Part shown: piece by piece, positions 1-64,000 of the stretch | Position numbering within the stretch: position 1 is the first letter of the stretch | Layout: each line of letters begins with the position of its first letter | Assembly (NCBI RefSeq): GCF_017348835.2 | Contig: NZ_CP071375.1 | Direction: 5' to 3' (one strand) | Origin: Escherichia coli | Lineage (GTDB): Bacteria > Pseudomonadota > Gammaproteobacteria > Enterobacterales > Enterobacteriaceae | DNA length: 64,000 nt | The notes under the pieces: generated by a model | What the model was told of the DNA's origin: nothing | What the model saw: only the letters and a program-made list of their open reading frames with translations | Databases searched by the model: none | Position numbers and translations under genes: made by a program

Positions 1-92
1 GTCACCGCGATTTATGCACGGCTTGAATGTATTGCTGATGTTAACTCAGGATGAAGCCAGGTAGATAGCGTAAGATGTGATTCACGATGGTA

Positions 93-491
93 TTAAACAA
101 ATGCTTTAGCAAAGGAAGGGTCAAATGGTCCCTCTTTCACCTCCATCATGAGAGCACGAGGAGACAAGCATTTGACACTGTGTATGTCTCCCGGAGAAAA
201 CTCCACAATGTTAATTTCTGTATTTTCTCCGACAATAAATTGCTTAACGACTTCTCCATCTTTGCCATGCAAACAAACCTGAAGCTGGCCCTGCATGACG
301 ATAAACATTTCCCACTGATGAGGAAGTTCATGGAAATGAGGTTCTACATAGCTACTACTGACCAGGGCAATGAGTAGTCGTTGCACCTTATCCTGATGCG
401 AACTATGCATCAAAAGATGGGAACGCAGGCGCTCGGATTGCTCTGCTTGTTCGTATAATGCCTCAAGCTGGTCATTATCAATTAATCGCAT
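93..491 (-). CDS. wbuC: WbuC-like small cupin-type protein, the usual companion of wbuB in L-FucNAc O-antigen clusters
   Basis: 132-aa ORF at the distal end of the O-antigen operon, directly downstream of and overlapping the wbuB-like gene; assigned by recognition and synteny. Confidence 0.65.
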   Translation of the reverse strand: MRLIDNDQLEALYEQAEQSERLRSHLLMHSSHQDKVQRLLIALVSSSYVEPHFHELPHQWEMFIVMQGQLQVCLHGKDGEVVKQFIVGENTEINIVEFSPGDIHSVKCLSPRALMMEVKEGPFDPSFAKAFV

Positions 492-1692
492 TGCATGCCT
501 CCAGCCTCATTTCTATCGTCCGCGCCGCAGACTCAACGGAGAACTGCTCTTTTAACAACTTGTTCGCGCCCAGACCAAATCGCTGGCGCGCATCAATGTC
601 ATAAAGCATTAACAGCGCAGAATGGTAAAGCTTGTCATCCTCTCCATTGATATGGATTAATCCTGCGTTATTTTGATTGACGATGTCGAGCAGATCATTT
701 CCAGCATTCACGCTACCTAATATAGGTAGAGACTGAACCATGTAACCTAACAACTTACCCGGAAAATTGTGAGAAGAGTGTTTGGCAGAAAGAGAAAACA
801 GGCCTATATCCATTTCCGATAAGATGAACTTAAATTCTTCCTGATTCACCGAAGCCAGATACGTGAAATTCGACAATGCCCACTCAGTAGCCAGAGAGTT
901 AATTAATTCCACTTCATCACCCTGGCCAATGAACAGGAAATGAGCTTGTGGATGCTCTGCCATACTTCGGGCAAGACGCATAAGATTTGCCATATCCTGT
1001 GCATGCCCGATATTTCCTCCATAGAAGAAAATCACTTTATCCTCTAGACCGAGGCGCTTACGCAGTGGCACATATTCTGGGGATAATACCGTCGGCGTGA
1101 GAGATGCCCAGTTACGTAGAACTTCGCAAGGATAGCCCTTGTTTGTCACCCGAAAAACATCAAGGTTTTTATCAGACATGAGTCCAATACGGTTTGCCTG
1201 ACGATAAGATGATCTTTCAAAGAGACGAAAATAACGTTCAATTGGGGATCCCTCTTTTAGCATTCCAGCATCAATTACCCATTGAGGAAACATATCTCTC
1301 AATATTAAATAAGCCGGACATTGGCAGCGGGCTTTAATCTTCTTAACTAAATGCCCCCAAAAAATAGACGGTGAGTAATAAACCACACCATCGAAAGTTT
1401 CTTCTTCTATCCGGCTTTTAATAGATTTCCAGGCCCGCCAAGACAAAAGTGTTTCATTGATGGCTCGCTGAACTTTACTTACATCCTTGAGCGGACCACT
1501 TTTAAAACGCCATGTTTTGACACCCTGAAAGCTGTCAAACGACACCTCTTCTTGCAGGCTTGTATCAGGAGTAATTACCGTAACATCATGGCCACGGCGA
1601 ATAAATTCCTGAGCTAACTCATGAAACATTTTTGCACCAACACGGGTACTATTGGGCAGGTAATCATCTATGATTAAAGCAAGTTTCATCAA
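478..1692 (-). CDS. wbuB: GT4-family glycosyltransferase, WbuB-like (L-FucNAc transferase)
   Basis: 404-aa ORF immediately downstream of fnlABC, the conserved position of wbuB in FucNAc-containing O-antigen clusters; start overlaps fnlC stop. Confidence 0.75.
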
Positions 1693-2819
1693 TATTCTTT
1701 CCAGACGACTCTCTTGACGTAATCTGTATAAGAGTGAACGATTCTGACGACCTTATCCGACACATTTGGCATACTGTAATCACTAACCTGCCGTAAGAGA
1801 CGGGTCTCCCCGCGAGGTTGTGTCGACAAAATTTCAAGCGCCTGAAGCACGCGTTCACACTCCAGTCCCACCATCATGACGGATGCTTCCTCAAAGCCCT
1901 CCGGACGTTCATGTGCTTCCCGGATGTTTACAGCAGGAAAATTCATGATGGATGACTCTTCAGTAATTGTGCCGCTGTCTGACAACACAGCACGTGAATT
2001 CTTTTGCAGGTGATTGTAATCATGGAAACCTAACGGTTTCAGCAGATTAATATTTGGGTGGAATTCAATCCCTTGCTCATTAATACGATTACGCGTCCGC
2101 GGATGTGTGGATACAATGACTGGCAGATCATATTTTTCGGCAATGGTATTTAGAATGGTCGCAAGCTTGATGAGTTGCTTCGGAGAATCGACATTCTCTT
2201 CACGGTGTGCGCTAACGACAAAGAATTCACCAGGGCGCAAATTTAGACGTGACAACACATCCGAACCATCAATTTGAGGCATATAGTACGAAAGCACTTC
2301 AAACATAGGGCTGCCGGTTTTAATGATCCGATCCGCCGGGATACCTTCAGCCAGGAGATATTCACGCGCAATATCGCTGTAGGTCATATTGATGTCAGCC
2401 GTATGATCAACAATTCGTCGGTTAGTTTCTTCAGGTACACGCTGATCGAAACAACGGTTGCCAGCTTCCATATGGAAGATAGGCACTTTACGACGCTTGG
2501 CAGGAATGGCAGAAATACATGAGTTGGTATCGCCCAGCACCAGCATTGCTTCAGGTTTTTCGGTTTCTAATACTTCATCAACTTTGATGATAACCTGACC
2601 AATGGTTTCCGCCGCATTTTTCCCTGCAGCGTTTAAGAAATAATCTGGCTTACGGACACCAAGATCGTTAAAGAATACTTCGTTCAACTCATAATCATAA
2701 TTTTGCCCAGTATGGACAAGAATATGCTCACAATGTTCGTCAAGTTTGACCAAAACACGTGATAAACGGATGATTTCAGGACGTGTCCCAACCACAGACA
2801 TAATTTTTAATTTTTTCAT
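1689..2819 (-). CDS. fnlC: UDP-N-acetylglucosamine 2-epimerase, non-hydrolysing (FnlC/Cap5G type)
   Basis: 376-aa ORF beginning [19 protein letters not shown], the typical N-terminus of non-hydrolysing UDP-GlcNAc 2-epimerases; follows fnlA-fnlB. Confidence 0.85.
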
Positions 2820-3922
2820 TACAGAGGTCTCGCAATAGTATCAGGCTCATCACGATTGAAAATTTCGTTTGCCCAGAGCATAACTATTAATTCATCATTG
2901 CCAACATTCGTGACGTCATGGGTCCAGCCGGGTACTGTTTCAACGATTTTGAACTCATCGGATGAAACATTCAGTTCATAACGTTCACCGGTAATCACAT
3001 GTTCGAATTTGAAGCACGCCTGTCCACGGATGACCAGGAACTTCTCATTTTTGGTGTGATGATAATGCCCACCACGCGTTATACCGGGATGCGCTGTGAA
3101 AAATGAAAACTGCCCCGCTGAAGGCGTTTTTAACATCTCACAAAAGATCCCGCGGGCATCACCATAGGACGGCACCGTATAAGCAAACTTTTCGGCTGGT
3201 AAGTAACTTAACCACGTCGAATATAGCGCTCGGGTCATTCCCGTCCCCACAGCTTCTGTGACAAGCGTAGAACGACTCTCCTTGAAACGATAAAGTAATT
3301 CCGCCACCTCACCAACTGTCGTTGAGTAAACCGGCACAACGCCTTTATATCCGCTATGAACCTCTCCTGTGAGAAGTTTTATCGCATGTGTGCAAACGTC
3401 ATCGATATAAACCAGATTAACCGGTGCCGAAGGGTCATTGATGGTTATGTCAATATTGTTGGCAATGTTATGGCAGAAGGTAGCCACGAACGAGTTATAG
3501 TTCGGTTTACACCATTTACCAAAAACATTTGGGTACCGATAGATATAATATGCTGCACCACTTTCTGCTGCATAACGCTCAATTTGTTTTTCAGCTGCAG
3601 CCTTACTCTGACCATACGCATTATCCAGTTCAGCCTGGATCGAAGAACTGATCATAATAGGTATGCTTTTGTTCTTCGCTAACAGAGAATCCACAATCTG
3701 CTGAGTAAAATTGCAATTCCCTTCGACAAACTCTTCGACATTTTTAGGTCGATTGATACCCGCAAGGTGATAAATGAAATCCGCATCTTGCAGGCCAATT
3801 TCAAGCTCGGCCGCACTTGAGTCACGGTCAATCTTAACAAGGTCAACATACCCTGCTTCCTGAAGGCGTAAGCACAAGTTACGTCCGATAAAGCCATCAG
3901 CTCCAGTAATCAGGATTTTCAT
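2819..3922 (-). CDS. fnlB: FnlB/Cap5F-type reductase of the UDP-L-FucNAc pathway
   Basis: Rossmann N-terminus [16 protein letters not shown]. The ORF track starts 11 codons upstream (3955); the internal ATG at 3920-3922 lies 1 nt after the fnlA stop and is the likelier start. Confidence 0.8.
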
Positions 3923-3923
3923 G

Positions 3924-4958
3924 TCAGGCGTCCAGATCGTAATTTTCACCAGCACGCAGTGCGCGAATAAACGGCAACTTAAGAAGCAGCGTTTTCATCC
4001 CTTCTACATCCAGTCGCTGTGTATTATGGGAGTTATAATCTTCAACAACGGAGATACGGCTGTCACCTTGTTCTACATATTTTCCGTAGTTAAGGTCACG
4101 CAAATCAGGTGGTACGCGATAGTAATCACCCATATCGATGGCCGCAATCATCTCTTCACGGCTCAGCAGCGCTTCATAGAGCTTTTCTCCATGGCGGGTA
4201 CCAATGACATTGACAGGATGGTGCTCGACATTCAGAAGCTCTTTCAGAGCAATTGCTAATGTTTCAATCGTAGCTGCAGGCGCTTTTTGTACAAAAATGT
4301 CGCCATTATTACCGTGCTCAAATGCATAAAGCACCAGATCGACAGCATCCTCAAGGGTCATCATGAAACGAGTCATGTTTGGATCAGTGACAGTCAGCGC
4401 TTTACCTGCTTTGATCAGATCAACAAACAGCGGAATCACCGAACCACGAGATGCCATAACGTTGCCATAGCGAGTACCACAAATCACCGTTTTATTGCTG
4501 TTTACATTTCGGGATTTAGCGACCATGACTTTCTCCATCATCGCCTTAGAGATACCCATGGCATTGATTGGATAAACCGCTTTATCAGTACTTAAACACA
4601 CAACGCGTTTTACTTCGTTTGCAATTGCAGCTTCGAGAACGTTTTCGGTGCCGAGCACGTTAGTCTTAACCGCTTCCATTGGATGGAATTCACATGATGG
4701 CACTTGTTTAAGGGCGGCAGCATGGTAGATAAAATCAACGCCACGGCTGGCATTGAGTACACTGCGATAATCCCTGACATCGCCTATGTAAAACTTAAGC
4801 TTCTCACTATTGTATTTCTTGCGCATATCATCTTGCTTTTTTTCATCGCGCGAGAAAATGCGAATTTCTTTAATATCAGTTTCCAGAAAACGATTTAAAA
4901 CTGCATTTCCAAAGGAACCTGTTCCGCCTGTAATCAAAAGCACTTTATCTGAAAACAT
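3924..4958 (-). CDS. fnlA: UDP-GlcNAc 4,6-dehydratase/5-epimerase (FnlA/CapE type)
   Basis: 344-aa ORF with LLITGGTGSFG N-terminus and extended SDR fold, as in FnlA/CapE/WbjB; first gene of the fnlABC triplet. Confidence 0.85.
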   Translation of the reverse strand: MFSDKVLLITGGTGSFGNAVLNRFLETDIKEIRIFSRDEKKQDDMRKKYNSEKLKFYIGDVRDYRSVLNASRGVDFIYHAAALKQVPSCEFHPMEAVKTNVLGTENVLEAAIANEVKRVVCLSTDKAVYPINAMGISKAMMEKVMVAKSRNVNSNKTVICGTRYGNVMASRGSVIPLFVDLIKAGKALTVTDPNMTRFMMTLEDAVDLVLYAFEHGNNGDIFVQKAPAATIETLAIALKELLNVEHHPVNVIGTRHGEKLYEALLSREEMIAAIDMGDYYRVPPDLRDLNYGKYVEQGDSRISVVEDYNSHNTQRLDVEGMKTLLLKLPFIRALRAGENYDLDA

Positions 4959-4978
4959 TTAATACCTCTTAAGAAATC

Positions 4979-6082
4979 TTATAACTTATCAATGCTGCGC
5001 ATGTACATTAAGGCCCTTTCTTTAGCCGTTGGAAGCTTGCTAAAAATTAAGTCGGCCTTTTCTTGCTTTATCACTTTATCGTGTACGCCTTCAACTCCAG
5101 AAATGATTTTGTCACAAATATCATTGGCATCATAAGGATCAAAATATATTGCGCTGTCGTCACACACTGTATGAGCAAATGGTAGATCAGACGTGAAGAT
5201 CATTTTTTTGAAATACATGGCTTCTACATAACTGGCACTGAAACACTCCAGTAACGTTGGCAAAAATAGTGCATCACAATAATGATATAATGCTGGACAT
5301 TGATTAATGGAAACTGGCCCAACATTAATTACACGATGGCTATACCGTTCGGGAATATCCGCCATCGAAGAACTTAACGTAACAATGAACTTGTAATTAT
5401 CTGGCAATAACTCAATTAGCTTGGGTATCACGGTTAGGTTTTTGTGAGGATAATCATGTGAAATTGTCAGAAGGTAAATGTCCCCCACATTCCTCTCCGG
5501 TAAATCGTCTAAGATACTATTATCGTATAAATCCTCATTCTGCAAAATCGCATTGATTGTATTAGGAACAGTGACGACATGACTGTCCTTAAAATGATAT
5601 TGTTCCACAAGTTTATTTTTAGCATCATCAGTTTCAACAAATATAAGATCTGCATTTTTTTTATAAAAATAAGGTTGTAGGCGCAGTAAAAGTATCTTTT
5701 TTACCTTTTCACAAAAACTTAACTTCGGAAATACTTGGCTCACATCATAAATCAGCCATGGCAACGCGAATCCAACGGCATGCTTAACATTCTTCGGGCT
5801 CCAGTAACTTGGGCCAAATATCGTAAAGACTTTCGTAATTTTATTTTCAGCAACGAGCTGATCTAAATCTCGTCTTGATTCAACATTGAACACATTTGAT
5901 GGTGTTTTTCTGATAATTTTGCATCTTGATAGTGTTTCTCCTGAGAGTTGTTTCGCAACTACAGGTGAAACTGCTGCAATGAAATGTTGCCCACCTTTAG
6001 TTAACTCTTCTAATACAGATACAGCAACCTGAACACCACCACCCACATACAGATTAGATGCATTAATCAGCAAACTCATCAA
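4979..6082 (-). CDS. Glycosyltransferase, GT1/GT4-like (specificity unknown, possibly a hexose transferase)
   Basis: 367-aa ORF between wzy and fnlA in the O-antigen operon; AT-rich; assigned by position and general resemblance to GT-B glycosyltransferases. Confidence 0.6.
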   Translation of the reverse strand: MMSLLINASNLYVGGGVQVAVSVLEELTKGGQHFIAAVSPVVAKQLSGETLSRCKIIRKTPSNVFNVESRRDLDQLVAENKITKVFTIFGPSYWSPKNVKHAVGFALPWLIYDVSQVFPKLSFCEKVKKILLLRLQPYFYKKNADLIFVETDDAKNKLVEQYHFKDSHVVTVPNTINAILQNEDLYDNSILDDLPERNVGDIYLLTISHDYPHKNLTVIPKLIELLPDNYKFIVTLSSSMADIPERYSHRVINVGPVSINQCPALYHYCDALFLPTLLECFSASYVEAMYFKKMIFTSDLPFAHTVCDDSAIYFDPYDANDICDKIISGVEGVHDKVIKQEKADLIFSKLPTAKERALMYMRSIDKL

Positions 6083-6129
6083 TATCTTCCCTTATTTTAA
6101 CTGCTATAGACATCTTCGTCGAAAAAGGA

Positions 6130-7443
6130 TTATTTTTTAGGTGTATTTTCTATCCTTCGAGGCTCGACTTTTCTAATGAGCAGCAAAAGGAACAACACAA
6201 TTAAGTATGGAATGATTAAGACAAATTCCCCAAAGAAATAGTTTCCAAACAGCATAAACACGATCGCTTTCATAAAACACGCCTGTAACAGACAATATTT
6301 AATATTGCTGGATGTTTTATTGTAGATAATTTGAAGCAATAAGCCAATAATAAATGAATAGAGTATTACACCAGCTAATCCTAGATCATTATAGAAATAG
6401 TATATAAATGTTTTTGCATTGAAAAAACCAACCTCATAGTCAGTGAACCCCATGGAGTTACTATCGTAATAGGTACCAAAGAACGGCTTAAGAATAAACT
6501 TAAGACCACCCCATATATATGTGGGTTCGAATGATGAGTTAATTAATAAATTCAGATTCTGAAAATTCATTGCAACATAGGTGTAAATCTGGCTAAAAAG
6601 CGAATTTGCCATCCCATCACCAAATTGAGTAGAGGCGCGACTTGTTTCTGAAATCCGCATTGCACCGATATACAAAAGCAATGCCATCGGTAGCATAACC
6701 ATCATTAGTTGTTTGAACCCTAGCGTAATTTTACGTGGAATCAGAAAAATATAGATGGCACCTAACATGAATACTAAAAATTCTCCCCTTGATACCTCAT
6801 AAACCAATGCAACTACAATACTGAAAAAAACATAGGATAGAAGGAAATACTTTCTCACACGCCCTTGTCGATATGAGTACTTAAGTTCAAATAGAGCAGC
6901 AAGTGCTATGTAAGGCATTGATACATCTATGAAATTCAACAACGGAGGCGCATTTGGAACTAATGATTTTAAATCACTTCCTGCACCAGACAGAAGTGGT
7001 GGATTAGTGAGCATCACTCCAAAGCGCATAAAGAAAGCAACGACTGATAAAGCTACAATAAAATTAAAAAATACGCGATAAAATAAGTTAAAGTCAAAAC
7101 GCTGAAAACTAAAATTATTTTTATCTATCTTTTTTGAAAATACAAATGGGGCAACAAAGAAAACACCAGCAAGTAAAATAGCACTTAGTGTTTCCAGACT
7201 TAATTCTGATTGCAATTGATGGTCATACAGAATATCAACCGTAGACAGGGAAGCTGAGAAGTACCAAAAAACAATACCAATTCCAAGAGGATGAATAATA
7301 TCTTTTGTTTTTAAAACAATTAAAGAATATAAGACCAAAGCTATTATAAAGAATGCAATTGAGATCATAATGGGCTCTACCGCGAATTTACTTATTATTA
7401 TACGCGAGATGCTTTGCGCGCGAAATGAAATAACAATAACCAA
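6130..7443 (-). CDS. wzy: O-antigen polymerase Wzy (polytopic membrane protein)
   Basis: Very hydrophobic 437-aa ORF with many predicted TM segments, adjacent to wzx. The ORF-track start overlaps wzx by 56 nt; the true start may be the internal Met near 7368. Confidence 0.6.
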   Translation of the reverse strand: MVIVISFRAQSISRIIISKFAVEPIMISIAFFIIALVLYSLIVLKTKDIIHPLGIGIVFWYFSASLSTVDILYDHQLQSELSLETLSAILLAGVFFVAPFVFSKKIDKNNFSFQRFDFNLFYRVFFNFIVALSVVAFFMRFGVMLTNPPLLSGAGSDLKSLVPNAPPLLNFIDVSMPYIALAALFELKYSYRQGRVRKYFLLSYVFFSIVVALVYEVSRGEFLVFMLGAIYIFLIPRKITLGFKQLMMVMLPMALLLYIGAMRISETSRASTQFGDGMANSLFSQIYTYVAMNFQNLNLLINSSFEPTYIWGGLKFILKPFFGTYYDSNSMGFTDYEVGFFNAKTFIYYFYNDLGLAGVILYSFIIGLLLQIIYNKTSSNIKYCLLQACFMKAIVFMLFGNYFFGEFVLIIPYLIVLFLLLLIRKVEPRRIENTPKK

Positions 7444-8590
7444 GTAACACTAACCATCCTGTAGCCAATTTTCCATATAGATAGTCTTCTAGCTCAAATT
7501 TCACATTGGCGAATACTGGGATGCAATAATATGACATCAAAATGAGACAAACAACACCACTGACACACACCATTTGTTTGCGCAAATCTAATCCATTCAT
7601 TACATGGTAATATATTGCAGTAAATGCAAAGGGGATAACAGCAAGTGTTGCCATATGTAATTCAGAAACGAGGTTTCCATACTTAGTGAAATTTTCTATA
7701 AAAAATTTCATAACAACGTTTGCAATAATTACGCCCGACAATGTTACTACAAGCATAATAAGACTCTCTTTAACAAACAAACGCTTACCACTTTGACTAC
7801 ACTGCCTAATAACTTTGACAAAAAGCAACTCCGCACAGGTCGAGGGAATTATCATTAGGGCACTAAATGCGAATATGATAACGCTATAATTACCTAGTTG
7901 CTCACGACCACCGGAATCATCAATAAAAAAACGGTCCATGACAAGATATAAAAAGGTAAATATTGCATTAAGGAATAACAAAGCCGATGGTTTAAACAAG
8001 AACTTTAATCTTGTTAACAACAACTTAGGGATCAGGAACTTTTTTAGTCCCTTTTCCACTCTATACAGTCTTATAATAGCTAAAGCATAGCAACCTAAAC
8101 TCGAGTAAATATAAACATCAAAATTGTGCGTTATGATATACAACACTAGTGGAATAAGCACAGGAAAGAACTGTGAATATAAAACTAGCCAAAGCATTTC
8201 ATCAATCCGGTTTGTCGCCCGATAGTATGCTTTAATAATATTACTTATCGATATAAATACTCCACACAAGGTGAGTATAATAACTGTCAAATTAGAATGG
8301 TTAAAAAATAAAGCCACCAACAAAATTGTTAACGCCCCAATAATATTCGTTAACAATACAGTTGTAACTAATAATTTTTTTTCTCTTTCCTTTTTTAGTG
8401 GAATAAATCGATCTAAGGAAAATCGTGCACCAAAGTGTGAGTAGTCCACAAATTGCTGCCAGGTTCTAGCAAGAGTAAGATCACCTAGCTGAGCTGTTGT
8501 GAGATATTTCATCATGACTAGACTAAGGAATATATTGAGAAATTGAATAGCATAATTTATCAATATATATATTAACCCTTTTTTAATCAT
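7388..8590 (-). CDS. wzx: O-antigen flippase Wzx (MOP/PST family)
   Basis: 400-aa multi-TM ORF with a Wzx-like N-terminus (MIKKGLIYILINYAIQFLN...); very AT-rich, typical of wzx. Confidence 0.65.
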   Translation of the reverse strand: MIKKGLIYILINYAIQFLNIFLSLVMMKYLTTAQLGDLTLARTWQQFVDYSHFGARFSLDRFIPLKKEREKKLLVTTVLLTNIIGALTILLVALFFNHSNLTVIILTLCGVFISISNIIKAYYRATNRIDEMLWLVLYSQFFPVLIPLVLYIITHNFDVYIYSSLGCYALAIIRLYRVEKGLKKFLIPKLLLTRLKFLFKPSALLFLNAIFTFLYLVMDRFFIDDSGGREQLGNYSVIIFAFSALMIIPSTCAELLFVKVIRQCSQSGKRLFVKESLIMLVVTLSGVIIANVVMKFFIENFTKYGNLVSELHMATLAVIPFAFTAIYYHVMNGLDLRKQMVCVSGVVCLILMSYYCIPVFANVKFELEDYLYGKLATGWLVLLGYCYFISRAKHLAYNNK

Positions 8591-10172
8591 GGTTTTTCAC
8601 CACGTCCTGAATTACCTCTTCATAAAAGCCATCACGCATAGGTATATTATTTTCGATATTAGCGATAATTTCTTGATATTTACTCAGGTAGACATCATTA
8701 TAATTTTCATGTGGCATGATGTGTTGCTTAGGTAAAATATCAGAATGTCTCCGGCTCAACGATACCATATAAAGCAATACTAATGCCCGTTTACGAACTT
8801 CATCATCCAGTTTTGCTAACCCCGAGATCGAATCTAAAATATTGTAATAAGATTGAACAGATTCAGGTTCAAGGGTAATACCAAAACCGGCATAGTATCC
8901 TTTTCCAGCAGTTACTGCAGGAATCCCAAGGCATGAAAATTCCAGTCCTGCCGTCCCTTTTGCCGTAACAATGCTGTCTGCAAAATCTGCAATAGAATTA
9001 GTATTCAAATCAACCGGCATCATATAAATATTATCCAGTTGATTAGCCTCAATTAAGCTCTCAACTCCTCCCTTTTCATTCCACATGTACGAACTTGGAT
9101 GAGCTTTTACAAAACAGTTAATATTTCGATTTTTATTGAGGCGAATTAGCGTTTTTTCCAAGAAATCATAATAGTCATTAAATAGTAACCCCTCACCAAC
9201 ATGAGGTGAGTCAGAGAACGCATGTGACATGACAACAACATTTTTTTTACGAATATCAACTTTAGGGTAAATAGATTTTAACTGTTCAATACTATATTTT
9301 TTCTTATTTTGATAAGCATTTTTTACATCTATTTGATCAACGTTACCTTCTAATCTGTCATAGAAATATTTATACGCTCTGTCAACAAAATCAATTGCAT
9401 GAAGGTTCTGCAAAAATGCTTCTTGCGTTGGTTTCAGGAAGTGTTCTTTAATATTTATTGCAGGTCCATAACATTTATAGGCATATATATCTTTAAGGAA
9501 TACTATGCCGTTATTGTGATGTCTAATTTGACGAGGCAACATGCCAAATTCAGCATAGACATTATGGCTAGTTACAAGATATTTCGGATTATATTTTTCC
9601 AACATTAACTCATTGTTATGAAATGTTAGAAATGATCTGAATATCAATCTTAAATGTTTAACCTCAATTTTTTTAACAGTATATTCGTTAGGTCTGAATC
9701 GAATGAGAGTATCGTAAATGAGATCACCAATCTCAACGCCGCGATAGTTTAGATTGATCAAAGATTTTGCAGACCTCGATCCTAACATGGTTTTAAGTGT
9801 TGCAATGACAGCGGGTACAAACACCTTAGGATGGAAGAATCCACGCCACCAGCAATAAAAATGATTAATATTGAAAGAATTATAAATATGACTGACATTG
9901 CTACCTGTAATATTAAAGCCTCGAATATATACAACAGGTTGGACTCCTGTTTCTTGCTGTATTGCTTTTGCTATTCTTGCCTTATCCATAATACTTGCAG
10001 GACATGCAATGATACCCTCAACCAGACAATATTCTTTTTTTCTATTAGTTTGAATTCTAGTTGATTTCTCTGACTTCCATAACCCGCTGTTCAATTCTAC
10101 AAACTTATTTTCAATTTCATCTCGCTGATAGGGTTTGAGATAGCGAAGTATCGTTTTTATTTTTGATAACAT
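8583..10172 (-). CDS. Uncharacterised 529-aa protein; candidate nonulosonic-acid (legionaminic acid) transferase
   Basis: Long soluble ORF between the nonulosonic-acid biosynthesis genes and wzx, with no counterpart I recognise. The cluster otherwise lacks an enzyme to transfer the CMP-activated sugar. Function inferred from context only. Confidence 0.45.
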   Translation of the reverse strand: MLSKIKTILRYLKPYQRDEIENKFVELNSGLWKSEKSTRIQTNRKKEYCLVEGIIACPASIMDKARIAKAIQQETGVQPVVYIRGFNITGSNVSHIYNSFNINHFYCWWRGFFHPKVFVPAVIATLKTMLGSRSAKSLINLNYRGVEIGDLIYDTLIRFRPNEYTVKKIEVKHLRLIFRSFLTFHNNELMLEKYNPKYLVTSHNVYAEFGMLPRQIRHHNNGIVFLKDIYAYKCYGPAINIKEHFLKPTQEAFLQNLHAIDFVDRAYKYFYDRLEGNVDQIDVKNAYQNKKKYSIEQLKSIYPKVDIRKKNVVVMSHAFSDSPHVGEGLLFNDYYDFLEKTLIRLNKNRNINCFVKAHPSSYMWNEKGGVESLIEANQLDNIYMMPVDLNTNSIADFADSIVTAKGTAGLEFSCLGIPAVTAGKGYYAGFGITLEPESVQSYYNILDSISGLAKLDDEVRKRALVLLYMVSLSRRHSDILPKQHIMPHENYNDVYLSKYQEIIANIENNIPMRDGFYEEVIQDVVKNHD

Positions 10173-10257
10173 TAAATTTAACTACCTCTTCATTTCCAAA
10201 ATGCAAATGTAAAAATCAACATTTCAAACTTAATATTCATTCAATAAATGATAAAAA

Positions 10258-11022
10258 CTAAAGTGAGAAACCATCATCAACGATAATGTTCTGACCTGTA
10301 ACATATCTTGATTGATCTGACAGCAAGAAAACAATGGATCCCGTCATTTCATTAACATCCAGCATTCCAGTTCCATGAGTGTTTTTTCTATATGCCTCAC
10401 AAAATTCAGCTGGTTGGTTGTCAAAAATTCCACCGGGGCTTACTGAATTAATGCGGAAGTCACTATTATTGACATACGCTACAATATACTTATTCAAATG
10501 TAATAATGCTGACTTGATTGCCGCATATTCTACAGGCATTGTCATTTGAGTATTGTCATAAATATTGAATTTAGGAGCAATTACACCGTAAATGGATGAT
10601 ATATTAACCATCGAAACTGGCTTTTTTTGTCGCATAAAAAACTGTGCAGCTTGTTGGCTAATCAGGAAGGAGCTACCCAAGTGAAGCGATAAGTTTTCAT
10701 TGAAGCTGGCAAGCGTTACATCGAATAACTTACGACCATACGTTTTATTCCTGGGATAGGTTGCATTGACAATTCCATCAATGTCCTCAAGGCTGTTAAA
10801 AAAATCAGTGACAGATTGTTCATTGGTGACATCAACCTCAGCGTAGGTTATGTTCATGCCAGATGTTGCTACACCTTGTGCACTTAATTTATTCTTTATA
10901 TGGTTTATATCAAGATCGACAGCAATAACCTTTGAACCATTTGCAAGGCATGCCTTCGTCAGGCATGCGCCAAGCAGACCACCAGAACCAAAAATGACAA
11001 TATTTTTATTTTCCAGTATCAT
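10258..11022 (-). CDS. ptmA: Short-chain dehydrogenase/reductase, PtmA-like
   Basis: 254-aa ORF with SDR N-terminal glycine-rich motif (IVIFGSGGLLG); last gene of the legionaminic-acid-type block. Confidence 0.65.
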   Translation of the reverse strand: MILENKNIVIFGSGGLLGACLTKACLANGSKVIAVDLDINHIKNKLSAQGVATSGMNITYAEVDVTNEQSVTDFFNSLEDIDGIVNATYPRNKTYGRKLFDVTLASFNENLSLHLGSSFLISQQAAQFFMRQKKPVSMVNISSIYGVIAPKFNIYDNTQMTMPVEYAAIKSALLHLNKYIVAYVNNSDFRINSVSPGGIFDNQPAEFCEAYRKNTHGTGMLDVNEMTGSIVFLLSDQSRYVTGQNIIVDDGFSL

Positions 11023-11023
11023 T

Positions 11024-11725
11024 TTAATTACATTCCTTTTTCATCGTTAGAATGGTTTCAGCCATAAGAAAATCATAAATATCATCGATATCAACAGCTC
11101 TTTCCTTCGGAACTTCAACCGAAGTAACATTCCCTGAAAACAATCCAATATTATTCAGAATAAATTCGGGAGTTGAGACATAAACGACGGTAGTAATATC
11201 GAACACATCAGGACAGTCCTGACGTCTTGAGACATCCCCTTCTGGGCTAATTACTAACTCATTCAAGCCATTGCTGTTGATTTTGACCATATTAAAATAT
11301 GGACTACGTGATGCTGGCGTTACTGCGATACAGATATCTGCATCTGTTTGCATGCGTTTAGCAATGGCACGTTCAACATCCTGCACTTCTCGCAATGGAC
11401 TCGTGGCGGGAAGGCTGACAAATTGTCCAAATGCCCCGTAATGCTCAGTTACCCACTCAATAGCATGGCGCCACGCAAACCACTCAGGACTTTTATCACC
11501 AGAAAGTTCATCAGGTCTGTCAATGACAACAACATCTTTTAATTCTAATGCTTTTTGTTTAATGTCTGCGTCATCTGTGGAGACAAATACTTTATCAATT
11601 GATGGGGACAGTTGTGCAATCTCGATTGCATAGTGTAATAAAGGCTTTCCACATAACTCTTTTATGTTCTTCCCTGGCAGGCCTTTAGAGCCTCCGCGAG
11701 CAAATATAAAAGCATAATTTTTCAT
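11024..11725 (-). CDS. legF: CMP-nonulosonic acid synthetase (acylneuraminate cytidylyltransferase family; CMP-legionaminic acid synthetase-like)
   Basis: 233-aa ORF with N-terminus FIFARGGSKGLPGKNI, characteristic of NeuA/LegF cytidylyltransferases. Confidence 0.75.
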   Translation of the reverse strand: MKNYAFIFARGGSKGLPGKNIKELCGKPLLHYAIEIAQLSPSIDKVFVSTDDADIKQKALELKDVVVIDRPDELSGDKSPEWFAWRHAIEWVTEHYGAFGQFVSLPATSPLREVQDVERAIAKRMQTDADICIAVTPASRSPYFNMVKINSNGLNELVISPEGDVSRRQDCPDVFDITTVVYVSTPEFILNNIGLFSGNVTSVEVPKERAVDIDDIYDFLMAETILTMKKECN

Positions 11726-12688
11726 TTATTCTGCCAACTTTTTTATCCGATTAACTAATGCGATGGTTTTAACTGCATCAGTCAATTTGATGCATTGATT
11801 CTCGCGCCCATGTATATAGTTATCAAAATCTTTCAACATATCCAAATACATGGTGTTTTTATCGTATTGCGGTTCATTATAAATCAAACACTCATCTGAT
11901 TTATTAATTAATTTCACTTGATTATTGATCAAATCCCATTCTACCCGTCCATCTGTACCTAAGAAACTACATTTCCTGAACGCTTTTTTCTGTAGAAAAT
12001 CCAAATGAATATTGACAACGATTTCATCTTTTGAAATAGCAATAATATCTGCTATATCTTCAACATCGATATCAAGCACACCGGAATTTCGGACTGTAGC
12101 ATGGAGAACATCTAGCTCGCCAAAAAGCCAGCGTGTATAATCCAATTCATGGCTTAACTCCAGGAGAGCCCCACCACCCAAAGCTTTATTAGCTGAGACA
12201 CTTTCTTTATAGTTTTTACTAACACGCCAGTCCGGGAGATACTGTCCGATCTCGATAAAGGCGTTAAATATTCTGCCTGCTTTCTTCTCTTCTAAAACTC
12301 TTTTTAACGAAAGCGCAGAGGGCAAATAGCGCAAACAATACCCAACAGCGACTACCGAATTAAAACGCATTGATGCATCCAGTAATGCCTCTGCATCAGA
12401 CGTCGATACCGTAACAGGTTTCTCAATTAGAACAGGTATACCGGCTTTAATAAATGGTATGGCATGTCCAGCGTGTAACGTTGCTGGAGATGCTATAATA
12501 GCCATATCAACAATATCTAAGAGTTCATCTATGATATTTACTACCTGATCACAATCACTTATTTCACCATGAATTTTGCGTCCAGAGGCTGACATCGCAT
12601 AAACTTTGATACCGGGATAAACTTTTTTGAGATTGCGACGATGTCTGTCTGCAATATTACCTAATCCAATCACCGCAACTGCTTTCAT
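11726..12688 (-). CDS. ptmF: Gfo/Idh/MocA-family oxidoreductase, PtmF-like
   Basis: 320-aa ORF with N-terminal NAD-binding fold (MKAVAVIGLGNIADRH); sits between ptmE-like and legF-like genes as in Campylobacter-type leg clusters. Confidence 0.65.
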   Translation of the reverse strand: MKAVAVIGLGNIADRHRRNLKKVYPGIKVYAMSASGRKIHGEISDCDQVVNIIDELLDIVDMAIIASPATLHAGHAIPFIKAGIPVLIEKPVTVSTSDAEALLDASMRFNSVVAVGYCLRYLPSALSLKRVLEEKKAGRIFNAFIEIGQYLPDWRVSKNYKESVSANKALGGGALLELSHELDYTRWLFGELDVLHATVRNSGVLDIDVEDIADIIAISKDEIVVNIHLDFLQKKAFRKCSFLGTDGRVEWDLINNQVKLINKSDECLIYNEPQYDKNTMYLDMLKDFDNYIHGRENQCIKLTDAVKTIALVNRIKKLAE

Positions 12689-13746
12689 TAGTCAAAACCT
12701 AGTGTAAAGTAATCTACCTGCGCCCTTTTGAAGTCATCCATTCTACCGATATCCAACCAGTACTCATGTATAGGGAACATAAGGATGTTTTCATTATTAT
12801 CCATATGCTCTTCAAGAAGAGTTGGCATATCAATACGATGATTTTTAGGCACTGCTTTGAAGATTTGTGGTGACACAACATAGATCCCTGCATTGACGAA
12901 AAATCGGTGTACAGGCTTCTCTTCCATCGAGATGATTTTATTTCCATCCCCTTTTATGACGCCATAGGGAATTTGATAATCATATTCGCGTACACACATA
13001 GTTGCGTCAGCTTTGCTTTCTATGTGGAATTTAATCAAACGCTCGTAATCAACATTGGTCAAGACGTCGCCATTTATCATGATGAGAGGATGTTCATCCG
13101 ATAAATCTTCAGGTAACAAACCTAAAGCACCGCCAGTGCCCAGCGGTTTTTCTTCATGTACATAGCGGATTTTTGAATCAAACCGCTCACCATCACCGAA
13201 ATGTTCTTTGATAATCTCAGGCATATAGTGAGTCGAGATATAGAAATTATTAAACCCAGCTTTAACAAAACTGCGAATTACGGTTTCTAATATTGGCTTA
13301 CCACCGATACAAAGCATGGGCTTTGGGCAGGAATCCGTTAATGGTTTTAATCTTGTTCCAAATCCGCCAGCCATGATAAACACAGGGTTAGGATATTTTT
13401 TCTTATTATTTACTGACTGGATAGTCTCCAGACCGATTACTTTACCATCGCGAAGGATAGGAACAGACAAAATCCCTTTTACTTTCATCAGCGTGTTTAA
13501 CTCGGCTGAAGAAACACTACTGGTCGCTGTGACTGGCTGAGTATTCATGACCTGTGAAGTTTTAGCCGAGAGATCCAGATTATTCAGCAATCCCCTTCTG
13601 ATGTCTCCATCAGTGATGACACCTAATAAATTATTTTCATTATCAACAACTAACGCGATACGTAGAGCTTCACGGTTAATAATTTCGAGCGCTTCACGCA
13701 GTGAGCTGTCCGGTCGGATCAGCACATTTTTCCAATGCTGCATCAT
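12688..13746 (-). CDS. ptmE: CBS-domain sugar-phosphate nucleotidyltransferase, PtmE-like (GlcNAc-1-P guanylyltransferase type)
   Basis: 352-aa ORF with N-terminal CBS pair (LLGVITDGDIRR) followed by a nucleotidyltransferase domain (FIMAGGFGTRLKPLT); this architecture is diagnostic of the GDP-GlcNAc route to legionaminic acid. Confidence 0.7.
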   Translation of the reverse strand: MMQHWKNVLIRPDSSLREALEIINREALRIALVVDNENNLLGVITDGDIRRGLLNNLDLSAKTSQVMNTQPVTATSSVSSAELNTLMKVKGILSVPILRDGKVIGLETIQSVNNKKKYPNPVFIMAGGFGTRLKPLTDSCPKPMLCIGGKPILETVIRSFVKAGFNNFYISTHYMPEIIKEHFGDGERFDSKIRYVHEEKPLGTGGALGLLPEDLSDEHPLIMINGDVLTNVDYERLIKFHIESKADATMCVREYDYQIPYGVIKGDGNKIISMEEKPVHRFFVNAGIYVVSPQIFKAVPKNHRIDMPTLLEEHMDNNENILMFPIHEYWLDIGRMDDFKRAQVDYFTLGFD

Positions 13747-13766
13747 GAATTACCTTTTGTAAGACA

Positions 13767-14402
13767 CTATTTGATAACCGATCTTGCCGGATAGCAAACT
13801 TGCCCATTATCTAACGACTGCACTAATACTGCGCCAGCACCCACCATTGAATTACTGCCTAGTATCATCCCAGGGATTATTGTGGAACCTGCCCCCACAA
13901 AAACTGATTCCCCCGTTTTAACCTGCCCGCACAACACCGCACCGGGTCCAATAAAGCTGTGATTTCCTATCTGGCAGTCATGTTCAATAATCGCACGGGT
14001 ATTAATTATTGAATGGCTACCAATTACTACCCCAGGATTGACTATCGTTCCTGACAGAACTTGGGCCCCGTTCATAATATGGGCATGTGCGGAAATTAAT
14101 GCATCTTTAGCAATTACACTGGCAAATTGATATCCATGGCGAAGATAGGATTCCGTAACATTCTTTCTTACCGAAGATCGCGGAACCATACCGATGCCAT
14201 TAACTAATTCAATGTCTTTATTTGAGTACTGAAAAATATCGTCATCAGTGCGGAATACTTTGATTCCAGAAAAAATTGTTCTTGCGGGGACATCATGCGG
14301 ACTCACAACAGCGATAACTTCCCGCATGTTTGAATTCAGAATGTCCAGTAGGACACTGGCATGGCCGCCACCACCAATAAGAACAACAGGTTTGCTATTC
14401 AA
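13767..14402 (-). CDS. legH: Hexapeptide-repeat N-acetyltransferase (LegH/NeuD/PglD family)
   Basis: 211-aa ORF with N-terminal VLIGGGGHASV and C-terminal left-handed beta-helix repeats; overlaps legI start by 8 nt. Confidence 0.7.
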   Translation of the reverse strand: MNSKPVVLIGGGGHASVLLDILNSNMREVIAVVSPHDVPARTIFSGIKVFRTDDDIFQYSNKDIELVNGIGMVPRSSVRKNVTESYLRHGYQFASVIAKDALISAHAHIMNGAQVLSGTIVNPGVVIGSHSIINTRAIIEHDCQIGNHSFIGPGAVLCGQVKTGESVFVGAGSTIIPGMILGSNSMVGAGAVLVQSLDNGQVCYPARSVIK

Positions 14403-15468
14403 TAATCAGATCTCCCGGCAAATATTCTTTTGTTGATATTTTTTCCAGGATATCCCAGTAGCTATAAGGCGACATCCCGTTTCCAGGTCTCTTGATTGTA
14501 ACATTCGACGCGGTAAAAGTTTCCCCCGCTCGAATTTTCTGCGCAGCCACCAGACTTTTTCTCGCAACCGACTTGTTTTTAATTTCTGAAACGGTTGGTG
14601 CTTTGACCTTATTTCCTAGCGCTATTTCTATTTGCCTGATCGCTTTTACCATTGCGGCCAGTTCATCAGGTTCAAGTGAAGCTTTATGATCCGGACCTTC
14701 CATATTTTTATCTAGCGTGAAATGTTTCTCAATAATCACAGCCCCTCTGGCAACGGCTGCTACAGGGATAGCTATCCCCTCGCTGTGATCGGAATAGCCC
14801 GCAGGAAGGTCAAAAGCTTCTCGTAAGGAATCCATTGCTCTCAAGTTAATTTCACCCATTGGCGCAGGATATTCAGTCGTACAGTGAAGAATTGTCACTT
14901 TCTCTTTCAGCAACTTCTGACCTTCACGTGTTGCATAGGCTCTTTCAAAGGCTTCGATACAAGGTTTTTCATCCTTTGAACTGATATATCCGAATGCGAT
15001 AACACCCAAAGCAGCTTCTATTTCAGAAAGAGTGGCCATCCCCGTTGAAACAATAATATCGCAACCTGTTCTGGCATGTTCCAGAACCAACGGTGCATTG
15101 GTGAGCTCACCAGAAGGCAATTTCAAGCGTTTGATTCCAAGATCATTCACCAGGAAATCAAGGCTTTCTGAATCAAAGGCCGTGGAAAGAAATTCTATCC
15201 CCAATGCTTCACAATGCTTAACCAATGCATGATGCGCTTCCCATGACAGTTCAAGACGGCTTAGCATCGCTAGTTGCGATTCCTGTCGTTGAGTATTCGC
15301 CACCTGATAATCGGCTTGCTTTGCCTGTTCGGTCACCAGGTTTTTCGCTTTAAACGTCTGGAACTTAACAATATCAGCCCCGGCCTTATAAGCAGCATCA
15401 ACAAGTTCAAAAGCCAGTTTTTCGTCGCCGTTGTGATTAACACCGGCTTCAGCAATGATAAGCGTCAT
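14395..15468 (-). CDS. legI: Nonulosonic acid synthase (NeuB family; legionaminic acid synthase-like)
   Basis: 357-aa ORF, MTLIIAEAGVNHNGD N-terminus, TIM-barrel NeuB signature and C-terminal antifreeze-like/SAF domain. Confidence 0.85.
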   Translation of the reverse strand: MTLIIAEAGVNHNGDEKLAFELVDAAYKAGADIVKFQTFKAKNLVTEQAKQADYQVANTQRQESQLAMLSRLELSWEAHHALVKHCEALGIEFLSTAFDSESLDFLVNDLGIKRLKLPSGELTNAPLVLEHARTGCDIIVSTGMATLSEIEAALGVIAFGYISSKDEKPCIEAFERAYATREGQKLLKEKVTILHCTTEYPAPMGEINLRAMDSLREAFDLPAGYSDHSEGIAIPVAAVARGAVIIEKHFTLDKNMEGPDHKASLEPDELAAMVKAIRQIEIALGNKVKAPTVSEIKNKSVARKSLVAAQKIRAGETFTASNVTIKRPGNGMSPYSYWDILEKISTKEYLPGDLIIE

Positions 15469-15474
15469 ATAGTT

Positions 15475-16644
15475 TCACTTGATGTCGTAGAACGTCTTGC
15501 CGGGAACAAAATGCATGGACTTAATCATCTCAATGATTTTCGAACTTGCATCACCCTGGCCATAAGGATTCGCAATGTCTTCATCGCGGTTTTTATAACT
15601 GCGCGTAACCGCAATTCTTAATGCCTTCGCAATCGACTCCGTCGTTGCAGGGCAATTCAACACGCTTCGGGCAGCCAACCGGCCTTTTTGCCTTTCGCCA
15701 ATGTTAACGGTAGGAACATCAAACGCAGGAACTTCAATAATCCCGCTGGAGGAATTACCTACCACTGCCGCTGCATACTTCACAGCACTGAGATAGCGCA
15801 CCTGTCCTAAAGAAGGAATCGCCAGCACACGCTCGGGTTGTCTGGCAGCATAGGCTTCGAGCAAGGGAATGATCTTTCTGCCACCATCATCTGCGTTGGG
15901 ATAGGTCAGGATGACCTGATACTCCGGGTACTCATCAAGCGCCGCTAACAACGCGTTAAAACTTGCTTCTGCAGGCTCGTCACCCAGAGTGACAGGATGA
16001 TACGTCACCAGTAAGAATGGTTTTCTAAGCGGGAATTTCAGCGAGACACCTAATTCCTCAACAGACATAAATTGTCCGCGCTTGAGATGATCCAGCCCAA
16101 TTGCGCCAACATTGACTACGCGAGAAGGATCTTCCCCTAGCTGGATAACACGATTCCGATAGGCCTCTGTTGAAGTTCCATGTAAATAACTCAGTTTAGT
16201 AATCGCGTGTCTGATCGCATCGTCGTAGGCACCCTCCGTAATTTCCCCACCATGTAGATGCAGAATGGGAATACGGAGAATCATCGCCGTCTGTGCCGCT
16301 GCAAGAGCTTCAAAACGGTCCCCGAGTATCACTAAAATATCCGGCTTTAATCTGTTCAGGGCATCAGCAAAACCCAATATCCCCAGCCCCATGCTTTTTG
16401 CAGTCCCTACTGCCGTATCCGAAGAAAGCAATATATCAATCTTCTCATCAATTGAAAAACCGTCTTTCTCAATCTGCTGCCAGGTATTTCCAAACTCGGG
16501 CGAGAGATGCATACCACTAACGAGAAGCTGAAGTTCCAGCTCTTTGTCATCCTGGATATCTTTCAACAGCCAGTAGAGCAAGCCATATTCAGCTCGCGTG
16601 CCGGTAAATACCGCAACTTTACGTTTTGCTGACCCCATTACCAT
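15475..16644 (-). CDS. legG: Hydrolysing NDP-sugar 2-epimerase (NeuC/LegG family)
   Basis: 389-aa ORF with NeuC-like N-terminus (KVAVFTGTRAEYGLL); start codon overlaps legC stop by 1 nt (translational coupling). Confidence 0.8.
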   Translation of the reverse strand: MVMGSAKRKVAVFTGTRAEYGLLYWLLKDIQDDKELELQLLVSGMHLSPEFGNTWQQIEKDGFSIDEKIDILLSSDTAVGTAKSMGLGILGFADALNRLKPDILVILGDRFEALAAAQTAMILRIPILHLHGGEITEGAYDDAIRHAITKLSYLHGTSTEAYRNRVIQLGEDPSRVVNVGAIGLDHLKRGQFMSVEELGVSLKFPLRKPFLLVTYHPVTLGDEPAEASFNALLAALDEYPEYQVILTYPNADDGGRKIIPLLEAYAARQPERVLAIPSLGQVRYLSAVKYAAAVVGNSSSGIIEVPAFDVPTVNIGERQKGRLAARSVLNCPATTESIAKALRIAVTRSYKNRDEDIANPYGQGDASSKIIEMIKSMHFVPGKTFYDIK

Positions 16645-17786
16645 TACTCCATTGGAGAGCTAGGTATGTTGATCAGGCGAGCTTCAATCTGTTCAGAGTT
16701 CTTGAGATCATCACGCATTGCATGTTCAAACATTGGCAGACGGTGCATCAATTTCCAGATTGGGCGAACCATTACTTTGGCTTCATTCATTTGTACCAGC
16801 ATTGCATCACGGGCATCCATGTTTTCACAAATGATGGCATTCAGCCAGAAGTTTGACTGAGCATATTCAGGTTCTTTCACGAACCTGAACTCTGACCCGG
16901 CAAAAAATGCCTCATAGCGCTGAGCCAACTCACGTTTTTGTTTCAGGAACGAATCAAGGCGTTCCATCTGCCCACACCCAAGCGCAGCGTTGAGGTTTGG
17001 CATACGATAGTTGAAACCTGGTTCATCATGATAAAACTCGTAGGGATGCGGTACTTTTGCTGTCGTAGTGACATGTTTCGCACGAACACCCGCTTCTGAC
17101 GAGCGACAGAGGACCATTCCGCCACCACCGGTCGTAATAATTTTATTGCCGTTAAAGCTTAACGCTCCATAGTCACCGAGCGTACCGGTGTGTTTACCCT
17201 TGTAGAAAGAGCCCAGACTTTCAGCCGCATCTTCAACAAGAACGATGTGCCACTTCTGGCAAACGGTAATAAGCTCATCCAGCTCAACCGGATGACCAAA
17301 GGTATGCATAGGCACCACAGCACGTACAACCTGCCGTGTTTTACGGTGCACACATCCTTTTTCTGTCAGCTCGGTATTTTCAGATAACCAATTATCAAGT
17401 GCGACCGGGCACAGCCCCATACTCACCGGAGAGACATCGGTAAACACCGGCTCAGCTCCCAGATGATAAAGCGCATTGCAGGTTGCAATGAAGGTCAGTG
17501 CCTGAGTGATAACAAGATCACCTCGCTTAACACCTGCCAGGTATAACGCTGCGCTTAACGCGGCTGTTCCGTTAACCGTTGCAACCGCTCTCGCCGTTCC
17601 GGTGTAAGATTCCATTTTACGTTCGAAATCATCGACATATTTACCGACGCTCGACACGAAAGTACTGTCCAGAGTATCCAGAACATATTTTTTTTCGTTG
17701 CCATTAAACACTGGCGCATGCAAAGGAATAAATTCATCCGTTTTGTATACGTCGCGAACAAATTCGATAATTGATTTGATATTCAT
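16644..17786 (-). CDS. legC: PLP-dependent aminotransferase, DegT/DnrJ/EryC1 family (LegC-like)
   Basis: 380-aa ORF of the sugar-aminotransferase family; placed between dehydratase and 2-epimerase genes. Confidence 0.8.
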   Translation of the reverse strand: MNIKSIIEFVRDVYKTDEFIPLHAPVFNGNEKKYVLDTLDSTFVSSVGKYVDDFERKMESYTGTARAVATVNGTAALSAALYLAGVKRGDLVITQALTFIATCNALYHLGAEPVFTDVSPVSMGLCPVALDNWLSENTELTEKGCVHRKTRQVVRAVVPMHTFGHPVELDELITVCQKWHIVLVEDAAESLGSFYKGKHTGTLGDYGALSFNGNKIITTGGGGMVLCRSSEAGVRAKHVTTTAKVPHPYEFYHDEPGFNYRMPNLNAALGCGQMERLDSFLKQKRELAQRYEAFFAGSEFRFVKEPEYAQSNFWLNAIICENMDARDAMLVQMNEAKVMVRPIWKLMHRLPMFEHAMRDDLKNSEQIEARLINIPSSPME

Positions 17787-17801
17787 TCGGGGATGCCTTG
17801 C

Positions 17802-19016
17802 TTACATTTTGCTGTCGAGGTATTTACCTGTTTCTTTATGTCTGAAGTCAGGGATCATTTCAAAAAACAGTTTTACAATATCGTCTTTATTCCATTCCAG
17901 AGATGCTTTCATCTCTTCGATACGTTCTTCAAAGTGGGCCAGAAGCGCAGGGTCATATAAAGGTTCATTCTTGATAATGCCCAGATTGTTAAAACGCTCC
18001 ATATCAAGCGTTTCATTATCGGTGAAGAACTCCTCGAAATCTTTCTCACCTGTCGTATCACTTGAGGTAAACAAACATGGCCATTTACCTTGTGCTGGCA
18101 GGGTTTTAGCAAGCTCACGAGCTTCGTCTTCGGTTTCACAAAGATGAGGCTCATAACCACGTTGCTTAAGGTAGAGAACCGCAATATCGGCAAAAGAAAT
18201 GAGGTGTAATGCTTCACTCAGTTTCGGGAAGAAGATGTCACGATTATCACCAAAAATACATGACATCAGACAGAGCTCACCTGATTCCTGAGGGGTGACG
18301 AAATAACGCTTGATATCATTCGGTGCAACCAGGGGTTGCTGCTTGTGGAGGCGTTGATTGAACCCATGCAGAAGGGAGCCATCAGAAAAGGCTACGTTCG
18401 CGAAACGTGCAGTAGAGATGGCGATTTGTTCACTTTTACGCATCAGGAACATTTCCATAATACGCTTAGAAGCGCCCATCATATTTACCGGATTCGCGGC
18501 CTTGTCGGTCGATACGCAGAAGAATTTCTTAACGCCAGCAGCAATAGACTGCTCAATGGTTTTGTCAGTATTGAGAATATTGACTTCAATCATGCGCATC
18601 AGGGTAAACGGATCTTTCTCACTGCGAACATGTTTCAGGGCAGATAAATTCAGAACGTAATCATATTTACCGTCAGCTTTGATAAAAGCGTCGTATTCTA
18701 CAGAGCCGATATCAAGCGCGAACGTCTGGAAATCACCAGCAATATAACCGAAGGAACTGCGTATATCACGAACCAACTCAACCATGTTGTTTTCGCTAAT
18801 ATCGACAACATGCAGTTTCTGAGGATTGCGTTTAAATATTTCTTTTACAACAGCCTGACCAATAGAGCCAGCACCGCCAAGTACAAGGAAGCGTGATTCG
18901 GAAACGATTTTTTTTAATTCTTTTTCATTTTCAGAAACATCATCACTGAATAATTCTTTATTACGCCCAATCAATTGGAGGATATTATACATTTCGAGAT
19001 CCAGTTTGTTACTCAT
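17802..19016 (-). CDS. legB: NDP-GlcNAc 4,6-dehydratase, extended SDR (LegB-like)
   Basis: 404-aa ORF with Rossmann motif VLGGAGSIGQAV; first gene after the JUMPstart/ops element, i.e. promoter-proximal gene of the O-antigen operon. Confidence 0.7.
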   Translation of the reverse strand: MSNKLDLEMYNILQLIGRNKELFSDDVSENEKELKKIVSESRFLVLGGAGSIGQAVVKEIFKRNPQKLHVVDISENNMVELVRDIRSSFGYIAGDFQTFALDIGSVEYDAFIKADGKYDYVLNLSALKHVRSEKDPFTLMRMIEVNILNTDKTIEQSIAAGVKKFFCVSTDKAANPVNMMGASKRIMEMFLMRKSEQIAISTARFANVAFSDGSLLHGFNQRLHKQQPLVAPNDIKRYFVTPQESGELCLMSCIFGDNRDIFFPKLSEALHLISFADIAVLYLKQRGYEPHLCETEDEARELAKTLPAQGKWPCLFTSSDTTGEKDFEEFFTDNETLDMERFNNLGIIKNEPLYDPALLAHFEERIEEMKASLEWNKDDIVKLFFEMIPDFRHKETGKYLDSKM

Positions 19017-19143
19017 TATATTCAGGTCAAAACGGCTTCAGTCAAAAAAAATTTCGTGGCTGCAATCGTTTCATATATATTGACATTCTTAAAAAACCGG
19101 GGGAAACCTTCGGTTTTAATTAGCATCAAGCCAGAAAATTGAT

Positions 19144-19182
19144 ACGCTACCGCCCCTGGCTTAACAGCTACCAGTGCACTGC
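19144..19182 (-). promoter_or_regulatory. JUMPstart element with ops motif (RfaH-dependent antitermination site) upstream of the O-antigen operon
   Basis: Plus strand reads acgctaccgcccctggcttaacagctaccagtgcactg; the reverse complement contains GGCGGTAGCGT (ops) within the 39-bp JUMPstart consensus, in the galF-to-first-O-antigen-gene spacer. Confidence 0.75.
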
Positions 19183-19438
19183 GAACTTTCATAGACGTGT
19201 TGAACTCTGCTTTCAGTCGCAAAGCCTCTAAACTCAAACACTAATTGTCTTACCATTCGGTGTCAGAAACAAGAAGAAATACTACAAAATCCAGTTCAAA
19301 ATTTTGTAGCTAACTCAATGAAAACAAACACCTTTCAGCAAAAACGGCAGAAACATTCTTTTCTTACCGGCATCACTGCCTCGAATGTTAACTGCTGTTT
19401 ATAGATTTTTAATCAATCAAACTGGCTAATTTGTGGTC

Positions 19439-20332
19439 TTACTCACTAAGCAATTTTTCAATGCTTTTCCGGAATTTCGGCCCTTCTTTCAGGTTACGCA
19501 ATCCGTACTTAACAAACGCCTGCATGTATCCCATTTTTTTACCGCAGTCGTAGCTGTCTCCAGTCATCAGCATGGCATCAACGGACTGTTTTTTCGCCAG
19601 TTCGGCAATGGCATCAGTCAGCTGAATACGTCCCCATGCACCTGGTTGAGTGCGTTCTAGTTCCGGCCAAATATCGGCAGAAAGCACATAGCGACCAACG
19701 GCCATGATGTCTGAGTCCAGCGTCTGCGGCTGATCCGGTTTTTCGATAAATTCGACGATGCGACTGACTTTACCTTCACGGTCCAGCGGCTCTTTGGTCT
19801 GGATGACCGAGTATTCAGAGAGGTCACCCGGCATACGTTTTGCCAGCACCTGACTGCGGCCCGTTTCATTGAAACGTGCAATCATGGCAGCAAGGTTGTA
19901 ACGCAGCGGGTCGGCGCTGGCGTCGTCGATCACAACGTCTGGCAGCACCACGACAAATGGATTGTCACCAATGGCAGGTCGTGCACATAAAATGGAGTGG
20001 CCCAAACCTAAAGGTTCGCCCTGACGCACGTTCATAATGGTCACGCCCGGCGGACAGATGGACTGCACTTCCGCAAGCAGTTGACGCTTTACGCGCTGTT
20101 CAAGGAGAGATTCTAATTCATAAGAGGTGTCGAAGTGGTTTTCGACCGCGTTCTTGGACGCGTGAGTTACCAGGAGGATTTCTTTGATCCCTGCAGCCAC
20201 AATCTCGTCAACAATGTACTGAATCATTGGCTTGTCGACGATCGGTAGCATCTCTTTGGGAATCGCCTTAGTGGCAGGCAACATATGCATCCCAAGACCC
20301 GCTACAGGAATAACTGCTTTTAAATTCGTCAT
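19439..20332 (-). CDS. galF: GalF, UTP-glucose-1-phosphate uridylyltransferase regulatory subunit
   Basis: Protein [14 protein letters not shown]... recognised as GalF; the ORF track starts 4 codons upstream (20344). Flanks the O-antigen cluster as in E. coli. Confidence 0.9.
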
Positions 20333-20506
20333 TATTTCATCCACCTGTAAAATGGTTGCTGAATTATAGCTTGTTCGATTTTTTTCGCCAGCATCAATTA
20401 CCCTGAATTGATTACTGAATTACTTGTGATGTTACGCCGCTTCGTTGTGGATTGCAGTAGCATTGTTCCTAAGTATGGCTCCATTTTTCCAGGAATGGTC
20501 GCAAAT

Positions 20507-21901
20507 CTACTCTCTCCGTTCCGGCAATCTAAAGTTAATCTTTTCCACATTAACAATATGGTGATTAATCCTGTCGATATCGACGGAGCTTTGCCCACTT
20601 TCATTCACCGCATGAACATTTGCAAGAGACAGCAGTGTTTCTTCTTTCGCCATAAAGACGCCTCGAACGTCTTTGCGCATGTCGAAGTTCATGCTCAATG
20701 CTGGTCCAACAGAGGATTCCTGCATCACTTTGATATTACGCATAAAAAGATGTTGCGGTTTGTTGTGAAGCTCCAGCGAGGCACGCTTCATCTCAATGTT
20801 AGTCAGTGCCACAAAGGAGACGGCATTCCCGGCGGAGATTTGGATGCCGCGCAATTTATAAGCAAGATGGGTGTTATCCAGTTGAATATTATTCACTCGG
20901 AAATTTTGCGGTATCGAGAGATATTTGCCTTTAATTACCCCATAGCCTATTAACATCCCGGCGCTATTAATCATTTCAATATTATCAATCACGAAATTGT
21001 CACAACCGTAAATAGCGACTGTCGCGTTATCAATGCCTGCTTTCTTACTGAAATCCGGCGTGATATTGCAGGCTTTGATATTACGAATAACAAAATGTTT
21101 ACCATTTTCAACATGGATCAACTGCCGACAATCCGATCCCGTGATATTCGCCACGACAAAGTTTTTCACTGCCTGGTCTTCCGGGTAGTTATTATCATAA
21201 GTACTCCCCGCAAGGCCTATGCCAATGCCCCAGTTGATTTTGCCGTTGGTACAGTTGATGCGCTCGATGACATGGTCGGAGATCAAAATATCACTGTCGT
21301 TAATCGCCACGTTCCATTCAATGGCGTCGCCCTGTAAGTCGCTGAACTTACAGTTGGTGATGTTGGCACCGATAATCTGGTTATGAAATCCCTGGCGCAA
21401 AATAGCGTAATTAGCGTGGTTAACGGTCAGGTTATCGATGGTCAGGTTGCGCATGACCCGTTTGTTTTTGCCGCCGATATAAATCTGCGTTACCGGGCCA
21501 AAGCCGCTCATCGCCAGCCCTTTGATGGTGCAGTCAGAACCACGCACATCCAGGGTGATGTTATGCATACTGCCGCCCTTCTCCCCTGTCACCTGGCTGC
21601 CGTCCTGTAAGACAAATCGCCCTCTGCCGTTGCCGCGCAGGCTTCCAAGGATGTGTAACGTTTTGCCGGGAGGGATGAAGATGCCGGTGTTGATATTGTC
21701 ACAAACGAATCCGGCAGGCACGACGACTGTTTGCCCTTCGCTGAAGGCTTGTTTAAATGAGGCGATCCAGTCGTGAGGGTTGTAGTCGTTAATGTTAACG
21801 CTTTGTCGGGCGGGAAGTGCGCGAGCGAAAGGGGTATGGAGGAAGGCAAGCGCCGAGCTTGCCGTCAGGAAGGTGCGTCGGGAGAGTGTTTTAAATGGCA
21901 T
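20507..21901 (-). CDS. wcaM: Colanic acid biosynthesis protein WcaM
   Basis: 464 aa, N-terminal Tat-like signal ([20 protein letters not shown]), beta-helix-like; last gene of the colanic acid cluster. Confidence 0.9.
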
Positions 21902-21911
21902 ACGTTCTCCT

Positions 21912-23132
21912 CTATAAAGCCTGTAACAAGCTGGCGAGTTCTCGATTAATCACCTGCTGGTTAAAATCGTGTTCGACTTTTTCGCGCGCACGTTTGACAA
22001 CCGGAGCCAGTTCGTCAGTGTCCAGTTGGCTAAATGCCGCCAGACGTTGCGCCAGTGCGCGAGCATCGTTCTCAGGCACCAGCCAGCCGGATTTATCGGC
22101 CTCCACCAGTTCCGGTATTCCGCTATGCAGAGTAGAAACCACCGGAATGCCGACCGCCATCGCTTCCATCAGCGCTACCGGAATGCCTTCCATATCGCCA
22201 TCCGCGCCCGTTACCGATGGCAACAGGAAGACATCCGCGTCGTCGAGCATCGCTTTCACTTCATGGCTCGGTTTAAAGCCCGGCATCTCCACCACATCTT
22301 CCAGTTGATATTGTTCGATGAGGGTGCGCAGGCGTCTTTCCCACGGGCCAATGCCGAGGATGCGATAGCGAAATGCCACGCCCTGCTCTTTCAACTGCCG
22401 ACAGGCTTCGATCGCCACATGCAGGCCTTTTTTCTCGGTTAAGCGTGCGACGGAAATGATTTCCAGCGGCGTTGCGGGCGCTTTCACCGGACGCGGGCTA
22501 AAGCGCGTCATGTCCACGCCCATACGCGATACGGCGATTTTTTCTCTGGGGCAGCCCATTTTTTGCAGCCTTCCTGCCCACAGATCGCTTATCGGTAACA
22601 TCAGGTCGCCACGGCGAAACAGTTGTTGATATTCGGGAGTGTAGTGGTTGAGCACTTCCCGACTGGAGATATCAATACCGTGGAAGATGGTGGCAATTTT
22701 GCCGCGAATGACACCCAGTTCGCGTAGTTTTGCTGCGGTTACCCCCGCCGGGCCAAAATGAGCGATAAAGACATCGGCATGAAACGGTGTTGCGACCTGG
22801 CCGCAAATGGCAGACAAAATCAGGTTTCGCGACTCAGCACCATAGCGTTTGAGGTTGAGCGCCTGCCAGGTATTTTTACGATGAATGCCGTGTAAGGTCT
22901 GGCTGGCGCGGTGGCGCAGTTTCGCAACTTTGCCTTGTGGTTCGTCCTGTAACCAGCGGGTTCTGGCGGCAAGGTTGTATTTCGTCCATGCCGCGTGGGT
23001 ATTCTGGGTGTCGCCTTTTTGCAGCGCGACAATCTCCACTTCAAAGCCCATATCAATAAACGCGGTAATTTGATTGAGGACGAAGGTTTCCGACGACAGC
23101 GGAAATTTCAGTAAAAAGAAGCCGACCTTCAT
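21912..23132 (-). CDS. wcaL: Colanic acid glycosyltransferase WcaL
   Basis: 406-aa GT4 ORF, recognised and in conserved order. Confidence 0.9.
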
Positions 23133-24409
23133 TTCACCTCCCCGATGCGTTCAAGCACAGATTGCACCATCTGCATTCCTGTATGACGCTCACGACTGAC
23201 AGCTTCGTTAAGTCGTGCGTTCAGCGCCGGAAGCTGGCCTAAGGTATCCGCAACCATCGCTTGCAGGCTGCCGTCCAGTAAATGACGGATATCAATTGCC
23301 ATCTCCGGTAGTCCCAGCTGCTGCATGATCCCGGCGGATTTATGTTCATAGTTGATGGCAATCGCCGGAGTAGCAAAGTTCATTGAGATAATAGCGGAGT
23401 GCAGACGCGTACCAACGGTGAGTTCACAGGCACCGAGAATTTTGCCCATTTCCAGATCGTTAAGTTCATCCATCACTACGTGGTAACGGGCAGGATCGCT
23501 GATATGCTGGCGCAGGTTGAGCGCCACCATGCGGTCGTCTTTGTTATAACTGTCGATGCCCGTACAGGTGGAGAGCGCAATCACCTGATAGCCTTCGTCG
23601 AGAATGCGATTGACCACCCCGGCAAAGGCTTTTTCATACGCTTGCTGAGTGGTGCCGAGACGTTTGTCGAACGGTGCCAGTTCGCGCAGGGTAATTGCCA
23701 CCGTTTTCTGTTGTGCGGCAACGTCCAGCCAGTGTTGGACGGCATAGCTGGCGGTGAAATCTTCGGTGTGGTGATCGACCAGCCACGCGGTATCGACGCC
23801 ATGTTCAACTTTTGCAGTGGTGATATTGCTGCGTTTCATCAGATCAAGACTGACCGATTCGCGCAGGATCAGCGCGTCACAGTGACCAAAAACGTAGTTC
23901 GCCAGTTGGTTAAATTGCTCATCCTGGAAGGGGCCGACGCTGTGACCAATCATAAACAGCGGCTTTTTCGCCATAAACGTGCAAAGCGCATGTTCAAACT
24001 GCGGCACGCCATAGAGATCGACAAAAAACGATCCGCCGACCTGGATAATGGCGTCGTAACCTGACAGCAGGCGCACGAAGTCGGTGAATCCCTGGGCGAT
24101 GGCGATATTACGCAGCTTGCCAGTGTCGGTGACGCGCGAGAGCAGTACCTGGTGCTGATAGCGGCGACGGAGGACTTTTTTAACGCGCCCGACAACGCCC
24201 GCCGCGCTGTTGTGTTGTTTCATTTGAAGGAACAGCGGATCACCCATTACCGGGCGGTTGAGCAGCCAGGAAGAACTGACCGGATAGCGGCTCATCACGT
24301 CCACTTCGGCTTGTGGATTGAGGATGTTGATGGCATCAAGTAAGCCGCGCAGGATGGCGCTGTCGCCACGATTGCCGCAAGTGTGGTTGCCCAGAATAAG
24401 TAATTTCAT
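23129..24409 (-). CDS. wcaK: Colanic acid pyruvyltransferase WcaK
   Basis: 426-aa ORF recognised as WcaK; overlaps wcaL start by 4 nt. Confidence 0.9.
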   Translation of the reverse strand: MKLLILGNHTCGNRGDSAILRGLLDAINILNPQAEVDVMSRYPVSSSWLLNRPVMGDPLFLQMKQHNSAAGVVGRVKKVLRRRYQHQVLLSRVTDTGKLRNIAIAQGFTDFVRLLSGYDAIIQVGGSFFVDLYGVPQFEHALCTFMAKKPLFMIGHSVGPFQDEQFNQLANYVFGHCDALILRESVSLDLMKRSNITTAKVEHGVDTAWLVDHHTEDFTASYAVQHWLDVAAQQKTVAITLRELAPFDKRLGTTQQAYEKAFAGVVNRILDEGYQVIALSTCTGIDSYNKDDRMVALNLRQHISDPARYHVVMDELNDLEMGKILGACELTVGTRLHSAIISMNFATPAIAINYEHKSAGIMQQLGLPEMAIDIRHLLDGSLQAMVADTLGQLPALNARLNEAVSRERHTGMQMVQSVLERIGEVK

Positions 24410-24468
24410 TTTTTCCTCATAAATTTGATGCCAGGTGAGGCTGTGTTTGTTGTGTCCGTTGCCGCTTT

Positions 24469-24850
24469 TTGCCTGATGCGACGCTGGCGCGTCTTATCAG
24501 GCCTACAGGTCCCGAGCACAGAACCGTAGGACGGATAAGGCGTTCACGCCGCATCCGGCATTCAGTGCCTGATGCGACGCTGACGCGTCTTATCAGGCCT
24601 ACAGGTCCCGAGCACAGAACCGTAAGACGGATAAGGCATTCACGCCGCATCCGGCATTCAGTGCCTGATGCGACGCTGACGCGTCTTATCAGGCCTACAA
24701 GATCCAAGCACAGAACCGTAGGATGGATAAGGCGTTCACGCCGCATCCGGCATTCAGTGCCTGATGCGACGCTGGCGCGTCTTATCAGGCCTACAAGACC
24801 CGAGCACAGAACCGTAGGCCGGAATAAGGCGTTTTACGCTGCACCCGGCA
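24469..24850. repeat. REP/BIME array (about four tandem units of paired, inverted REP sequences)
   Basis: Repeated gcctgatgcgacgct(g/a)(g/a)cgcgtcttatcaggcctaca alternating with the inverted gtaggacggataaggcgttcacgccgcatccggca, with a period of roughly 100 bp, in the wzxC-wcaK spacer. Confidence 0.85.
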
Positions 24851-24877
24851 ACCGTTGTCGGAACCGAAAACAACAAC

Positions 24878-26356
24878 TCACCCCGCCCGTAAAAGCATTT
24901 TCATTTTTTCGCTGCGACAAAACTGACGCTTCACTTCCACCACCAGCGGATGGCGCGACAGCACAATCATCACTACAAACGCCAGCACGCCCGCGGCTAT
25001 TTGCACCGCCAGCAGCATCCCCAGCGCCAGTTGCCCTTTCAGCACAATGCCCAGCGCATAACTGACCACCAGCGTCGGCAGCGATAGGTAAAACGGCAGC
25101 CACAAACTCAGGATGTACTGGCGATAACTGGAACCAAGAACCGGTTTAATCATCACGAAGTAACTCAGAATGGTGTTGATAATCTGCACCAGCAGGAAGC
25201 CAAGCGTGACGCCGATTGCGCCCGCCATCTGCCCACCAATAACAATCGCCGGAATAAACAGAAATGTTTTGAATACGTTGAATTTAAAGCTGATATCGAC
25301 CCGCGCTTTCGCCATCAGCAGCGAACCAATCGGGTTACCCACCGAACGCAGCAGACCCACCACACACAGCAATTGCAGCACCGGAATAATGCTGTTCCAC
25401 TTCTCACCAAAGACCAGCGGTACAAAGTTATTCGACACCACCATCAGCCCCAGCAGCGCCGGAAAGTTGATAATCCCCACCACCGACAGCAGCTTGTAGA
25501 AGTTGACGCGCAGCTTTTCGGTGTCGTCCTGAATTTTGGCAAACGCCGGAAACAACACGCGCGTGATGATTGGGTTCAGCTTCATCGGAGGCACAACGGC
25601 CACGTTGTACGCCAAGTTGTATCCCCCTGCCACGCCCGCGCCGAGAATACGCGCCAGCACCAGCGTTGAAAGGTTGGTATTGAGATAGTTGATGATGCTG
25701 TCCGCCGTCAGCCAGGCACCAAAGCGTAAGTTTGGTGCCACCGACGCCAGCGAGAAATGCAGACCGGGGCGATAAATTTTTCGACCAAAGTAGCCAAACA
25801 GCAGCGTTCTTACCGCACTATTGACCAGATAACCGAGGATCGCGGTCATCGCCAGCGGCCAGAAATGGGCGCTAACCACCGTAAAAGTGAAGCCCGCCAG
25901 CACCGCGCTGGTTTCGATCATGCCGATTTTGTTGAACTCCAGTTCCTTTTGCATCAACGCGCGGAACTGCTGCCCGTGGGGGATCACCACAAACGCCAGC
26001 GACAATGTTTTAATCAACGGTGCCAGGTCCGGGTTATTCAGCACGTCGCCGATGACATCACTCAACAGAAACACCGCCACGCACACCACGATCCCCAGTC
26101 CGACGTTCAGCCAGTACAGCGTGGTGAGTTCAAGGTGGCTGATTTCTTTTCGCTGAATAATCGAGTTAGCGATACCGAAGTCAGAAAGCGTATCTGCCAG
26201 CGCGATAATCACCAGCGACACAGTCAGCAGGCCGAACTGGTGGTTGTCGATAATCCGCGCCAGCACGGTCATCTGCACCAGCCCGAGACCGATGATGATC
26301 ACCGTAGCAATCGCCGACCACTTCGCGCCGCTGATGGTTTTTTCACGTAAGCTCAT
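24878..26356 (-). CDS. wzxC: Colanic acid repeat-unit flippase WzxC
   Basis: 492-aa polytopic membrane ORF recognised as WzxC. Confidence 0.9.
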   Translation of the reverse strand: MSLREKTISGAKWSAIATVIIIGLGLVQMTVLARIIDNHQFGLLTVSLVIIALADTLSDFGIANSIIQRKEISHLELTTLYWLNVGLGIVVCVAVFLLSDVIGDVLNNPDLAPLIKTLSLAFVVIPHGQQFRALMQKELEFNKIGMIETSAVLAGFTFTVVSAHFWPLAMTAILGYLVNSAVRTLLFGYFGRKIYRPGLHFSLASVAPNLRFGAWLTADSIINYLNTNLSTLVLARILGAGVAGGYNLAYNVAVVPPMKLNPIITRVLFPAFAKIQDDTEKLRVNFYKLLSVVGIINFPALLGLMVVSNNFVPLVFGEKWNSIIPVLQLLCVVGLLRSVGNPIGSLLMAKARVDISFKFNVFKTFLFIPAIVIGGQMAGAIGVTLGFLLVQIINTILSYFVMIKPVLGSSYRQYILSLWLPFYLSLPTLVVSYALGIVLKGQLALGMLLAVQIAAGVLAFVVMIVLSRHPLVVEVKRQFCRSEKMKMLLRAG

Positions 26357-26357
26357 A

Positions 26358-27752
26358 TCAATATGCCGCTTTGTTAACGAAGCCTTTGAATACCGTCAGG
26401 AAAACGATTTTGATATCGAACCAGACGCTCCATTCGCGGATGTACTCAAGGTCGAACTCGACGCGTTTTTCCATTTTCTCCAGCGTGTCGGTTTCGCCGC
26501 GCCAGCCGTTAATCTGCGCCCAGCCGGTAATGCCCGGTTTCACTTTATGGCGCAGCATGTAGCCTTCAATGAGCTGGCGATACTGTTCGTTATGCGCCAC
26601 CGCGTGCGGACGTGGACCCACAATCGACATCCCCCCGGTCAGCACATTGATAAACTGCGGCAGTTCATCCAGCGAGGTGCGGCGCAGAAAGTTCCCCACT
26701 TTGGTGACGCGCGGATCGTTCTGCGTCGCCTGGGTCACCACTTTGTCGTTCTCCATCACTTTCATGGAACGGAACTTCCACACTTTGATCGGCTTGCCAT
26801 CCATGCCGTAGCGAGTCTGGCGGAAAATAACCGGCCCAGGTGAACTGAGTTTCACCGCCAGCGCAATGCAGCACAGCACCGGGGAGATCAGCAGCAGGAT
26901 AAGCGTCGCCAGCACAATGTCTTCCGCACGTTTGAGCAGGCGGTTAACCCCGGAAAGCGGCGTGTCGTAAAGCGGCACCACCGGAACGCCGTTCATCTCT
27001 TCAAGACGTGAATGGAGAATGTTGAAGGTAAAGACATCGGGGATCAGCAGCACCGAACAGGTGGTGTCCGCCAATTGATGGACCAGTTTTTTCACTCGCG
27101 CGCCGTCGCACATTTGCATCGCGATATAGACGTTATGAATCTTGCCCGCTTTCGCGTCCTCGACCAGCTGTTGCAGATTACCCGCCCAGTCGTTAGAAAC
27201 GCCGCCCGGTTTCGGGTCGTGGTAAACGCCCACCACTTCAAACCCTAACCACGGCTGGTTACGGAAGCTCTCCATCAGCATTTGCCCGGCGGCTAAATCC
27301 CCCGCCACCGCGACCATGCGCTTGTTATAGCCATGATTACGCAGCCAGCCCGCCCCAATGCGAATACATGAACGGCAAACCACCAGTCCGATGCTGGTCA
27401 GCCCATACCACGCCAGCCAGATTTTCAGTTGCGTGTCGAAATCATTGTTGAACGCCACCAGTCCGGCGCTGAAAATCACGCTTAAGGTCCAGTTTTGTAG
27501 CAACAGGGCAAATTCTGTCGCTGCCCGAACACCGCGCCATGAGCGATAAAAATCGGTGATGCCACCCAGCATCTGGAACACCACCAGCGTAATCAGCGCC
27601 ACCAACAGGTGCATGTAGAGGAATGACAGGCCGCTCACTTCGCAAACCAGCCATAGTCCGGCAAACATGATGGTGATATCTGAAAAGCGTTGCACCATAG
27701 AGATTAACGATGCATTGGTTTTCGCTCGCTCGCGCTTTTTTAGATTTGTCAT
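26358..27752 (-). CDS. wcaJ: Undecaprenyl-phosphate glucose-1-phosphate transferase WcaJ
   Basis: 464-aa ORF with polyprenyl-phosphate hexose-1-P transferase C-terminus (LDELPQF...GPRP). Confidence 0.9.
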   Translation of the reverse strand: MTNLKKRERAKTNASLISMVQRFSDITIMFAGLWLVCEVSGLSFLYMHLLVALITLVVFQMLGGITDFYRSWRGVRAATEFALLLQNWTLSVIFSAGLVAFNNDFDTQLKIWLAWYGLTSIGLVVCRSCIRIGAGWLRNHGYNKRMVAVAGDLAAGQMLMESFRNQPWLGFEVVGVYHDPKPGGVSNDWAGNLQQLVEDAKAGKIHNVYIAMQMCDGARVKKLVHQLADTTCSVLLIPDVFTFNILHSRLEEMNGVPVVPLYDTPLSGVNRLLKRAEDIVLATLILLLISPVLCCIALAVKLSSPGPVIFRQTRYGMDGKPIKVWKFRSMKVMENDKVVTQATQNDPRVTKVGNFLRRTSLDELPQFINVLTGGMSIVGPRPHAVAHNEQYRQLIEGYMLRHKVKPGITGWAQINGWRGETDTLEKMEKRVEFDLEYIREWSVWFDIKIVFLTVFKGFVNKAAY

Positions 27753-27806
27753 CGTTGTTCCTGTTATTAGCCCCTTACCCGCAGTGGGGTAAGGGAAGAT
27801 CCGACA

Positions 27807-29177
27807 TTACTCATTCAGCAACGTCAGCAGAGTTCGCGTTCGCGCTTCCATCAGCGGTACATCACCGCGCGATTCCACATTCAACCGCACCACCGGTTCG
27901 GTGTTGGAGGTGCGCAGGTTAAAGCGCCAGTCGGCAAAGGTCATGCTGATGCCATCGGTGCGATCCACCGCCAGCGCCTCACGGCTAAAATGCTGTTCCA
28001 CGCGGTTAATCGCCTCAACGGGGTGCGCCAGTTTGCTGTTGATCTCACCGCTTGCCGGAAATGCTGCCATCCGGTCGCGCACCAGTTCGCCCAGCGTTTT
28101 TCCTTTCAGGCACACCAGTTCGGCGACCAGCAGCCACGGGATCATGCCGCTGTCGCAGTAAGCGAAATCACGGAAGTAATGATGGGCGCTCATTTCGCCA
28201 CCGTAGATGGCGTCTTCCTTGCGCATCCGTTCTTTAATAAAGGCGTGTCCGGTTTTCGACATTACCGGTGTGCCGCCCGCGGCGGTCACCACATCAACAG
28301 TGTTCCAGGAGAGACGTGGATCGTGGATGATCTTCGCGCCGGGATTTTTTTCGAGGAATGCTTCTGCCAACAGGCCGACAATGTAGTAGCCCTCAATAAA
28401 CTGCCCTTTTTCGTCAAACAGGAAGCAGCGATCAAAATCACCGTCAAAGGCAATGCCCATATCCGCGCCGTGTTTGATGACCGCATTGCGGGTGTCGTCG
28501 CGACATTCCGGCAGCAGCGGGTTAGGAATACCGTTGGGGAAATTGCCGTCCGGCATGTTGTGCACTTTGATTAATTCCACGGGTGCACCGAGGGCGTTAA
28601 AGCGGGCTTCGATAGCGTCCACCACCGGACCCGCCGCGCCGTTCCCGGAGTTAATCACCAGCTTGAGCGGCGTGAGGTTTTTGACGTTGATATAACCGAA
28701 CAGGTGATCAACGTAAGCGTCACGCAGATTGATTTTCTGATAGCGACCGCGTTTGGTTTCATCAACGGGAGGGAAGTCGTTGGCTTCTGCCAGGCGCTGG
28801 ACTTCGCGCAGTCCGGTATCACCGCTGATCGGGCGAGCCCCTTCGCGCACCAGCTTCATGCCGTTGTAATCCATCGGGTTATGGCTGGCGGTAACTTCGA
28901 TGCCGCCATCCACGCCGAGATGGAACGTGGCGAAATAGATCTCTTCGGTGCCGGACATGCCAATATCCAGCACATCGACGCCCGCATCCTGTAAACCTTT
29001 CGCCAGCGCCAGTTTTAAGGTTTCGCTGGTGAGGCGGACATCACCGCCTAACACAATGGTTTTCGGTTTGAGAAATTCGCCATAGGCGCGACCAATGCGC
29101 CAGGCAATATCTTCATTCAGTTCTTCGCCTAATTTCCCGCGAATATCATAGGCTTTAAAGCAGGTTAATTTTTTCAT
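27807..29177 (-). CDS. cpsG: Phosphomannomutase CpsG (ManB)
   Basis: Protein [15 protein letters not shown]... with TASHNP active-site motif; the ORF track extends 16 codons upstream to 29225. Confidence 0.9.
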
Positions 29178-29265
29178 GTCGTTACCCTTTTTCAGGCAAT
29201 AGTTGGCCCTGACCGAAGCGGCCAATTTTGTTTTTGTCGTTATTTACACCGCGGTTTCGCATTCA

Positions 29266-29368
29266 TTGCCTGATGCGACGCTGCCGCGTCTTATCAGGCC
29301 TACAAAACCGAACCGTAGGTCGGATAAGACGTTCACGCCGCATCCGACAAACAGCGCCTGATGCGACG
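29266..29368. repeat. REP/BIME element
   Basis: gcctgatgcgacgctgccgcgtcttatcaggcctac followed by the inverted gtaggtcggataagacgttcacgccgcatccgac, in the cpsB-cpsG spacer. Confidence 0.8.
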
Positions 29369-29369
29369 T

Positions 29370-30806
29370 TTACACCCGTCCGTAGCGATCCGCGAAGCGC
29401 ACCACATCATCCTCTTCGAGATAAGAGCCGGAGCGCACTTCAATTAAATCGAGCGGAATTTTCCCCGGGTTTTCCAGGCAGTGCGTCGCCCCCAGCGGAA
29501 TATAAATGGACTCGTTTTCACCAAGCAGTTTGATATCACCGTCAATAGTGACTTTTGCCGTTCCCGCGACCACCACCCAGTGTTCCGCGCGGTGATGGTG
29601 CATCTGTACCGACAAGCCTTCGCCCGGTTTCACGGTGATGCGTTTCACCTGGTAGCGGTCGCCCGCGTCGATAGAGTCATATTTGCCCCACGGGCGATAG
29701 ACTTCGCGATGTACCCGATGCTCATGGCGACCATCGGCTTTGATCTGCTCGACCACTTTTTTCACATCCTGCACCGCATTGCGGTCGGCAATCAGCACCG
29801 CATCTTTGGTCTGCACTACCACCAAATCTTTCACCCCGACGGTGGTGACCAGGCCAGATTCGGCATACACATAGCTGTTTTCAGTTTTGTGATTAATCAC
29901 ATCGCCATGGCAAACGTTGCCCTCGGCGGTGTGGGCACTGATCTCCCATAAAGAGGACCAGGAACCGACATCGCTCCAGCCCGCATCCATCGGCACCACA
30001 ACGGCATCTGCCGTACGTTCCATGACCGCGTAATCCACCGACTCTTCCGGGCAGGCGAGAAACGCTTCTTCATCCACGCGAATAAAATCGAGATCCGGAT
30101 CGACGGCGCTCATCGCTTTTTCACAGGCGTCAAGAATATCCGGGCGATATTTTTTCAGTTCTTCGAGATAGCGTCCGGCGCGGAACAGGAACATGCCGCT
30201 GTTCCAGTAATATTCGCCGCTTGCCACATAGGCCTGAGCGGTTTCCAGATTCGGTTTTTCGACAAACTGCGCCACTTCAAAGGCCACCATATCCTGCTCA
30301 CCCGCAGACACTTCACCGCGACGAATATAGCCATAACCGGTTTCAGGTAGATCCGGCACAATGCCGAAGGTCACCAGCTTGCCCGCTTCGGCATATGGCA
30401 TGGCATTACGCACGGCAGCACGGAACGCGTCTTCATCGGCAATCACATGATCCGCCGCCAATACCAGCATTAACGGGTCGTTCTCCGGGCTATGACGTTT
30501 TGCCGCCAGCGCCGCCAGCGCAATGGCAGGTGCAGTGTTACGCCCTGCAGGTTCGAGAATAATGTTCTCGGTGAGTTTGTTCAGTTGGCGCAGCTGTTCC
30601 GCGACAATAAAGCGGTGCTGCTCATTGCAAATCACCACCGGGCTTTCGCACTCTACGCCGTTCAGGCGGCAGATGGTGGTTTGCAGCATGGTGAGATCGC
30701 CTTTCAGGCATAAAAACTGCTTGGGGTAAAGTACGCGGGAAAGCGGCCATAAGCGGCTACCGGAGCCACCTGCCATCACAACTGGATAGAGTTTCGACTG
30801 CGCCAT
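29370..30806 (-). CDS. cpsB: Mannose-1-phosphate guanylyltransferase CpsB (ManC)
   Basis: 478-aa ORF ([24 protein letters not shown]) with C-terminal cupin domain. Confidence 0.9.
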
Positions 30807-30808
30807 AA

Positions 30809-32032
30809 TTATCCCCGAATATCATTTATAAATTGACGTAACACGTTCTCTTTATCGAGCGTGCGTTCGGCATATTCACGTGCCACCGTGTTGTGTTTGG
30901 GCAGCAGGAGCGCCTGACGAATCCCCGCCACCAGCGCCTCGACCGATTCCGGTTCCACGCAAACCGCAATGCCCGGAAAGGTTTCGCAAAGCTGTCCCAG
31001 TTCTGTGTGGGCTTCTGCGGTAATCACCGCGTTACCGCCTACCGCCAGAATATTGGTCAGTTTCGACGGCAATACGGCATCTGCCGCGCCGCGTTTTTGC
31101 ACCACCAGATGGCAATCCCCCATCTTCAGCAGTGCGGGTAAAGCGTCATACGATTGCAGCGGGAAAAATTGCATGTTGCGCAGTCCACGCTGCTGCGCCA
31201 TTTTTTCCAGCCGCGCTTTGCCGCCGCCCTGCCCGACAATGGCAAAAATCAGCGGTTCATCGCGCAGGCGTTCGGCAGCTTCAATAACGTTTTCCAGCCC
31301 CTGCTTTTCACCAATATTGCCGGAGTAAAGAATGATTTTTTTGTTATCCGGCAGGCCAAGCTGGTTACGAAGGGCATCAACATCGGCATCTGCAACATGC
31401 TGAAAACGGGCAATTTCCGACCAGTTGGGGAAGAAGATGACGTTCTCCTCCGCCACACCTTTTTCGATGGCTTTATTCATCATCGAACGCGAAATCGTGG
31501 AGACGTTATCGACGTTATGCAGTCCGCTACGTTCGAACGCCGTCGCCAGCTGTGCCACTTTGCCGCCTTTGCCTTTTCCGGCAAGGCCCAGCCCCAGCAT
31601 GGCGTCCACTTCGTAATCCTGAATATGCAGCACGGTACGCGCGCCAGAGAGTTTCGCCAGCAGGCGCATTCCCGGCGTGCAAAACAGCGTTGGCACTACG
31701 CCGATAATGCGCTCCGGCTTCCAGCGACGTTGCGCCATCAACGGGAAAAAACTGCTGACGGCAAAACTGCCGAGATGCAACAGGCGTTTCAGGGTGCTCG
31801 GCTGTTTTGGCACGTACAGCGGGCAGCGCCACACCGTGGCGGCCCCCTCTTCTCGTTTGTAGCGCCAGGCGGAATAGTTCTCGCCCACCTGCCACTGCGG
31901 GTAGTAAGGCGGTGCGGTAATGACCCGCACCTCATGACCTTGTGCCGCCAGCCATTCCACCATCTCGCCGGTGTATTTGCCGATGCCAGTTAACTCCGGC
32001 GAGTAGTTAATGCCGTAGACCAGAATTTTCAT
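30809..32032 (-). CDS. wcaI: Colanic acid glycosyltransferase WcaI
   Basis: 407-aa GT4 ORF recognised as WcaI. Confidence 0.9.
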
Positions 32033-32511
32033 AATCCGGGTACTCCGGCACGCTTCTCAGCGAGAAAATAGGCGCGGCTGTTAGCGTGAACATTGTCACT
32101 GGCGAGCAGTGCATCCGGCGTCAGCCAGCGGTAATCGTCATGCTGCTCATCCGGCAGTAACAGTTCTTCTTCCGCTACTCTGAAGCGAAAACCGAGCACC
32201 ACATAGTGAGTGGTGAAATCCGTGCCAGAGAAGTTATCGTCATAAAAGTGCTGCCAGACACCGTAAAACTGGCCTGCTGTTATCGGCAGACGCAGCCCCA
32301 GTTCCGCCATCGTCAGCCGCTCAAATGCGGCTTCCAGCGTTTCGTCTTTCTGCACGCGCCCTCCCGGCACAAACCAGTAACCCTGCGCCGGGCGGTTGGT
32401 TCTTTTGCCAAGCAGAAACTCGCCGCGACTGTTCTCGACAATAAAGTCGAGAGAGACAAGCGGAGTGGAGCGCACTACCGTGGCAAAGTCTTCCTGACGT
32501 AAAAACATCAT
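32029..32511 (-). CDS. gmm: GDP-mannose mannosyl hydrolase (Nudix), Gmm/WcaH
   Basis: 160-aa Nudix ORF; overlaps wcaI start by 4 nt and abuts fcl. Confidence 0.9.
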
Positions 32512-33476
32512 TACCCCCGAAAGCGGTCTTGATTCTCAAGGAACCACTGGTAAGTGCTGGCAAGCCCCGCTTCCAGTGAGATTTCGTGATACCAGCCAAG
32601 CTGATGCAGGCGCGTCACATCCAGCAGTTTGCGCGGCGTACCATCCGGTTTGCTGGCATCAAAAACCACCCGACCTTTGTAACCCACCACTTTGGCGATG
32701 GTTTGCGCTAGCTCGCGGATAGTGCAGTCAACGCCCGTGCCGACGTTAATGTGTGACAGCATCGGCTGGGTGTTTTCCAGCCAGACTTCGTGCGCCAGCT
32801 CCATCACATGAATGCTCGCCGCCGCCATATCATCGACGTGCAGAAATTCACGCATCGGTGTACCACTGCCCCACACCACCACGTCCGGCGCATTCTGTGC
32901 CGTCGCCTCGTGGAAGCGACGCAGCAATGCTGGGATCACATGCGAATTACTCGGGTGGAAGTTGTCATGCGGCCCGTACAGGTTGGTCGGCATGACAGAG
33001 CGGTAATCGCGTCCATACTGGCGGTTGTAAGATTCGCACAGTTTGATCCCGGCGATTTTGGCAATGGCGTAAGGCTCGTTGGTCGGCTCCAGCGTGCCCT
33101 GCAATAACTCGCTTTCTGCCATCGGCTGTTTTGCCAGTTTCGGGTAGATGCAGGACGATCCAAGAAACAGCAGTTTGTTCACGTCGTTCTGATGCGCGGC
33201 GTGAATGATGTTGCTCTCAATCATCATGTTCTGGTAGATGAAATCCGCCGGATAGGTGTTGTTGGCAACAATGCCGCCCACTTTCGCCGCCGCCAGATAG
33301 ACCTGGTCAATACGTTCGCTGGCAAAGAAATCATGCACGGCGCGGCTGTCCAGCAGGTTCAGCTCGTCGCGGGTGCGTAATACCAGTTCCACATCACCGC
33401 GCTGTTCGAGCTGCCGCCTGATGGCAGAACCGACCATCCCGCGATGGCCAGCGATAAAAATGCGTTGTCTACTCAT
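32511..33476 (-). CDS. fcl: GDP-L-fucose synthase Fcl (WcaG)
   Basis: 321-aa ORF ([19 protein letters not shown]) recognised as Fcl. Confidence 0.92.
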
Positions 33477-33478
33477 GC

Positions 33479-34600
33479 TTATGACTCCAGCGCGATCGCC
33501 ACGTCGTAGCCGTGAGATTTCAGCAGAGAGTGTTTTTTCGCCGCTTCGAGGTCATTAGCCACCATTTCAGACACCATCTCTCTGAGGGTGATTTCCGGTT
33601 TCCAGCCCAGTTTTTCGTGCGCTTTGGTCGGGTCGCCGAGCAGCGTTTCAACTTCTGCCGGACGGAAGTAACGCGGGTCAACGGCGATAATCACATCACC
33701 CGGTTTAACGCCCGGCGCGTCATGCCCGGTGACGGAAACCACAATGCCCTTCTCTTCAACACCCGTGCCTTCAAAGCGCAGTTTGATGCCCAGCTGTGCT
33801 GCCGCCATTTCCACGAACTGACGTACGGAGTACTGAACGCCGGTAGCAATAACGAAATCTTCCGGCTGTTCCTGTTGCAGCATCATCCACTGCATTTTGA
33901 CGTAGTCTTTGGCATGGCCCCAGTCACGCAGGGAATCCATATTGCCGAGGTACAGGCACGACTCCAGCCCCTGGGCGATGTTGGCGATTGCGCGGGTGAT
34001 TTTGCGGGTAACGAAGGTTTCGCCGCGGCGCGGGGATTCATGGTTGAAGAGAATACCGTTACAAGCGTACATGCCATAGGATTCGCGGTAGTTAACGGTG
34101 ATCCAGTAGGCGTACAGTTTGGCGACCGCATACGGAGATCGCGGGTAGAACGGCGTGGTTTCTTTCTGCGGAATTTCCTGCACCAGACCGTACAGTTCAG
34201 AGGTGGAAGCCTGATAGAAACGGGTTTTCTTTTCCAGACCGAGGAAGCGGATCGCCTCCAGCAGGCGCAGCGTACCCATCGCGTCGACGTCAGCGGTATA
34301 TTCCGGTGACTCAAAAGAAACCGCAACGTGGCTCATTGCGCCCAGGTTGTACACTTCATCCGGCTGCACTTCACGCAAAATGCGCGTCAGGTTGGAGGTA
34401 TCACTCAGGTCGCCATAATGCAGATGGAATTTCGGGTTGCAGGTGTGCGGATCCTGATAAATGTGATCCACGCGCTCGGTGTTGAATGACGATGCACGAC
34501 GCTTAATACCATGCACCTCGTAACCTTTTTCCAGCAGAAACTCTGCCAGGTAAGAACCGTCTTGTCCGGTTACACCGGTGATGAGAGCGACTTTTGACAT
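33479..34600 (-). CDS. gmd: GDP-mannose 4,6-dehydratase Gmd
   Basis: 373-aa ORF ([31 protein letters not shown]) recognised as Gmd. Confidence 0.93.
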
Positions 34601-34626
34601 GTCTTATTCCTCTGTATTTTTTGAAT

Positions 34627-35175
34627 TTATTCAGTTTCAACGCGTTCGCGTATCACCACTGCGGGATTCCCCCGGCAAACCACATTTGCCGGAAGCGATT
34701 TAAAAACACTGCTTCGTGCACCCACGACGGTGCCGTCGCCAATCGTGACGCCAGGGGCAACAAAAACATCTGTCGCCAGCCAGCATTTCTCGCCAATCAC
34801 AATAGGCGTGGCGTTAATGGTGAAATGTTGACTTGCATGGTCGTGGCTCCCGGTGCATAAATAACTTTTTTGCGATATCACCGAATGTGCGCCAATGGTT
34901 ATTTCACCGAGGGTATATAAATTGACGTCATCGCCGACCCACGCGTAATCACCTAAGGTTAATTTCCACGGATAGGTAATTTTTACTGACGGCCGAATAA
35001 CTACGTTTTTTCCTATTTTTGCGCCGAATAAACGTAATAAAAATGCCCGCCAGCGATACAATACTTGTGGCGACCAGGCAAATAATGTTGCCTGTACTGC
35101 CCACCACAATTGCACTTTAATAGCGTTGCCACCCCGGAACCCTTTCGGCACCGAGAAACCGCTTAAATCCTGCAT
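34627..35175 (-). CDS. wcaF: Colanic acid acetyltransferase WcaF (hexapeptide repeat)
   Basis: 182-aa left-handed beta-helix acetyltransferase in conserved position. Confidence 0.88.
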   Translation of the reverse strand: MQDLSGFSVPKGFRGGNAIKVQLWWAVQATLFAWSPQVLYRWRAFLLRLFGAKIGKNVVIRPSVKITYPWKLTLGDYAWVGDDVNLYTLGEITIGAHSVISQKSYLCTGSHDHASQHFTINATPIVIGEKCWLATDVFVAPGVTIGDGTVVGARSSVFKSLPANVVCRGNPAVVIRERVETE

Positions 35176-35190
35176 CGTTTTCCCTTATAT

Positions 35191-35937
35191 TCAGCTTTTG
35201 TTATATAAGGCTTTCGTCTTTGAGGTAGTACGCTGGCGTAAATGCCAGGATAATTCTGCCCAGAAGCCAGGCACATGTAATATTTGCCGTTGGACTTTTT
35301 TGGCGTCAGCACACAATTCCATATTATTGGTGGTTGATACCCCACCCATGGAAAACTCAGACACCAGGCCATTGAGTTTTTTAAATGCATAACCGGCTTT
35401 ATACATTTTAGCCGCCAGCGCGTAATCGGAAGAAACTTTATATTCCAGGTCATAACGCCATTTTTTCAAACCGGATACCGGGAAAAATATCGCCTGATGA
35501 CTGGCGGGCAGGCTGTGATAAATATACCAACCCGGTTTGGCGCTACGTTTAATTTTATGCCCGTCGCCAAAATCCAGCAGCGCATCGCCGGTGATCATCA
35601 CGTTATCTTTTTGCATTTTTAACTTACGGACAAAATTTGCGGCATCCTGATGAAAAATATCGCCCGAGTTGAGAAACAACGCGAACTTGCCTTGTGCCAT
35701 CGCAATGCCTTTGTTCATGGCGTCGTAGATACCGTTATCTGGCTCGCTGACAAAGCGTAGGTTATAGATACCATTGAGATTTTCCAGATACTCACGGGTA
35801 CCGTCGTTGGAACCGCCATCGACAACAATCCATTCGAAGCTGATATCGTCCGCCTGCGCCAGATGCGCCAGCGAGGCATGTGTTTTGACTATTCCTTCGA
35901 GGTTACGAAACGCGACAGTGATTATGCTAAGCAACAT
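35191..35937 (-). CDS. wcaE: Colanic acid GT2 glycosyltransferase WcaE
   Basis: 248-aa GT2 ORF in conserved position. Confidence 0.88.
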
Positions 35938-35947
35938 GTTCTTATTC

Positions 35948-37165
35948 TTACCTCGTAATATTTAACGCTTTTCGCAAAATAAACGGACAGACGATTAAAA
36001 ATGCATATTCCGGGCTAAATATCGAACCGGTAAAAAACAGCGATACCGGAGTAAAAAGATATAATTGCACGCGAAAATTGCGGTTATCACCAAAAGCGTT
36101 GATCATCATTTTTATCACTTTCCCCATGTACCACAGCGATAAAAACACCGCGAACCAGGAAAAATAAATAATCAGCAGATACAAACCATTGTCTATGGTT
36201 TTTCCGACATCCGCACCGTTAAATATTCCGAATGATGCGACATATTCATAAAGTGAGCCAAATCTGACTACACCGTCAATATGGGTCAAAGAATAACCGA
36301 CCATCACCAGCGGACCGACAATACGATAATACGATGACGATCCTTCCGTACCTAAATCGCCCAGGCGGGTGGAAATATAAGGAAATGCAATTACCACACC
36401 AACCAGGAATACAGCCAGAGAAATCAATGCTAACGGTAACTTTTTCTTAATCGCCTCTTTATTCAGATATTGAAATGCCCACTCCAGCAAATAAAACAGG
36501 ATAAAGGTCATAACCCCTGAAAACGATCCGGATAATATTATCCCTACGAGAATCATAGCATCTGTTTTAGGCGTTTTGATACCAAACTGTTTGATGCTGA
36601 GCCAAATTGAGATTAATGCCAGAGCGAAAAATGCCGGTTCGAAATAAAGTGCTGTCGTGCGCTTGCCGCCGAATTTGATGAAATTCAGCACATAGCTGTT
36701 GCTGTAAATCAGATATTTCGAAATCGACTCCATAATACTGCTGCCGCCGGTGAGGATAATTTGCGCCATCTCCATCGCCGCCAGCGCCACCACCAGCCCG
36801 ACCACCAGATAAAAGAAACGTAAAATCTTGCGATGGTTGTGTGGCGAAATTGTTTTAAAACGAATACTCCACACCATGCCAATAATGATCACAATATAGA
36901 CAAACAGCATGGTTGAAGTGACGTATTTACTGGCATCCAGCGACTGACCAAACAGATAGTTAAACGCCGTGAGTCCCGCACCAATCCCTAAGGCAATCAT
37001 CAATTTTTTAACGCTGATGCGTTCTAAAAACAGCAGTAACAAGACAGGTAAAAAAGTGACGATGGTGATGGGGAAACTTTCGCCAAGCTGGGCGATTTTG
37101 ACGTTAACCAGCAGGTAGATCAGCGGCAGCAGCAGGTAGCTACAGATTCTGATAGAAGTTGACAT
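35948..37165 (-). CDS. wcaD: Colanic acid polymerase WcaD
   Basis: Polytopic membrane protein; likely start [15 protein letters not shown] (the ORF track extends 24 codons upstream to 37237). Confidence 0.85.
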
Positions 37166-38357
37166 ACTCCTCCAGCATCTGTTGTCCACTGTAGGCCGCG
37201 CGGCTGCGTTGGCTGAACTCAGCCAGCGTGGTACCAAATATCGCCTGCGCGATTTCCGGTTTGCTTAACTGCACCAGTTGAAGCACGTCTTCTTCGCTGA
37301 CGGTTTTACCGCCGGATTTTTGCAACACTTCCCGCGCCGCATCGCTATGGGTGGCAATCACCGGCACGCCAATTGATAACGCCTCACACAAAATCAGCGG
37401 GTAGTTATCGACGCGAGAACTGAATACCAGCGCATCCATCTGATTGAGCGCGCTCATCAACTTGCGCTTGTCAGTTTCAAAGCCGTGATTAACCACGTTG
37501 CCAGCGGTGAACGGCGAGAACTTACCAAAGGTATGCAGTTCGATTTTGTCGCCCAGCGCCATCATCTCACGCACCAGTTGCTGGTTAGTTTTGCCGTCGT
37601 AACGCAGGTCATGCGCCACCACCGCGATTTTCGGCTTGCCCTGGGTTTCGCGCACCGGAGGCAAGTCCGCCAGAATCGCCTCGGTTGCCATATCAATACC
37701 GTTATTGATAATCCGGCAACGCCCTGGACCGTACAGGCTATTGAAAGCGTCAGCCACATGCTGGCTGGGGGAAATAAACTGACAGCCCAGCGCCAGCATC
37801 TCACGGAATAACTGGCGTTTGCCCGCCACCAGTTGGTGTGCGCGATCAATCTTCACCGGCGGATAATTATTTAAGGTCGGGCATTTCTGGCAGCCCGTTT
37901 TCCAGCCTTCGCAACCGTCGGTAAAGGCGCAGCGTCCGGTTACACTCCAGTGGTCGTGCAGCGTCCAGACCAGAGTGACGTCCGGTTTGTGGTTTTTCAC
38001 CTTTTCGCAAAAGCGCACCACGCTCTTAAGATTTAGCCAGTAGCTGTGCAGCACATGAAAATGCAGGACCACCGGACCCGGTGTGCGAGTAATGGTGCGA
38101 TATAACTCATTGAAATTGCCAAACAGATCGCGATTAAACAGACGAAACAGGGCAATATTCGCCATTGCGGTCATCCGCGGCGTATGTTTGATTACCTGCG
38201 GATAGTTCTGATGGCTGACGCTCTCTTTGCCGCCTTTGCCGTAGCCGTAGACAAAATGTGACGCCAGCCCCTGTTGCAGCGCGCGCTGGTGGAGATCTAA
38301 CGCCACACCTGCTGCCCCGCCTTCCGCCAGTCGCACATTAAATTGCAGAATATTCAT
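37140..38357 (-). CDS. wcaC: Colanic acid glycosyltransferase WcaC
   Basis: 405-aa GT4 ORF; overlaps wcaB start by 4 nt. Confidence 0.9.
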   Translation of the reverse strand: MNILQFNVRLAEGGAAGVALDLHQRALQQGLASHFVYGYGKGGKESVSHQNYPQVIKHTPRMTAMANIALFRLFNRDLFGNFNELYRTITRTPGPVVLHFHVLHSYWLNLKSVVRFCEKVKNHKPDVTLVWTLHDHWSVTGRCAFTDGCEGWKTGCQKCPTLNNYPPVKIDRAHQLVAGKRQLFREMLALGCQFISPSQHVADAFNSLYGPGRCRIINNGIDMATEAILADLPPVRETQGKPKIAVVAHDLRYDGKTNQQLVREMMALGDKIELHTFGKFSPFTAGNVVNHGFETDKRKLMSALNQMDALVFSSRVDNYPLILCEALSIGVPVIATHSDAAREVLQKSGGKTVSEEDVLQLVQLSKPEIAQAIFGTTLAEFSQRSRAAYSGQQMLEEYVNFYQNL

Positions 38358-38842
38358 TTAATTACCTTCACTCGCGCTTTTTCTCCCACCACCAGCGCGT
38401 TGTCCGGGACAGAGTCGAGCACCACGCTGCCCGCGCCCACGGTGACGTTGTTACCAAGCGTGATATCACCAAGAATAATGACGTTGGCACCGAGTTCGAC
38501 GCCGTTGCCAATGTGTGGACATGCCATGTTATCGGCACCCCGATTGCCGATAGTGACTCCGTGGCGAATGGTGAAATCATCCCCCGCCACCACGTTTTTA
38601 TTGATCACTACGGCGTAACCGTGATGGATAGTAAAGCGGCGGCCAATGGTCGCGGCGGCCTGGATTTCATAACCGAAAAAGCATTCGGTGATAATGCGAT
38701 ACAGCACCAGCAGCGGGGCCGCCCACAGATTGTTGAGGACGTTCTTTTTGCGCCACACTGAACAAAAATGAGCAACACGATAGGCAAGTACCATGCAGCA
38801 CGGGCGTAAACTCCAGCTGTTGGCGCGCAGATCTTCCAGCAT
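38354..38842 (-). CDS. wcaB: Colanic acid acetyltransferase WcaB (serine acetyltransferase-like)
   Basis: 162-aa hexapeptide-repeat acetyltransferase. Confidence 0.88.
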   Translation of the reverse strand: MLEDLRANSWSLRPCCMVLAYRVAHFCSVWRKKNVLNNLWAAPLLVLYRIITECFFGYEIQAAATIGRRFTIHHGYAVVINKNVVAGDDFTIRHGVTIGNRGADNMACPHIGNGVELGANVIILGDITLGNNVTVGAGSVVLDSVPDNALVVGEKARVKVIK

Positions 38843-38844
38843 CT

Positions 38845-39684
38845 TTAGCGCCCCCGAATACCATCAGCCAGACGTTTGCCGTTACGCACCGACAGCAGCG
38901 TCAGCAAAGTGCGCCAGGTCATATGTTTATTGCGGATCTGGTAGAGGGTAAACAGCTGATATTTTTTGCTGGCGCGGTCAAATTTGTCTTTGTGCTTGCG
39001 GTAAAAGTGGAAGTATCCGGAGAATTTTTTCGGTGACGAGGTGATCTGCATTTCACCGTGATTGATATGCAGGATCTGCGTCGCCTCTTCCACTTTCCAC
39101 GGTTCGCCGTACTCCACCACCATCCGCAGGAAGATGTCGTAATCCTGTGCCGCTTTCAGTTCGGTATCGAACAAACACTCTTTGAAACGCCATGCCCAGG
39201 TAAAGACCTGATTGCCAATGATATTGCGTTTATAGAACAGGCGGCGTGAGTACGGCGATTTGGGATACAGTGGTAAGCTTGCCGGTTGGGAATAAACTTC
39301 TCCCTGGCATACGTAGTCGTTAGCGTACAAAAAGGCGTGAGTGACCAGTTGCTGTTTATGGGCGAGGAAGACGCTCAGGCGGTTGGGGGTCCATTCGTCA
39401 TCGTCATCGATCCCGGTAATGTATTCCCCTTGCGCCAGCATAATCGCCTGGTTACGTACCGCGCACGCCCCGCTGTTAATGTCGTTGTGAATGTAGGTAA
39501 TACGCGGATCGTTGAGGGCGGTGACGTACTGTTGCAGTTGTTCCCAGGAGGTGGAGCAATCATCCACGATGATCATCTCCCAGTTGCTGTAGTCCTGGCG
39601 CAAGACCGATTTTATCGCCCGAATCGCCAGTTGTTGGCGGTTCCAGGTCGGCATATAGATTGAGATCAGCGGATTGTCTTTCAT
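38845..39684 (-). CDS. wcaA: Colanic acid GT2 glycosyltransferase WcaA
   Basis: 279-aa GT2 ORF (SIYMPTWNRQQLAIRAIKSVLRQ). Confidence 0.88.
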   Translation of the reverse strand: MKDNPLISIYMPTWNRQQLAIRAIKSVLRQDYSNWEMIIVDDCSTSWEQLQQYVTALNDPRITYIHNDINSGACAVRNQAIMLAQGEYITGIDDDDEWTPNRLSVFLAHKQQLVTHAFLYANDYVCQGEVYSQPASLPLYPKSPYSRRLFYKRNIIGNQVFTWAWRFKECLFDTELKAAQDYDIFLRMVVEYGEPWKVEEATQILHINHGEMQITSSPKKFSGYFHFYRKHKDKFDRASKKYQLFTLYQIRNKHMTWRTLLTLLSVRNGKRLADGIRGR

Positions 39685-39713
39685 AGGTTGTTCTCCCGGC
39701 TTATGAGCTGGTT

Positions 39714-39755
39714 TGCTTGCCGGATGCGGCGTGAGCGCCTTATCCGGCCTACGGG
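39714..39755. repeat. REP element
   Basis: gcttgccggatgcggcgtgagcgccttatccggcctacgg in the wzc-wcaA spacer. Confidence 0.75.
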
Positions 39756-39776
39756 GCGGTGCGAATGCAGGCGTCG

Positions 39777-41939
39777 TTATTTCGCGTCCGACTTATATTC
39801 GTATTCGTAATAGCCATAATCCTGATACGCGCTGGCGCGGCGGAAGATGGAGTTCAGAATCACCCCTTTCACCGGAATACCGTTTTGCTCAAAGCGGCTC
39901 AGACTGGTTTCCACTTCTTTCAATGTGTTGACCGCATAACGCGCCACCATTAACGTGGTTCCGACATGACGACCAACAATTGCCGCATCGGTCACTGCCA
40001 GAATCGGCGGCGTATCAATCAACACCAGGTCATAGTTTTTACTCGCCCAGTTCACCAGTTCGGCAAAGCGTTCGCTCATTAACAGTTCAGAAGGATTTGG
40101 CGGCACCTGACCGCGCGGGATCAGGTCAAATTTGGCAATAGAGGTCGGTTTAGCTACGGTAGTAATATCGCCCTGACCAATCAGAATTTCCGACAGGCCA
40201 TTAACGTTATTAGTGCCCAACAGCTCATGGGTGTAGCCTTTGCGCATATCGCAGTCGATCAACAACACCCGTTTATTGGTCTGGCTGATCACTGCCGCCA
40301 GGTTGGCGCAGACAAAGGTTTTACCGATTGACGGGCTAACCCCGGTCATCATCAACACATTGTTCTGCGCCTGCATCATCGCGAAGTGCAGACTGGTACG
40401 CAGACTACGGATGGCTTCAATCGCCAGATCGGTTGGATTCCCCACCGCCAGTAGCTGGCTCTGTTTATAGCGTTTAATCCCTTTGATGGTTTTGACGCTA
40501 TCGCGCGCTTTCTGCCACTCCGACAGCGGGATGCTGGCATAGACGCTGATACCGTGTTCTTCCAGCACCTGCGGGCTTTCGATGCCGCGATTAAACAACG
40601 AGCGCAGCAGCACACCCACGATAGAGAGCATCAGGCCAAGGATAATCGCGCCGAGGATAATCAGCCCTTTCTTCGGTTTTAGCACGCCAGGCTGGGTGAT
40701 TGCCGGGTCAACAATGCGCACATCGCCGACGGTGCTGGCTTCGGTGATTTTCAGCTCCTGCTCTTTATTCAGCAGTTGCATATAGACCTGCTGACCAGAC
40801 TCGACATCGCGGGTCAGGCGCACAATCTCCTGCTGGGTTTTCGGCATCGCCGTTACGCGACCGTTAAGTTTGGCTTTCTCTTCTTCCAGCGCCTGACGTT
40901 TCTCCAGCAGCGTGCGGTACGCCGGGTGAACTTTGGTGTACAGCTTGGAGATTTCCGCCTCTTTAAAGGTCAGTTCGTTCAACTGCGCGTCGATGTTCAC
41001 CATCGAATCGAGCACCGCTTTCGCTTCCAGCGGCAGATCAACAGAATCTTTATCCTGACGGAAGGCATTCAGTTTGTTTTCGGCAACATCAAGGCGGCTA
41101 CGTACTTCCGGTAACTGTTGCGCGAGGAAAGCGAGGCTTTTCGACGCTTCCGCCGATTTGCGCTCAATATTTTGTTCCTGATAGTTACGGGCGATGCTGT
41201 TAAGAATGTCGCGGATCTGTTCGCGATCTTCACCGGTATAAGTCAGGCTCAGTACGCCTGCGTCTTTGCCGTTCTCCGTTACCGTCAGGCTGTTTTGCAG
41301 TTGGTTGATCATCCCCAGCTTGGAGTATTTGGTGATGGTAAACTCACTGCCCGGGCTGGCGTGAATAGCTTCAACCATCAGCGTGACGCCTTCTTTTGTC
41401 AGCATCTGGCCCGCTTGCCCACGGGCGCTAAAGCCGCCATCGCTGCTCAGAGTGTAGTTTTTATCGTCCAGCACATTAAGCGTAAACACCTGATCCGCCA
41501 TCTCTTTCGGACGGTTAAAGGTAGTCACTTTCACCGTCTCGTTCTGGCGTCCCATCAGACGATCCCAGCCCGCACCGAAAATCGGGAACGTGTTTTTGCT
41601 CACCGCAATATCGAGGTCGAGATCGTCCACCGTTTTACCAAGCACCAGGCGCGAACGAATCAACTGGATCTCGGCGTCCGATGCAGGCGGTTTGTTGGCT
41701 AACGCCGATCCGATATCCTGCACTAACGAATTGCCGCTGCTTTGCTCGATTTGTACCAGTGCGTCGGCACTATAAATCGGCGTGGCGAAGAAGGTGTAAA
41801 CCACGGCACAGAGGGCAAATACGGCGGTGATGCCAATCACCCACCAGCGCGCTTCAATGACGGTGCCGACCAGGCGACCAATATCGATTTCATCACTGCC
41901 CGTTACCGGAGCGGCATGTTGTTTTACTTTTTCTGTCAT
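39777..41939 (-). CDS. wzc: Tyrosine autokinase Wzc (polysaccharide co-polymerase 2a)
   Basis: Protein MTEKVKQHAAPVTGSDEID... with C-terminal Walker A and Tyr-rich tail (YQDYGYYEYEYKSDAK); the ORF track extends 12 codons upstream to 41975. Confidence 0.92.
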   Translation of the reverse strand: MTEKVKQHAAPVTGSDEIDIGRLVGTVIEARWWVIGITAVFALCAVVYTFFATPIYSADALVQIEQSSGNSLVQDIGSALANKPPASDAEIQLIRSRLVLGKTVDDLDLDIAVSKNTFPIFGAGWDRLMGRQNETVKVTTFNRPKEMADQVFTLNVLDDKNYTLSSDGGFSARGQAGQMLTKEGVTLMVEAIHASPGSEFTITKYSKLGMINQLQNSLTVTENGKDAGVLSLTYTGEDREQIRDILNSIARNYQEQNIERKSAEASKSLAFLAQQLPEVRSRLDVAENKLNAFRQDKDSVDLPLEAKAVLDSMVNIDAQLNELTFKEAEISKLYTKVHPAYRTLLEKRQALEEEKAKLNGRVTAMPKTQQEIVRLTRDVESGQQVYMQLLNKEQELKITEASTVGDVRIVDPAITQPGVLKPKKGLIILGAIILGLMLSIVGVLLRSLFNRGIESPQVLEEHGISVYASIPLSEWQKARDSVKTIKGIKRYKQSQLLAVGNPTDLAIEAIRSLRTSLHFAMMQAQNNVLMMTGVSPSIGKTFVCANLAAVISQTNKRVLLIDCDMRKGYTHELLGTNNVNGLSEILIGQGDITTVAKPTSIAKFDLIPRGQVPPNPSELLMSERFAELVNWASKNYDLVLIDTPPILAVTDAAIVGRHVGTTLMVARYAVNTLKEVETSLSRFEQNGIPVKGVILNSIFRRASAYQDYGYYEYEYKSDAK

Positions 41940-41941
41940 TC

Positions 41942-42385
41942 TTATACCTGCTCTGCGTTCAATGCCTGCGCCCACTGGCGGGCAGACCGTTCAAGTAATG
42001 TGTACACCGCTGCAAACGTTTCCCGGCTTTTGCGATACGGATCGGGGATTTCACATTCGTTATCCCAGTGACCAAACAGCATCACTTTGCCGCGCATCTC
42101 CGGTGCCATCTCGCATAAGCGTTCGATATGGCGCTTTTCCATGGTCAAAATCAGGTCGTAGTTGCGACACAGACGGCGGCTGATTTGACGGGCACAGTGA
42201 CCTTCCAGAGACAGTTGATGTTCTGCGGCGACGCTGATAGCGGTAGGATCAGCGCCCTTACCGACCAGCGCGCCGAGTCCAGCGGACTCCACTTTCAGCT
42301 CCGGGTGATAACGTTGCAGTAAGCGTTCCGCCGTCGGGGAACGGCAAATATTGCCGACACAGACAACTAATATGTTGTTAAACAT
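41942..42385 (-). CDS. wzb: Low-molecular-weight protein-tyrosine phosphatase Wzb
   Basis: 147-aa ORF with CVGNICRSP active-site motif. Confidence 0.92.
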   Translation of the reverse strand: MFNNILVVCVGNICRSPTAERLLQRYHPELKVESAGLGALVGKGADPTAISVAAEHQLSLEGHCARQISRRLCRNYDLILTMEKRHIERLCEMAPEMRGKVMLFGHWDNECEIPDPYRKSRETFAAVYTLLERSARQWAQALNAEQV

Positions 42386-42390
42386 GACGA

Positions 42391-43530
42391 TTACCAGTTA
42401 TGAATGTCGCTGGCTGTATCCGTCATGTAACGGACACCGCTAATAGTTGGCAGCAACTGATTGATCAGACGGTTCCAGCGGGAAACCGGGGCGGTGGTGA
42501 CATACACCACGTCATAAGGTTGCAGGCGGAATTCTGTCGCCATCACCAGCGACGTGGCATCGGACATATCCAGCTGGTAGATATTGGCAATCTTGCCGTT
42601 ACGCCCGCCCTCGCCTTTCAGCGGACGAATGACAAAGATGCCGCTGGCGTTGGAGGTGGTCATGTCGATGCCTTCAGCATTGCCCAGGGCTTCGGTCAGG
42701 GTCATGCCGCTAAAGTCCATTTTCAGGGTGCTCTGTTTCTTCACTTCACCCATCACAAATACTTTCAGATCATCATTACGCGGCACGTAGAGAATATCGC
42801 CGGGGTAAAGCAGTCGATTCTGGTTGAGGTCGCCGTTTTGCATCAGCGCCTGCAAAGAAATGCGCTCTTCACGACCATTGTGTGTTAGCACCACGTTGCG
42901 CCAGTCAGCGGTGTCGGTCAGGCCACCTGCGGCGTTGATGGCATCGAGAATGGTCAGTGGTACGTTGGTAATCGCCTGTTGACCGGATTTATTCACCTGG
43001 CCGGAGATATAGGCTTTTTGCGAGCGGAAGGCGGCGATATTAACGTCCACCTGCGGGTCAGCGATGTACGTCGCTAAGCGCCCGGTAATATCACTGCGGA
43101 TTTCAGCGAGCGTTTTCCCGACTACGTGAACCTTGCCGATATACGGGTAAAACATAGTGCCGTCAGGCTGTACCCAGTTGCCGGTGTCGCTGGAGCTGCG
43201 GTACTGACCGGCTGGCGTGGTGAGTTCCGGGTGATCCCAGACGGTGACATTCAGAACGTCCCCCGGCCCGACGCGATACTGGTAATTCGCGATCTCACTT
43301 TCCAGCGTCATATTGGGGCGCGCTACATTCGGGCGTGGGCGTAATTGGTCAATCAGGCGCGGGGTCAGCGGATAAACATTCACCATTTTGTCGAGATCGA
43401 AATCAGCGTCCTGCTGTTTGATGACGTCTTTGCCCATCGTCGACATATTGCTGCCCGGAAGTACTGTGCAACCGCTTATCAAGGTTACTGACACCAATAA
43501 TGGCATCAATTTCATTTTGGATTTCATCAT
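42391..43530 (-). CDS. wza: Outer-membrane polysaccharide export lipoprotein Wza
   Basis: 379-aa ORF with lipoprotein signal (LISGC) recognised as Wza; first gene of the colanic acid operon. Confidence 0.92.
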
Positions 43531-43709
43531 TGTTTATTTATCACTTTGGCAGAGTTATTATCCTGTGCACTATTAATAGCAATGTCGCCATGCACATTTA
43601 CCTTGCAGTTAATTGAATAAAAATTTAACTGGCATCAGTCCTAAAAAAATTGATTTCATCCGCAGGCTATTGACAGAATAATTCAGACTGGTCTTTCAGG
43701 CATCCAGAC

Positions 43710-43748
43710 ACGCTACCGCCCCTGGCTTTTTAGCTACCAATACACTGA
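43710..43748 (-). promoter_or_regulatory. JUMPstart/ops element upstream of wza (colanic acid operon)
   Basis: Plus strand acgctaccgcccctggctttttagctaccaatacactg; the reverse complement carries GGCGGTAGCGT. It is a near-duplicate of the element at 19144-19182. Confidence 0.75.
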
Positions 43749-43933
43749 TTTAGCTTAATTTTTCAAACCCTCTCAACATACAGTCGTTGATGAGAAAGGG
43801 TTATTGTGGAAATTAACTTCCGAATATAAGGTGACATTATGGTAATTGAATATTGGCTCTCCAATAATGCAGGAGGAAGTGTTACAGCTAACGGAATAGC
43901 AGGCAAGGTAACAATTCGGCAATTGGCTATTTT

Positions 43934-43984
43934 TAAGAATTATATTAAGTGTCATTCAATATAGTTTTTAGGAATTTCTTTAGA
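43934..43984. promoter_or_regulatory. Candidate RcsAB-box region of the cps promoter (tentative)
   Basis: AT-rich segment with TAAGAATTATATTAAG and TAGGAATTTCTTTAGA, which loosely resemble the RcsAB-box consensus TaAGaatatTCctA about 400 bp upstream of wza; the match is imperfect. Confidence 0.3.
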
Positions 43985-44188
43985 TTGACAATAATTAATA
44001 TAGCGTCTCCACATGCGATATTTCTTAAATAATATTTTATTATTACCACTTTTAATTCAGGGATAATGCGATGTTCTAGCCCTCAAATAATGTGAGATAA
44101 ATAGTGCTGTGACATTGCATTTTTGCCCTGATTTATCCATGATCGAATTGTGACATTTGTCATACAACGAATAGGTTTTGTACTTACT

Positions 44189-45772
44189 ATGGAATGGATT
44201 GCCGATCCGTCTATCTGGGCCGGGTTAATCACGCTGATTGTGATCGAACTGGTCCTCGGCATTGATAACCTGGTCTTTATTGCCATCCTCGCCGAAAAAC
44301 TACCGCCGAAGCAGCGCGACCGCGCACGGGTTACCGGGCTGCTGCTGGCGATGTTAATGCGCCTGTTACTGCTGGCGTCAATCTCCTGGCTGGTCACCCT
44401 GACTCAACCGCTGTTCAGCTTCCGCTCGTTTACCTTTAGCGCCCGCGACTTAATCATGCTGATTGGTGGTTTCTTCCTGTTGTTCAAAGCCACGATGGAG
44501 CTGAACGAACGGCTGGAAGGGAAAGACAGCAATAATCCCACACAACGCAAAGGTGCGAAGTTCTGGGGCGTGGTGACACAAATTGTGGTACTGGACGCCA
44601 TCTTCTCACTCGACTCAGTGATTACCGCCGTCGGGATGGTCGACCATTTACTGGTCATGATGGCCGCCGTGGTTATCGCTATCAGCCTGATGTTGATGGC
44701 CAGCAAGCCGTTAACGCAATTTGTTAACAGTCACCCGACGATCGTTATTCTCTGCTTAAGCTTCCTGTTGATGATTGGCTTTAGTCTGGTGGCAGAAGGT
44801 TTCGGTTTCGTCATTCCGAAAGGCTACCTGTACGCTGCCATTGGTTTCTCGGTGATGATCGAGGCGCTCAATCAGTTGGCTATCTTTAACCGGCGACGTT
44901 TTCTTTCCGCTAACCAGACGCTGCGCCAGCGGACTACCGAAGCGGTAATGCGCCTGCTTAGCGGGCAAAAAGAGGATGCGGAACTGGACGCCGAAACCGC
45001 GTCCATGCTGGTGGATCATGGTAACCAGCAGATCTTTAATCCGCAGGAACGGCGGATGATTGAGCGGGTACTTAATCTTAACCAGCGTACCGTCAGCAGC
45101 ATTATGACGTCGCGCCACGATATTGAGCATATCGATCTCAACGCGCCGGAAGACGAGATCCGCCAGTTGCTGGAGCGAAATCAGCATACGCGGCTGGTGG
45201 TTACCGACGGTGATGACGCAGAAGATTTGCTCGGTGTTGTTCACGTTATCGACCTGCTACAACAGTCACTGCGCGGCGAACCGCTCAACCTGCGGGTGTT
45301 GATTCGCCAGCCGCTGGTGTTCCCGGAAACCTTGCCATTGTTACCTGCCCTGGAGCAGTTCCGTAATGCCCGCACACACTTTGCTTTTGTGGTGGATGAG
45401 TTTGGTTCAGTGGAAGGGATTGTGACATTAAGTGACGTCACTGAAACCATTGCCGGTAACTTACCGAACGAAGTGGAAGAGATCGACGCCCGCCATGATA
45501 TTCAGAAGAATGCGGACGGATCCTGGACGGCGAATGGTCATATGCCGCTGGAAGATCTGGTGCAATATGTGCCGCTGCCGCTGGATGAAAAACGTGAATA
45601 TCACACCATTGCCGGGCTGTTGATGGAGTATTTGCAGCGTATTCCAAAACCTGGCGAAGAAGTTCAGGTGGGGGATTATTTGCTTAAAACGTTGCAGGTA
45701 GAAAGCCATCGCGTGCAGAAGGTGCAAATTATTCCGCTTCGTAAGGATGGCGAGATGGAGTACGAGGTGTGA
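44189..45772 (+). CDS. yegH: Inner-membrane protein YegH (TerC-family membrane domain + CBS pair + CorC/HlyC C-terminal domain)
   Basis: Protein [34 protein letters not shown]...; the ORF track begins 13 codons upstream (44150). Confidence 0.9.
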
Positions 45773-45778
45773 TAAAAC

Positions 45779-45817
45779 ATCAAATGCGCAGGTTCAAACT
45801 GCGCATTTGATTTATAC
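45779..45817 (+). terminator. Rho-independent terminator-like hairpin downstream of yegH
   Basis: Perfect inverted repeat atcaaatgcgcag / ctgcgcatttgat with loop gttcaaa, followed by ttat. Confidence 0.55.
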
Positions 45818-45846
45818 AAAATTTAGTATAATCTAAGGATGGAGTA

Positions 45847-46185
45847 ATGAGAAAAAAGCTGGCTTTTCTTGATACCAGTCTTGACGATTTACGCGCATTT
45901 CCAGAATCGTCTCGACAGGAAATTGGCTATCAACTCGACAGGATCCAACAAGGGTTAAACCCATACGACTGGAAACCTTTTTCAACTATCGGCCCTGGTG
46001 TGCGAGAGATTCGTACTCGCGATGCTGATGGGATCTATCGCGTCATGTATGTCGCAAAATTTGAAGAAGCGGTTTACGTATTGCATTGTTTTCAAAAGAA
46101 AACACAGACTACCAGTCAATCGGATATTGATTTAGCCAAACGACGCTATAAAGAACTTGTTCAGGAGCGGAAAAATGAAAATTGA
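45847..46185 (+). CDS. Type II toxin, RelE/ParE-superfamily (HigB-like, Gp49-type)
   Basis: 112-aa ORF with the RelE-fold hallmark ...YRVMYVAKFEEAVYVLHCFQKKTQTT...; followed by, and overlapping by 11 nt, an XRE-HTH ORF (toxin-first order as in higBA). Confidence 0.7.
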   Translation: MRKKLAFLDTSLDDLRAFPESSRQEIGYQLDRIQQGLNPYDWKPFSTIGPGVREIRTRDADGIYRVMYVAKFEEAVYVLHCFQKKTQTTSQSDIDLAKRRYKELVQERKNEN

Positions 46186-46465
46186 AACCTTTGATAGTGT
46201 GTGGGATGCGGTGAGTGACACCCCTGAACAAGCGGAAAATATGCGGATCCGTGCCGAGCTTGTAACGATCATTAATAACTGGATTGAACAACAAGGGATT
46301 AGCCAGGCTCAGGCAGCTTCTGCTTTAGGGGTCACTCAACCTCGCATCTCTGAACTTGCCAGAGGTAAAATCCAGATCTTTAGTATCGATAAATTGATCA
46401 CCATGATGGCTCATGCAGGACTACATATTCAACGTATTGAAGTTCAATATCCACATGCTGCTTAG
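46175..46465 (+). CDS. XRE-family HTH antitoxin (HigA-like)
   Basis: HTH segment QAQAASALGVTQPRISELARGK; likely start MKIETF at 46175 (the ORF track starts 6 codons upstream), overlapping the toxin stop. Confidence 0.65.
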   Translation: MKIETFDSVWDAVSDTPEQAENMRIRAELVTIINNWIEQQGISQAQAASALGVTQPRISELARGKIQIFSIDKLITMMAHAGLHIQRIEVQYPHAA

Positions 46466-46478
46466 TGCTATAAATACA

Positions 46479-46504
46479 GATGGCGACAAATTGATGCCGC
46501 CATC
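46479..46504. terminator. Possible bidirectional terminator hairpin between the antitoxin gene and asmA (convergent)
   Basis: Inverted repeat gatggcg ... cgccatc followed by tatata; weak. Confidence 0.3.
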
Positions 46505-46517
46505 TATATAACTTGTC

Positions 46518-48371
46518 TTACATCTTCTCCAGCAACTTCTTCACATCTTTGCCATTGCGGGAATCTTTATTCCGCTCGGCCCAGTCATTCAGGCGACGTT
46601 TCGCTTCGTCCTGTAGATGTTTGCGCAGTAACTGATCCACTTGCAGACTGTAATTGAGTTGCTGCCAGTTGCCATAAACCCGCAGCGGTACTGGCGTTTC
46701 TTTGAGGAAATCAATCAGTTTGCTTTCCCCGTTCCAGCCACCCACGACCCGAATATCAAACTGGGTGTCGCAGGTTTGATCTGCCAGATTCAACATACCT
46801 TCCCCTGTCAACGCCAGCACAGGCGATTGACCTTGCATGTCGTTTAACGTCACGACGCCATCCTTCAACGTCAAATCGGTGGTAAAGCGGTCAAGACGCG
46901 TCACGTTATCGAAGTTTTCAGCGGCCTTCACATCACCACCATTACGTTCTACCGCTTGCTGAATCATCTGCTGGAAGTTCATCCCTTCCATGCGCGTATC
47001 GGCCATTTCGACATGCGCCGTCCCCTGCCAGTTGTGGCGGAATGCGTCGGCATCTATGTCAGCACCGGAGAAATCACCAGCCAGTGACATCTTTCCGGTC
47101 AACGAAATCGGATAGTTAAACGCCTTCAGAATGGTGCCAATCTCAACGTTTTCCAGCCGTGGCTGGAAGTTTATCCGCGGATTTATTGATGTCGCGTCCA
47201 GCGTGCCCGGCAGTGAAACCTGTCCACCGTTAAGTTTGCCCTGCAGTTGAGTAATTTCCAGCAAACCCGACTTGTTGGTCATTTGCGTGGCAACATCTGT
47301 AAAATTCATTCCGCGCCAGCGCACGTTACTGGCCTGCAACAAAATATCAGCCGTAAAGCCTTGCAGTCCCTGATAGGCCGGTTCATCAATACGCGAAGAA
47401 ATGACCGGGCGCGGCAACGTTGATTGGCTCTGCCCCTGCTGCGCGGCACCGTTTTCACCATTCGCGGTTTCATTAAGCGGGATGAGGTTGTCAAGATTCA
47501 GTTGCGGGAATTGCAGCCTCAGCTGCCATTCCGGTTTCTCTGTCAGCGTGACCTGTGCTTGCCCGCTCAGCGTACTATCATTGGCGGTCAAACTAATTTG
47601 GTTAAATGAAAGGCGTTTATGTGACTCCTGCCACTGGGCCTGGAAACTCCCCTGCCCCTGAATACCTTGTTTTGGTAAATCTGCACCCTGCAACTGCCAG
47701 TTAATTTGTTCAATAGCCGCCGTTAAATCATGCGGATAATCAGAAGCATCTACCGTACCGTTAAGGGATATCGTGAGATCGCGCTGATCGCGATTAACCC
47801 GCCCGGAGAACTCAAATGAGCCACGATGTTGGGGATCTTGTTCCATTTGCAGGCGGATATTGCGGATTGTCACCTGCTCGTCATCTTCATGCTGGAACAC
47901 CAGAACGCTGTCCGCCACCTTAAGACTGGATATATCAAACGACCATCCGCGATCGTCTGACAGATCCGGCAAGGTATTGTCGCGCGGTGCAACCGGAGCG
48001 TCTTCACTGCGCACCGCTTCCGTCTGCGGCGTCAGTTGGATCACTGCCCCTTTTAGCATCACCTGCTTAACGCTCAGTTGATGACTCAGTAGTGGTAAAA
48101 GCGCCACGTCCAGGCGCATGTTGTCGGCGCGAACCAGTGGCTGGCTCGCGCCCTGGGCGGTGAGAGACATTCGCCCGGAGAGGATACTAAGCTGCGGCCA
48201 GACGTGCCAACGCAGTGGCCCGTCGAGCTGCAATTGATAACCGCTACGTGCAGCAACTTGCTTGACCATATAGTCGCGGAAATCATTCGGATTCACCAGC
48301 AACACTAACGCAGATAACCCGGCCACCAGCACGACCAGGAGTATCATCAGCGTCGTCAGAAATCGTCTCAT
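46518..48371 (-). CDS. asmA: AsmA (outer-membrane assembly / AsmA-like family protein)
   Basis: 617-aa ORF with N-terminal membrane anchor (MRRFLTTLMILLVVLVAGLSALVLL) recognised as AsmA. Confidence 0.9.
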   Translation of the reverse strand: MRRFLTTLMILLVVLVAGLSALVLLVNPNDFRDYMVKQVAARSGYQLQLDGPLRWHVWPQLSILSGRMSLTAQGASQPLVRADNMRLDVALLPLLSHQLSVKQVMLKGAVIQLTPQTEAVRSEDAPVAPRDNTLPDLSDDRGWSFDISSLKVADSVLVFQHEDDEQVTIRNIRLQMEQDPQHRGSFEFSGRVNRDQRDLTISLNGTVDASDYPHDLTAAIEQINWQLQGADLPKQGIQGQGSFQAQWQESHKRLSFNQISLTANDSTLSGQAQVTLTEKPEWQLRLQFPQLNLDNLIPLNETANGENGAAQQGQSQSTLPRPVISSRIDEPAYQGLQGFTADILLQASNVRWRGMNFTDVATQMTNKSGLLEITQLQGKLNGGQVSLPGTLDATSINPRINFQPRLENVEIGTILKAFNYPISLTGKMSLAGDFSGADIDADAFRHNWQGTAHVEMADTRMEGMNFQQMIQQAVERNGGDVKAAENFDNVTRLDRFTTDLTLKDGVVTLNDMQGQSPVLALTGEGMLNLADQTCDTQFDIRVVGGWNGESKLIDFLKETPVPLRVYGNWQQLNYSLQVDQLLRKHLQDEAKRRLNDWAERNKDSRNGKDVKKLLEKM

Positions 48372-48392
48372 GGTATCCTCAATGGGCCTGAA

Positions 48393-48974
48393 TTAGTCTT
48401 TATCGATTCGGCTGGCTACCGCGCCCTGCTGGTTGCGATATTTCGCATCTTCACGGCGGTTGTAAGGTCGCGCCGCCGGGCCGGAAAGCGGCTCAAAGCT
48501 CAGCGCACCAATTAACATGCCCGGACGTAGCGCCAGCGGCAGCTTACCGGAGTTGTAGAACTCCAGCACAATGCAGCCAGACCAGCCCGGATCGATGCGG
48601 TGCGCGGTGACGTGCACCATCAGCCCCAGACGCGCCAAGGAGGAACGCCCGTCCAGCCAGCCCACCAGATCGGCTGGCAGCGTCACCGACTCCAGCGTCA
48701 CCGCCAGCGCCAGCTCTCCTGGGTGAAGATAGAACGCCTCGCTTTCATCGAGAACGATCTCATCGCTCATCACGCGATCAAGCGCGGCGCTCACTTCATC
48801 TTTGGGACCGCTCAGATCGATAAACGCTGCCGTGTGACCACGGAAGGTACGAAATTTATTGCCCAGGCGTACATCCACCGTCGCGCCGTTAATACGCTCC
48901 ACTGGCGGACGTGGGTTGATCGACAAACGGCCTTCATCAAGCCAGGCTTCAATATCTCGGTCACACAGACGCAT
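48393..48974 (-). CDS. dcd: dCTP deaminase
   Basis: 193-aa ORF ([19 protein letters not shown]) recognised as Dcd. Confidence 0.93.
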
Positions 48975-49065
48975 GGCATTTTCTCCTTTCGCGCATCACT
49001 CCCTTAACGCCAATTACGTCAAGGGCATACCAGGTTATCACTGAACGGTACACAATTTATCAAGC

Positions 49066-49707
49066 TTATTCAAAGAACTGACTTATTTTCGCTTTCAATA
49101 TATCGATCGCGATGCGGTTTTTCCCGCCGCGCGGCACGATAATGTCCGCATATTGTTTAGAAGGCTCAATGAATTGCAGGAACATTGGGCGCACGGTTTT
49201 TTGATATTGCGCCATCACGGAATCCATTGAACGCCCACGCTCGTTAACGTCACGCTTGATGCGGCGCATCAGGCAGATATCCAGCGGGGTATCAACGAAA
49301 ATGGAGAAGTTAAGTTCGTCACGCAAACGCGCATCCGTCAGCAACAAAATGCCTTCGAGAATGATGACTTTCTTCGGCTCAACCGTCACCGTTTCTTTCA
49401 TACGCGTATGTTCAACATAGCTGTAAACCGGCAGGTCAATTGCCGAGCCGCGTTTCAACGCTTGTAAATGCTCAAGCAACAGGCTGTGATCCATCGCGCT
49501 GGGATGGTCGTAGTTGGTCTTAACGCGTTCTTCCATCGACAGATGGCTTTGATCTTTGTAATAGCAGTCTTCGGGAATTACGCCGATGTGTTCATCACCG
49601 ACTTGCTCACGTAATTCACGATAAAGGGTACTGGCAATAAGACTCTTGCCGGAAGCCGATGCGCCAGCGATACCGATAATGACGCACTGATGAGACTGAT
49701 CAGTCAT
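49066..49707 (-). CDS. udk: Uridine/cytidine kinase
   Basis: Protein [22 protein letters not shown] (P-loop); the ORF track extends 21 codons upstream to 49770. Confidence 0.92.
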
Positions 49708-50024
49708 ATATTTAGCGACCTGATTAACCTGGATGTTAGGAAGGGGGCGACGAAGCGCCAAACGCGGCAATTATAGGGATTTCATCCGCCTGATACCAGT
49801 CGAATAGCGTTGCCGCGCGCTCAGAGTTAATTGTTGACGAAGAATTCCCGGTGGCAAATTACGTTGATCAGTTTTATACAAGGTAAAAATTGTTATACGC
49901 AGTTGCGCAAATTATCCGCCTTTACGTCACTTTATGAGCAATTCGCATATAAAATGTAAAACTTTTGTACTAGCATAAACACAGAAACGAATACTGGCGA
50001 CCTGGCCTTGCGGATAAAGCGGTA

Positions 50025-53000
50025 ATGAGCAAACAATCACAGCATGTATTAATTGCCCTGCCCCACCCGCTGCTTCACCTGGTCAGTTTAGGTTTAGTCT
50101 CGTTTATCTTCACCCTTTTCTCGCTTGAGCTTTCGCAGTTTGGCACCCAACTCGCCCCACTGTGGTTCCCGACGTCCATCATGATGGTGGCGTTTTATCG
50201 CCATGCCGGGCGCATGTGGCCGGGAATTGCGCTGAGCTGTTCGCTGGGAAATATCGCCGCATCCATCCTGCTTTTTTCCACCAGCTCGCTGAACATCACC
50301 TGGACGACCATCAATATTGTTGAAGCCGTGGTCGGGGCAGTGCTGCTACGTAAATTGCTGCCGTGGTATAACCCCTTGCAAAATCTGGCTGACTGGCTGC
50401 GTCTGGCACTCGGCAGCGCCATTGTTCCGCCTCTGTTGGGGGGTGTTCTTGTTGTCCTGCTGACGCCCGGAGACGATCCTCTCAGGGCATTTTTGATATG
50501 GGTACTGTCAGAATCCATCGGCGCTCTGGCACTGGTGCCGCTGGGATTGTTATTTAAACCACACTATCTGCTGCGCCATCGCAACCCACGGTTGCTTTTT
50601 GAGTCGCTGCTCACGTTAGCCATCACACTGACGTTAAGCTGGCTTTCGATGCTGTATCTGCCGTGGCCTTTTACTTTCATTATTGTGCTGTTGATGTGGA
50701 GCGCCGTGCGCCTGCCACGAATGGAAGCTTTTTTGATCTTCCTTACCACGGTGATGATGGTGTCACTGATGATGGCCGCGGATCCCTCCCTGCTTGCTAC
50801 GCCGCGTACGTACCTGATGAGCCATATGCCGTGGCTACCGTTTTTGCTGATCCTGCTGCCCGCCAACATCATGACCATGGTGATGTATGCCTTTCGTGCG
50901 GAACGCAAACACATTTCCGAAAGCGAAACCCGCTTTCGGAACGCGATGGAATATTCCGCTATCGGTATGGCGTTAGTGGGCACCGAGGGACAATGGCTGC
51001 AATCCAACAAAGCGCTCTGCCAGTTTCTCGGTTACAGTCAGGAAGAGCTGCGCGGACTCACCTTTCAGCAACTGACCTGGCCGGAGGATCTCAATAAAGA
51101 TCTCCAACAGGTTGAAAAGCTGATAAGCGGTGAAATAAACACCTATTCAATGGAAAAACGCTACTACAACCGTAATGGCGATGTTGTCTGGGCGTTGCTT
51201 GCCGTCTCACTGGTGCGCCACACGGATGGCACGCCGCTCTATTTTATCGCTCAGATTGAAGACATTAACGAGCTAAAACGCACCGAACAGGTGAATCAGC
51301 AACTGATGGAACGCATCACGCTGGCTAACGAAGCGGGCGGGATTGGCATCTGGGAGTGGGAGTTGAAGCCGAATATTTTTAGCTGGGATAAGCGGATGTT
51401 CGAGCTGTATGAAATTCCTCCACATATCAAACCGAACTGGCAGGTGTGGTACGAGTGCGTGCTGCCGGAAGATCGCCAGCATGCCGAAAAAGTGATTCGT
51501 GATTCGTTGCAATCACGCTCGCCCTTTAAACTGGAATTTCGCATTACCGTAAAAGACGGTATTCGCCATATCCGCGCCCTCGCCAACCGGGTACTGAATA
51601 AAGAAGGCGAAGTCGAACGCCTGCTCGGCATTAATATGGATATGACCGAGGTTAAACAGCTTAACGAGGCATTGTTTCAGGAAAAAGAGCGCCTGCACAT
51701 TACGCTTGATTCCATCGGTGAAGCCGTGGTCTGTATTGATATGGCGATGAAAATTACCTTTATGAATCCGGTGGCGGAGAAGATGAGCGGCTGGGCGCAG
51801 GAAGAAGTATTAGGTGTTCCGCTCCTGACGGTGTTGCATATTACTTTTGGCGACAACGGACCATTAATGGAGAACATTTACAGTGCCGACACCTCACGTT
51901 CCGCGATCGAACAAGATGTGGTGTTGCACTGTCGGAGCGGCGGCAGTTACGACGTGCATTACAGTATTACGCCGTTAAGTACTCTGGACGGCAGCAATAT
52001 TGGTTCGGTTCTGGTGATTCAGGACGTTACCGAATCACGCAAAATGCTGCGCCAGCTGAGCTACAGCGCCTCCCATGATGCACTGACGCATCTCGCCAAC
52101 CGCGCCAGTTTTGAGAAACAACTGCGTATCCTGCTGCAAACGGTAAACAGTACGCATCAGCGACATGCACTGGTGTTTATCGATCTTGATCGCTTTAAAG
52201 CGGTGAATGACAGCGCCGGGCATGCGGCGGGCGACGCTTTGCTGCGCGAACTGGCGTCGTTGATGCTGAGTATGCTGCGCTCCAGTGACGTGCTGGCGCG
52301 GCTCGGCGGTGATGAATTTGGTCTGCTGCTGCCAGACTGCAATGTTGAAAGCGCTCGTTTTATCGCTACACGTATTATCAGTGCTGTGAATGACTATCAC
52401 TTTATATGGGAAGGCCGGGTACATCGGGTAGGTGCCAGCGCCGGGATTACCTTGATCGATGACAACAATCATCAGGCGGCAGAAGTGATGTCGCAGGCTG
52501 ATATCGCCTGTTATGCCTCCAAAAATGGTGGACGGGGCCGGGTGACGGTTTACGAACCACAGCAAGCTGCCGCACATAGCGAACGGGCGGCGATGTCGCT
52601 TGATGAACAGTGGCGGATGATTAAAGAGAATCAGTTGATGATGATCGCCCACGGTGTCGCTTCGCCGCGGATCCCGGAAGCGCGTAATTTGTGGCTGATT
52701 TCACTTAAGCTCTGGAGTTGCGAAGGCGAGATTATTGATGAACAAACATTTCGTCGTAGCTTCAGCGATCCGGCGCTTAGCCATGCTCTTGACCGCCGGG
52801 TATTCCACGAATTTTTCCAGCAGGCCGCAAAAGCGGTTGCCAGTAAAGGCATAAGCATCGCCCTCCCCCTTTCCGTTGCCGGTTTGAGTAGCGCCATGCT
52901 GGTGAATGACCTGGTTGAGCAGCTGGAAAATAGCCCTCTACCACCACGGTTATTACATCTGATTATTCCGGCTGAAGCGATTTTAGATCACGCAGAAAGC

Positions 53001-53342
53001 GTGCAAAAACTGCGGCTGGCGGGATGTCGGATAGTGCTCAGCCAGGTGGGCCGCGATCTGCAAATCTTCAACTCGCTGAAAGCGAATATGGCAGATTACC
53101 TGCTACTTGATGGTGAGTTATGCGCCAACGTGCAGGGTAATTTGATGGATGAGATGCTGATTACGATTATTCAGGGGCACGCTCAGCGACTCGGGATGAA
53201 AACCATCGCCGGGCCAGTCGTTTTACCCTTAGTGATGGATACGCTTTCTGGCATCGACGTCGATCTGATTTATGGTGATGTGATTGCCGATGCCCAACCG
53301 CTGGATTTGCTGGTGAATAGTAGTTATTTCGCGATTAACTGA
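50025..53342 (+). CDS. dgcE: Diguanylate cyclase DgcE (YegE): MASE1 membrane domain, PAS domains, GGDEF, degenerate EAL
   Basis: 1105-aa ORF with hydrophobic N-terminal third, PAS repeats, RxGGDEF motif (ARLGGDEFGLL) and C-terminal EAL-like region. Confidence 0.9.
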   Translation: MSKQSQHVLIALPHPLLHLVSLGLVSFIFTLFSLELSQFGTQLAPLWFPTSIMMVAFYRHAGRMWPGIALSCSLGNIAASILLFSTSSLNITWTTINIVEAVVGAVLLRKLLPWYNPLQNLADWLRLALGSAIVPPLLGGVLVVLLTPGDDPLRAFLIWVLSESIGALALVPLGLLFKPHYLLRHRNPRLLFESLLTLAITLTLSWLSMLYLPWPFTFIIVLLMWSAVRLPRMEAFLIFLTTVMMVSLMMAADPSLLATPRTYLMSHMPWLPFLLILLPANIMTMVMYAFRAERKHISESETRFRNAMEYSAIGMALVGTEGQWLQSNKALCQFLGYSQEELRGLTFQQLTWPEDLNKDLQQVEKLISGEINTYSMEKRYYNRNGDVVWALLAVSLVRHTDGTPLYFIAQIEDINELKRTEQVNQQLMERITLANEAGGIGIWEWELKPNIFSWDKRMFELYEIPPHIKPNWQVWYECVLPEDRQHAEKVIRDSLQSRSPFKLEFRITVKDGIRHIRALANRVLNKEGEVERLLGINMDMTEVKQLNEALFQEKERLHITLDSIGEAVVCIDMAMKITFMNPVAEKMSGWAQEEVLGVPLLTVLHITFGDNGPLMENIYSADTSRSAIEQDVVLHCRSGGSYDVHYSITPLSTLDGSNIGSVLVIQDVTESRKMLRQLSYSASHDALTHLANRASFEKQLRILLQTVNSTHQRHALVFIDLDRFKAVNDSAGHAAGDALLRELASLMLSMLRSSDVLARLGGDEFGLLLPDCNVESARFIATRIISAVNDYHFIWEGRVHRVGASAGITLIDDNNHQAAEVMSQADIACYASKNGGRGRVTVYEPQQAAAHSERAAMSLDEQWRMIKENQLMMIAHGVASPRIPEARNLWLISLKLWSCEGEIIDEQTFRRSFSDPALSHALDRRVFHEFFQQAAKAVASKGISIALPLSVAGLSSAMLVNDLVEQLENSPLPPRLLHLIIPAEAILDHAESVQKLRLAGCRIVLSQVGRDLQIFNSLKANMADYLLLDGELCANVQGNLMDEMLITIIQGHAQRLGMKTIAGPVVLPLVMDTLSGIDVDLIYGDVIADAQPLDLLVNSSYFAIN

Positions 53343-53357
53343 GGCGTGCTTCCCCAT

Positions 53358-53444
53358 CGCCTGATGCGACGCTAACGCGTCTTATCATGCCTACAAATCG
53401 CTCATTCTCCAGGCCGGATAAGGCGCTCGCACCGCATCCGGCGA
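53358..53444. repeat. REP/BIME element
   Basis: cgcctgatgcgacgctaacgcgtcttatcatgcctac and the inverted aggccggataaggcgctcgcaccgcatccggcg, in the dgcE-alkA convergent spacer. Confidence 0.8.
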
Positions 53445-53450
53445 CCAACG

Positions 53451-54299
53451 TCATGCTTCGTCTGGTTGCCAGCCTTCCGTATACCAGATATGCAACAGCG
53501 CATAAGAACGCCAGGGCTTCCAGCGTTCGGCATAACGGCGGATTTGTGCTGGTGTCATTCCCGGAAATCGCTGTTTAATCAGATAATCATCCGGCAGGAA
53601 AACATCTTTCGCCTGCCAGCCACGCAAAGCGAAATAATTCGCCGTCCAGCGCCCGATACCCGGAAAAGTTTGCAGCGTTTTCATCGCTTGTTCTACGTCG
53701 CCCGGTATTGTCATTGGTAAGGTGCCCTCCAGCGCCGCATTTGCCAGATGAATCAGCGCCTCTGCCCGTTTCAACGGCATGCCTAACGCTTTTAATGCCT
53801 GCGGGTCGGCTGCTGCCAGCCGCTGAGGCGTGGGGAAGCAGATATACTCCGGAAAATCATCCAGCCGTTCGCCATAAAGCTGTGCCACTCTGGCGGTCAA
53901 TTTTGCCGCCATCGCCACGCTCACCAGTTGGCCTAAAATCGCCCGCACGCCCTGCTCAAAAGCATCAACACTGCCGGGTAAACGCAATCCAGGCCGCGCC
54001 GCGCCTAACTTGCCCAACGCACCGTTAACAATCTGCGGGTTACATTGCAGATCAAGCAGGCGGCTCATTTTCGCCAGACACTCTGCGGCAACGGGTTCTA
54101 AATCTGCACTTAAATTTATGTGCAGAGTATGGCGGGCTATATCCGGAATAGCAGTCACCACGCCGCGATATTCGCCCACCGCCAGACTACGGGCATAATA
54201 ATCGTCAGCGACCGTTTCCACACCACTCACCGCACGGGCGGCGAGAAATCCCAACATCCACGACCAGTCATACGGCGGCTGCCAGTTCAGGGTATACAT
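53451..54299 (-). CDS. alkA: DNA-3-methyladenine glycosylase II
   Basis: 282-aa ORF (MYTLNWQPPYDW...) recognised as AlkA. Confidence 0.92.
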   Translation of the reverse strand: MYTLNWQPPYDWSWMLGFLAARAVSGVETVADDYYARSLAVGEYRGVVTAIPDIARHTLHINLSADLEPVAAECLAKMSRLLDLQCNPQIVNGALGKLGAARPGLRLPGSVDAFEQGVRAILGQLVSVAMAAKLTARVAQLYGERLDDFPEYICFPTPQRLAAADPQALKALGMPLKRAEALIHLANAALEGTLPMTIPGDVEQAMKTLQTFPGIGRWTANYFALRGWQAKDVFLPDDYLIKQRFPGMTPAQIRRYAERWKPWRSYALLHIWYTEGWQPDEA

Positions 54300-54432
54300 C
54301 GCATCTCCTTATTCATCCGCTTTCAGCATAAACGTTATTCAGACGCTGCGCTTTGCTTTCATATTCCGGTTGTCGCGACGGCAACATTTCGCTAAAGTCA
54401 CGCCCCTTCTTCACCGGCATGGGGATTATTTC

Positions 54433-55785
54433 GTGTTTATTGGTTTTGATTACGGTACAGCAAACTGTTCAGTGGCGGTCATGCGTGACGGTAAACCGCA
54501 TTTGCTAAAAATGGAAAACGACAGCACGCTGCTGCCTTCAATGCTTTGCGCGCCAACGCGTGAAGCGGTAAGCGAATGGCTGTACCGCCATCATGATGTT
54601 CCGGCAGACGACGATGAAACGCAGGCGCTGTTGCGTCGGGCGATTCGTTATAACCGCGAAGAAGATATCGATGTTACAGCGAAAAGCGTGCAGTTCGGTC
54701 TTTCCTCACTGGCACAGTACATTGATGATCCAGAAGAAGTGTGGTTTGTGAAATCACCAAAATCGTTCCTCGGTGCCAGCGGCTTAAAACCGCAGCAGGT
54801 AGCGCTGTTTGAGGATCTGGTCTGCGCAATGATGTTGCACATTCGCCAGCAGGCGCAGGCGCAGCTGCCAGAAGCGATTACTCAGGCGGTGATTGGTCGC
54901 CCGATCAACTTCCAGGGGCTGGGCGGCGATGAAGCAAACGCCCAGGCGCAAGGGATTCTGGAACGCGCGGCGAAGCGTGCCGGGTTTAAGGATGTGGTAT
55001 TCCAGTACGAGCCGGTAGCGGCAGGGCTGGATTACGAAGCGACTTTGCAGGAAGAAAAACGGGTGCTGGTGGTGGATATCGGCGGTGGTACGACTGACTG
55101 TTCATTGCTGCTGATGGGGCCGCAGTGGCGTTCGCGTCTCGATCGTGAAGCCAGCCTGCTGGGTCACAGTGGTTGCCGTATTGGCGGTAACGATCTGGAT
55201 ATCGCGCTGGCGTTTAAAAACCTGATGCCGTTACTGGGCATGGGTGGCGAAACCGAAAAAGGCATCGCCCTGCCGATTCTGCCGTGGTGGAATGCGGTTG
55301 CCATCAACGACGTACCTGCGCAGAGTGATTTCTACAGTAGTGCCAACGGTCGTCTGCTTAACGATCTGGTACGCGATGCCCGCGAACCGGAAAAAGTGGC
55401 CCTGCTACAGAAAGTCTGGCGTCAGCGTTTAAGCTATCGCCTGGTGCGTAGCGCAGAAGAGTGCAAAATTGCTCTTTCAAGCGTAGCGGAAACCCGCGCC
55501 TCACTGCCTTTTATCAGCGATGAACTGGCTACGCTGATTAGCCAGCAAGGGCTGGAAAGCGCCCTCAGCCAGCCACTGGCGCGGATTCTGGAACAGGTGC
55601 AACTGGCCCTCGATAACGCCCAGGAAAAACCGGACGTTATCTACCTGACCGGCGGAAGCGCCCGTTCGCCGCTGATTAAAAAAGCGCTGGCAGAACAGTT
55701 GCCGGGCATTCCGATTGCAGGCGGCGATGACTTTGGCTCCGTCACCGCCGGGCTGGCACGCTGGGCGGAAGTGGTGTTTCGTTAA
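54433..55785 (+). CDS. yegD: Hsp70-family ATPase-like protein YegD
   Basis: Actin-like ATPase motifs (FIGFDYGTANCSVAV, VVDIGGGTTD). Likely GTG start at 54433; the ORF-track start at 54370 is a TTG and is probably an upstream extension. Confidence 0.85.
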   Translation: MFIGFDYGTANCSVAVMRDGKPHLLKMENDSTLLPSMLCAPTREAVSEWLYRHHDVPADDDETQALLRRAIRYNREEDIDVTAKSVQFGLSSLAQYIDDPEEVWFVKSPKSFLGASGLKPQQVALFEDLVCAMMLHIRQQAQAQLPEAITQAVIGRPINFQGLGGDEANAQAQGILERAAKRAGFKDVVFQYEPVAAGLDYEATLQEEKRVLVVDIGGGTTDCSLLLMGPQWRSRLDREASLLGHSGCRIGGNDLDIALAFKNLMPLLGMGGETEKGIALPILPWWNAVAINDVPAQSDFYSSANGRLLNDLVRDAREPEKVALLQKVWRQRLSYRLVRSAEECKIALSSVAETRASLPFISDELATLISQQGLESALSQPLARILEQVQLALDNAQEKPDVIYLTGGSARSPLIKKALAEQLPGIPIAGGDDFGSVTAGLARWAEVVFR

Positions 55786-55797
55786 TTGAAAAATGGC

Positions 55798-57738
55798 TCA
55801 GCAGCGGCTTAAATCTGCCTGCGCCTGAGCCAGTTTTTCTGCCGCCTGACGTAACGGTTCCATCAACGGCATGGTCCGTGCTGGAGCATGAAGGCGGAAT
55901 CGCTGCAACTCTGTCGCGCCGACAGTCAACGCCGATTCCAGCCGATGTCGTTTGGCGGCCATTTTCGCCATTACCGCTTGTCTGTCTGCAGGCGTTACCG
56001 CTTCGTTCGGCCTGAACACAAAACGGCGTTCACAGCTCGCTTTCCAGTCGATAACCGCCTGGGTCAGATGATCACCAAACCCTTTAACTTGCTTAACCCC
56101 ACGACGGGTAACATCCGCGGCTGTTTCAATACCAAAAGACCGTAACGCCGCTTTACGCGCAGGGCCAACGCCGGGAATAGAGGCAGCATCAATAAAAAAT
56201 CCCTCCAGAAACTTCTGCTTCTGCCGTTCCCTTGCGGTGTCGTGAAGTGCTGCCAGAGCACGTTTTTCTTCTTCCGGTAACCCGAGAATTTCTTCCTTCA
56301 TTTTTTCGAGCATCGTCCGTTTGGCGATAAAACCTTCCAGCCCGCCCAACTGTTGGATCTGGCTGACTAAATGGTCATAGTCCATTTTCGCGCGATTAAA
56401 TGCCTCACGGCGTTGCTGGATTTCTGCTTTATAAGCTTTGCTTGTCAGACTGCCAATAATCCAGATAGCCGCCAGCACAGGAACCAAAATAATATAACGC
56501 GGTTCTGCCTGAAGGCCGCAAAGCAGCAGCGATACCGCTGACAGTGCGATCTCAATCAGGATGATGTATTCGCGCCGTAACAGGCCTGAAGGAAGCGGCC
56601 TGCCAGTCGGTTGGAAATGATCGGGTAATGGCAGTTGCAATGCTGGCGGCGCTACTGACGCCATCACCATCGCCCAGACTTTCGCCAGCACAAAATCACC
56701 GCTGGTGGTAATGACCTCTTCGCCGAGATCAATAAAATAGATAACGCCTTGATTATCCAGCGCACACCACGGGCAGTCAGTCAAATGAGCTGGGTAAACA
56801 TGCATTGCTGAAACGGTACATTTCTTTAACTGTTGGCGTAGAGAGTCCAGTGCCGCTACCCACGCTTTAGCCGTCGGACGCCCCGTTGCCACGCCACTTT
56901 CCGTGAATGCCTGCTGAAACATGGCTTCAACATCACTCGGTAACATCGATAGCGGAATAGATCGTGGCGGCGGTTTTAAACCACGTCGCTGATTATCTGA
57001 CGCGTAGGCATAACGGAAATGGGTAATATCCGTCTCCAGCGCATTACCCGCATCAGAGATAAGCGGCACACCAGAATAAGGATGCCGCCCACCAAACAAG
57101 ACGTGAAAAATCAGCAACGCAAGGCCAAAATTATCGTGATTCGCGGTACGTTCAAAACCGACAAATGATGGCAAGGTTTGTAGCTCTGGCGGCGTAAAAT
57201 GCGACACGCCGACTTCGCATAAATGCAGTGTGCCATTGGCGTTAATCTGAAAGGAGTCACTATCGATCAACACCACTTTGCTGTCGCGACCTACCATAAA
57301 GCTGTTCTGGTTTACGTCCCCCACGACGTGCCCGTGCTCGTGAACCGTAGCAAAAGATGAAGCAATATTGCGCGCAACATAGAGTAGAAAATCCCACGCA
57401 CAATGAGGGTAACGTTGACGACGATGTGCCGGGCTATAGATCATATGAATCGGTTCTTTACCAGAAACTTTTGGCATCATAAAACCGATAACTTTTCCGC
57501 CTCGTCCACCGTGAAGCGTTGCCTGCGGCCAGGCGACATAATTCAACAACTGCGCGTCAGCTGTCGCAGCCATAAAGGCAAGTTTGTCCTGTTTTAAGGC
57601 GGGTGGCGGCGTGTGATAAATCTTGGCGACGCTATCGACAAACTCATTGATATCATAAACCGCGCCTTCGCCACCTTTGCCCAGTTCACGGCCTGGCGTA
57701 ACGCACTCACCAGTAGCAGTATATAAAGTGGGTTTCAT
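55798..57738 (-). CDS. yegI: Eukaryotic-like Ser/Thr protein kinase YegI, with membrane segment and C-terminal extension
   Basis: About 646-aa ORF with kinase-like N-terminal domain (GKGGEGAVY...HGHVVGDVNQNSF...DSDSFQ); its start lies 3 nt from the yegK stop. Confidence 0.85.
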   Translation of the reverse strand: MKPTLYTATGECVTPGRELGKGGEGAVYDINEFVDSVAKIYHTPPPALKQDKLAFMAATADAQLLNYVAWPQATLHGGRGGKVIGFMMPKVSGKEPIHMIYSPAHRRQRYPHCAWDFLLYVARNIASSFATVHEHGHVVGDVNQNSFMVGRDSKVVLIDSDSFQINANGTLHLCEVGVSHFTPPELQTLPSFVGFERTANHDNFGLALLIFHVLFGGRHPYSGVPLISDAGNALETDITHFRYAYASDNQRRGLKPPPRSIPLSMLPSDVEAMFQQAFTESGVATGRPTAKAWVAALDSLRQQLKKCTVSAMHVYPAHLTDCPWCALDNQGVIYFIDLGEEVITTSGDFVLAKVWAMVMASVAPPALQLPLPDHFQPTGRPLPSGLLRREYIILIEIALSAVSLLLCGLQAEPRYIILVPVLAAIWIIGSLTSKAYKAEIQQRREAFNRAKMDYDHLVSQIQQLGGLEGFIAKRTMLEKMKEEILGLPEEEKRALAALHDTARERQKQKFLEGFFIDAASIPGVGPARKAALRSFGIETAADVTRRGVKQVKGFGDHLTQAVIDWKASCERRFVFRPNEAVTPADRQAVMAKMAAKRHRLESALTVGATELQRFRLHAPARTMPLMEPLRQAAEKLAQAQADLSRC

Positions 57739-58496
57739 GGTAACCACAGCGCCAGTGCCAACGTTTTATCATCATCGGTACGCTCGTTTACCGCTGGGCT
57801 CGACAAAAACTGCTTTAACAATTCAGGTAATAAATCGAGTTGTTCCTGCGTTGCTGCCGCCAGTCCATTGAAAAAAGAGGTAAAGAAAGGCACATGGGGA
57901 GAATTATCCAGCATATTTAACGCCAGTCGCTGGATACCATCCGTAAATGCTGCAACTTTATGCACACGCTCAGTGCTGGTGAAAGTTTCCAGTCTGGAAA
58001 CGGCATCTTCATCGGTAATGAAGTGCGTCATATTGGCATATTCACCCACCATCGGCGTGAGCGGCAGTTCCAGACCACGACCAAAATCCACCACTACACC
58101 GCCGTCGCCAATTTGCATAATCAATGTGCCGTTAGCCGATGAAATCAATCCCAGAAACGTGCAGGCAAAATCGCGAACCGCTAATGCTTTGGCTTCCGCC
58201 TCGGCAAAAAGTCGCTGACGAATGGTCAGCACAATATCCGTGGCGAGGACATCATTAACCCCCAATTCACCGCCCTGTACTTTTTGCATCATAAACGCCA
58301 TCGCTTCATTGACGGCGAGCGTCGCGCCTTCTCCTCCCTGCGAAACGCTACCTGCGCCATCAGCAAGGAACATCACCAGTAATGGTTGCTGGTCGTTTAG
58401 CCAGGCAACCTGCATCTGGCAGGCATCCTGACAAGGTAAATCAGCGCTAATGTGCGACGTTCCAACAGCGGATGCATAAACCAGACGCCAGCTCAC
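57735..58496 (-). CDS. yegK: PP2C-family protein phosphatase YegK (PphC)
   Basis: 253-aa ORF in an operon with the kinase; overlaps yegL stop by 4 nt. Confidence 0.85.
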
Positions 58497-59152
58497 ACTG
58501 ACGTCCAGCCTTTTGGCGCTTCCAGCACAACTTCCGTTCCCGGCGTGGAGCGGGAAACCGAACGCAGCGAACTGGATAACCAGCTAAACAGTTCACGGAA
58601 TTGTAATCCCTGCAGTGGCAAAGGCTGACGAACGCTGATTTGTGCCAGCGTCTTCATATCCGCCCCCTGAACACCGATGGAAAAGAAGGCAAACTTCTTA
58701 TCTTCTTCCCCCTGAAACACTTTGTTGGCGGCAGCCTGCCACTCATCGGTTGGAGCGCCATCGGTGATCAGGAAAATCCACGGGCGATAATACGAAATAC
58801 CATTTGCGCGGTACTCACGTTTCCTCTCTTCAACCATATCCAGGGCTTTGGTAATGGCGGCCCCCATAGGCGTATCCCCCTGGGCAAACAGGATGGGCGG
58901 GAAAAAGTTAGCGGCGCTGGTAAAGGGTTGTTCCACATGCACCGGGCCGAACGTCACAATGCCGAGTTCCACTCTTTTTAAAGCCAGCGGATCAGCAAGC
59001 AGTTCATCACGAAAGGTAACCAATCCGGCGTTAAGTTCATTAATAGGTCTGCCGCTCATCGAGCCAGAAACATCCAGCAGCAGAATGCAGGGGCAACGTG
59101 GTTCCGGGTTACTGGCAAAATCGCTGGTGGCAAACGTGATTTGTTCGCTCAT
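58493..59152 (-). CDS. yegL: von Willebrand factor A (vWA) domain protein YegL
   Basis: 219-aa ORF with vWA MIDAS-like start ([12 protein letters not shown]); first gene of the yegL-yegK-yegI operon. Confidence 0.85.
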
Positions 59153-59333
59153 AAGAAATCCTTTCTTAGAGAATTATTGAGGTCCGGTATCATACCGACT
59201 GCAATAATGAAATAAGAGCAGGCAAAGCAACTTTCAGAATTCGGCCCGGCGGCGCAGAAAATTTTGCTATTCGCCTCGCAAGAACGGAGAGCCGTCGATT
59301 GACACTAAGGGCGGAGTGACATAATTTCAGGAG

Positions 59334-59480
59334 TGAGGGTTAGGGAGAGGTTTCCCCCTCCCCCTGGTGTTCTTAGTAAGCCTGGAAGCTAATCACTAAG
59401 AGTATCAGCAGTATGATGACGTGCTTCATCATAACCCTTTCCTTATTAAAAGCCCTCTTCTCCGGGAGAGGGTTTCCCGT
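59334..59480 (+). ncRNA. sib: Sib-type antisense sRNA (type I antitoxin), copy 1
   Basis: Sigma70-like promoter (TTGACA 59299-59304, 17-bp spacer, TAATTT 59322-59327); transcript fully antisense to the ibs ORF; GC hairpin gccctcttctccgggagaggg followed by a T-run at about 59453-59483. Ends are approximate. Confidence 0.6.
59374..59433 (-). CDS. ibs: Ibs-family type I toxin (19-aa hydrophobic peptide MMKHVIILLILLVISFQAY), copy 1
   Basis: Hand translation of the reverse complement of 59374-59433 gives a 19-codon ORF plus stop that matches the Ibs toxin family and lies inside the antisense Sib unit. Confidence 0.75.
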
Positions 59481-59668
59481 TTCAGCGTCCCGCTGAAATC
59501 GTCGGCTTACCTCCTTTCGCCCTGAATGCAGTCTATCGCTAACGCGTGAACAAAATAGTTCCCTCTGTGATTATTGCGTAACGACTCGCAAAGAATATTT
59601 GCTGGCAGGATCGCAGACTGCAAAGCCTGCAGATTGACAATCTTATCGTGAAGGCATACTTTCAGGAG

Positions 59669-59808
59669 TGAGGGTAGAGTGGGGTTTCCCCCGCCCTGGT
59701 AGTCTTAGTAAGCCGGGAAGCTTATGACTAAGAGCACCACGATGATGATCCACTTCATCATGACCCTTTCCTTATTTAAGGCCCCTTCCTCGGGAGGGGC
59801 TTTCCCGT
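59669..59808 (+). ncRNA. sib: Sib-type antisense sRNA, copy 2
   Basis: Promoter TTGACA 59634-59639, 17-bp spacer, TACTTT 59657-59662; terminator-like hairpin gccccttcctcgggaggggc followed by tttcccgttt near 59781-59810. Ends are approximate. Confidence 0.6.
59705..59761 (-). CDS. ibs: Ibs-family type I toxin (18 aa, MMKWIIIVVLLVISFPAY), copy 2
   Basis: Hand translation of the reverse complement; 18 codons plus stop; Ibs-like. Confidence 0.75.
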   Translation of the reverse strand: MMKWIIIVVLLVISFPAY

Positions 59809-59996
59809 TTCAGCGTCCCGCTGAAATCGTCGGCTTACCTCCTTTCGCCCTGAATTCAGTCTATCGCTAACGCGTGAACAAAATAGTTTCCTCTGTGATT
59901 ATTGCGTAACGTCTCGCAAAGAATATTTGCTGGCAGGATCGCAGACTGCAAAGCCTGCGGATTGACATTCTGAACGTGAAGGCATACTTTCAGGAG

Positions 59997-60135
59997 TGAG
60001 GGTAGAGCGGGGTTTCCCCCGCCCTGGTAGTCTTAGTATGCTGGGTAGCTAATCACTAAGAGCACCACGATGATGAGTATCTTCATCATGACCCTTTCCT
60101 TATTTATGGCCCCTTCCTCGGGAGGGGCTTTCCCG
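59997..60135 (+). ncRNA. sib: Sib-type antisense sRNA, copy 3
   Basis: Promoter TTGACA 59962-59967, 17-bp spacer, TACTTT 59985-59990; terminator-like hairpin ending near 60135. Ends are approximate. Confidence 0.6.
60033..60089 (-). CDS. ibs: Ibs-family type I toxin (18 aa, MMKILIIVVLLVISYPAY), copy 3
   Basis: Hand translation of the reverse complement; 18 codons plus stop; Ibs-like. Confidence 0.75.
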   Translation of the reverse strand: MMKILIIVVLLVISYPAY

Positions 60136-60367
60136 TTTCAGCGTCCCGCTGAAATCGTCGGCTTACCTCCTTTCGCCATGCAAGCAGTCTATCGCTAACG
60201 CGTAGATAAAATAGTTTCCTGTGTTATTACTGGATGCGTGCTCGCAAATGTGCCCGCCATTCAGACGATTCCCGATAGTGTTTCATAATTCCTCCATTTT
60301 TCTCCCTTATTGGCTGGCTACACTAGTATCATTCCGCGAAACGTTTCAGGAAGAGAAACTCTTAACG

Positions 60368-61615
60368 ATGAAAGGCAGTTATAAATCCCGTTGGGTAATC
60401 GTAATCGTGGTGGTTATCGCCGCCATCGCCGCATTCTGGTTCTGGCAAGGCCGCAATGACTCCCAGAGTGCAGCCCCAGGGGCGACGAAACAAGCGCAGC
60501 AATCGCCAGCGGGTGGTCGCCGTGGTATGCGTTCCGGCCCATTAGCCCCGGTTCAGGCGGCGACCGCCGTAGAACAGGCAGTTCCGCGTTACCTCACCGG
60601 GCTTGGCACTATTACCGCTGCTAATACTGTTACGGTGCGTAGCCGCGTGGACGGTCAACTGATGGCGTTACATTTCCAGGAAGGCCAGCAGGTCAAAGCA
60701 GGCGATTTACTGGCAGAAATTGACCCCAGCCAGTTCAAAGTTGCATTAGCACAAGCCCAGGGCCAACTGGCAAAAGATAAAGCCACGCTTGCCAACGCCC
60801 GCCGTGACCTGGCGCGTTATCAACAACTGGTAAAAACCAATCTCGTATCTCGTCAGGAACTGGATGCCCAACAGGCGCTGGTCAGTGAAACCGAAGGCAC
60901 CATTAAGGCTGATGAAGCAAGCGTCGCCAGCGCACAGCTGCAACTCGACTGGAGCCGCATCACCGCACCAGTCGATGGTCGCGTTGGTCTCAAGCAGGTT
61001 GATGTTGGTAACCAAATCTCCAGTGGTGATACCACCGGAATTGTGGTGATCACCCAGACGCATCCTATCGATTTGCTCTTTACCCTGCCGGAAAGCGATA
61101 TCGCTACCGTCGTGCAGGCGCAAAAAGCCGGGAAACCGCTTGTGGTAGAAGCCTGGGATCGCACCAACTCGAAGAAATTAAGTGAAGGCACGCTGTTAAG
61201 TCTCGATAACCAAATCGATGCCACTACCGGTACGATTAAAGTGAAAGCACGCTTTAATAATCAGGATGATGCGCTGTTTCCCAATCAGTTTGTTAACGCG
61301 CGCATGTTAGTCGACACCGAACAAAACGCCGTAGTGATCCCAACAGCCGCCCTGCAAATGGGCAATGAAGGCCATTTTGTCTGGGTGCTGAATAGCGAAA
61401 ACAAGGTCAGCAAACATCTGGTGACGCCAGGCATTCAGGACAGTCAGAAAGTGGTGATCCGTGCAGGTATTTCTGCGGGCGATCGCGTGGTGACAGACGG
61501 CATTGATCGCCTGACCGAAGGGGCGAAAGTGGAAGTGGTGGAAGCCCAGAGCGCCACCACTCCGGAAGAGAAAGCCACCAGCCGCGAATACGCGAAAAAA
61601 GGAGCACGCTCCTGA
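60368..61615 (+). CDS. mdtA: Multidrug efflux RND membrane fusion protein MdtA
   Basis: Protein [28 protein letters not shown]... (415 aa); the ORF track extends 49 codons upstream into the sib/ibs repeat. Confidence 0.9.
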
Positions 61616-64000
61616 TGCAGGTGTTACCTCCGAGCAGCACAGGCGGCCCGTCGCGCCTGTTTATTATGCGTCCTGTCGCCACCACGCTGCTGATGGTGGC
61701 GATCTTACTCGCCGGGATTATCGGTTATCGCGCCCTGCCCGTTTCGGCGCTGCCGGAAGTGGACTATCCGACCATTCAGGTGGTCACGCTCTACCCAGGT
61801 GCGAGCCCGGATGTCATGACCTCTGCCGTTACCGCGCCGCTCGAACGCCAGTTCGGGCAGATGTCTGGTCTGAAACAGATGTCGTCGCAAAGTTCCGGCG
61901 GTGCGTCAGTTATCACTTTGCAGTTCCAGCTAACATTACCGCTGGATGTCGCCGAGCAGGAAGTACAGGCCGCGATTAACGCTGCGACCAACTTGTTGCC
62001 GAGCGATCTGCCTAACCCGCCGGTTTACAGCAAAGTGAACCCGGCAGATCCGCCGATCATGACGCTCGCCGTCACCTCAACAGCCATGCCGATGACGCAA
62101 GTGGAAGATATGGTGGAAACCCGCGTCGCGCAGAAAATCTCGCAGATTTCCGGCGTCGGCCTGGTGACGCTTTCCGGCGGCCAGCGTCCGGCTGTTCGCG
62201 TCAAACTTAACGCTCAGGCGATTGCCGCCCTCGGCCTGACCAGCGAAACCGTGCGAACCGCCATTACCGGCGCTAACGTTAACTCGGCAAAAGGTAGCCT
62301 CGACGGCCCTTCCCGTGCGGTCACGCTTTCCGCGAATGACCAAATGCAATCTGCGGAAGAATATCGCCAGTTGATTATCGCCTACCAGAACGGCGCGCCG
62401 ATTCGTCTGGGCGATGTCGCAACCGTAGAGCAAGGTGCAGAAAACAGCTGGCTCGGCGCGTGGGCGAATAAAGAACAGGCCATCGTGATGAATGTTCAGC
62501 GCCAGCCCGGTGCTAACATTATCTCCACCGCCGACAGCATCCGGCAGATGCTGCCACAGCTCACCGAGAGTCTGCCGAAATCGGTGAAGGTGACGGTACT
62601 TTCTGACCGTACCACCAATATCCGCGCATCCGTCGATGATACTCAGTTTGAATTGATGATGGCTATCGCGCTGGTAGTAATGATTATCTACCTGTTTTTG
62701 CGCAATATTCCGGCGACCATCATTCCCGGCGTCGCAGTGCCGCTGTCGTTAATCGGCACCTTCGCGGTCATGGTGTTTCTCGATTTTTCAATCAATAACC
62801 TGACGCTGATGGCGTTAACTATCGCCACCGGATTCGTGGTCGATGACGCCATCGTGGTGATCGAAAATATTTCCCGCTATATCGAAAAAGGCGAAAAACC
62901 GTTGGCGGCGGCGCTCAAAGGCGCAGGTGAAATCGGCTTTACCATTATCTCGCTGACCTTCTCGCTGATTGCGGTGTTGATCCCACTGCTGTTTATGGGC
63001 GATATCGTCGGGCGACTGTTCCGCGAATTTGCTATTACCCTGGCGGTAGCGATTTTAATCTCAGCCGTGGTGTCGCTAACCCTGACACCGATGATGTGCG
63101 CACGGATGCTCAGCCAGGAGTCGTTGCGTAAACAGAACCGCTTCTCCCGTGCCTCGGAAAAAATGTTCGACAGGATAATCGCCGCCTATGGTCGTGGACT
63201 GGCGAAAGTGCTGAATCATCCGTGGCTGACCTTAAGCGTGGCGCTCAGCACGCTGCTGCTTAGCGTTCTATTGTGGGTGTTCATTCCGAAAGGTTTCTTC
63301 CCGGTACAGGATAACGGCATTATTCAGGGCACTTTGCAGGCACCGCAATCCAGCTCCTTTGCCAATATGGCCCAGCGGCAACGCCAGGTCGCGGACGTGA
63401 TTTTGCAGGATCCGGCAGTGCAAAGTCTGACCTCATTTGTTGGCGTTGATGGCACTAACCCGTCGCTGAACAGTGCGCGTTTGCAGATCAACCTCAAACC
63501 GCTGGATGAACGTGATGATCGGGTGCAAAAAGTCATCGCCCGTCTGCAAACGGCGGTGGATAAAGTGCCGGGCGTCGATCTCTTCCTGCAACCAACGCAG
63601 GACCTGACCATCGATACTCAGGTCAGCCGCACCCAGTACCAGTTTACCTTGCAGGCCACGTCACTGGATGCGCTCAGTACCTGGGTGCCACAGTTGATGG
63701 AAAAACTCCAGCAGCTGCCACAGCTATCTGATGTCTCCAGCGACTGGCAGGACAAAGGGCTGGTGGCGTATGTCAATGTTGATCGCGACAGCGCCAGCCG
63801 TCTGGGGATCAGCATGGCGGACGTCGATAACGCCCTGTACAACGCGTTTGGTCAGCGGCTGATTTCCACTATTTATACTCAGGCTAACCAGTATCGCGTG
63901 GTGCTGGAGCACAACACCGAAAATACCCCAGGGCTTGCGGCGCTGGATACCATTCGCCTGACCAGTAGCGAAGGCGGCGTGGTGCCGTTAAGCTCAATTG
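61615..64000 (+). CDS. mdtB: Multidrug efflux RND transporter permease MdtB (5' part; continues beyond the window)
   Basis: ATG at 61615 overlaps the mdtA stop (tgATG); the frame stays open to the window end and encodes [56 protein letters not shown]..., RND-type. Not in the ORF track because there is no stop in the window. Confidence 0.88.

Follow-up and report, generated by a model that had tools for sequence, protein, structure and literature searches.

A probable complete O108 O-antigen cluster of Escherichia coli with a predicted route to CMP-8eLeg5Ac7Ac

Introduction

Which O antigen is encoded beside galF in this E. coli genome, and which nonulosonic acid would its genes make? In the stretch of 64,000 nucleotides analysed here (the window), the initial annotation had described 18 co-directional genes between galF and the left edge. 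It read them as a legionaminic acid (Leg)-type pathway on GDP-GlcNAc combined with the L-FucNAc pathway, and offered O108 as a possible serogroup. Very probably (about 0.93), positions 1-19438 are a complete and intact Wzx/Wzy-dependent O108 O-antigen cluster, organized as one RfaH/JUMPstart-controlled operon of 18 genes reaching from galF to gnd, with nine genes for CMP-8-epilegionaminic acid (CMP-8eLeg5Ac7Ac). The O108 cluster itself is already known.

Results

The mechanical ORF list gave exactly 18 consecutive minus-strand ORFs (93 to 19016) in positions 1-19438, in agreement with the earlier count, and profile models and PGAP names placed each of the enzyme classes then named, including fnlABC with wbuB and wbuC, at its position (Table 1). 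The KpsS-like gene, wzx and wzy had gone unmentioned. The left window edge falls inside the gnd-wbuC spacer and, in a near-identical genome, gndA ends 23 bases ahead of window position 1; the whole cluster thus lies within the window. Its G+C content is 35-45% compared with 52.5% in the flanking core, a typical trait of O-antigen clusters. No gnu/gne gene was found between galF and wcaM, which fits a repeat unit started with GlcNAc.

Table 1. Features of the O-antigen cluster and its upstream boundary, from galF towards gnd
Feature	Position	Strand	Assignment	Support
galF	19439-20344 (ORF); 19439-20332 (PGAP)	-	upstream boundary of cluster	TIGR01105, 687.1 bits (cut-off 659.2)
JUMPstart element	19143-19181	-		Rfam RF01707, 59.2 bits (gathering score 35)
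ops motif GGCGGTAGCGT	19144-19154	-	RfaH-dependent antitermination signal, upstream of orf1	inside JUMPstart
orf1	17802-19016	-	NDP-GlcNAc 4,6-dehydratase, Polysacc_synt_2 family	PF02719, E 7.6e-45
orf2	16644-17786	-	LegC-family aminotransferase	TIGR04181, 536.2 bits (cut-off 420)
orf3	15475-16644 (ORF); 15475-16638	-	hydrolysing NDP-sugar 2-epimerase, NeuC-type, LegG role	TIGR03568, 481.4 bits (cut-off 235.9)
orf4	14395-15468	-	NeuB-type nonulosonate synthase, LegI role	TIGR03569, 499.6 bits (cut-off 399.65)
orf5	13767-14402	-	NeuD/PglB/VioB-family N-acetyltransferase, LegH role	TIGR03570, 191 bits (cut-off 160.8)
orf6	12688-13746	-	CBS-pair and sugar-1-phosphate nucleotidyltransferase, PtmE/LgaF-like	two regions, separate models
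orf7	11726-12688	-	Gfo/Idh/MocA oxidoreductase, PtmF/ElaA-like; putative C8-OH oxidation	PGAP name
orf8	11024-11725	-	CMP-nonulosonate synthetase, LegF/ElaB-like	PGAP 'acylneuraminate cytidylyltransferase family'
orf9	10258-11022	-	SDR oxidoreductase, PtmA/ElaC-like; putative second half of C8 epimerisation	NF006619, 343 bits (cut-off 255)
orf10	8583-10172	-	KpsS/Gtr59-like protein	Capsule_synth PF05159, E 4e-6
orf11 (wzx)	7388-8590	-	O108 O-antigen flippase	exact sequence UniRef A0A0A8J876; GRAVY 0.77; PGAP O108 name
orf12 (wzy)	6130-7368	-	O108 O-antigen polymerase	TIGR04370, 131.5 bits (cut-off 40); PGAP O108 name
orf13	4979-6079	-	GT4 glycosyltransferase	database names 'Glycosyl transferases group 1', 'glycosyltransferase family 4'
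orf14 (fnlA)	3924-4958	-	UDP-GlcNAc 4,6-dehydratase/5-epimerase	TIGR04130, 755.6 bits (cut-off 730)
orf15 (fnlB/wbjC)	2819-3922 (PGAP); 2819-3955 (ORF)	-	reductase	NF047837, 564.9 bits (cut-off 500)
orf16 (fnlC)	1689-2819	-	non-hydrolysing UDP-sugar 2-epimerase, last step to UDP-L-FucNAc	TIGR00236, 222.7 bits (cut-off 210)
orf17 (wbuB-type)	478-1692 (ORF); 478-1689	-	GT4 glycosyltransferase	PGAP 'glycosyltransferase family 4 protein'; WcaI-family, 84.6 bits, below cut-off
orf18 (wbuC)	93-491	-	cupin-fold protein of L-FucNAc cassette	TIGR04366, 141.6 bits (cut-off 42); PGAP 'WbuC family cupin fold metalloprotein'

What the data show directly is which locus this is and to which families its proteins belong. 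Window positions 1-19500 are 100.0% identical in DNA sequence to E. coli F2_81, from which the 64 kb differ by 11 SNPs (one in the cluster, synonymous), and 99.8-100% identical to four further complete E. coli genomes. PGAP names wzy and wzx in F2_81 and these four genomes 'O108 family O-antigen polymerase' and 'O108 family O-antigen flippase', and the exact Wzx and Wzy proteins of the window occur under O108 names on 281 and 236 public contigs respectively. The O108 cluster is the largest E. coli O-antigen cluster, with 18 genes in 19.5 kb (Iguchi et al. 2015, PMC4379981), and the present cluster matches this size. Numbered from galF, the KpsS-like gene adjoining the nonulosonic acid module is orf10 and a glycosyltransferase gene is orf13, as in the re-annotation by Kenyon et al. 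2015 (PMC4487303). Judged by database names and agreement with the literature, the initial guess of O108 appears to have been right. The predicted composition (di-N-acyl nonulosonic acid, L-FucNAc, one further sugar and a WecA-started GlcNAc) also fits the reported O108 polysaccharide, in which 8eLeg5Ac7Ac is linked α-(2→6) to D-Gal and α-D-Gal-(1→3) to α-L-FucNAc (PMC4487303).

Within the nonulosonic acid module, the first enzyme had been called LegB-like, which holds for its function; its family is PF02719, and no similarity to TIGR04180, the LegB model, could be detected. Its alignment with PDB 3pvz (766 bits) begins at Met9 and its orthologues in O161 and L004 have 396 aa; the annotated start is probably 8 codons too long and the true one the ATG at 18992. 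The best solved relative of the NeuC-type enzyme is the A. baumannii GDP/UDP-diNAcBac 2-epimerase 5zlr (432 bits, compared with 200 bits for human GNE). Orf6 consists of a CBS region (residues 8-120) and a nucleotidyltransferase region (122-346), and among models and solved structures the nearest to it are mannose-1-P guanylyltransferases. Orf7 resembles sugar 3-dehydrogenase and inositol dehydrogenase models. The SDR had been termed PtmA-like: it is homologous to PtmA (E 4.5e-62) but scores 209.9 bits against the PtmA model NF050062, whose cut-off is 350.

Among the transferases, orf17 (WbuB) would add L-FucNAc to GlcNAc-PP-Und, as its synteny with fnlABC and wbuC suggests. Orf13, to which the Gal-(1→3)-L-FucNAc linkage has been given (PMC4487303), may be the α-1,3-galactosyltransferase acting on L-FucNAc, and orf10 probably transfers 8eLeg5Ac7Ac from its CMP form to O-6 of Gal.

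Discussion

We infer by homology all steps to CMP-8eLeg5Ac7Ac and, likewise, the nucleotide carrier and the stage of C8 inversion. In this scheme, the CBS-nucleotidyltransferase would supply NDP-GlcN(Ac), probably GDP-linked, which the PF02719 dehydratase, the LegC-type aminotransferase and the NeuD-type acetyltransferase would convert to NDP-2,4-diacetamido-bacillosamine. The NeuC-type enzyme would then release the nucleotide and 2-epimerise the sugar, and the NeuB-type synthase would form Leg5Ac7Ac with PEP. The Gfo/Idh/MocA and SDR pair might invert C8 by oxidation followed by reduction, and the cytidylyltransferase would activate the product to CMP-8eLeg5Ac7Ac. With UDP-L-FucNAc from fnlABC, the unit would be built on GlcNAc-PP-undecaprenol (WecA) by addition of L-FucNAc (WbuB), Gal (GT4 orf13) and 8eLeg (KpsS-like orf10), to be flipped by Wzx and polymerised by Wzy. 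O108 was reportedly studied by Perepelov in 2010 (pmid 20331420).

That the cluster instead makes Neu5Ac or pseudaminic acid, its dehydratase and aminotransferase coming from an unrelated amino-sugar pathway, can hardly be maintained. In its favour, the TIGR03569 model cannot tell NeuB and LegI apart, and the synthase shares 48% identity with its O161 counterpart, little more than the 44% it shares with a Neu5Ac-type E. coli NeuB. However, the LegC, NeuC, NeuB and NeuD types exceeded their curated cut-offs, whereas PseB, PseC (orf2, 209 bits; cut-off 423.5), PseI (orf4, 262.6; 340) and PseF (orf8, 122; 206) stayed below theirs, and neither a PseG nor a PseH gene was found in the cluster. The NeuC-type enzyme, closest to a diNAcBac 2-epimerase, shares 50% with O161 compared with 39% with the Neu5Ac type, synteny with the modules of O161 and L004 extends to all nine module genes, and the serogroup is O108. 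The earlier preference for a Leg/8eLeg route is borne out. Its GDP-GlcNAc part is suggested by the PtmE-like gene, which is indeed present. As the dehydratase is of PF02719 and not of the LegB family, the choice between GDP and UDP has to be inferred, and a GDP carrier is not secure because other PF02719 members use UDP-GlcNAc. A pathway whose early steps use UDP-linked sugars, like the one that starts from UDP-diNAcBac in Legionella, and in which the CBS-nucleotidyltransferase would serve regulation or some other purpose, is therefore a serious though less likely alternative: the nearest characterised relatives of the dehydratase (FnlA, PglF/WlaL, CapE, PseB/FlaA1) use UDP-GlcNAc, the GDP-specific LegB model does not match it, and 5zlr was deposited as a 'GDP/UDP' enzyme. 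Against this, the PtmE-like gene is retained in all related modules examined (O108, L004 and O161), its closest models are guanylyltransferases and the aminotransferase passes the LegC model. Published work reads a PtmE homologue as the sign of a GDP-linked pathway, and the LegC enzyme of C. jejuni shows strict specificity for GDP (PMC5378307).

It is very unlikely that the module makes legionaminic acid (D-glycero-D-galacto) rather than its 8-epimer, the Gfo and SDR enzymes serving precursor supply like PtmF and PtmA. The order CBS-nucleotidyltransferase, Gfo, cytidylyltransferase, SDR is that of the Campylobacter genes ptmE-ptmF-legF-ptmA, Campylobacter glycans are reported to carry Leg, and the SDR is clearly a PtmA homologue. 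Schemes for C. jejuni and Plesiomonas place PtmA in the first, GDP-GlcNAc segment (PMC4481668). Yet the locus is that of O108, whose polysaccharide reportedly contains 8eLeg5Ac7Ac, and in the O161 cluster, which makes Leg, a PtmE-like gene is retained with neither a Gfo nor an SDR homologue, which argues that precursor supply in E. coli can do without this pair. The O161 orthologues are 79% (dehydratase), 66% (LegC), 50% (NeuC), 48% (NeuB), 57% (CBS-nucleotidyltransferase) and 34% (cytidylyltransferase) identical. Acinetobacter loci show the same contrast: in A. baumannii, lgaABCDEFG leads to Leg and lgaABCDEF/elaABC to 8eLeg, ElaA being a 'putative oxidoreductase' for 8eLeg (PMC9676051). Because O161 lacks Gfo and SDR and has a divergent cytidylyltransferase, and because the trio parallels elaABC, these three genes may mark the 8-epi sugar, on the correlative basis of a single contrast within E. 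coli together with Acinetobacter. A role of the pair as epimerase is likewise correlative, since C. jejuni has the same set and is reported to produce Leg, not 8eLeg. A near-identical dehydratase in Leg and 8eLeg clusters argues against early inversion of C5.

Compared with known systems, the published O108 cluster is the same locus in its galF-gnd position, 18 genes, approximately 19.5 kb, O108-named wzx/wzy and the places of orf10 and orf13, with no difference of substance. The C. jejuni CMP-legionaminic acid pathway (LegB/C/H/G/I/F and PtmE/F/A) was reportedly described by Schoenhofen et al. in 2009; it shares with O108 the reaction logic and the LegC, LegG, LegI, LegF and PtmE-, PtmF- and PtmA-like families. 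In contrast, the first O108 enzyme is outside the LegB family, the SDR does not reach the cut-off of the PtmA model, and the product is the 8-epimer on an O antigen instead of Leg on flagellin.

Orf10 resembles KpsS1 (GT118) and KpsC/KpsS (GT107): it matches Capsule_synth and can be aligned with the half of KpsC that binds the donor (6mgb, E 0.0019), including the K-x-H-P and T-x-x-G-x-x-G-x-E residues, although the similarity is weak (E 0.002-4e-6). Like kpsS1 and gtr59, its gene adjoins CMP-sugar genes. The characterised relatives, such as KpsS1, are retaining enzymes (PMC12887879), whereas the reported α-(2→6) linkage of 8eLeg demands inversion, a puzzle already raised (PMC4487303). In E. 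coli O161 (Leg5Ac7Ala), the shared enzymes, including the same PF02719 dehydratase, occupy the same galF-proximal position, but a FemA/FemB-like gene takes the place of the NeuD-type acetyltransferase gene, and both the fnl cassette and the KpsS-like gene are absent. The A. baumannii lgaABCDEF/elaABC module (K49 type) is part of a capsule locus rather than of one for an O antigen, and is compared through published identity values, such as 63% between orf10 and Gtr59 (PMC4487303). It has, like O108, nine genes, six of Leg type plus the oxidoreductase/cytidylyltransferase/dehydrogenase trio, which stands in for the single cytidylyltransferase gene lgaG of Leg loci (PMC9676051), and in both species a Gtr59/KpsS-like transferase gene adjoins the 8eLeg module (PMC4487303).

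Identity of the O-antigen locus

The mechanical ORF list contains 18 consecutive ORFs between positions 93 and 19016, all on the minus strand and followed by galF at 19439. In the annotation of Escherichia coli F2_81, an Australian pig isolate, gndA ends 23 bases past the left edge of the window, so that the cluster sits between galF and gnd. Positions 1-19500 were identical to the F2_81 chromosome (100.0% DNA identity) and 99.8-100% identical to four further complete genomes. Over the whole 64 kb, 11 SNPs separate the window from F2_81, and only one of them, a synonymous exchange at 13603, falls in the cluster. By PGAP and public-database names, wzx and wzy match O108: the PGAP annotation of F2_81 assigns both genes to the O108 family, and exact-sequence look-ups found the Wzx (UniRef A0A0A8J876, O108 family flippase) on 281 public contigs and the Wzy, which carries an O108 polymerase name and whose 90%-identity cluster includes A0A0A8J5N0, on 236.

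The size of E. coli O-antigen clusters was given as 4.5 kb up to '19.5 kbp (O108, including 18 genes)' (Iguchi et al., PMC4379981). Kenyon and co-workers described orf10 of O108 as KpsS-like and orf13 as a glycosyltransferase (PMC4487303). In agreement with this, the 10th gene from galF, which adjoins the nonulosonic acid module, is KpsS-like and the 13th encodes a glycosyltransferase. The review of Liu et al. (PMC7685785) lists 8eLeg5Ac7Ac, a derivative of 8-epilegionaminic acid (8eLeg), as the nonulosonic acid of O108, with Perepelov et al. 2010 as its source for the structure and the genes. Because genome identity, the Wzx and Wzy names, size and gene count, the positions of orf10 and orf13 and the review listing all agree, the assignment to serogroup O108, made tentatively in the initial annotation, is correct. 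The 18 co-directional genes and enzyme classes named there were also recovered by the ORF list and by curated family models matching at the respective positions. The locus is already published (2010-2015), including the sugar it makes and most of the gene assignments, and its discovery value is small since the same sequence is present in hundreds of public assemblies.

The G+C content was 33-46% across the cluster and 52.5% in the flanking core genes. A JUMPstart element with the ops motif, as is typical of RfaH-dependent operons, precedes the first gene, while promoter and terminator scans gave results at chance level. The plus-strand ORFs within the cluster (100-149 aa) are antisense to well-supported genes.

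Features of the O108 cluster and of the neighbouring region
Feature	Window position	Remarks
WbuB	478-1689	
orf13	4979-6079	GT4 enzyme
wzy	6130-7368	'O108 family O-antigen polymerase' in F2_81 (PGAP)
wzx	7388-8590	'O108 family O-antigen flippase' in F2_81 (PGAP)
orf10	8583-10172	KpsS-like
SDR (short-chain oxidoreductase) gene	10258-11022	elaABC-like trio, in place of one cytidylyltransferase
Cytidylyltransferase gene	11024-11725	elaABC-like trio
Gfo/Idh/MocA oxidoreductase gene	11726-12688	elaABC-like trio
JUMPstart element with ops motif	19143-19181	upstream of first gene; RF01707, 59.2 bits (gathering score 35)
ops motif GGCGGTAGCGT	19144-19154	within JUMPstart
naRNA4/REP-type elements	24529-24791	three, in the wcaK-wzxC spacer
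algC RNA motif	29182-29231	upstream of cpsG
Second JUMPstart element	43709-43747	upstream of wza
RelE/ParE-family toxin gene and helix-turn-helix gene	45847-46465	between asmA and yegH; F2_81 annotation
Sib antitoxin RNAs	59299-60104	three in tandem, between yegL and mdtA; RF00113, 138-143 bits; an annotated Ibs toxin ORF lies opposite each

A legionaminic acid-type module

The LegC-family aminotransferase (TIGR04181, 536.2 bits, cut-off 420), the NeuC-type hydrolysing 2-epimerase (TIGR03568, 481.4 bits, cut-off 235.9), the NeuB-type synthase (TIGR03569, 499.6 bits, cut-off 399.65) and the NeuD/PglB/VioB acetyltransferase (191 bits, cut-off 161) all exceeded the cut-offs of their family models. 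The closest solved relative of the NeuC-type enzyme is a diNAcBac 2-epimerase. Models for pseudaminic acid (Pse) enzymes remained below their cut-offs, given in brackets, with 75 bits for PseB (408), 209 for PseC (423.5), 263 for PseI (340) and 122 for PseF (206), and a family-model search found neither PseG nor PseH genes in the cluster; the Pse route was excluded on these grounds. The Neu5Ac route was excluded because LegC and dehydratase genes are present and NeuC is nearer to legionaminic acid (Leg)-type enzymes, being 50% identical to the enzyme of the O161 cluster versus 39% to the Neu5Ac type. NeuB alone does not discriminate: it scored alike against the solved structures of PseI (162 bits), NmNeuB (154 bits) and SpsE (150 bits) and is 48% identical to the O161 protein versus 44% to that of a Neu5Ac-type locus. 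Since NeuB cannot separate the two types, NeuC, LegC and synteny carry the assignment instead. With LegC and NeuC above and the Pse models below cut-off, the initial view of a Leg-type route, rather than a Neu5Ac or Pse route, is borne out.

In the Leg pathway of Campylobacter and Tannerella, a PtmE homologue is taken as a sign of GDP-linked intermediates (PMC5378307). Following this pathway, the steps would run in the order dehydratase, aminotransferase, N-acetyltransferase, hydrolysing 2-epimerase, synthase and CMP-activation.

First enzyme and nucleotide carrier

For the dehydratase encoded by orf1, the LegB model TIGR04180 (cut-off 475 bits) gave no reported match at E <= 0.001, and at E <= 10 it was absent among the best 25 matches listed, all of at least 12.6 bits. 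The enzyme belongs to Pfam Polysacc_synt_2 (PF02719) and, judged by its sequence, lies outside the Campylobacter LegB family, so that its former label 'LegB-like' does not hold as to family. It aligned with 766 bits to PDB 3pvz, with nearly all aligned positions conserved. Because the 3pvz alignment opens at Met9 and the orthologues of O161 and of the related cluster of E. coli CS18F comprise 396 aa, the real start of orf1 is probably the ATG at 18992, which would make the annotated start (ATG at 19016, 404 aa) 8 codons too long.

The carrier of the early intermediates would be GDP, to judge from the LegC-type aminotransferase and from the CBS-nucleotidyltransferase, in which the architecture of CBS pair and nucleotidyltransferase domain is present and whose nearest models are guanylyltransferases, all scoring below cut-off. 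The GDP-GlcNAc route proposed initially is therefore upheld in part: the PtmE-like CBS-nucleotidyltransferase is there, the LegB-family dehydratase is not, and the carrier itself is inferred. A variant in which the early steps run on UDP-linked sugars could appeal to 3pvz, a structural-genomics entry deposited as UDP-GlcNAc 4,6-dehydratase, and to the more distant solved relatives of the dehydratase (FnlA, WlaL/PglF, CapE and FlaA1), which likewise use UDP-GlcNAc; we regard it as rather improbable, as both the nucleotidyltransferase and the aminotransferase argue for GDP.

Leg or 8eLeg as the product

The O161 cluster, whose wzx is named 'O161 family', belongs to a serogroup with Leg5Ac7Ala in its polysaccharide (PMC7685785). 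Its dehydratase, LegC, NeuC, NeuB and CBS-nucleotidyltransferase are 79, 66, 50, 48 and 57% identical to their O108 orthologues, its cytidylyltransferase is 34% identical, and neither the Gfo/Idh/MocA oxidoreductase gene nor the SDR gene is present. In Acinetobacter baumannii, Leg loci comprise lgaABCDEFG and 8eLeg loci lgaABCDEF/elaABC, ElaA being a putative oxidoreductase (PMC9676051); the nine-gene content of O108 and of the CS18F cluster, compared with O161, mirrors this difference. O108 (8eLeg) and O161 (Leg) hence provide a clean natural experiment, with common early enzymes and differences in the Gfo/SDR pair and the cytidylyltransferase, and the contrast points to candidate genes for a putative C8 epimerisation. 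For Acinetobacter, the accepted proposal is that additional genes convert Leg to 8eLeg (PMC5595891), and in the Pse analogue it was proven genetically that EpaA and EpaB turn Pse into 8ePse (PMC12053666). Because Leg and 8eLeg clusters have a near-identical dehydratase in common, late inversion at C8 by the Gfo/SDR pair is the most likely mechanism: the hydroxyl-bearing C8 would be oxidised by the Gfo/Idh/MocA enzyme and re-reduced by the SDR, and the cytidylyltransferase would be adapted to the epimer.

This supports a correction of the initial annotation as to the significance of the Gfo/SDR pair, which would indicate an 8-epi sugar. In Campylobacter the gene order is ptmE-ptmF-legF-ptmA. 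Leg is the reported product of Campylobacter with this arrangement, the same as found here, and a published scheme assigns PtmA to the first, GDP-GlcNAc segment of the pathway (PMC4481668); a Leg product is nevertheless unlikely for the present cluster, considering its serogroup and an O161 Leg cluster that does without the pair. The SDR, previously called PtmA-like, is a homologue of PtmA without being an equivalog, reaching 209.9 bits with NF050062 (cut-off 350); the 'oxidoreductase' model NF006619 is the better fit (343 bits, cut-off 255).

L-FucNAc cassette and related clusters

The fnl-wbuBC cassette encodes WbuC, a GT4 enzyme, FnlC, FnlB and FnlA, which are at or above the NCBIfam cut-offs wherever an equivalog model exists. 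All UDP-L-FucNAc enzymes were recognized at equivalog level, FnlA with 755.6 bits (cut-off 730), FnlB/WbjC with 564.9 (500) and FnlC, which scores as a WecB-type enzyme, with 222.7 (210). E. coli AH21 (NZ_CP081711.1) has the cassette in common with the window (4001-8948 versus window 1-4948, 92% nucleotide identity), in a gnd-proximal position of a Neu5Ac-type O-antigen cluster (neuD/B/A/C), and its WbuC protein accession is identical to that of O108. It seems that recombination carries this cassette from one serogroup to another.

In E. coli MSI001 (NZ_CP076645.1), and also in ECZP248, FDAARGOS_1277 and CREC_5, a block at 7959-11810 (MSI001 locus coordinates) stands in for window 4959-10257. 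The hybrid cluster of these four complete genomes combines the O108 nonulosonic acid module (99.3% nucleotide identity) with the fnl-wbuBC cassette (99.7%), and its breakpoints coincide exactly with the ends of the SDR gene and of fnlA. Between them are encoded a Wzx-like protein of 420 aa, a soluble protein of 359 aa that matched neither Pfam nor NCBIfam, and a hydrophobic, Wzy-like protein of 377 aa; a KpsS-like gene, a Gal transferase gene and a PGAP serogroup name are absent. The two unannotated genes of this central block matched no family in Pfam and NCBIfam scans and showed no similarity to O108 orf10. An undescribed nonulosonic acid transferase may be encoded here, with the 359-aa protein as the candidate.

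The cluster of E. coli CS18F (NZ_CP074576.1, 1838-16595) contains all nine module genes, with 44-92% protein identity to O108, as well as glf, manC/manB and a gnu 4-epimerase gene upstream of galF. A TIGR04396/BFO_1060-like protein is encoded where O108 has the KpsS-like gene, which suggests that a different nonulosonic acid transferase family serves the same sugar. PGAP names neither wzx nor wzy of this cluster, and serogroup O61 is our guess.

Other features of the window

The elements in the wcaK-wzxC spacer and upstream of cpsG and wza are nothing unusual for the colanic acid region. The gene pair between asmA and yegH, where the surroundings belong to the core, is probably an accessory insertion of a toxin-antitoxin system. 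At the yegL-mdtA site, K-12 presumably carries two Sib copies (sibA and sibB).

Proposed assembly of the O unit and orf10 as a probable transferase

No initiating transferase gene was found in the cluster and no gnu or gne gene between galF and wcaM, so that assembly would start with WecA and GlcNAc. WbuB would add L-FucNAc and orf13 Gal, and the O unit would be flipped by Wzx and polymerised by Wzy. The O108 repeat unit is reported to consist of 8eLeg5Ac7Ac, Gal, L-FucNAc and GlcNAc (in part after Kenyon et al.), and the predicted gene functions are compatible with an O-polysaccharide of these sugars.

For O108, one glycosyltransferase fewer than expected was noted (Liu review, PMC7685785), and this gap is best explained by orf10 as the putative missing enzyme. 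Its product matched Pfam Capsule_synth (PF05159) weakly (E 4e-6) and gave a weak alignment (E 0.0019) to the donor-binding half of KpsC (6mgb), K-x-H-P residues included; 63% identity to Acinetobacter Gtr59 has been reported (PMC4487303). The transferase inventory of the initial annotation was right about the further glycosyltransferase (orf13) but overlooked orf10.

In the superfamily to which orf10 would belong, KpsS1 (GT118) and the Kdo transferases work with retention of configuration (PMC12887879). An alpha-(2->6) 8eLeg linkage formed from a beta-CMP donor requires inversion, and according to Kenyon et al. the structure may need reassessment (PMC4487303). O108 orf10 lends itself to deciding if KpsS-like nonulosonic acid transferases are capable of inversion. 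We offer as speculation, with the odds clearly against it, that orf10, unlike the characterised members of the superfamily, inverts, or else that the published anomeric assignment of O108 is wrong, and that, with its PF02719-type first enzyme and Gfo/SDR C8-epimerase pair, the module found in enterobacteria and Vibrio represents a third version of the route to Leg. Such a variant would differ both from the Campylobacter route, which uses GDP-linked intermediates and LegB, and from the Legionella route, which proceeds via UDP-diNAcBac.

Follow-up and report, generated by a model that had tools for sequence, protein, structure and literature searches.

The window considered here is the whole stretch of DNA that was analysed, i.e., 64,000 nt from Escherichia coli (GCF_017348835.2, NZ_CP071375.1). 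Positions 1-19,016 of this window constitute the gene cluster for the O antigen in E. coli O108, consisting of 18 genes, all on the minus strand, found between galF and gnd. The start of gnd is 22 nt to the left of window position 1, as seen in an identical genome (F2_81). Genomes annotated as O108 match the locus at 100% DNA identity over 20.4 kb, including at the serogroup-specific wzx and wzy, which are 100% identical to those of genomes carrying the RefSeq ‘O108 family’ names, and a JUMPStart/ops element is located upstream of the first gene. It is this match between galF and gnd, together with agreeing domain content and the ops element, which identifies the locus as the Wzx/Wzy-dependent cluster of serogroup O108. 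Its features are as follows:

93..491, minus strand: wbuC, a WbuC-family cupin and last gene of the FucNAc block (NCBIfam TIGR04366, 141.6 bits versus a cutoff of 42; RefSeq); GC3.414
478..1689, minus strand: wbuB-type GT4 glycosyltransferase (Pfam Glyco_transf_4 and Glycos_transf_1); GC3.408
1689-2819, minus strand: fnlC, UDP-L-FucNAc pathway (Pfam Epimerase_2; RefSeq wecB)
2819-3922, minus strand: fnlB/wbjC, UDP-L-FucNAc pathway (Pfam Polysacc_synt_C/Epimerase; RefSeq wbjC)
3924-4958, minus strand: fnlA, UDP-L-FucNAc pathway (Pfam Polysacc_synt_2; RefSeq fnlA)
1689..4958, minus strand: the whole fnlABC block; GC.440-.447, GC3.41-.43
4979..6079, minus strand: glycosyltransferase, orf13 of the published cluster (Pfam Glycos_transf_1); GC.370, GC3.327
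6130..7368, minus strand: wzy, O-antigen polymerase (NCBIfam TIGR04370, oligosaccharide repeat unit polymerase, 132 bits versus a cutoff of 40; RefSeq ‘O108 family O-antigen polymerase’); GC.337, GC3.312
7388..8590, minus strand: wzx, O-antigen flippase (RefSeq ‘O108 family O-antigen flippase’); GC.336, GC3.322
8583..10172, minus strand: orf10, a 529-aa KpsS/Gtr59-family protein (Pfam Capsule_synth PF05159, 27.6 bits versus a cutoff of 20); GC.342, GC3.283, the lowest GC3 of the cluster
10258-11022, minus strand: SDR oxidoreductase, PtmA-like, cassette tail (Pfam); GC.378, GC3.341
11024-11725, minus strand: legF, CMP-sugar cytidylyltransferase, cassette tail (Pfam); GC.403, GC3.325
11726-12688, minus strand: Gfo/Idh/MocA oxidoreductase, cassette tail (Pfam)
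12688-13746, minus strand: ptmE-like CBS and nucleotidyltransferase (Pfam NTP_transferase and CBS)
13767-14402, minus strand: legD/H N-acetyltransferase (Pfam Hexapep and PglD_N)
14395-15468, minus strand: legI/NeuB synthase (Pfam NeuB); GC.445, GC3.391
15475-16638, minus strand: legG/NeuC (Pfam); GC.485, GC3.477
16644-17786, minus strand: legC aminotransferase (Pfam); GC.470, GC3.459
17802-19016, minus strand: legB 4,6-dehydratase (Pfam); GC.418
19144..19182, minus strand: JUMPStart element with ops core GGCGGTAG (19147-19154), the operon head, by reading of the sequence
19439..20332, minus strand: galF, upstream housekeeping flank of host composition; GC.508, GC3.550

The gnd end of the cluster holds a UDP-L-FucNAc module, as recognized by Pfam, NCBIfam and RefSeq, with FnlA, FnlB and FnlC followed by the GT4 transferase and the WbuC cupin. 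The GT4 product I take, by homology, to be an L-FucNAc transferase, as is wbuB in fnl-containing clusters. The galF end holds all nine Pfam domain types (9/9) of a lgaABCDEF/elaABC-type module, contiguous and co-oriented, that is, 4,6-dehydratase, aminotransferase, hydrolysing 2-epimerase, NeuB-type synthase, N-acetyltransferase, nucleotidyltransferase, Gfo/Idh oxidoreductase, cytidylyltransferase and SDR oxidoreductase. These nine genes are predicted to provide for CMP-8-epilegionaminic acid synthesis, such a module for 8eLeg having been described previously (PMC9676051), and their order is the same in O61, which is an 8eLeg-containing serogroup. The tail of this nonulosonic-acid cassette (10258..12688; GC3.32-.34) has its counterpart in the elaABC genes of Acinetobacter K loci and matches NCBIfam NF006619 (343 bits versus a cutoff of 255), while scoring below cutoff with the NCBIfam model for the PtmA equivalog (210 versus 350).

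As to the genes lying between these modules, wzx had no Pfam or NCBIfam match in profile searches, its assignment being that of its RefSeq name, and its product is 82% identical at the amino-acid level to an Enterobacter mori orthologue. The orf13 product is a predicted alpha-D-Gal-(1->3)-L-FucNAc transferase (PMC4487303). That of orf10 is a predicted 8-epilegionaminic-acid transferase: Orf10 has 63% identity with Gtr59, which belongs to a family whose genes adjoin nonulosonic-acid modules (PMC4487303), and orf10 homologues adjoin Leg cassettes in loci L006, L027, L028 and L043. The cluster as a whole would make the O108 polysaccharide, whose repeat is known from the literature to be 8eLeg5Ac7Ac-Gal-L-FucNAc-GlcNAc, though with an anomeric assignment that may need reassessment (PMC4487303, PMC7685785).

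The cluster is read as a single minus-strand operon, starting from the JUMPStart/ops element downstream of galF. This element is a conserved 39 nt within a 422-nt galF-legB spacer (spacer GC.382), with conservation of 97% in other loci and 90% in E. coli 14EC029. The O108 JUMPStart departs from the full 12-nt ops pattern, GGCGGTAGNNTG, in that its sequence ends in TA. Going by what is generally known of ops, the O108 operon presumably is RfaH dependent.

The O108 cluster is already published, first in 2010 and then in a re-annotation from Kenyon et al. 2015 (PMC4487303). The locus is the same, without sequence differences (100% DNA identity), and the unevenness of its composition is a known phenomenon, the classic one of common sugar-pathway genes, richer in GC, on either side of a type-specific, AT-rich core. 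What is added here is a quantification of that composition, an orthologous cluster in E. mori, a hybrid as found in MSI001-type strains, and phylogenetic discordance within a cassette.

GC among cluster genes is.34-.49, versus.51-.56 in most flanking genes. For positions 1-19016 overall it is.408, versus.523 in the remaining window, with a cluster GC3 of.28-.48 versus a mean of.62. A first-pass annotation had noted this unevenness by eye, and as an observation it is confirmed: GC3 is heterogeneous among the 18 genes (chi2=88, 17 df, p=1.3e-11), and the uniform GC and codon usage which that annotation named as the contrary outcome is not seen, with segmentation and codon-usage tests showing blocks instead. 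The genes it listed as extremely AT-rich are so for wzx, wzy, the 529-aa gene, ptmA and the glycosyltransferase (GC.336-.378), but not for legF, which at 40% GC is low in GC3 alone. Its GC-richer legC, legG and legI have a GC of.445-.485, and its intermediate fnlABC one of.440-.447. Flanks of typical E. coli composition are a fair description of galF and of most wca genes (wcaL to wza: GC mostly.53-.56, GC3 mostly.60-.71), but not of wcaM (GC.480) or wcaD/E/F (GC.42-.49). The genes omitted from its list, legB, ptmE, legD and Gfo/Idh, fill in the gradient.

Adjacent genes are alike in GC3 (lag-1 autocorrelation 0.70, permutation p=1e-4). Unbiased change-point segmentation of third codon positions places cuts at window positions 15,295 and 4,860, giving three segments: legB-legG (GC3.452), legI to the glycosyltransferase (.331) and fnlABC-wbuBC (.423). 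Composition, that is, forms an arm-core-arm mosaic, with legB-legC-legG on the galF side and fnlABC-wbuBC on the gnd side as arms (GC3 ~.42-.45, with the same codon usage) versus a core extending from legI through the glycosyltransferase (GC3 ~.33). The legG-legC-legB or 5' arm (15475..19016) is the GC-richest part of the cluster (GC3.42-.48), the ptmE/legD/legI group (12688..15468) has a GC3 of.38-.39, and the fnlABC block is homogeneous (chi2 p=0.98). Codon usage differs between the fnl block and the central block (p=0.001) and between legB/C/G and the ptmE/legD/legI group (p=0.004), the blocks inside the Leg cassette having been partly chosen after the data were seen. It is indistinguishable between the fnl block and legB/C/G (p=0.62), and the ptmA/legF/Gfo tail likewise cannot be separated from the central block (p=0.95; GC3 p=0.36). 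Codon usage thus resolves two classes only, interleaved across functional modules. The Leg-side compositional boundary is found inside the nonulosonic-acid cassette, i.e., at ~15,295 (legG/legI), rather than at the cassette end, 10,257.

Might all of this be ordinary gene-to-gene scatter, or simply a reflection of the amino-acid composition of membrane proteins, that is, without meaningful structure? In the adjoining colanic-acid (wca) cluster, GC3 does vary as much from gene to gene (sd.063 vs.056), and this cluster too fails the homogeneity test (chi2 p=1e-13). GC1 and GC2 are low in wzx and wzy, whose products are hydrophobic. What is distinctive about the O108 cluster is a drop of ~0.24 in mean GC3 plus the block pattern, rather than heterogeneity itself. 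The differences nevertheless remain when third positions or 4-fold sites are considered, are spatially blocked as noted, and recur: the per-gene GC3 profile is reproduced with r=.78 in E. mori, and the Leg cassettes of O61 and of Lelliottia likewise reproduce it, with rho.82-.90. A scatter-only reading is refuted by this cross-species reproducibility, leaving an absence of meaningful structure as highly improbable.

Per-gene trees (neighbor joining with simple distances, 18 taxa) also change within the Leg cassette. For legB, legC and legG only, the six Enterobacteriaceae copies are monophyletic, with 96-100% bootstrap. From legD through ptmA, that monophyly instead has 0-6% support and there are two deep clades, each with 100%, and ptmE, legD and legI group with the cassette-tail genes, apart from legB/C/G. 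The switch in trees at legG/legI coincides with the GC3 change-point at 15,295. The 5' arm, as seen in these trees, appears to have a history different from that of the rest of the Leg cassette.

The modules are real units of exchange among E. coli clusters. MSI001-type strains are 99.66% identical to O108 over window positions 1-4958 and 99.76% identical over 10258-19016, but possess a different three-gene central cassette between their FucNAc and Leg blocks. Over galF-wca the two are only 96.3% identical, which is below the 99.7-99.8% of the cluster blocks they have in common. The limits of this O108/MSI001-type cassette swap, as located by alignment and BLAST, are as follows:

4934..4958, no strand: right breakpoint, within the first ~25 nt of fnlA
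10257..10258, no strand: left breakpoint, directly after the ptmA-like gene's stop codon

At the right breakpoint, seven mismatches are clustered at 4935-4952 and BLAST homology stops at 4958. In E. coli 14EC029 the same fnl-wbuB-wbuC block is joined to a neuDBAC sialic-acid block, with its divergence from the O108 fnl block increasing stepwise (~0.2%, 4%, 15%) from the gnd end inward, and in O61 the same nine-gene Leg cassette accompanies other processing genes. Among 5426 E. coli genomes, the fnl block (at least 80% identical) is found in 176, the Leg block in 9-15 and the central block in 5. The Leg, FucNAc and central gene sets are separable units of exchange, that is, found in other combinations, and exchange at the locus goes by homologous recombination. 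Exchange units and compositional units agree, however, at one of two junctions only: the GC3 change-point at 4,860 is ~100 nt from the right breakpoint, but the left breakpoint at 10,257 is no compositional boundary.

A rival model would have three cassettes, from three donors of differing GC, joined together at this locus, with present-day GC representing un-ameliorated donor signatures. Segments of this kind are conventionally read in that way (PMC3715488). Consistent with this, the nonulosonic-acid, FucNAc and processing gene sets each occur separately in other clusters, and all three are well under host GC3. Against it are the two rather than three codon-usage classes, the boundary falling within the Leg cassette, and the closest relatives of all 18 genes, which belong to other Enterobacteriaceae, whose genomes have 50-55% GC, rather than to low-GC taxa. 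Also against it is a cluster in Enterobacter mori LMG 25706, where galF and gnd enclose all 18 genes in unchanged order, colinear with O108 and with proteins 76-97% identical. Synonymous divergence (NG86 dS, with estimates near saturation) is 0.9-3.0 in the cluster versus 1.0-3.2 in the flanks, and 4-fold-site identity is.469 versus.457. As the cluster is just as diverged at synonymous sites as its flanks, the mosaic is an ancient one and is not drifting towards host composition; as both the 18-gene order and the GC3 profile are present in E. mori, assembly predates the split of the cluster between E. coli O108 and E. mori. The mosaic is old, that is, rather than a recent assembly in the O108 lineage. 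Equal divergence of cluster and flanks is no proof of vertical descent.

With regard to recently acquired genomic islands, the O108 cluster resembles these in deviating from host composition but not in recency of arrival, given that E. mori has an orthologous cluster in this position, with a 4-fold-site identity equal to that of its flanks. RefSeq annotates no integrase, transposase or tRNA gene at the O108 locus. The literature searched contained no report of this O108/E. mori pair. Joining of three donors' cassettes here seems improbable. The first-pass interpretation, modules of different origin, is partly supported: the gene sets are separable (MSI001-type, 14EC029, O61), but composition marks two classes, not three, and assembly from three origins in the O108 lineage is unsupported. 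Per-gene phylogenies, which it had proposed, do reveal a change of history, but inside the nonulosonic-acid cassette rather than at a module end.

GC3 declines with dN (Spearman rho for E. coli -.79, with p=1e-4, and for E. mori -.51), and since GC3 tracks protein constraint in this manner, GC differences alone are no proof of different donors. Indeed, protein constraint could alone give the pattern, either by codon-usage selection or by relaxed selection under AT-biased mutation. Each gene's GC3 would then be an equilibrium of selection strength, re-forming in any host, with conserved enzymes retaining G/C-ending codons and with fast-evolving, low-expression membrane proteins and glycosyltransferases decaying to an AT-rich equilibrium, or else being kept AT-rich so as to limit expression. 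The profile has been kept after more than one synonymous substitution per site, and cluster GC3 has not tracked that of the host: from E. coli to E. mori it shifts by -0.016, versus +0.10 in flanks (Mann-Whitney p=1.4e-4), with galF rising to.699 and cluster genes showing no such shift. That wzx and wzy usually are lowest in GC ‘needs explanation’, as put by Reeves et al. (PMC3715488). The same Leg genes nonetheless differ widely in GC3 between hosts (legB-ptmE:.58-.64 in Oceanimonas, ~.30 in Psychromonas and V. xiamenensis), so there is no fixed gene-intrinsic value, and discordance at legG/legI indicates that history differs as well. Constraint of this gene-specific sort is a less likely explanation, one that is compatible with, rather than exclusive of, an arm-core-arm account.

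That account is as follows. The arms would consist of pathway genes that are common to many O-antigen types, and for this reason may provide the internal homology by which recombination exchanges one O type for another. Having been repeatedly exchanged and homogenised among Enterobacteriaceae, and being more strongly constrained, they would lie nearer to host composition. The core, as type-specific, would almost never meet a homologous partner and therefore would remain AT-rich. The causal step, I infer, is that sharing and recombination would raise GC3. Overall, a Wzx/Wzy-dependent O108 cluster with an arm-core-arm mosaic that arose from these causes is the probable reading. It is also conceivable, if rather doubtful, that AT-richness and the gene-by-gene profile represent an equilibrium which the O-antigen locus maintains, rather than a fading foreign mark. 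Were that so, then flanks having moved to host GC3 while the cluster kept its values, at equal 4-fold turnover, would imply a locus-specific force. Candidates would be an absence of GC-biased gene conversion, given that type-specific genes seldom encounter a homologue, a relaxation of selection while mutation is AT biased, or selection favouring either low expression or control by RfaH/H-NS, and GC3 would be graded by sharing (core 5, Leg 9-15 and fnl 176 of the 5426 genomes).

Among known systems, the GC segments of Salmonella enterica rfb are all under host GC, with wzx, wzy and glycosyltransferases lowest and pathway genes intermediate (PMC3715488). The same genes are lowest in both cases, at 28-37% GC in Salmonella and 34-37% in O108. 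Salmonella rml displays a gradient, with its flank side higher in GC and tracking species and its specific-gene side lower in GC and tracking O type or serogroup (PMC3715488). O108 is similar in both respects, except that the gradient runs through the nonulosonic-acid cassette rather than rml, and unlike the rml case there is a second arm, fnl-wbuBC, at the gnd end. The lgaABCDEF/elaABC module of Acinetobacter baumannii may be likened to that of O108 by architecture, i.e., a six-gene core, a three-gene 8eLeg-specific tail and then a KpsS-family transferase gene. The former, however, is found in a capsule K locus and the latter in a galF-gnd O locus, and the compositional and phylogenetic break in O108, at legG/legI, is away from the lga/ela junction. 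Lastly, 23 pairs of E. coli and Salmonella O-antigen clusters are thought to have descended from a common ancestor (PMC3715488). The O108/E. mori pair is like these in being colinear, with the same flanks and housekeeping-like divergence, the partner genus in this case instead being Enterobacter.

The first 20,400 nt of the window match five complete E. coli genomes from end to end of this stretch, at 99.7-100% identity, and RefSeq names the wzx and wzy of those genomes 'O108 family'. Gene order, based on the identical genome F2_81 and consistent in its names with Pfam and NCBIfam scans, is as follows:

Minus strand, start: galF, legB, legC, legG (neuC), legI (neuB)
Minus strand, continued: acetyltransferase, CBS-nucleotidyltransferase, Gfo/Idh oxidoreductase, cytidylyltransferase, SDR oxidoreductase
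Minus strand, continued: 529-aa KpsS/LipB-like protein, wzx, wzy, glycosyltransferase
Minus strand, end: fnlA, fnlB (wbjC), fnlC (wecB), GT4 (wbuB type), wbuC, gnd
19,144-19,182, galF-legB spacer: JUMPStart element, ops core GGCGGTAG

The cluster along with its polysaccharide (8eLeg5Ac7Ac, Gal, L-FucNAc, and GlcNAc) is that of Perepelov et al. 2010 (PMC4487303, PMC7685785). Kenyon et al. place the 529-aa gene (their orf10) in the Gtr59/KpsS nonulosonic-acid transferase family and give the Gal-FucNAc linkage to the glycosyltransferase at 4979-6079 (their orf13; PMC4487303). Scans of 1-19,500 found 53 promoter-like sites versus 53.0 expected and 19 terminator-like sites versus 15.6 expected. Neither is thus enriched, and nothing at the module junctions points to separate transcription units. 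The only full match to the ops pattern (GGCGGTAGNNTG) in the window is at 43709-43720 on the minus strand; it lies upstream of wza, where the colanic-acid cluster starts and where ops is expected for that operon. The 85-nt spacer between the ptmA-like and 529-aa genes (10173-10257) has a GC content of only 20%, and alignment finds its outline kept in Enterobacter mori.

Across the cluster, GC per gene ranges from.336 (wzx) to.485 (legG) and GC3 from.283 (529-aa gene) to.477 (legG), as compared with flanking GC3 values of.55 for galF and.57-.71 for most wca genes. GC3 is heterogeneous among the 18 genes (chi2=88, p=1.3e-11), with adjacent genes alike (lag-1 autocorrelation.70, permutation p=1e-4). 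When third positions were concatenated and searched for change points by likelihood, with no blocks set beforehand, three segments emerged:

19,014-15,298, minus strand: legB, legC, legG; GC3.452
15,295-4,863, minus strand: legI through glycosyltransferase; GC3.331
4,860-93, minus strand: fnlABC, wbuB, wbuC; GC3.423

The gene-by-gene contrast between AT-rich and GC-richer genes that was reported in the first-pass annotation is thus essentially right. Its description of legF as 'extremely AT-rich' holds for GC3, which is low, but not for overall GC, which is 40%, and several intermediate genes are missing from its list. Its view of the flanks as typical in composition likewise applies to galF and most wca genes but not to wcaD/E/F or wcaM. 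That is, wcaF, wcaE, and wcaD (34627-37165; GC.42-.49, GC3.48-.51) as well as wcaM (20507-21901; GC.48) lie clearly below the remaining colanic-acid cluster, and the 'typical' flank therefore is itself compositionally patchy. Indeed, because GC3 scatters between colanic-acid genes as much as between O108 genes (sd.063 vs.056), heterogeneity by itself is unremarkable. What is distinctive in the O108 cluster is the overall depression of GC3 along with its block pattern. A gradient with position in the operon was ruled out, as GC3 drops and then climbs again.

From these contrasts it had been proposed that the locus was assembled from three modules of different origin, i.e., a nonulosonic-acid cassette, a FucNAc cassette, and serogroup-specific processing genes. 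Composition, however, does not match the modules. Codon usage, as compared by RSCU with permutation tests, falls into two classes only: the fnl block does not differ from legB/C/G (p=.62), nor does the central block (529-aa gene through glycosyltransferase) from the ptmA/legF/Gfo tail of the nonulosonic-acid (Leg) cassette (p=.95), while the two classes are mutually distinct (p=.001-.004). The step in composition at 15,295 falls within the Leg cassette, and the breakpoint at 10,257 that is defined by E. coli MSI001 is not at a compositional boundary. Composition blocks thus should not be read as functional modules or as donors, since two codon-usage classes interleave across three modules and a boundary falls inside the sugar cassette.

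The modules nevertheless are, as comparison among genomes shows, real units of exchange. Four E. coli records (MSI001, FDAARGOS_1277, CREC_5, and ECZP248) match with 74% query coverage at 99.4% identity. In MSI001, positions 1-4,958 match at 99.66% and 10,258-19,016 at 99.76%, with three unrelated genes in place of the four central ones (8475-12310 of locus L004, the MSI001 cluster, NZ_CP076645.1; GC.28-.33, plus a 371-nt spacer); the same three-gene cassette is found in the other three records. Both breakpoints are sharp, one within the first ~25 nt of fnlA and the other directly behind the ptmA-like stop codon. In the galF-wca region, identity between O108 and these strains drops to 96.3%, and the swap, or instead spread of the cluster, therefore is recent relative to strain backgrounds. 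Proteins of the replacement cassette are 61-76% identical to those of Trabulsiella guamensis, which also carries fnlABC (89-97%) and legB/C/G/I (80-91%). Pfam gives nothing significant for the three genes (one sub-threshold chance match, two without any); from RefSeq name, hydrophobic sequence, and T. guamensis identity, they are predicted to encode a flippase-like protein, a Wzy-like protein, and a third protein of no assigned role. The T. guamensis homologue of the Wzy-like protein is in two pieces in different frames (residues 1-225 and 245-377; 13635-14763 of its locus, L016), which indicates a frameshift or assembly error. As RefSeq puts no serogroup name on MSI001-type cluster genes, this may be an O genotype without assignment.

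A second hybrid is E. coli 14EC029 (4001-17840 of its locus, L003; NZ_CP024141.1), in which a sialic-acid block, neuD-neuB-neuA-neuC-type, is joined to an O108-type fnl-wbuB-wbuC block. Its WbuC is identical to that of O108, and divergence then rises stepwise toward fnlA (~0.2% over 1-1,500, ~4% over 1,750-3,000, and ~15% over 3,000-4,948), which is a textbook recombination gradient. O61 has the nine-gene Leg cassette in the O108 order but different processing genes. Of 5,426 complete E. coli genomes, 176 have an fnl block of at least 80% identity, nine the Leg cassette (plus six O61-type partial matches), and five the central block.

E. mori LMG 25706 (GL890777.1, about 35.0-55.0 kb) carries all 18 O108 genes in the same order between galF and gnd, with nearly equal gene lengths and 76-97% protein identity. 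NG86 dS is 0.9-3.0 for cluster genes and 1.0-3.2 for wcaL, wcaM, galF, and gnd; because these values are near saturation (and wbuC gives none), main reliance is on identity at 4-fold sites, which is.469 for the cluster and.457 for the flanks, versus ~.28 expected at random. Per-gene GC3 nevertheless is correlated between the two hosts (Pearson r=.78, p=1e-4). Flank GC3 is 0.05-0.15 higher in E. mori than in E. coli, whereas the cluster is shifted by a mean of only -0.016 (Mann-Whitney p=1.4e-4). The mosaic thus predates separation of the O108 and E. mori copies, and has persisted without decay since. A simple assembly from three donors within E. coli is not supported, as codon usage forms only two classes and the whole mosaic is old and common to E. 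mori. Two JGI metagenomes (3300013102, 3300027606) and one Logan assembly (SRR25209430) also contain a Wzx identical to that of E. mori. O61 (rho=.82) and Lelliottia (.90) show the 5'-high/3'-low GC3 gradient of the Leg cassette too, as do Marinomonas, Endozoicomonas, and Oceanimonas, but several Vibrio-like hosts do not.

Per-gene phylogenies differ, and the break is at legG/legI, inside the nonulosonic-acid cassette. Trees were neighbour-joining, with 200 bootstraps, on 18 taxa that were recovered by scanning 100,044 species genomes for LegI. With legB, legC, and legG, the six Enterobacteriaceae copies (O108, E. mori, Lelliottia, O61, Citrobacter, and T. odontotermitis) form a single group at 96-100% support. 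That support is 31% with legI and 0-6% with legD, ptmE, Gfo, legF, and ptmA; from legD to ptmA the copies fall instead into two deep clades, O108 + E. mori + Lelliottia versus O61 + Citrobacter + T. odontotermitis, at 100% each. On these trees, legB/C/G therefore have been homogenised among Enterobacteriaceae and the rest of the cassette has not. The internal boundary of the Leg cassette is thus phylogenetic as well. The lga/ela junction (ptmE/Gfo) was dropped as a compositional step in O108, since change-point and tree discordance are both at legG/legI.

That junction had been expected because many loci lack ela-like tail genes and because Oceanimonas steps sharply there. In Oceanimonas marisflavi, GC3 is.58-.64 in legB, legC, legG, legI, and ptmE and.29-.31 in Gfo, legF, and ptmA, which suggests that the three-gene tail arrived separately there. 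Vibrio sp. ES.051 has two LegI-containing loci ~24 kb apart on one contig (NZ_PDJL01000006.1), their LegI proteins being 80% and 75% identical to that of O108.

These patterns are best read as an arm-core-arm arrangement. Pathway genes at both ends, common to many O types, serve as the homologous stretches through which recombination exchanges the middle, as MSI001 and 14EC029 show. Arm genes are more conserved and nearer to host composition, with the type-specific middle remaining AT-rich; sharing along with recombination, we infer, leads to higher GC3. From a different perspective, the GC3 pattern might reflect constraint-driven codon usage, to which the correlation of GC3 with dN (rho=-.79) lends weight. 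This is a live rival, though one compatible with arm-core-arm rather than exclusive of it. On a more interesting reading, the AT-richness may be a maintained equilibrium, since cluster composition ignores the host despite flank-level synonymous turnover, but the data do not establish this.

Descriptions of GC-content segments in O-antigen clusters go back to the first rfb sequences, with lateral origin the standard reading. The O108 locus is published and the phenomenon classical; the present description is correct but routine. New details are the orthologous E. mori cluster, the MSI001-type hybrid, the legG/legI discordance, and a cluster composition that does not follow the host despite synonymous turnover equal to that of the flanks. 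No publication on the O108-like cluster of E. mori was found, nor anything specific linking Enterobacter to 8-epilegionaminic acid or O108. By-products are modest in use. MSI001/O108 is a clean natural cassette swap, with breakpoints placed to a few nucleotides, and bears on the origin of new O types. It also affects in-silico serotyping, as MSI001-type strains would have 74% of the O108 locus in common, and marker-poor schemes could take them for O108.

The E. coli O108/E. mori pair in turn is a direct test bed for the persistent AT-richness of wzx, wzy, and glycosyltransferase genes. Reeves et al. (PMC3715488) note that wzx and wzy usually are lowest in GC, which 'needs explanation', and the Salmonella rml genes that they describe behave as do the O108 arms versus core.

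What the first reader, a model, noticed from the sequence alone, without database searches (positions are those of the whole stretch)
6130..8590. Ambiguous wzy start and wzx/wzy overlap
The longest wzy ORF overlaps the 3' end of wzx by 56 nt, and the 529-aa gene overlaps wzx by 8 nt. The true wzy start is probably an internal Met (around 7368) with translational coupling. The exact start matters for topology-based assignment of wzx versus wzy.
Basis: seen in the sequence. Interest (0 to 1): 0.2.

Follow-up and report, generated by a model that had tools for sequence, protein, structure and literature searches.

The report
Ordinary wzy start-codon ambiguity, resolved
The region holds the flippase (wzx) and polymerase (wzy) genes of the E. 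coli O108 O-antigen cluster, and the "long" wzy reading frame that overlaps wzx is a chance open stretch: wzy starts at the ATG at 7368, as public annotation already has it.

Summary
On the minus strand, the longest wzy ORF (TTG 7443 to 6130, 437 aa) overlaps wzx (8590 to 7388, 400 aa) by 56 nt. The 529-aa gene (10172 to 8583) overlaps wzx by 8 nt.

The window is the E. coli O108 O-antigen cluster. RefSeq already annotates wzy as 7368 to 6130 (412 aa).

Evidence for ATG 7368:
- None of 31 homologues (32-100% identity) carries the 25-aa extension; 25 start exactly at the Met column.
- All 8 homologous loci examined have an in-frame stop 3-48 nt upstream of the conserved ATG.
- The 437-aa form is absent from about 15 billion proteins. 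The 412-aa form is on 236 contigs.
- AlphaFold gives pLDDT 31-35 for the extension, and TM1 begins at the Met.

RBS scoring alone would mislead. TTG 7443 has the stronger SD-like match, but that match is made of conserved Wzx T-G-W codons.

Gene identity does not depend on the start. The 400-aa protein has a WzxE/MurJ fold. The 412-aa protein hits TIGR04370 and has an FtsW/RodA/WaaL-like fold.

Translational coupling is plausible but unproven. This is ordinary and already known.

The parts
6130..7368 (-). wzy, O108 O-antigen polymerase, 412 aa, ATG start at 7368-7366
7369..7387 (-). 19-nt wzx-wzy spacer (AUUCGCGGUAGAGCCCAUU) holding a weak SD-like CGGUAGAG at 7382-7375
   Evidence: Duplex with the anti-SD is -3.8 kcal/mol, which is the 25th percentile of background positions. 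GGTAGA is shared with L003 and GTAGA with L004. No promoter or terminator match lies at the junction. No significant RNA structure is predicted, z = -0.32.
7388..7443 (-). 56-nt stretch where the spurious 5' extension of the wzy ORF (TTG 7443) overlaps the 3' end of wzx
   Evidence: The extension is absent from all 31 homologues. The frame is closed by TAA in the closest relative, L003. AF2 pLDDT is 31-35. The 437-aa protein is not in the collection of about 15 billion proteins.
7453..7460 (-). SD-like AGGAUGGU upstream of TTG 7443, made of the wzx codons for the conserved T-G-W motif
   Evidence: Duplex energy is -6.7 to -7.4 kcal/mol. G378 is invariant in the Wzx alignment. The same ACAGGATGG occurs in L003 and L006, where the wzy frame is closed.
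7388..8590 (-). wzx, O108 O-antigen flippase, 400 aa, ATG start at 8590
   Evidence: Foldseek best hits are WzxE 9g9n (E 1.6e-6, TM 0.61-0.62), 9g9p (TM 0.63-0.65), then MurJ and MATE. Homologues at 54-58% identity carry PF01943. M1 is present in at least 90% of homologues. SD-like GGUGA lies at 8601-8597, 6 nt from the ATG.
8583..8590 (-). 8-nt overlap ATGATTAA between the stop of the 529-aa gene and the wzx start
   Evidence: Seen directly in the sequence. The same ATGNTTAA overlap is present in 7 of 9 loci from Enterobacteriaceae to Acinetobacter.
8583..10172 (-). 529-aa gene (orf10 of the O108 cluster), a Gtr59/KpsS-family putative non-2-ulosonic-acid glycosyltransferase
   Evidence: PF05159 Capsule_synth scores 27.6 bits against a cutoff of 20. 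Kenyon et al. 2015 (PMC4487303) report it as 63% identical to A. baumannii Gtr59. It lies next to the nonulosonic-acid genes in all homologous loci.

Best explanation
This is the wzx-wzy pair of the E. coli O108 O-antigen gene cluster (Wzx/Wzy-dependent pathway), co-transcribed on the minus strand in the order orf10 (Gtr59-like transferase), wzx, wzy, glycosyltransferase.

wzy is translated from ATG 7368, giving a 412-aa polymerase whose first residues form TM helix 1. The 25 codons upstream, back to TTG 7443, are a chance stop-free run in the +1 frame of the wzx 3' end and are not part of the protein. So wzx and wzy do not overlap. They are separated by 19 nt carrying only a weak Shine-Dalgarno-like element.

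Initiation at wzy is probably inefficient. It may be helped by ribosomes terminating at the wzx stop 19 nt upstream; this step is inferred, not shown. The 8-nt ATGATTAA overlap between orf10 and wzx is real and conserved, and it is the classic arrangement for coupled translation.
For: Shown:
- The DNA is 99.8-100% identical to five E. coli genomes, in which PGAP annotates 'O108 family O-antigen polymerase' at window 6130-7368 and the flippase at 7388-8590.
- 31 homologues of 32-100% identity are 399-424 aa long and cover at most 94% of the long ORF. 25 start exactly at the M26 column and none has the extension.
- In 8 of 8 homologous loci the wzy frame has a stop 3-48 nt upstream of the conserved ATG. 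Six have no alternative upstream start. In the closest one (82% aa identity) a TAA lies inside the would-be extension.
- TIGR04370 profile position 3 aligns to residue 44 of the long ORF.
- AF2 gives residues 1-22 pLDDT below 50, a helix at 25-46, and pLDDT of about 96 from residue 31 on.
- The extension has a maximum 19-residue KD hydropathy of about 1.2, so it is not a TM segment.
- The exact 412-aa protein is on 236 contigs. The 437-aa protein is absent from the collection.

Supporting the coupling inference:
- Wzx-wzy gaps in homologues run from -4 to 87 nt, with ATGA overlaps in L007 and L010.
- No promoter or terminator match lies at the junction.
Against: - The SD-like match upstream of TTG 7443 (-6.7 to -7.4 kcal/mol) is stronger than the one upstream of ATG 7368 (-3.8).
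- Homologue start sites are themselves gene-caller predictions rather than experimental N-termini. The closed upstream frames are independent of that caveat.
- The five O108 genomes are too similar to test conservation of the open frame within the serogroup.
- No experimental N-terminus or ribosome profiling was available.
- For coupling, no RNA structure sequesters the start (z = -0.32), and a 19-nt gap is not an overlap.
Confidence: 0.93

Rival explanations
1. The longest ORF is the real gene. Wzy starts at TTG 7443 (437 aa) and overlaps wzx by 56 nt.
For: An open frame exists. An SD-like AGGAUGGU lies 9 nt upstream of the TTG at -6.7 to -7.4 kcal/mol, the 6th percentile of background.
Against: - No homologue has the extension.
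- The frame is interrupted in all 8 related loci, including the 82%-identical one.
- The SD-like motif is made of the conserved Wzx T-G-W codons and is also present where the frame is closed.
- The extension is unstructured in AF2.
- No pipeline or database entry has the 437-aa form.
- TTG is a weak start codon (general knowledge).
Confidence: 0.02
2. Dual initiation. Most Wzy starts at ATG 7368, but in O108 strains a minor N-terminally extended isoform is also made from TTG 7443.
For: The same SD-like element and open frame as above. Nothing in the sequence forbids it.
Against: The extension is not conserved, so any such isoform would be lineage-specific and probably without function. Ribosomes translating wzx through this site would interfere with internal initiation (inference).
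Confidence: 0.04
3. Wzy starts further downstream, for example at TTG 7338.
For: TTG 7338 is in frame. The TIGR04370 profile begins only about 6 residues after it.
Against: - It would truncate TM1 (MISIAFFIIALVLYSLIVL) to about 8 hydrophobic residues.
- Residues between 7368 and 7338 align with homologues and are part of a high-confidence helix.
- There is no SD match, at +0.2 kcal/mol.
Confidence: 0.01

Closest known systems
E. coli O108 wzy and wzx as annotated in RefSeq/UniProt (WP_053884260.1, A0A0A8J5N0 and WP_053884261.1; cluster described by Perepelov et al. 2010)
   Same: The DNA is identical (100% in strains PE164 and F2_81). The coordinates are the same as the 412-aa and 400-aa products.
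   Different: Nothing. The window is this locus.
Enterobacter (mori/cloacae-type) O-antigen polymerase and flippase, locus L003
   Same: Wzy is 82-83% identical and Wzx 81%. Gene order is the same, as are the 19-nt wzx-wzy gap, the GGTAGA motif and the 8-nt orf10-wzx overlap.
   Different: The wzy frame upstream of the ATG is closed by TAA at -48, so no long ORF exists there.
Acinetobacter baumannii K-locus module (Gtr59/KpsS-family transferase, Wzx, Wzy), e.g. KL12 (Kenyon et al. 2015, PMC4487303)
   Same: Gene order is the same next to a non-2-ulosonic-acid synthesis module. Wzy is 47% identical and Wzx about 56%. The paper reports orf10 as 63% identical to Gtr59.
   Different: It is a capsule locus rather than an O-antigen locus. 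The nonulosonic acid differs (acinetaminic versus 8-epilegionaminic acid). The wzy SD is stronger (GAGGG, -6.1 kcal/mol) and the gap is 13 nt.
WzxE lipid III flippase / MurJ (MOP superfamily; PDB 9g9n, 6nc6)
   Same: The predicted fold of the 400-aa protein matches, with E 1.6e-6 to 6e-5 and TM 0.6-0.7.
   Different: Sequence identity is only 14-16%. The window protein itself gets no PF01943 hit, although its homologues do.
SEDS polymerases FtsW/RodA and the O-antigen ligase WaaL (PDB 8bh1, 8tj3, 6pl5, 7tpj)
   Different: Identity is 8-12% and only about 215-232 residues align. Foldseek found nothing significant. They act on different substrates.

Membership tests
Wzy / oligosaccharide repeat unit polymerase (TIGR04370) | Profile HMM score above the curated cutoff | tested here: met
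   131.5 bits against a cutoff of 40, E 3.8e-38. Residues 44-419 of the long ORF align to profile positions 3-396 of 396.
Wzy / oligosaccharide repeat unit polymerase (TIGR04370) | Polytopic inner-membrane protein with a SEDS/WaaL-like polymerase fold | tested here: met
Wzy / oligosaccharide repeat unit polymerase (TIGR04370) | Encoded in an O-antigen or capsule cluster alongside wzx and glycosyltransferases | tested here: met
   It lies between galF and gnd in E. coli PE164. Synteny is conserved in 8 related loci.
Wzy / oligosaccharide repeat unit polymerase (TIGR04370) | Polymerises Und-PP-linked O units (a knock-out gives semi-rough LPS) | not testable with these tools
   Requires genetics and LPS gels.
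Wzx O-unit flippase (MOP superfamily, Pfam PF01943 Polysacc_synt) | Match to the PF01943 profile | tested here: not met
   The window protein has no PF01943 hit even at E up to 10. Homologues at 54-58% identity do pass it: L005 at 31.8 bits and L006 at 28.4 bits against a cutoff of 28.2, and most hits.
Wzx O-unit flippase (MOP superfamily, Pfam PF01943 Polysacc_synt) | MOP-superfamily helical-bundle fold | tested here: met
   The AF2 model has pLDDT 88 and pTM 0.84. Foldseek finds WzxE at E 1.6e-6 and TM 0.62-0.65, then MurJ and MATE, with 26 hits at E of 1e-3 or better.
Wzx O-unit flippase (MOP superfamily, Pfam PF01943 Polysacc_synt) | Flips the Und-PP-linked O unit across the inner membrane | not testable with these tools
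   Requires experiment.
Gtr59/KpsS-type transferase (Pfam PF05159 Capsule_synth) | Profile score above the gathering cutoff, and adjacency to nonulosonic-acid genes | tested here: met
   27.6 bits against a cutoff of 20. It is adjacent to the cytidylyltransferase and SDR genes here and in the homologous loci. The family assignment comes from PMC4487303.
Translationally coupled gene pair | Stop of the upstream gene overlapping or abutting the start of the downstream gene | tested here: met
   orf10 to wzx: the 8-nt ATGATTAA overlap is conserved in 7 of 9 loci.
Translationally coupled gene pair | Downstream translation depends on upstream translation (wzx to wzy) | tested here: inconclusive
   There is a 19-nt gap, a weak SD and no occluding hairpin. 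Two homologues have ATGA overlaps. Dependence itself needs an experiment.

The most novel reading that the evidence does not exclude
In O108 strains only, the chance-open frame plus the SD-like AGGAUGGU inside wzx allows a minor N-terminally extended Wzy isoform (437 aa, TTG 7443). This would be a lineage-specific overlapping-gene product, with an extra 25-residue tail carrying a net positive charge.
Probability: 0.04. Interest if true: 0.2.

Novelty: already known. Interest (0 to 1): 0.05.

Why it matters
It matters little beyond annotation hygiene. The correct wzy start is already in RefSeq and UniProt, so nothing changes for O108 serotyping or biology.

Two general lessons follow.
- Longest-ORF calls overshoot real starts in AT-rich O-antigen clusters.
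- Shine-Dalgarno scoring alone can pick the wrong start when an SD-like motif is a by-product of conserved codons in the upstream gene. Closed upstream frames in homologous loci are the cleaner test.

Tried and rejected
- Pfam found nothing for either membrane protein. NCBIfam found nothing for wzx.
- RNA folding of the wzx-wzy junction, looking for a start-occluding hairpin that would argue for coupling, gave z = -0.32, which is nothing.
- The promoter and terminator scan showed no excess over shuffles and nothing at the junction.
- A simple Kyte-Doolittle TM count undercounts helices relative to the AF2 models. I used it only to show that the extension is not a TM segment, not to derive a topology. 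I did not determine an in/out orientation.
- A literature search for published statements on weak wzy ribosome-binding sites found no open-access paper. That point rests on my own recollection of the Shigella flexneri rfc/wzy work and is not used as evidence.
- The longest-ORF reading and a downstream TTG 7338 start were both considered and rejected (see rival explanations).

Full report
**Observation.** All genes in this part of the window lie on the minus strand.
- The longest ORF for the downstream membrane protein runs from TTG 7443 to the stop at 6130 (437 aa).
- The upstream membrane protein runs from ATG 8590 to 7388 (400 aa). The two ORFs share 7388-7443, which is 56 nt.
- The 529-aa ORF (10172 to 8583) shares the 8 nt ATGATTAA (8583-8590) with the 400-aa gene.
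- The in-frame stop upstream of the long ORF is TAG 7452-7450. The only canonical starts after it are TTG 7443, ATG 7368 (codon 26) and TTG 7338.

It is not statistically remarkable. The +1 frame of wzx carries 0.10 stops per codon, so a 27-codon open run has a probability of about 0.05. Three of 42 open runs inside wzx alone are that long.

**Identity of the locus.** Window 5900-8800 is 99.8-100% identical to five complete E. coli genomes. There PGAP annotates 'wzy: O108 family O-antigen polymerase' and 'wzx: O108 family O-antigen flippase'. Mapped to window coordinates, the RefSeq wzy CDS is 6130-7368 (412 aa, ATG), wzx is 7388-8590, and the 529-aa gene is 8583-10172. In strain PE164 the cluster sits between galF and gnd, downstream of the colanic-acid genes. 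The O108 O antigen contains 8-epilegionaminic acid, and its cluster was described by Perepelov et al. 2010, as cited in PMC7685785 and PMC4487303.

**Which start is used.**
- *Homologue N-termini.* A search with the 437-aa ORF returned 42 proteins of 33-100% identity and 369-424 aa, none covering more than 94% of the query. Of these, 31 were aligned. 25 begin exactly at the column of M26 (ATG 7368). The remaining six begin within about -7 to +4 residues of it. None has anything resembling the 25-residue extension.
- *Closed upstream frames.* Gene-caller starts could share a bias, so I examined the DNA of eight homologous loci. These came from Enterobacter-like, Trabulsiella, Cedecea, Acinetobacter and Providencia sources and from three metagenomic contigs. 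In all eight the wzy frame is closed by a stop 3-48 nt upstream of the conserved ATG. Six have no alternative upstream start at all. In the closest relative (L003, 82% aa identity) the equivalent TTG is present but is followed by an in-frame TAA. The differences between the two sequences read as a conserved protein in the wzx frame (VLLGY...K*), whereas the wzy frame is interrupted by the stop.
- *Profile.* TIGR04370 aligns from residue 44 of the long ORF at profile position 3.
- *Structure.* An AlphaFold2 model of the 437-aa form (pTM 0.82) gives pLDDT 31-35 for residues 1-22. The first long helix starts at residue 25 and confidence is about 96 from residue 31.
- *Hydropathy.* The extension has a maximum 19-residue hydropathy of about 1.2 and contains R, R, K and E, so it is not a membrane segment.
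- *Databases.* The exact 412-aa protein is found on 236 contigs under the name O108 family O-antigen polymerase. The exact 437-aa protein does not occur among about 15 billion sequences.
- *Downstream alternative.* TTG 7338 would cut TM1 in half and has no SD match.

I conclude that wzy starts at ATG 7368, with confidence of about 0.93.

**RBS scoring.** This is the one test that points the other way. The region upstream of TTG 7443 pairs with the anti-SD at -6.7 to -7.4 kcal/mol (AGGAUGGU, 7460-7453, 9 nt from the TTG). The region upstream of ATG 7368 reaches only -3.8 kcal/mol (CGGUAGAG, 7382-7375), which is the 25th percentile of background positions.

The AGGATGG motif is, however, the codons ACA GGA TGG for the T-G-W motif of Wzx, in which G378 is invariant. 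The same DNA motif occurs in L003 and L006, where the wzy frame is closed. It is therefore a by-product of wzx coding and not evidence of a start. SD strength at the true wzy start varies widely among homologues, from -0.7 to -9.5 kcal/mol.

**Which gene is wzx and which is wzy.** This does not depend on the start.
- The 400-aa protein has no direct Pfam or NCBIfam hit. Its homologues at 54-58% identity carry PF01943. Its AF2 model (pLDDT 88) best matches the lipid III flippase WzxE (9g9n, E 1.6e-6; TM 0.62-0.65 across the two inward-facing WzxE crystal forms), followed by MurJ and MATE transporters. It is a MOP-family Wzx.

**Junctions and coupling.**
- *orf10 to wzx.* The ATGNTTAA 8-nt overlap is conserved in 7 of 9 loci from Enterobacteriaceae to Acinetobacter. 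An SD-like GGUGA lies 6 nt from the wzx ATG. M1 of Wzx is present in at least 90% of homologues. This is the standard coupled arrangement, and the wzx start is secure.
- *wzx to wzy.* With the correct start there is a 19-nt gap and no overlap. Homologues have gaps of -4 nt (ATGA, L007 and L010), 11, 12, 13, 19, 28 and 87 nt. No promoter-like or terminator-like site falls at the junction, and no significant RNA structure occludes the start (z = -0.32). Re-initiation by ribosomes terminating at the wzx stop is plausible but is an inference. I put it at roughly even odds.

**The 529-aa gene.** It scores 27.6 bits on PF05159 Capsule_synth, with a cutoff of 20. It is orf10 of the O108 cluster, reported as 63% identical to A. 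baumannii Gtr59, the proposed transferase for a non-2-ulosonic acid (PMC4487303).

**Verdict.** The matter is already settled in public annotation. This is an ordinary longest-ORF overshoot. Novelty: already known. Interest: 0.05. The only unusual reading not excluded is a minor lineage-specific extended isoform from TTG 7443, with a probability of about 0.04.

Noticed in passing
window 8583-10172 (-): The 529-aa gene is named inconsistently in RefSeq. It is 'hypothetical protein' in three genomes and 'capsular polysaccharide export protein, LipB/KpsS family' in two. Kenyon et al. 2015 propose it as a Gtr59-family nonulosonic-acid glycosyltransferase and suggest that the O108 structure or linkage may need reassessment. 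A 2019 review still lists O108 as having one glycosyltransferase fewer than expected.
   Followed up: partly
window 2819-3955 (-) and 4979-6082 (-): Two more longest-ORF overshoots occur in the same cluster. The wbjC/fnlB-like ORF is listed as GTG 3955 (378 aa), but RefSeq starts it at 3922 (367 aa, MKILITG). The glycosyltransferase ORF is listed from TTG 6082, but RefSeq starts at the adjacent ATG 6079.
   Followed up: partly
window 7388-8590 (-): The O108 Wzx gets no Pfam or NCBIfam hit at all, even at E up to 10 for PF01943, although relatives about 55% identical pass the PF01943 threshold. It is recognisable only through homologues or by fold.
   Followed up: yes
L003-L010 versus window 4979-11725: A conserved block occurs in Enterobacter, Trabulsiella, Cedecea, Providencia and Acinetobacter as well as E. 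coli O108. Its order is cytidylyltransferase, SDR, Gtr59-like transferase, wzx, wzy, GT1 glycosyltransferase, often followed by fnlA. This suggests the cassette moves between O-antigen and capsule loci.
   Followed up: partly
L008:267-1489: In the Providencia locus the wzx homologue is called as two genes (282 aa and 108 aa). This suggests a frameshift or nonsense mutation, or a sequencing error.
   Followed up: no
window 7375-7381 (-); L003 and L004 upstream of wzy: A short GGTAGA/GTAGA motif 8-13 nt upstream of the wzy ATG is shared by E. coli O108, the Enterobacter-like locus and Trabulsiella, although the flanking spacer differs. It may be a weak non-canonical ribosome-binding element or simply shared ancestry.
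   Followed up: no
window 6130-7368 (-), residue 274 of the 412-aa Wzy: The cluster representative P0001 differs from the window protein by one residue (GMANSL versus GMANLL). Several single-residue variants of O108 Wzy, and one 413-aa form, exist in public data.
   Followed up: no

Follow-up and report, generated by a model that had tools for sequence, protein, structure and literature searches.

The occurrence of two long polysaccharide operons on the minus strand of a 64,000-nucleotide stretch of Escherichia coli DNA (the window) raises the question of whether each is preceded by a JUMPstart/ops element and, if so, whether both would be expressed through RfaH-dependent antitermination, as a first-pass annotation had proposed. 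The window is 99.996% identical to E. coli strain PE164 (O108).

Two JUMPstart/ops elements on the minus strand

From base composition, about 0.03 (0.027) exact matches to the 11-mer GGCGGTAGCGT would be expected by chance. Pattern search of the whole window revealed two, both in minus-strand orientation, at 19144-19154 and 43710-43720. When up to one mismatch was allowed, four matches were found in the window, a number reached in none of 100 shuffles. The JUMPstart model of Rfam (RF01707; curated gathering score, 35 bits) aligned over its full length, model positions 1-38, with both places, scoring 59.2 bits at 19143-19181 and 57.3 bits at 43709-43747, and no other match in the window reached the gathering score. 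By this covariance model both elements are JUMPstart/ops, one (19144..19182, minus strand) belonging to the O108 O-antigen operon and the other (43710..43748, minus strand) to the colanic-acid (wza-wcaM) operon. Both are intergenic, lie on the same strand as the polysaccharide genes downstream, and carry the ops core GGCGGTAG on the non-template (coding, minus) strand.

Over the two 39-nt spans, 33 of the 39 bases are identical. All six differences fall in the 5' half; the last 20 nt, at the 3' end, show none, and the identity is concentrated in CAGTG..TGGTAGCT...AAGCCAGGGGCGGTAGCGT. The first-pass annotation had spoken of the same, near-identical 39-bp element occurring twice; its positions and the JUMPstart identity stand, but "near-identical" was somewhat generous. 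It had also read an exact ops match in both copies, which is true of the 11-mer. Against the 12-nt reference GGCGGTAGCGTG, the wza copy matches at all 12 positions (43709-43720), whereas the O-antigen copy, GGCGGTAGCGTA (19143-19154), matches at 11, with A in place of G at position 12. The T11-G12 pause dinucleotide of the full ops (GGCGGTAGnnTG) is intact in the wza copy and altered to A12 in the O-antigen copy.

Three further ops 8-mers, at 31039, 44300 and 63042, were rejected as functional sites, being located inside coding sequences without JUMPstart context and mismatching ops at positions 9-12. RfaH is not bound at ops-like sites inside genes in E. coli CFT073 (PMC9765446).

We give practically no credence to the idea that the two matches represent chance similarity or a local duplication without function. 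Both exact matches, so far above the chance expectation, lie in leaders, and both copies exceed the RF01707 gathering score by more than 20 bits. The sequences flanking the 39-nt copies are unrelated to each other on either side, which excludes a segmental duplication. Moreover, 5425 of 5426 E. coli genomes, essentially the whole species, carry JUMPstart, the median being three places per genome, and the GTDB matches listed show it to be conserved in many Enterobacterales too. Match statistics, Rfam scores, flanks and conservation thus refute a fortuitous or functionless origin.

Operons, leaders and upstream sequences

Both elements sit where they had been placed, upstream of the O-antigen operon and of wza. 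The O-antigen copy occupies the gap between galF (19439..20332, minus strand), which separates the two operons, and the first O108 gene; its ops starts 138 nt before the ATG at 19016, and the JUMPstart 3' end lies 127 nt before that gene. According to the PE164 annotation and the list of open reading frames, 18 tightly packed genes follow at 93..19016 (minus strand), an operon of about 19 kb with a GC content of 0.41. It contains legionaminic-acid-type genes (LegC aminotransferase, neuC, neuB) and also the O108 wzx and wzy, fnlA/wbjC/wecB and wbuC. For the wza copy, the corresponding distances to the wza ATG, at 43530, are 190 nt from the ops start and 179 nt from the JUMPstart 3' end. Downstream, the PE164 record annotates 20 colanic-acid genes at 20507..43530 (minus strand; about 23 kb; GC 0.53), namely wza, wzb, wzc, wcaA-F, gmd, fcl, gmm, wcaI, cpsB, cpsG, wcaJ, wzxC, wcaK, wcaL and wcaM.

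The two leaders differ in their relation to other strains. The 179-nt leader 3' of ops before wza (43531..43709, minus strand) has one mismatch to K-12, against about 7% divergence upstream, and together with its JUMPstart it occurs in 4824 of 5426 E. coli genomes. The 127-nt O-antigen leader (19017..19143, minus strand) is serogroup-specific, homology to K-12 and CFT073 ending at ops T11. Neither first gene has a canonical Shine-Dalgarno sequence before its ATG: the best anti-Shine-Dalgarno duplex has -1.6 kcal/mol at wza and +0.2 kcal/mol at the first O108 gene, compared with -6 to -11 kcal/mol at many internal genes.

Upstream of the O-antigen JUMPstart, a promoter-like block, CTTGTTTC-N-GGTAAGACAATTAG (19241..19273, minus strand), reads the same in the window, K-12 and CFT073 although the sequence around it diverges, and probably serves as a promoter. 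The O-antigen unit of CFT073 begins 67 nt upstream of ops (PMC9765446, Data set S2A); by analogy, we infer that transcription of the O108 unit would start near 19220, about 66-67 nt upstream of ops. Farther upstream, just 3' of galF, a terminator-like hairpin followed by GUUUUUG (19340..19390, minus strand) folds with -18.8 kcal/mol (z = -2.45), and K-12 and CFT073 share its CTGCCGTT motif. Folding of the wcaM-galF gap gave no terminator-like structure (z = -0.35), and a scan for intrinsic terminators within both operons returned counts at the shuffle expectation (19 vs 14.9, 13 vs 14.7, 13 vs 14.4).

Upstream of wza, GC content drops to 0.32 (43749-44149) and 0.28 (43900-44100), compared with 0.49 for the window. 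About 80 nt upstream of the JUMPstart lies a sigma-70-like promoter candidate, TGGAGA-16-CATAAT (43830..43863, minus strand), conserved in K-12; it is the sole sigma-70 consensus match in 43500-44200, weak evidence given the 3.9 expected by chance. Two RcsAB-box-like motifs follow on the minus strand. Motif A, TAAAGAAATTCCTA (43969..43982), agrees at 11 of 14 positions with the consensus TaAGaatatTCcta (PMC4325325), and the candidate motif B, TAAGAAATATCGCA (44014..44027), at 9 of 14, retaining all five most-conserved RcsAB positions (T1, A3, G4, T10, C11). With up to three mismatches, seven consensus matches were counted window-wide against 4.2 expected, which is not significant, and a literature search for both candidate 14-mers found the consensus but no wza site. 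Of the earlier description of this region, then, the AT-richness and the weak motifs hold, although the number of motifs is not above chance. What lends the RcsAB part its credibility is solely the 95% identity of the region to that of K-12, a strain in which wza is an established target of RcsAB. Wehland & Bernhard in 2000 and Stout in 1996 are said to have reported this control, in which the RcsA-RcsB heterodimer binds its site and activates the K-12 wza promoter.

Probable RfaH loading and the variant position 12

In the mechanism that we favour, RNA polymerase would start at a promoter upstream of each JUMPstart, whose 3' end is ops: at wza, a promoter activated by RcsAB and silenced by H-NS; at the O-antigen operon, a constitutive one downstream of galF. 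Having entered the leader, the polymerase would pause at ops U11, and the exposed non-template strand, GGCGGTAG..., would fold into a small hairpin that RfaH reads. RfaH would then displace NusG on the polymerase, suppress pausing and Rho-dependent termination, and aid ribosome recruitment to first genes that have no Shine-Dalgarno sequence. Loading at ops would therefore allow polarity-free expression of both operons, the 23 kb for colanic acid and the 19 kb, of low GC, for the O108 antigen. We regard it as very probable that both elements load RfaH and that both operons are expressed in this way; the pause, the loading and the antitermination are inferred from published work on homologous loci.

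In that work, RfaH ChIP-seq in E. coli CFT073 found the factor at both loci, the O-antigen unit (wzx) and wza-wcaM (PMC9765446). The CFT073 wza ops is ChIP-positive, and its 12-mer and its -190 spacing are those of the wza copy in the window (PMC9765446, Data set S2A). In rich medium, however, the CFT073 wza unit is silent, and RfaH appears there only once hns and stpA are deleted (PMC9765446). The low GC of the O-antigen operon and the AT-rich sequence upstream of wza fit with RfaH targets bound by H-NS. The wca operon has been attributed to the JUMPstart-RfaH mechanism, citing Stout 1996 (PMC9976346), and the ops mechanism has been described together with the absence of a Shine-Dalgarno sequence before the first gene of RfaH targets (PMC5995543). 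The rfaH gene itself lies outside the window; 5425 of 5426 complete E. coli genomes have it, and the source strain almost certainly does too. Homologous CFT073 loci thus support the proposal that RfaH-dependent antitermination would act on both minus-strand operons. For the O-antigen cluster, JUMPstart/RfaH control was reportedly described by Wang et al. in 1998.

The A12 of the O-antigen copy might be thought to weaken its ops, such that the U11 pause is reduced, less RfaH loads, and O108 expression depends on RfaH partly or not at all. Indeed, position 12 belongs to the pause dinucleotide, T11-G12, and in vitro the U11 pause is lost with G12C (PMC5995543); in vivo, all tested ops substitutions except G2C reduce the RfaH effect (PMC5995543). 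G also prevails at position 12 of JUMPstart-like sites among the GTDB matches listed (G 49, A 3, T 2, C 2), frequencies that are a sample from a pattern scan of at least 120 rows, and the exact 32-mer with A12 occurs in only 15 E. coli genomes. Yet RfaH was still recruited in vitro with G12C (PMC5995543), and two A12 sites are RfaH-ChIP-positive in CFT073 (PMC9765446, Data set S2A): c1882, whose 12-mer GGCGGTAGCGTA is the same as that of the O-antigen copy, and kpsM, whose ops is GGCGGTAGCATA and which is bound in the wild type too. In other E. coli strains, too, the kpsM JUMPstart reads GCGTA. A weakened O-antigen ops is accordingly quite improbable, and a strict 12-nt consensus is not needed for RfaH binding, because the A12 sites in CFT073 are bound. 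By analogy with these sites, A12 would be within the functional variation of ops. Folding offers no help, as the 12-nt ops treated as single-stranded DNA in a nearest-neighbour calculation gave a trivial hairpin of -0.9 kcal/mol with G12 and A12 alike and did not reproduce the published C3:G8 hairpin, making the result uninformative.

RfaH loading at the DNA ops might also be accompanied, or replaced, by a cis-acting RNA stem-loop formed by the 5' half of JUMPstart (cUGGu...gCCAg). Weinberg et al. in 2010 reportedly found such a stem-loop conserved among JUMPstart elements. Rfam models a 5-bp stem that both copies fit; among the minimum-energy folds, that of the O-antigen copy includes this stem and that of the wza copy does not. 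Fold energies, moreover, are no better than those of shuffles (z = -0.39 and +0.19), and between the two copies there are zero compensatory changes, a C-G pair becoming U-G in the wza copy by a one-sided change. The GTDB scan allows no test of covariation, because the pattern searched held the stem's 3' arm constant. Since the non-template DNA strand alone accounts for RfaH recruitment (PMC5995543), we think a role for the RNA structure quite unlikely. It is likewise unlikely, if somewhat easier to entertain, that JUMPstart is kept mainly as a recombination junction, marking the 5' boundary at which O-antigen or capsule cassettes are swapped, a role that would add to RfaH loading and not replace it. 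The O108 locus is indeed homologous to those of O121, O16 (K-12) and O6 (CFT073) from galF as far as ops T11, where the core ends in GCGT, and no farther. Any mechanism would nonetheless place a boundary where serogroup-specific DNA starts, and wza, waaQ, kps, hly and type VI secretion loci, at which no exchange is implied, have the element equally conserved upstream of them.

With RfaH loading at both elements as the preferred reading, A12 could still have a consequence. In one speculative view, which we hold to be distinctly improbable, either A12 makes a tuned ops, or an Rcs-induced, RfaH-modified polymerase reads from the wza promoter into the O-antigen operon. A tuned ops would mean a weaker U11 pause and sub-saturating RfaH loading, with O-antigen output lower or more dependent on conditions than in G12 serogroups. 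In the case of read-through, the polymerase would pass wcaM, galF and the post-galF hairpin, coupling the two polysaccharides.

Comparison with known polysaccharide leaders

The observation is correct, and JUMPstart/ops before the colanic-acid and O-antigen operons is already known textbook matter; the arrangement is said to have been published by Hobbs & Reeves in 1994, Stout in 1996 and Wang in 1998. Our finding adds little, re-identifying two well-studied elements of the his-linked polysaccharide region of E. coli. Its value is for annotation, in that leaders, probable promoters and the 5' limit of the serogroup-specific O108 cassette are now marked. JUMPstart is reported, by Hobbs & Reeves in 1994, from the 5' untranslated leaders of polysaccharide clusters. 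Both copies here share with the JUMPstart family (Hobbs & Reeves 1994; RF01707) the 39-nt element, its location in such a leader, and its GGCGGTAGCGT end, and there is no difference of substance: the 6 of 39 positions at which the copies differ are within family variation.

The colanic-acid leader agrees with the wza (cps) leader of K-12 and CFT073 (Stout 1996; Wehland & Bernhard 2000; Hustmyer 2022) in the ops 12-mer GGCGGTAGCGTG and in the 190 nt to the wza ATG. The K-12 wza JUMPstart equals the wza copy here, and the 95% identity of the intergenic region includes both RcsAB-like motifs; at the place of motif A, K-12 reads TAAAGAAACTCCTA, one base different from TAAAGAAATTCCTA, and motif B is identical. 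The O-antigen copy has the same position between galF and the first gene as the known E. coli rfb JUMPstart/ops (Wang et al. 1998; Marolda & Valvano 1998; CFT073 wzx ChIP) and has the promoter-like block GGTAAGACAATTAG in common with those leaders. It departs from the K-12 and CFT073 rfb copies in having A where they have G at ops position 12, in the unrelated sequence of its 127-nt leader 3' of ops, and in leading into an operon for the O108 antigen.

The A12 ops is the sole mildly informative point of the finding. Together with the published ChIP data, this natural variant suggests that the ops rule of "TG at positions 11-12" is not absolute. The closest counterparts are the natural A12 ops of kpsM (group 2 capsule region 3) and c1882 in CFT073, which resemble the O-antigen copy in this base but belong to other operons, with other leader lengths.

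Two JUMPstart/ops elements in operon leaders

The first-pass annotation had described one 39-bp JUMPstart twice, upstream of the O-antigen operon and of wza, each with an exact core of ops, the 12-nt RfaH-loading site at its 3' end. Two elements are indeed found at these sites on the minus strand: GCAGTGCACTGGTAGCTGTTAAGCCAGGGGCGGTAGCGTATC (19182-19141, O-antigen copy) and TCAGTGTATTGGTAGCTAAAAAGCCAGGGGCGGTAGCGTGTC (43748-43707, wza copy). The 11-mer GGCGGTAGCGT matches perfectly in both, against an expectation of 0.027 for an exact 11-mer (base composition, 64 kb, both strands), which bears out the shared core. Over the 39-nt spans, however, the copies have 33 of 39 bases in common and are identical only over the last 20 nt at the 3' end. 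The Rfam model JUMPstart RF01707 (gathering score 35) is covered in full by both, with 59.2 bits for the O-antigen copy and 57.3 bits for the wza copy, and finds these two matches only in the window. Each element sits in an intergenic leader, on the coding strand, the ops starting 138 nt before the first O-antigen ATG and 190 nt before that of wza. The two-element observation is therefore correct and far beyond chance. Because the flanking sequences on either side are unrelated, these are two instances of a short motif and not a duplicated segment.

Three further GGCGGTAG 8-mers occur inside wcaI (31039-31046, minus, non-template strand; GGCGGTAGGCGG), antisense inside yegH (44300-44307, minus; GGCGGTAGTTTT) and in an ORF region near 63 kb (63042-63049, plus; GGCGGTAGCGAT). 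All lack JUMPstart context and were rejected as RfaH sites; in E. coli CFT073 (O6), intragenic ops-like sites show no RfaH binding (PMC9765446).

Operon boundaries and conservation

The window is 99.996% identical to the O108 strain PE164 over the 45.8 kb compared. From yegH (44150-45772, plus), which is divergent from wza across a 619-bp AT-rich intergenic region, the order continues with the 20-gene colanic-acid operon wza-wcaM (43530-20507, minus), galF (20332-19439, minus), a 422-bp gap holding the second JUMPstart, and 18 tightly packed O-antigen genes (19016-93, minus; GC 0.41), with wzx and wzy named O108 family by RefSeq; gnd lies beyond them, past the window edge. The O-antigen cluster carries a legionaminic-acid-type nonulosonic acid pathway (4,6-dehydratase, LegC aminotransferase, neuC, neuB, cytidylyltransferase), the L-FucNAc genes fnlA, wbjC and wecB, and a 529-aa protein annotated as hypothetical (8583-10172). 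Neither operon has a Shine-Dalgarno sequence before its first gene: the most stable anti-SD duplex is -1.6 kcal/mol at wza and +0.2 kcal/mol at the start of the O-antigen genes.

Intrinsic terminators are not in excess within either operon, and the wcaM-galF gap holds no terminator-like structure. Between galF and the conserved promoter-like block of the O-antigen operon there is a hairpin with a U-run behind it (19390-19340, minus; -18.8 kcal/mol, z = -2.45). The simplest reading is therefore that the O-antigen operon is a unit apart, which would have a promoter and an ops of its own. In CFT073 the wzx ops lies 67 nt from the unit start (PMC9765446 Data set S2A); by homology, transcription in the window would start at about 19220 or upstream, some 66 nt before ops. 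The terminator-like CTGCCGTT hairpin after galF, the conserved block CTTGTTTC...GGTAAGACAATTAG and JUMPstart are common to this gap in the window, K-12 (O16) and CFT073. Similarity to the O121, O16 and O6 loci extends from galF through JUMPstart and ends exactly after ops T11 (19144); JUMPstart thus delimits the serogroup-specific cassette on its 5' side.

Of 5426 complete E. coli genomes, 5425 contain matches to a 46-nt JUMPstart query, at a median of three places each. The same number carry rfaH, and 4824 carry the wza leader, with at least 95% identity in nearly all. Between K-12 and the window, the intergenic region before wza shows 95% identity, with an identical JUMPstart, and the leader from ops to ATG (43531-43709, minus) differs at 1 of 179 bases. 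Such low divergence suggests that something further constrains the leader, be it the structure of the RNA, the initiation of translation or a binding site. The 400 nt upstream of it diverge from K-12 by about 7%.

In the AT-rich DNA upstream of wza (GC 0.28-0.32), the RcsAB-box-like motifs were aptly called weak. Relative to the 14-mer consensus TaAGaatatTCcta (PMC4325325), TAAAGAAATTCCTA (43969-43982, minus) agrees at 11 of 14 positions and TAAGAAATATCGCA (44014-44027, minus) at 9 of 14, with all five most-conserved bases kept. Seven sites with at most three mismatches were seen in the whole window against 4.2 expected; without enrichment, a match to the pattern is no proof by itself. K-12 conserves both motifs, and it is established that RcsAB activates wza in that strain (cited to Wehland & Bernhard 2000 and Stout 1996).

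Other RNA and repeat elements

The 1-kb gap that precedes the ORF at 60221 contains three tandem SIB RNA genes (59299-59447, 59634-59776 and 59962-60104, plus; Rfam RF00113, 138-143 bits). K-12 has two at this locus, sibA and sibB, so the source strain may have one Sib/Ibs toxin-antitoxin copy more. Within the colanic-acid operon, the 192-nt cpsB-cpsG gap holds an algC RNA motif (29182-29231, minus; Rfam RF02929, 77.3 bits, gathering score 33.8), located directly before cpsG, the phosphomannomutase gene. The 468-bp wzxC-wcaK gap is filled by three tandem 96-nt REP-type units (24529-24791, plus; Rfam naRNA4, 65-73 bits); in K-12 it measures 275 bp and has about two units. The wzc-wcaA gap contains a REP-like hairpin, GCCGGATAAGGCG...CGCCGCATCCGGC (39700-39760, minus; -30.5 kcal/mol, z = -2.06). 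No U-run follows this hairpin, whose location corresponds to that of the stem-loop attenuator found downstream of wzc, before the next gene, in group 1 capsule clusters.

Ops position 12 and published RfaH targets

Careful alignment to ops, named beforehand as the test of the exact match, upholds the 11-mer in both copies, but the two differ at position 12, where the wza copy has G and the O-antigen copy A (A12). RfaH reads ops as a small hairpin, with T11-G12 serving as pause dinucleotide, and its binding requires G4, G5, A7 and G8; with G12C the U11 pause is lost, but RfaH recruitment is not abolished (PMC5995543). Among the matches listed from GTDB species genomes, JUMPstart-like contexts have G after GCCAGGGGCGGTAGCGT in 49 cases, A in 3, T in 2 and C in 2. 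A total of 1592 E. coli genomes have an exact word of at least 28 nt in common with the 32-mer query (same 5' variant), and the exact 32-mer ending in A occurs in only 15, including all nine with the window's galF-to-first-gene region. In other strains, the JUMPstart of kpsM (capsule region 3) ends in GCGTA as well. In E. coli AS19-RrmA- it lies (2497-2535 of that strain's kpsM locus) just 28 nt before kpsM, and its ops, GGCGGTAGCGTA, is the same A12 variant as in the O108 O-antigen copy.

RfaH-bound sites in CFT073 include c1882, whose ops GGCGGTAGCGTA is identical to the window's O-antigen 12-mer, and kpsM, with GGCGGTAGCATA (PMC9765446 Data set S2A). These bound A12 sites, which we consider decisive, argue that A12 is a minority but functional natural variant, and it does not refute the RfaH interpretation.

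ChIP-seq in wild-type CFT073 shows RfaH accompanying polymerase through wzx (O-antigen), kps, hly and rfa, and in cells lacking hns and stpA also along wza-wcaM, tssH, c4518 and c1882 (PMC9765446). The CFT073 wza ops, GGCGGTAGCGTG, lies 190 nt before wza (PMC9765446 Data set S2A), an exact match to the window's wza copy in sequence and spacing. JUMPstart-RfaH anti-termination of the wca operon under RcsA/RcsB control is described in PMC9976346, with reference to Stout 1996 and Hobbs & Reeves 1994. The work cited for the O-antigen cluster is Wang et al. (1998). Published evidence obtained directly at homologous loci supports the proposed RfaH-dependent antitermination of both operons. The GC contents of the O-antigen operon and of the wza upstream region fit the H-NS-bound character of RfaH targets, and coding strand, leaders, missing Shine-Dalgarno sequences and GC agree with the published RfaH mechanism. 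JUMPstart/ops at both operons is an arrangement already known since the mid-1990s.
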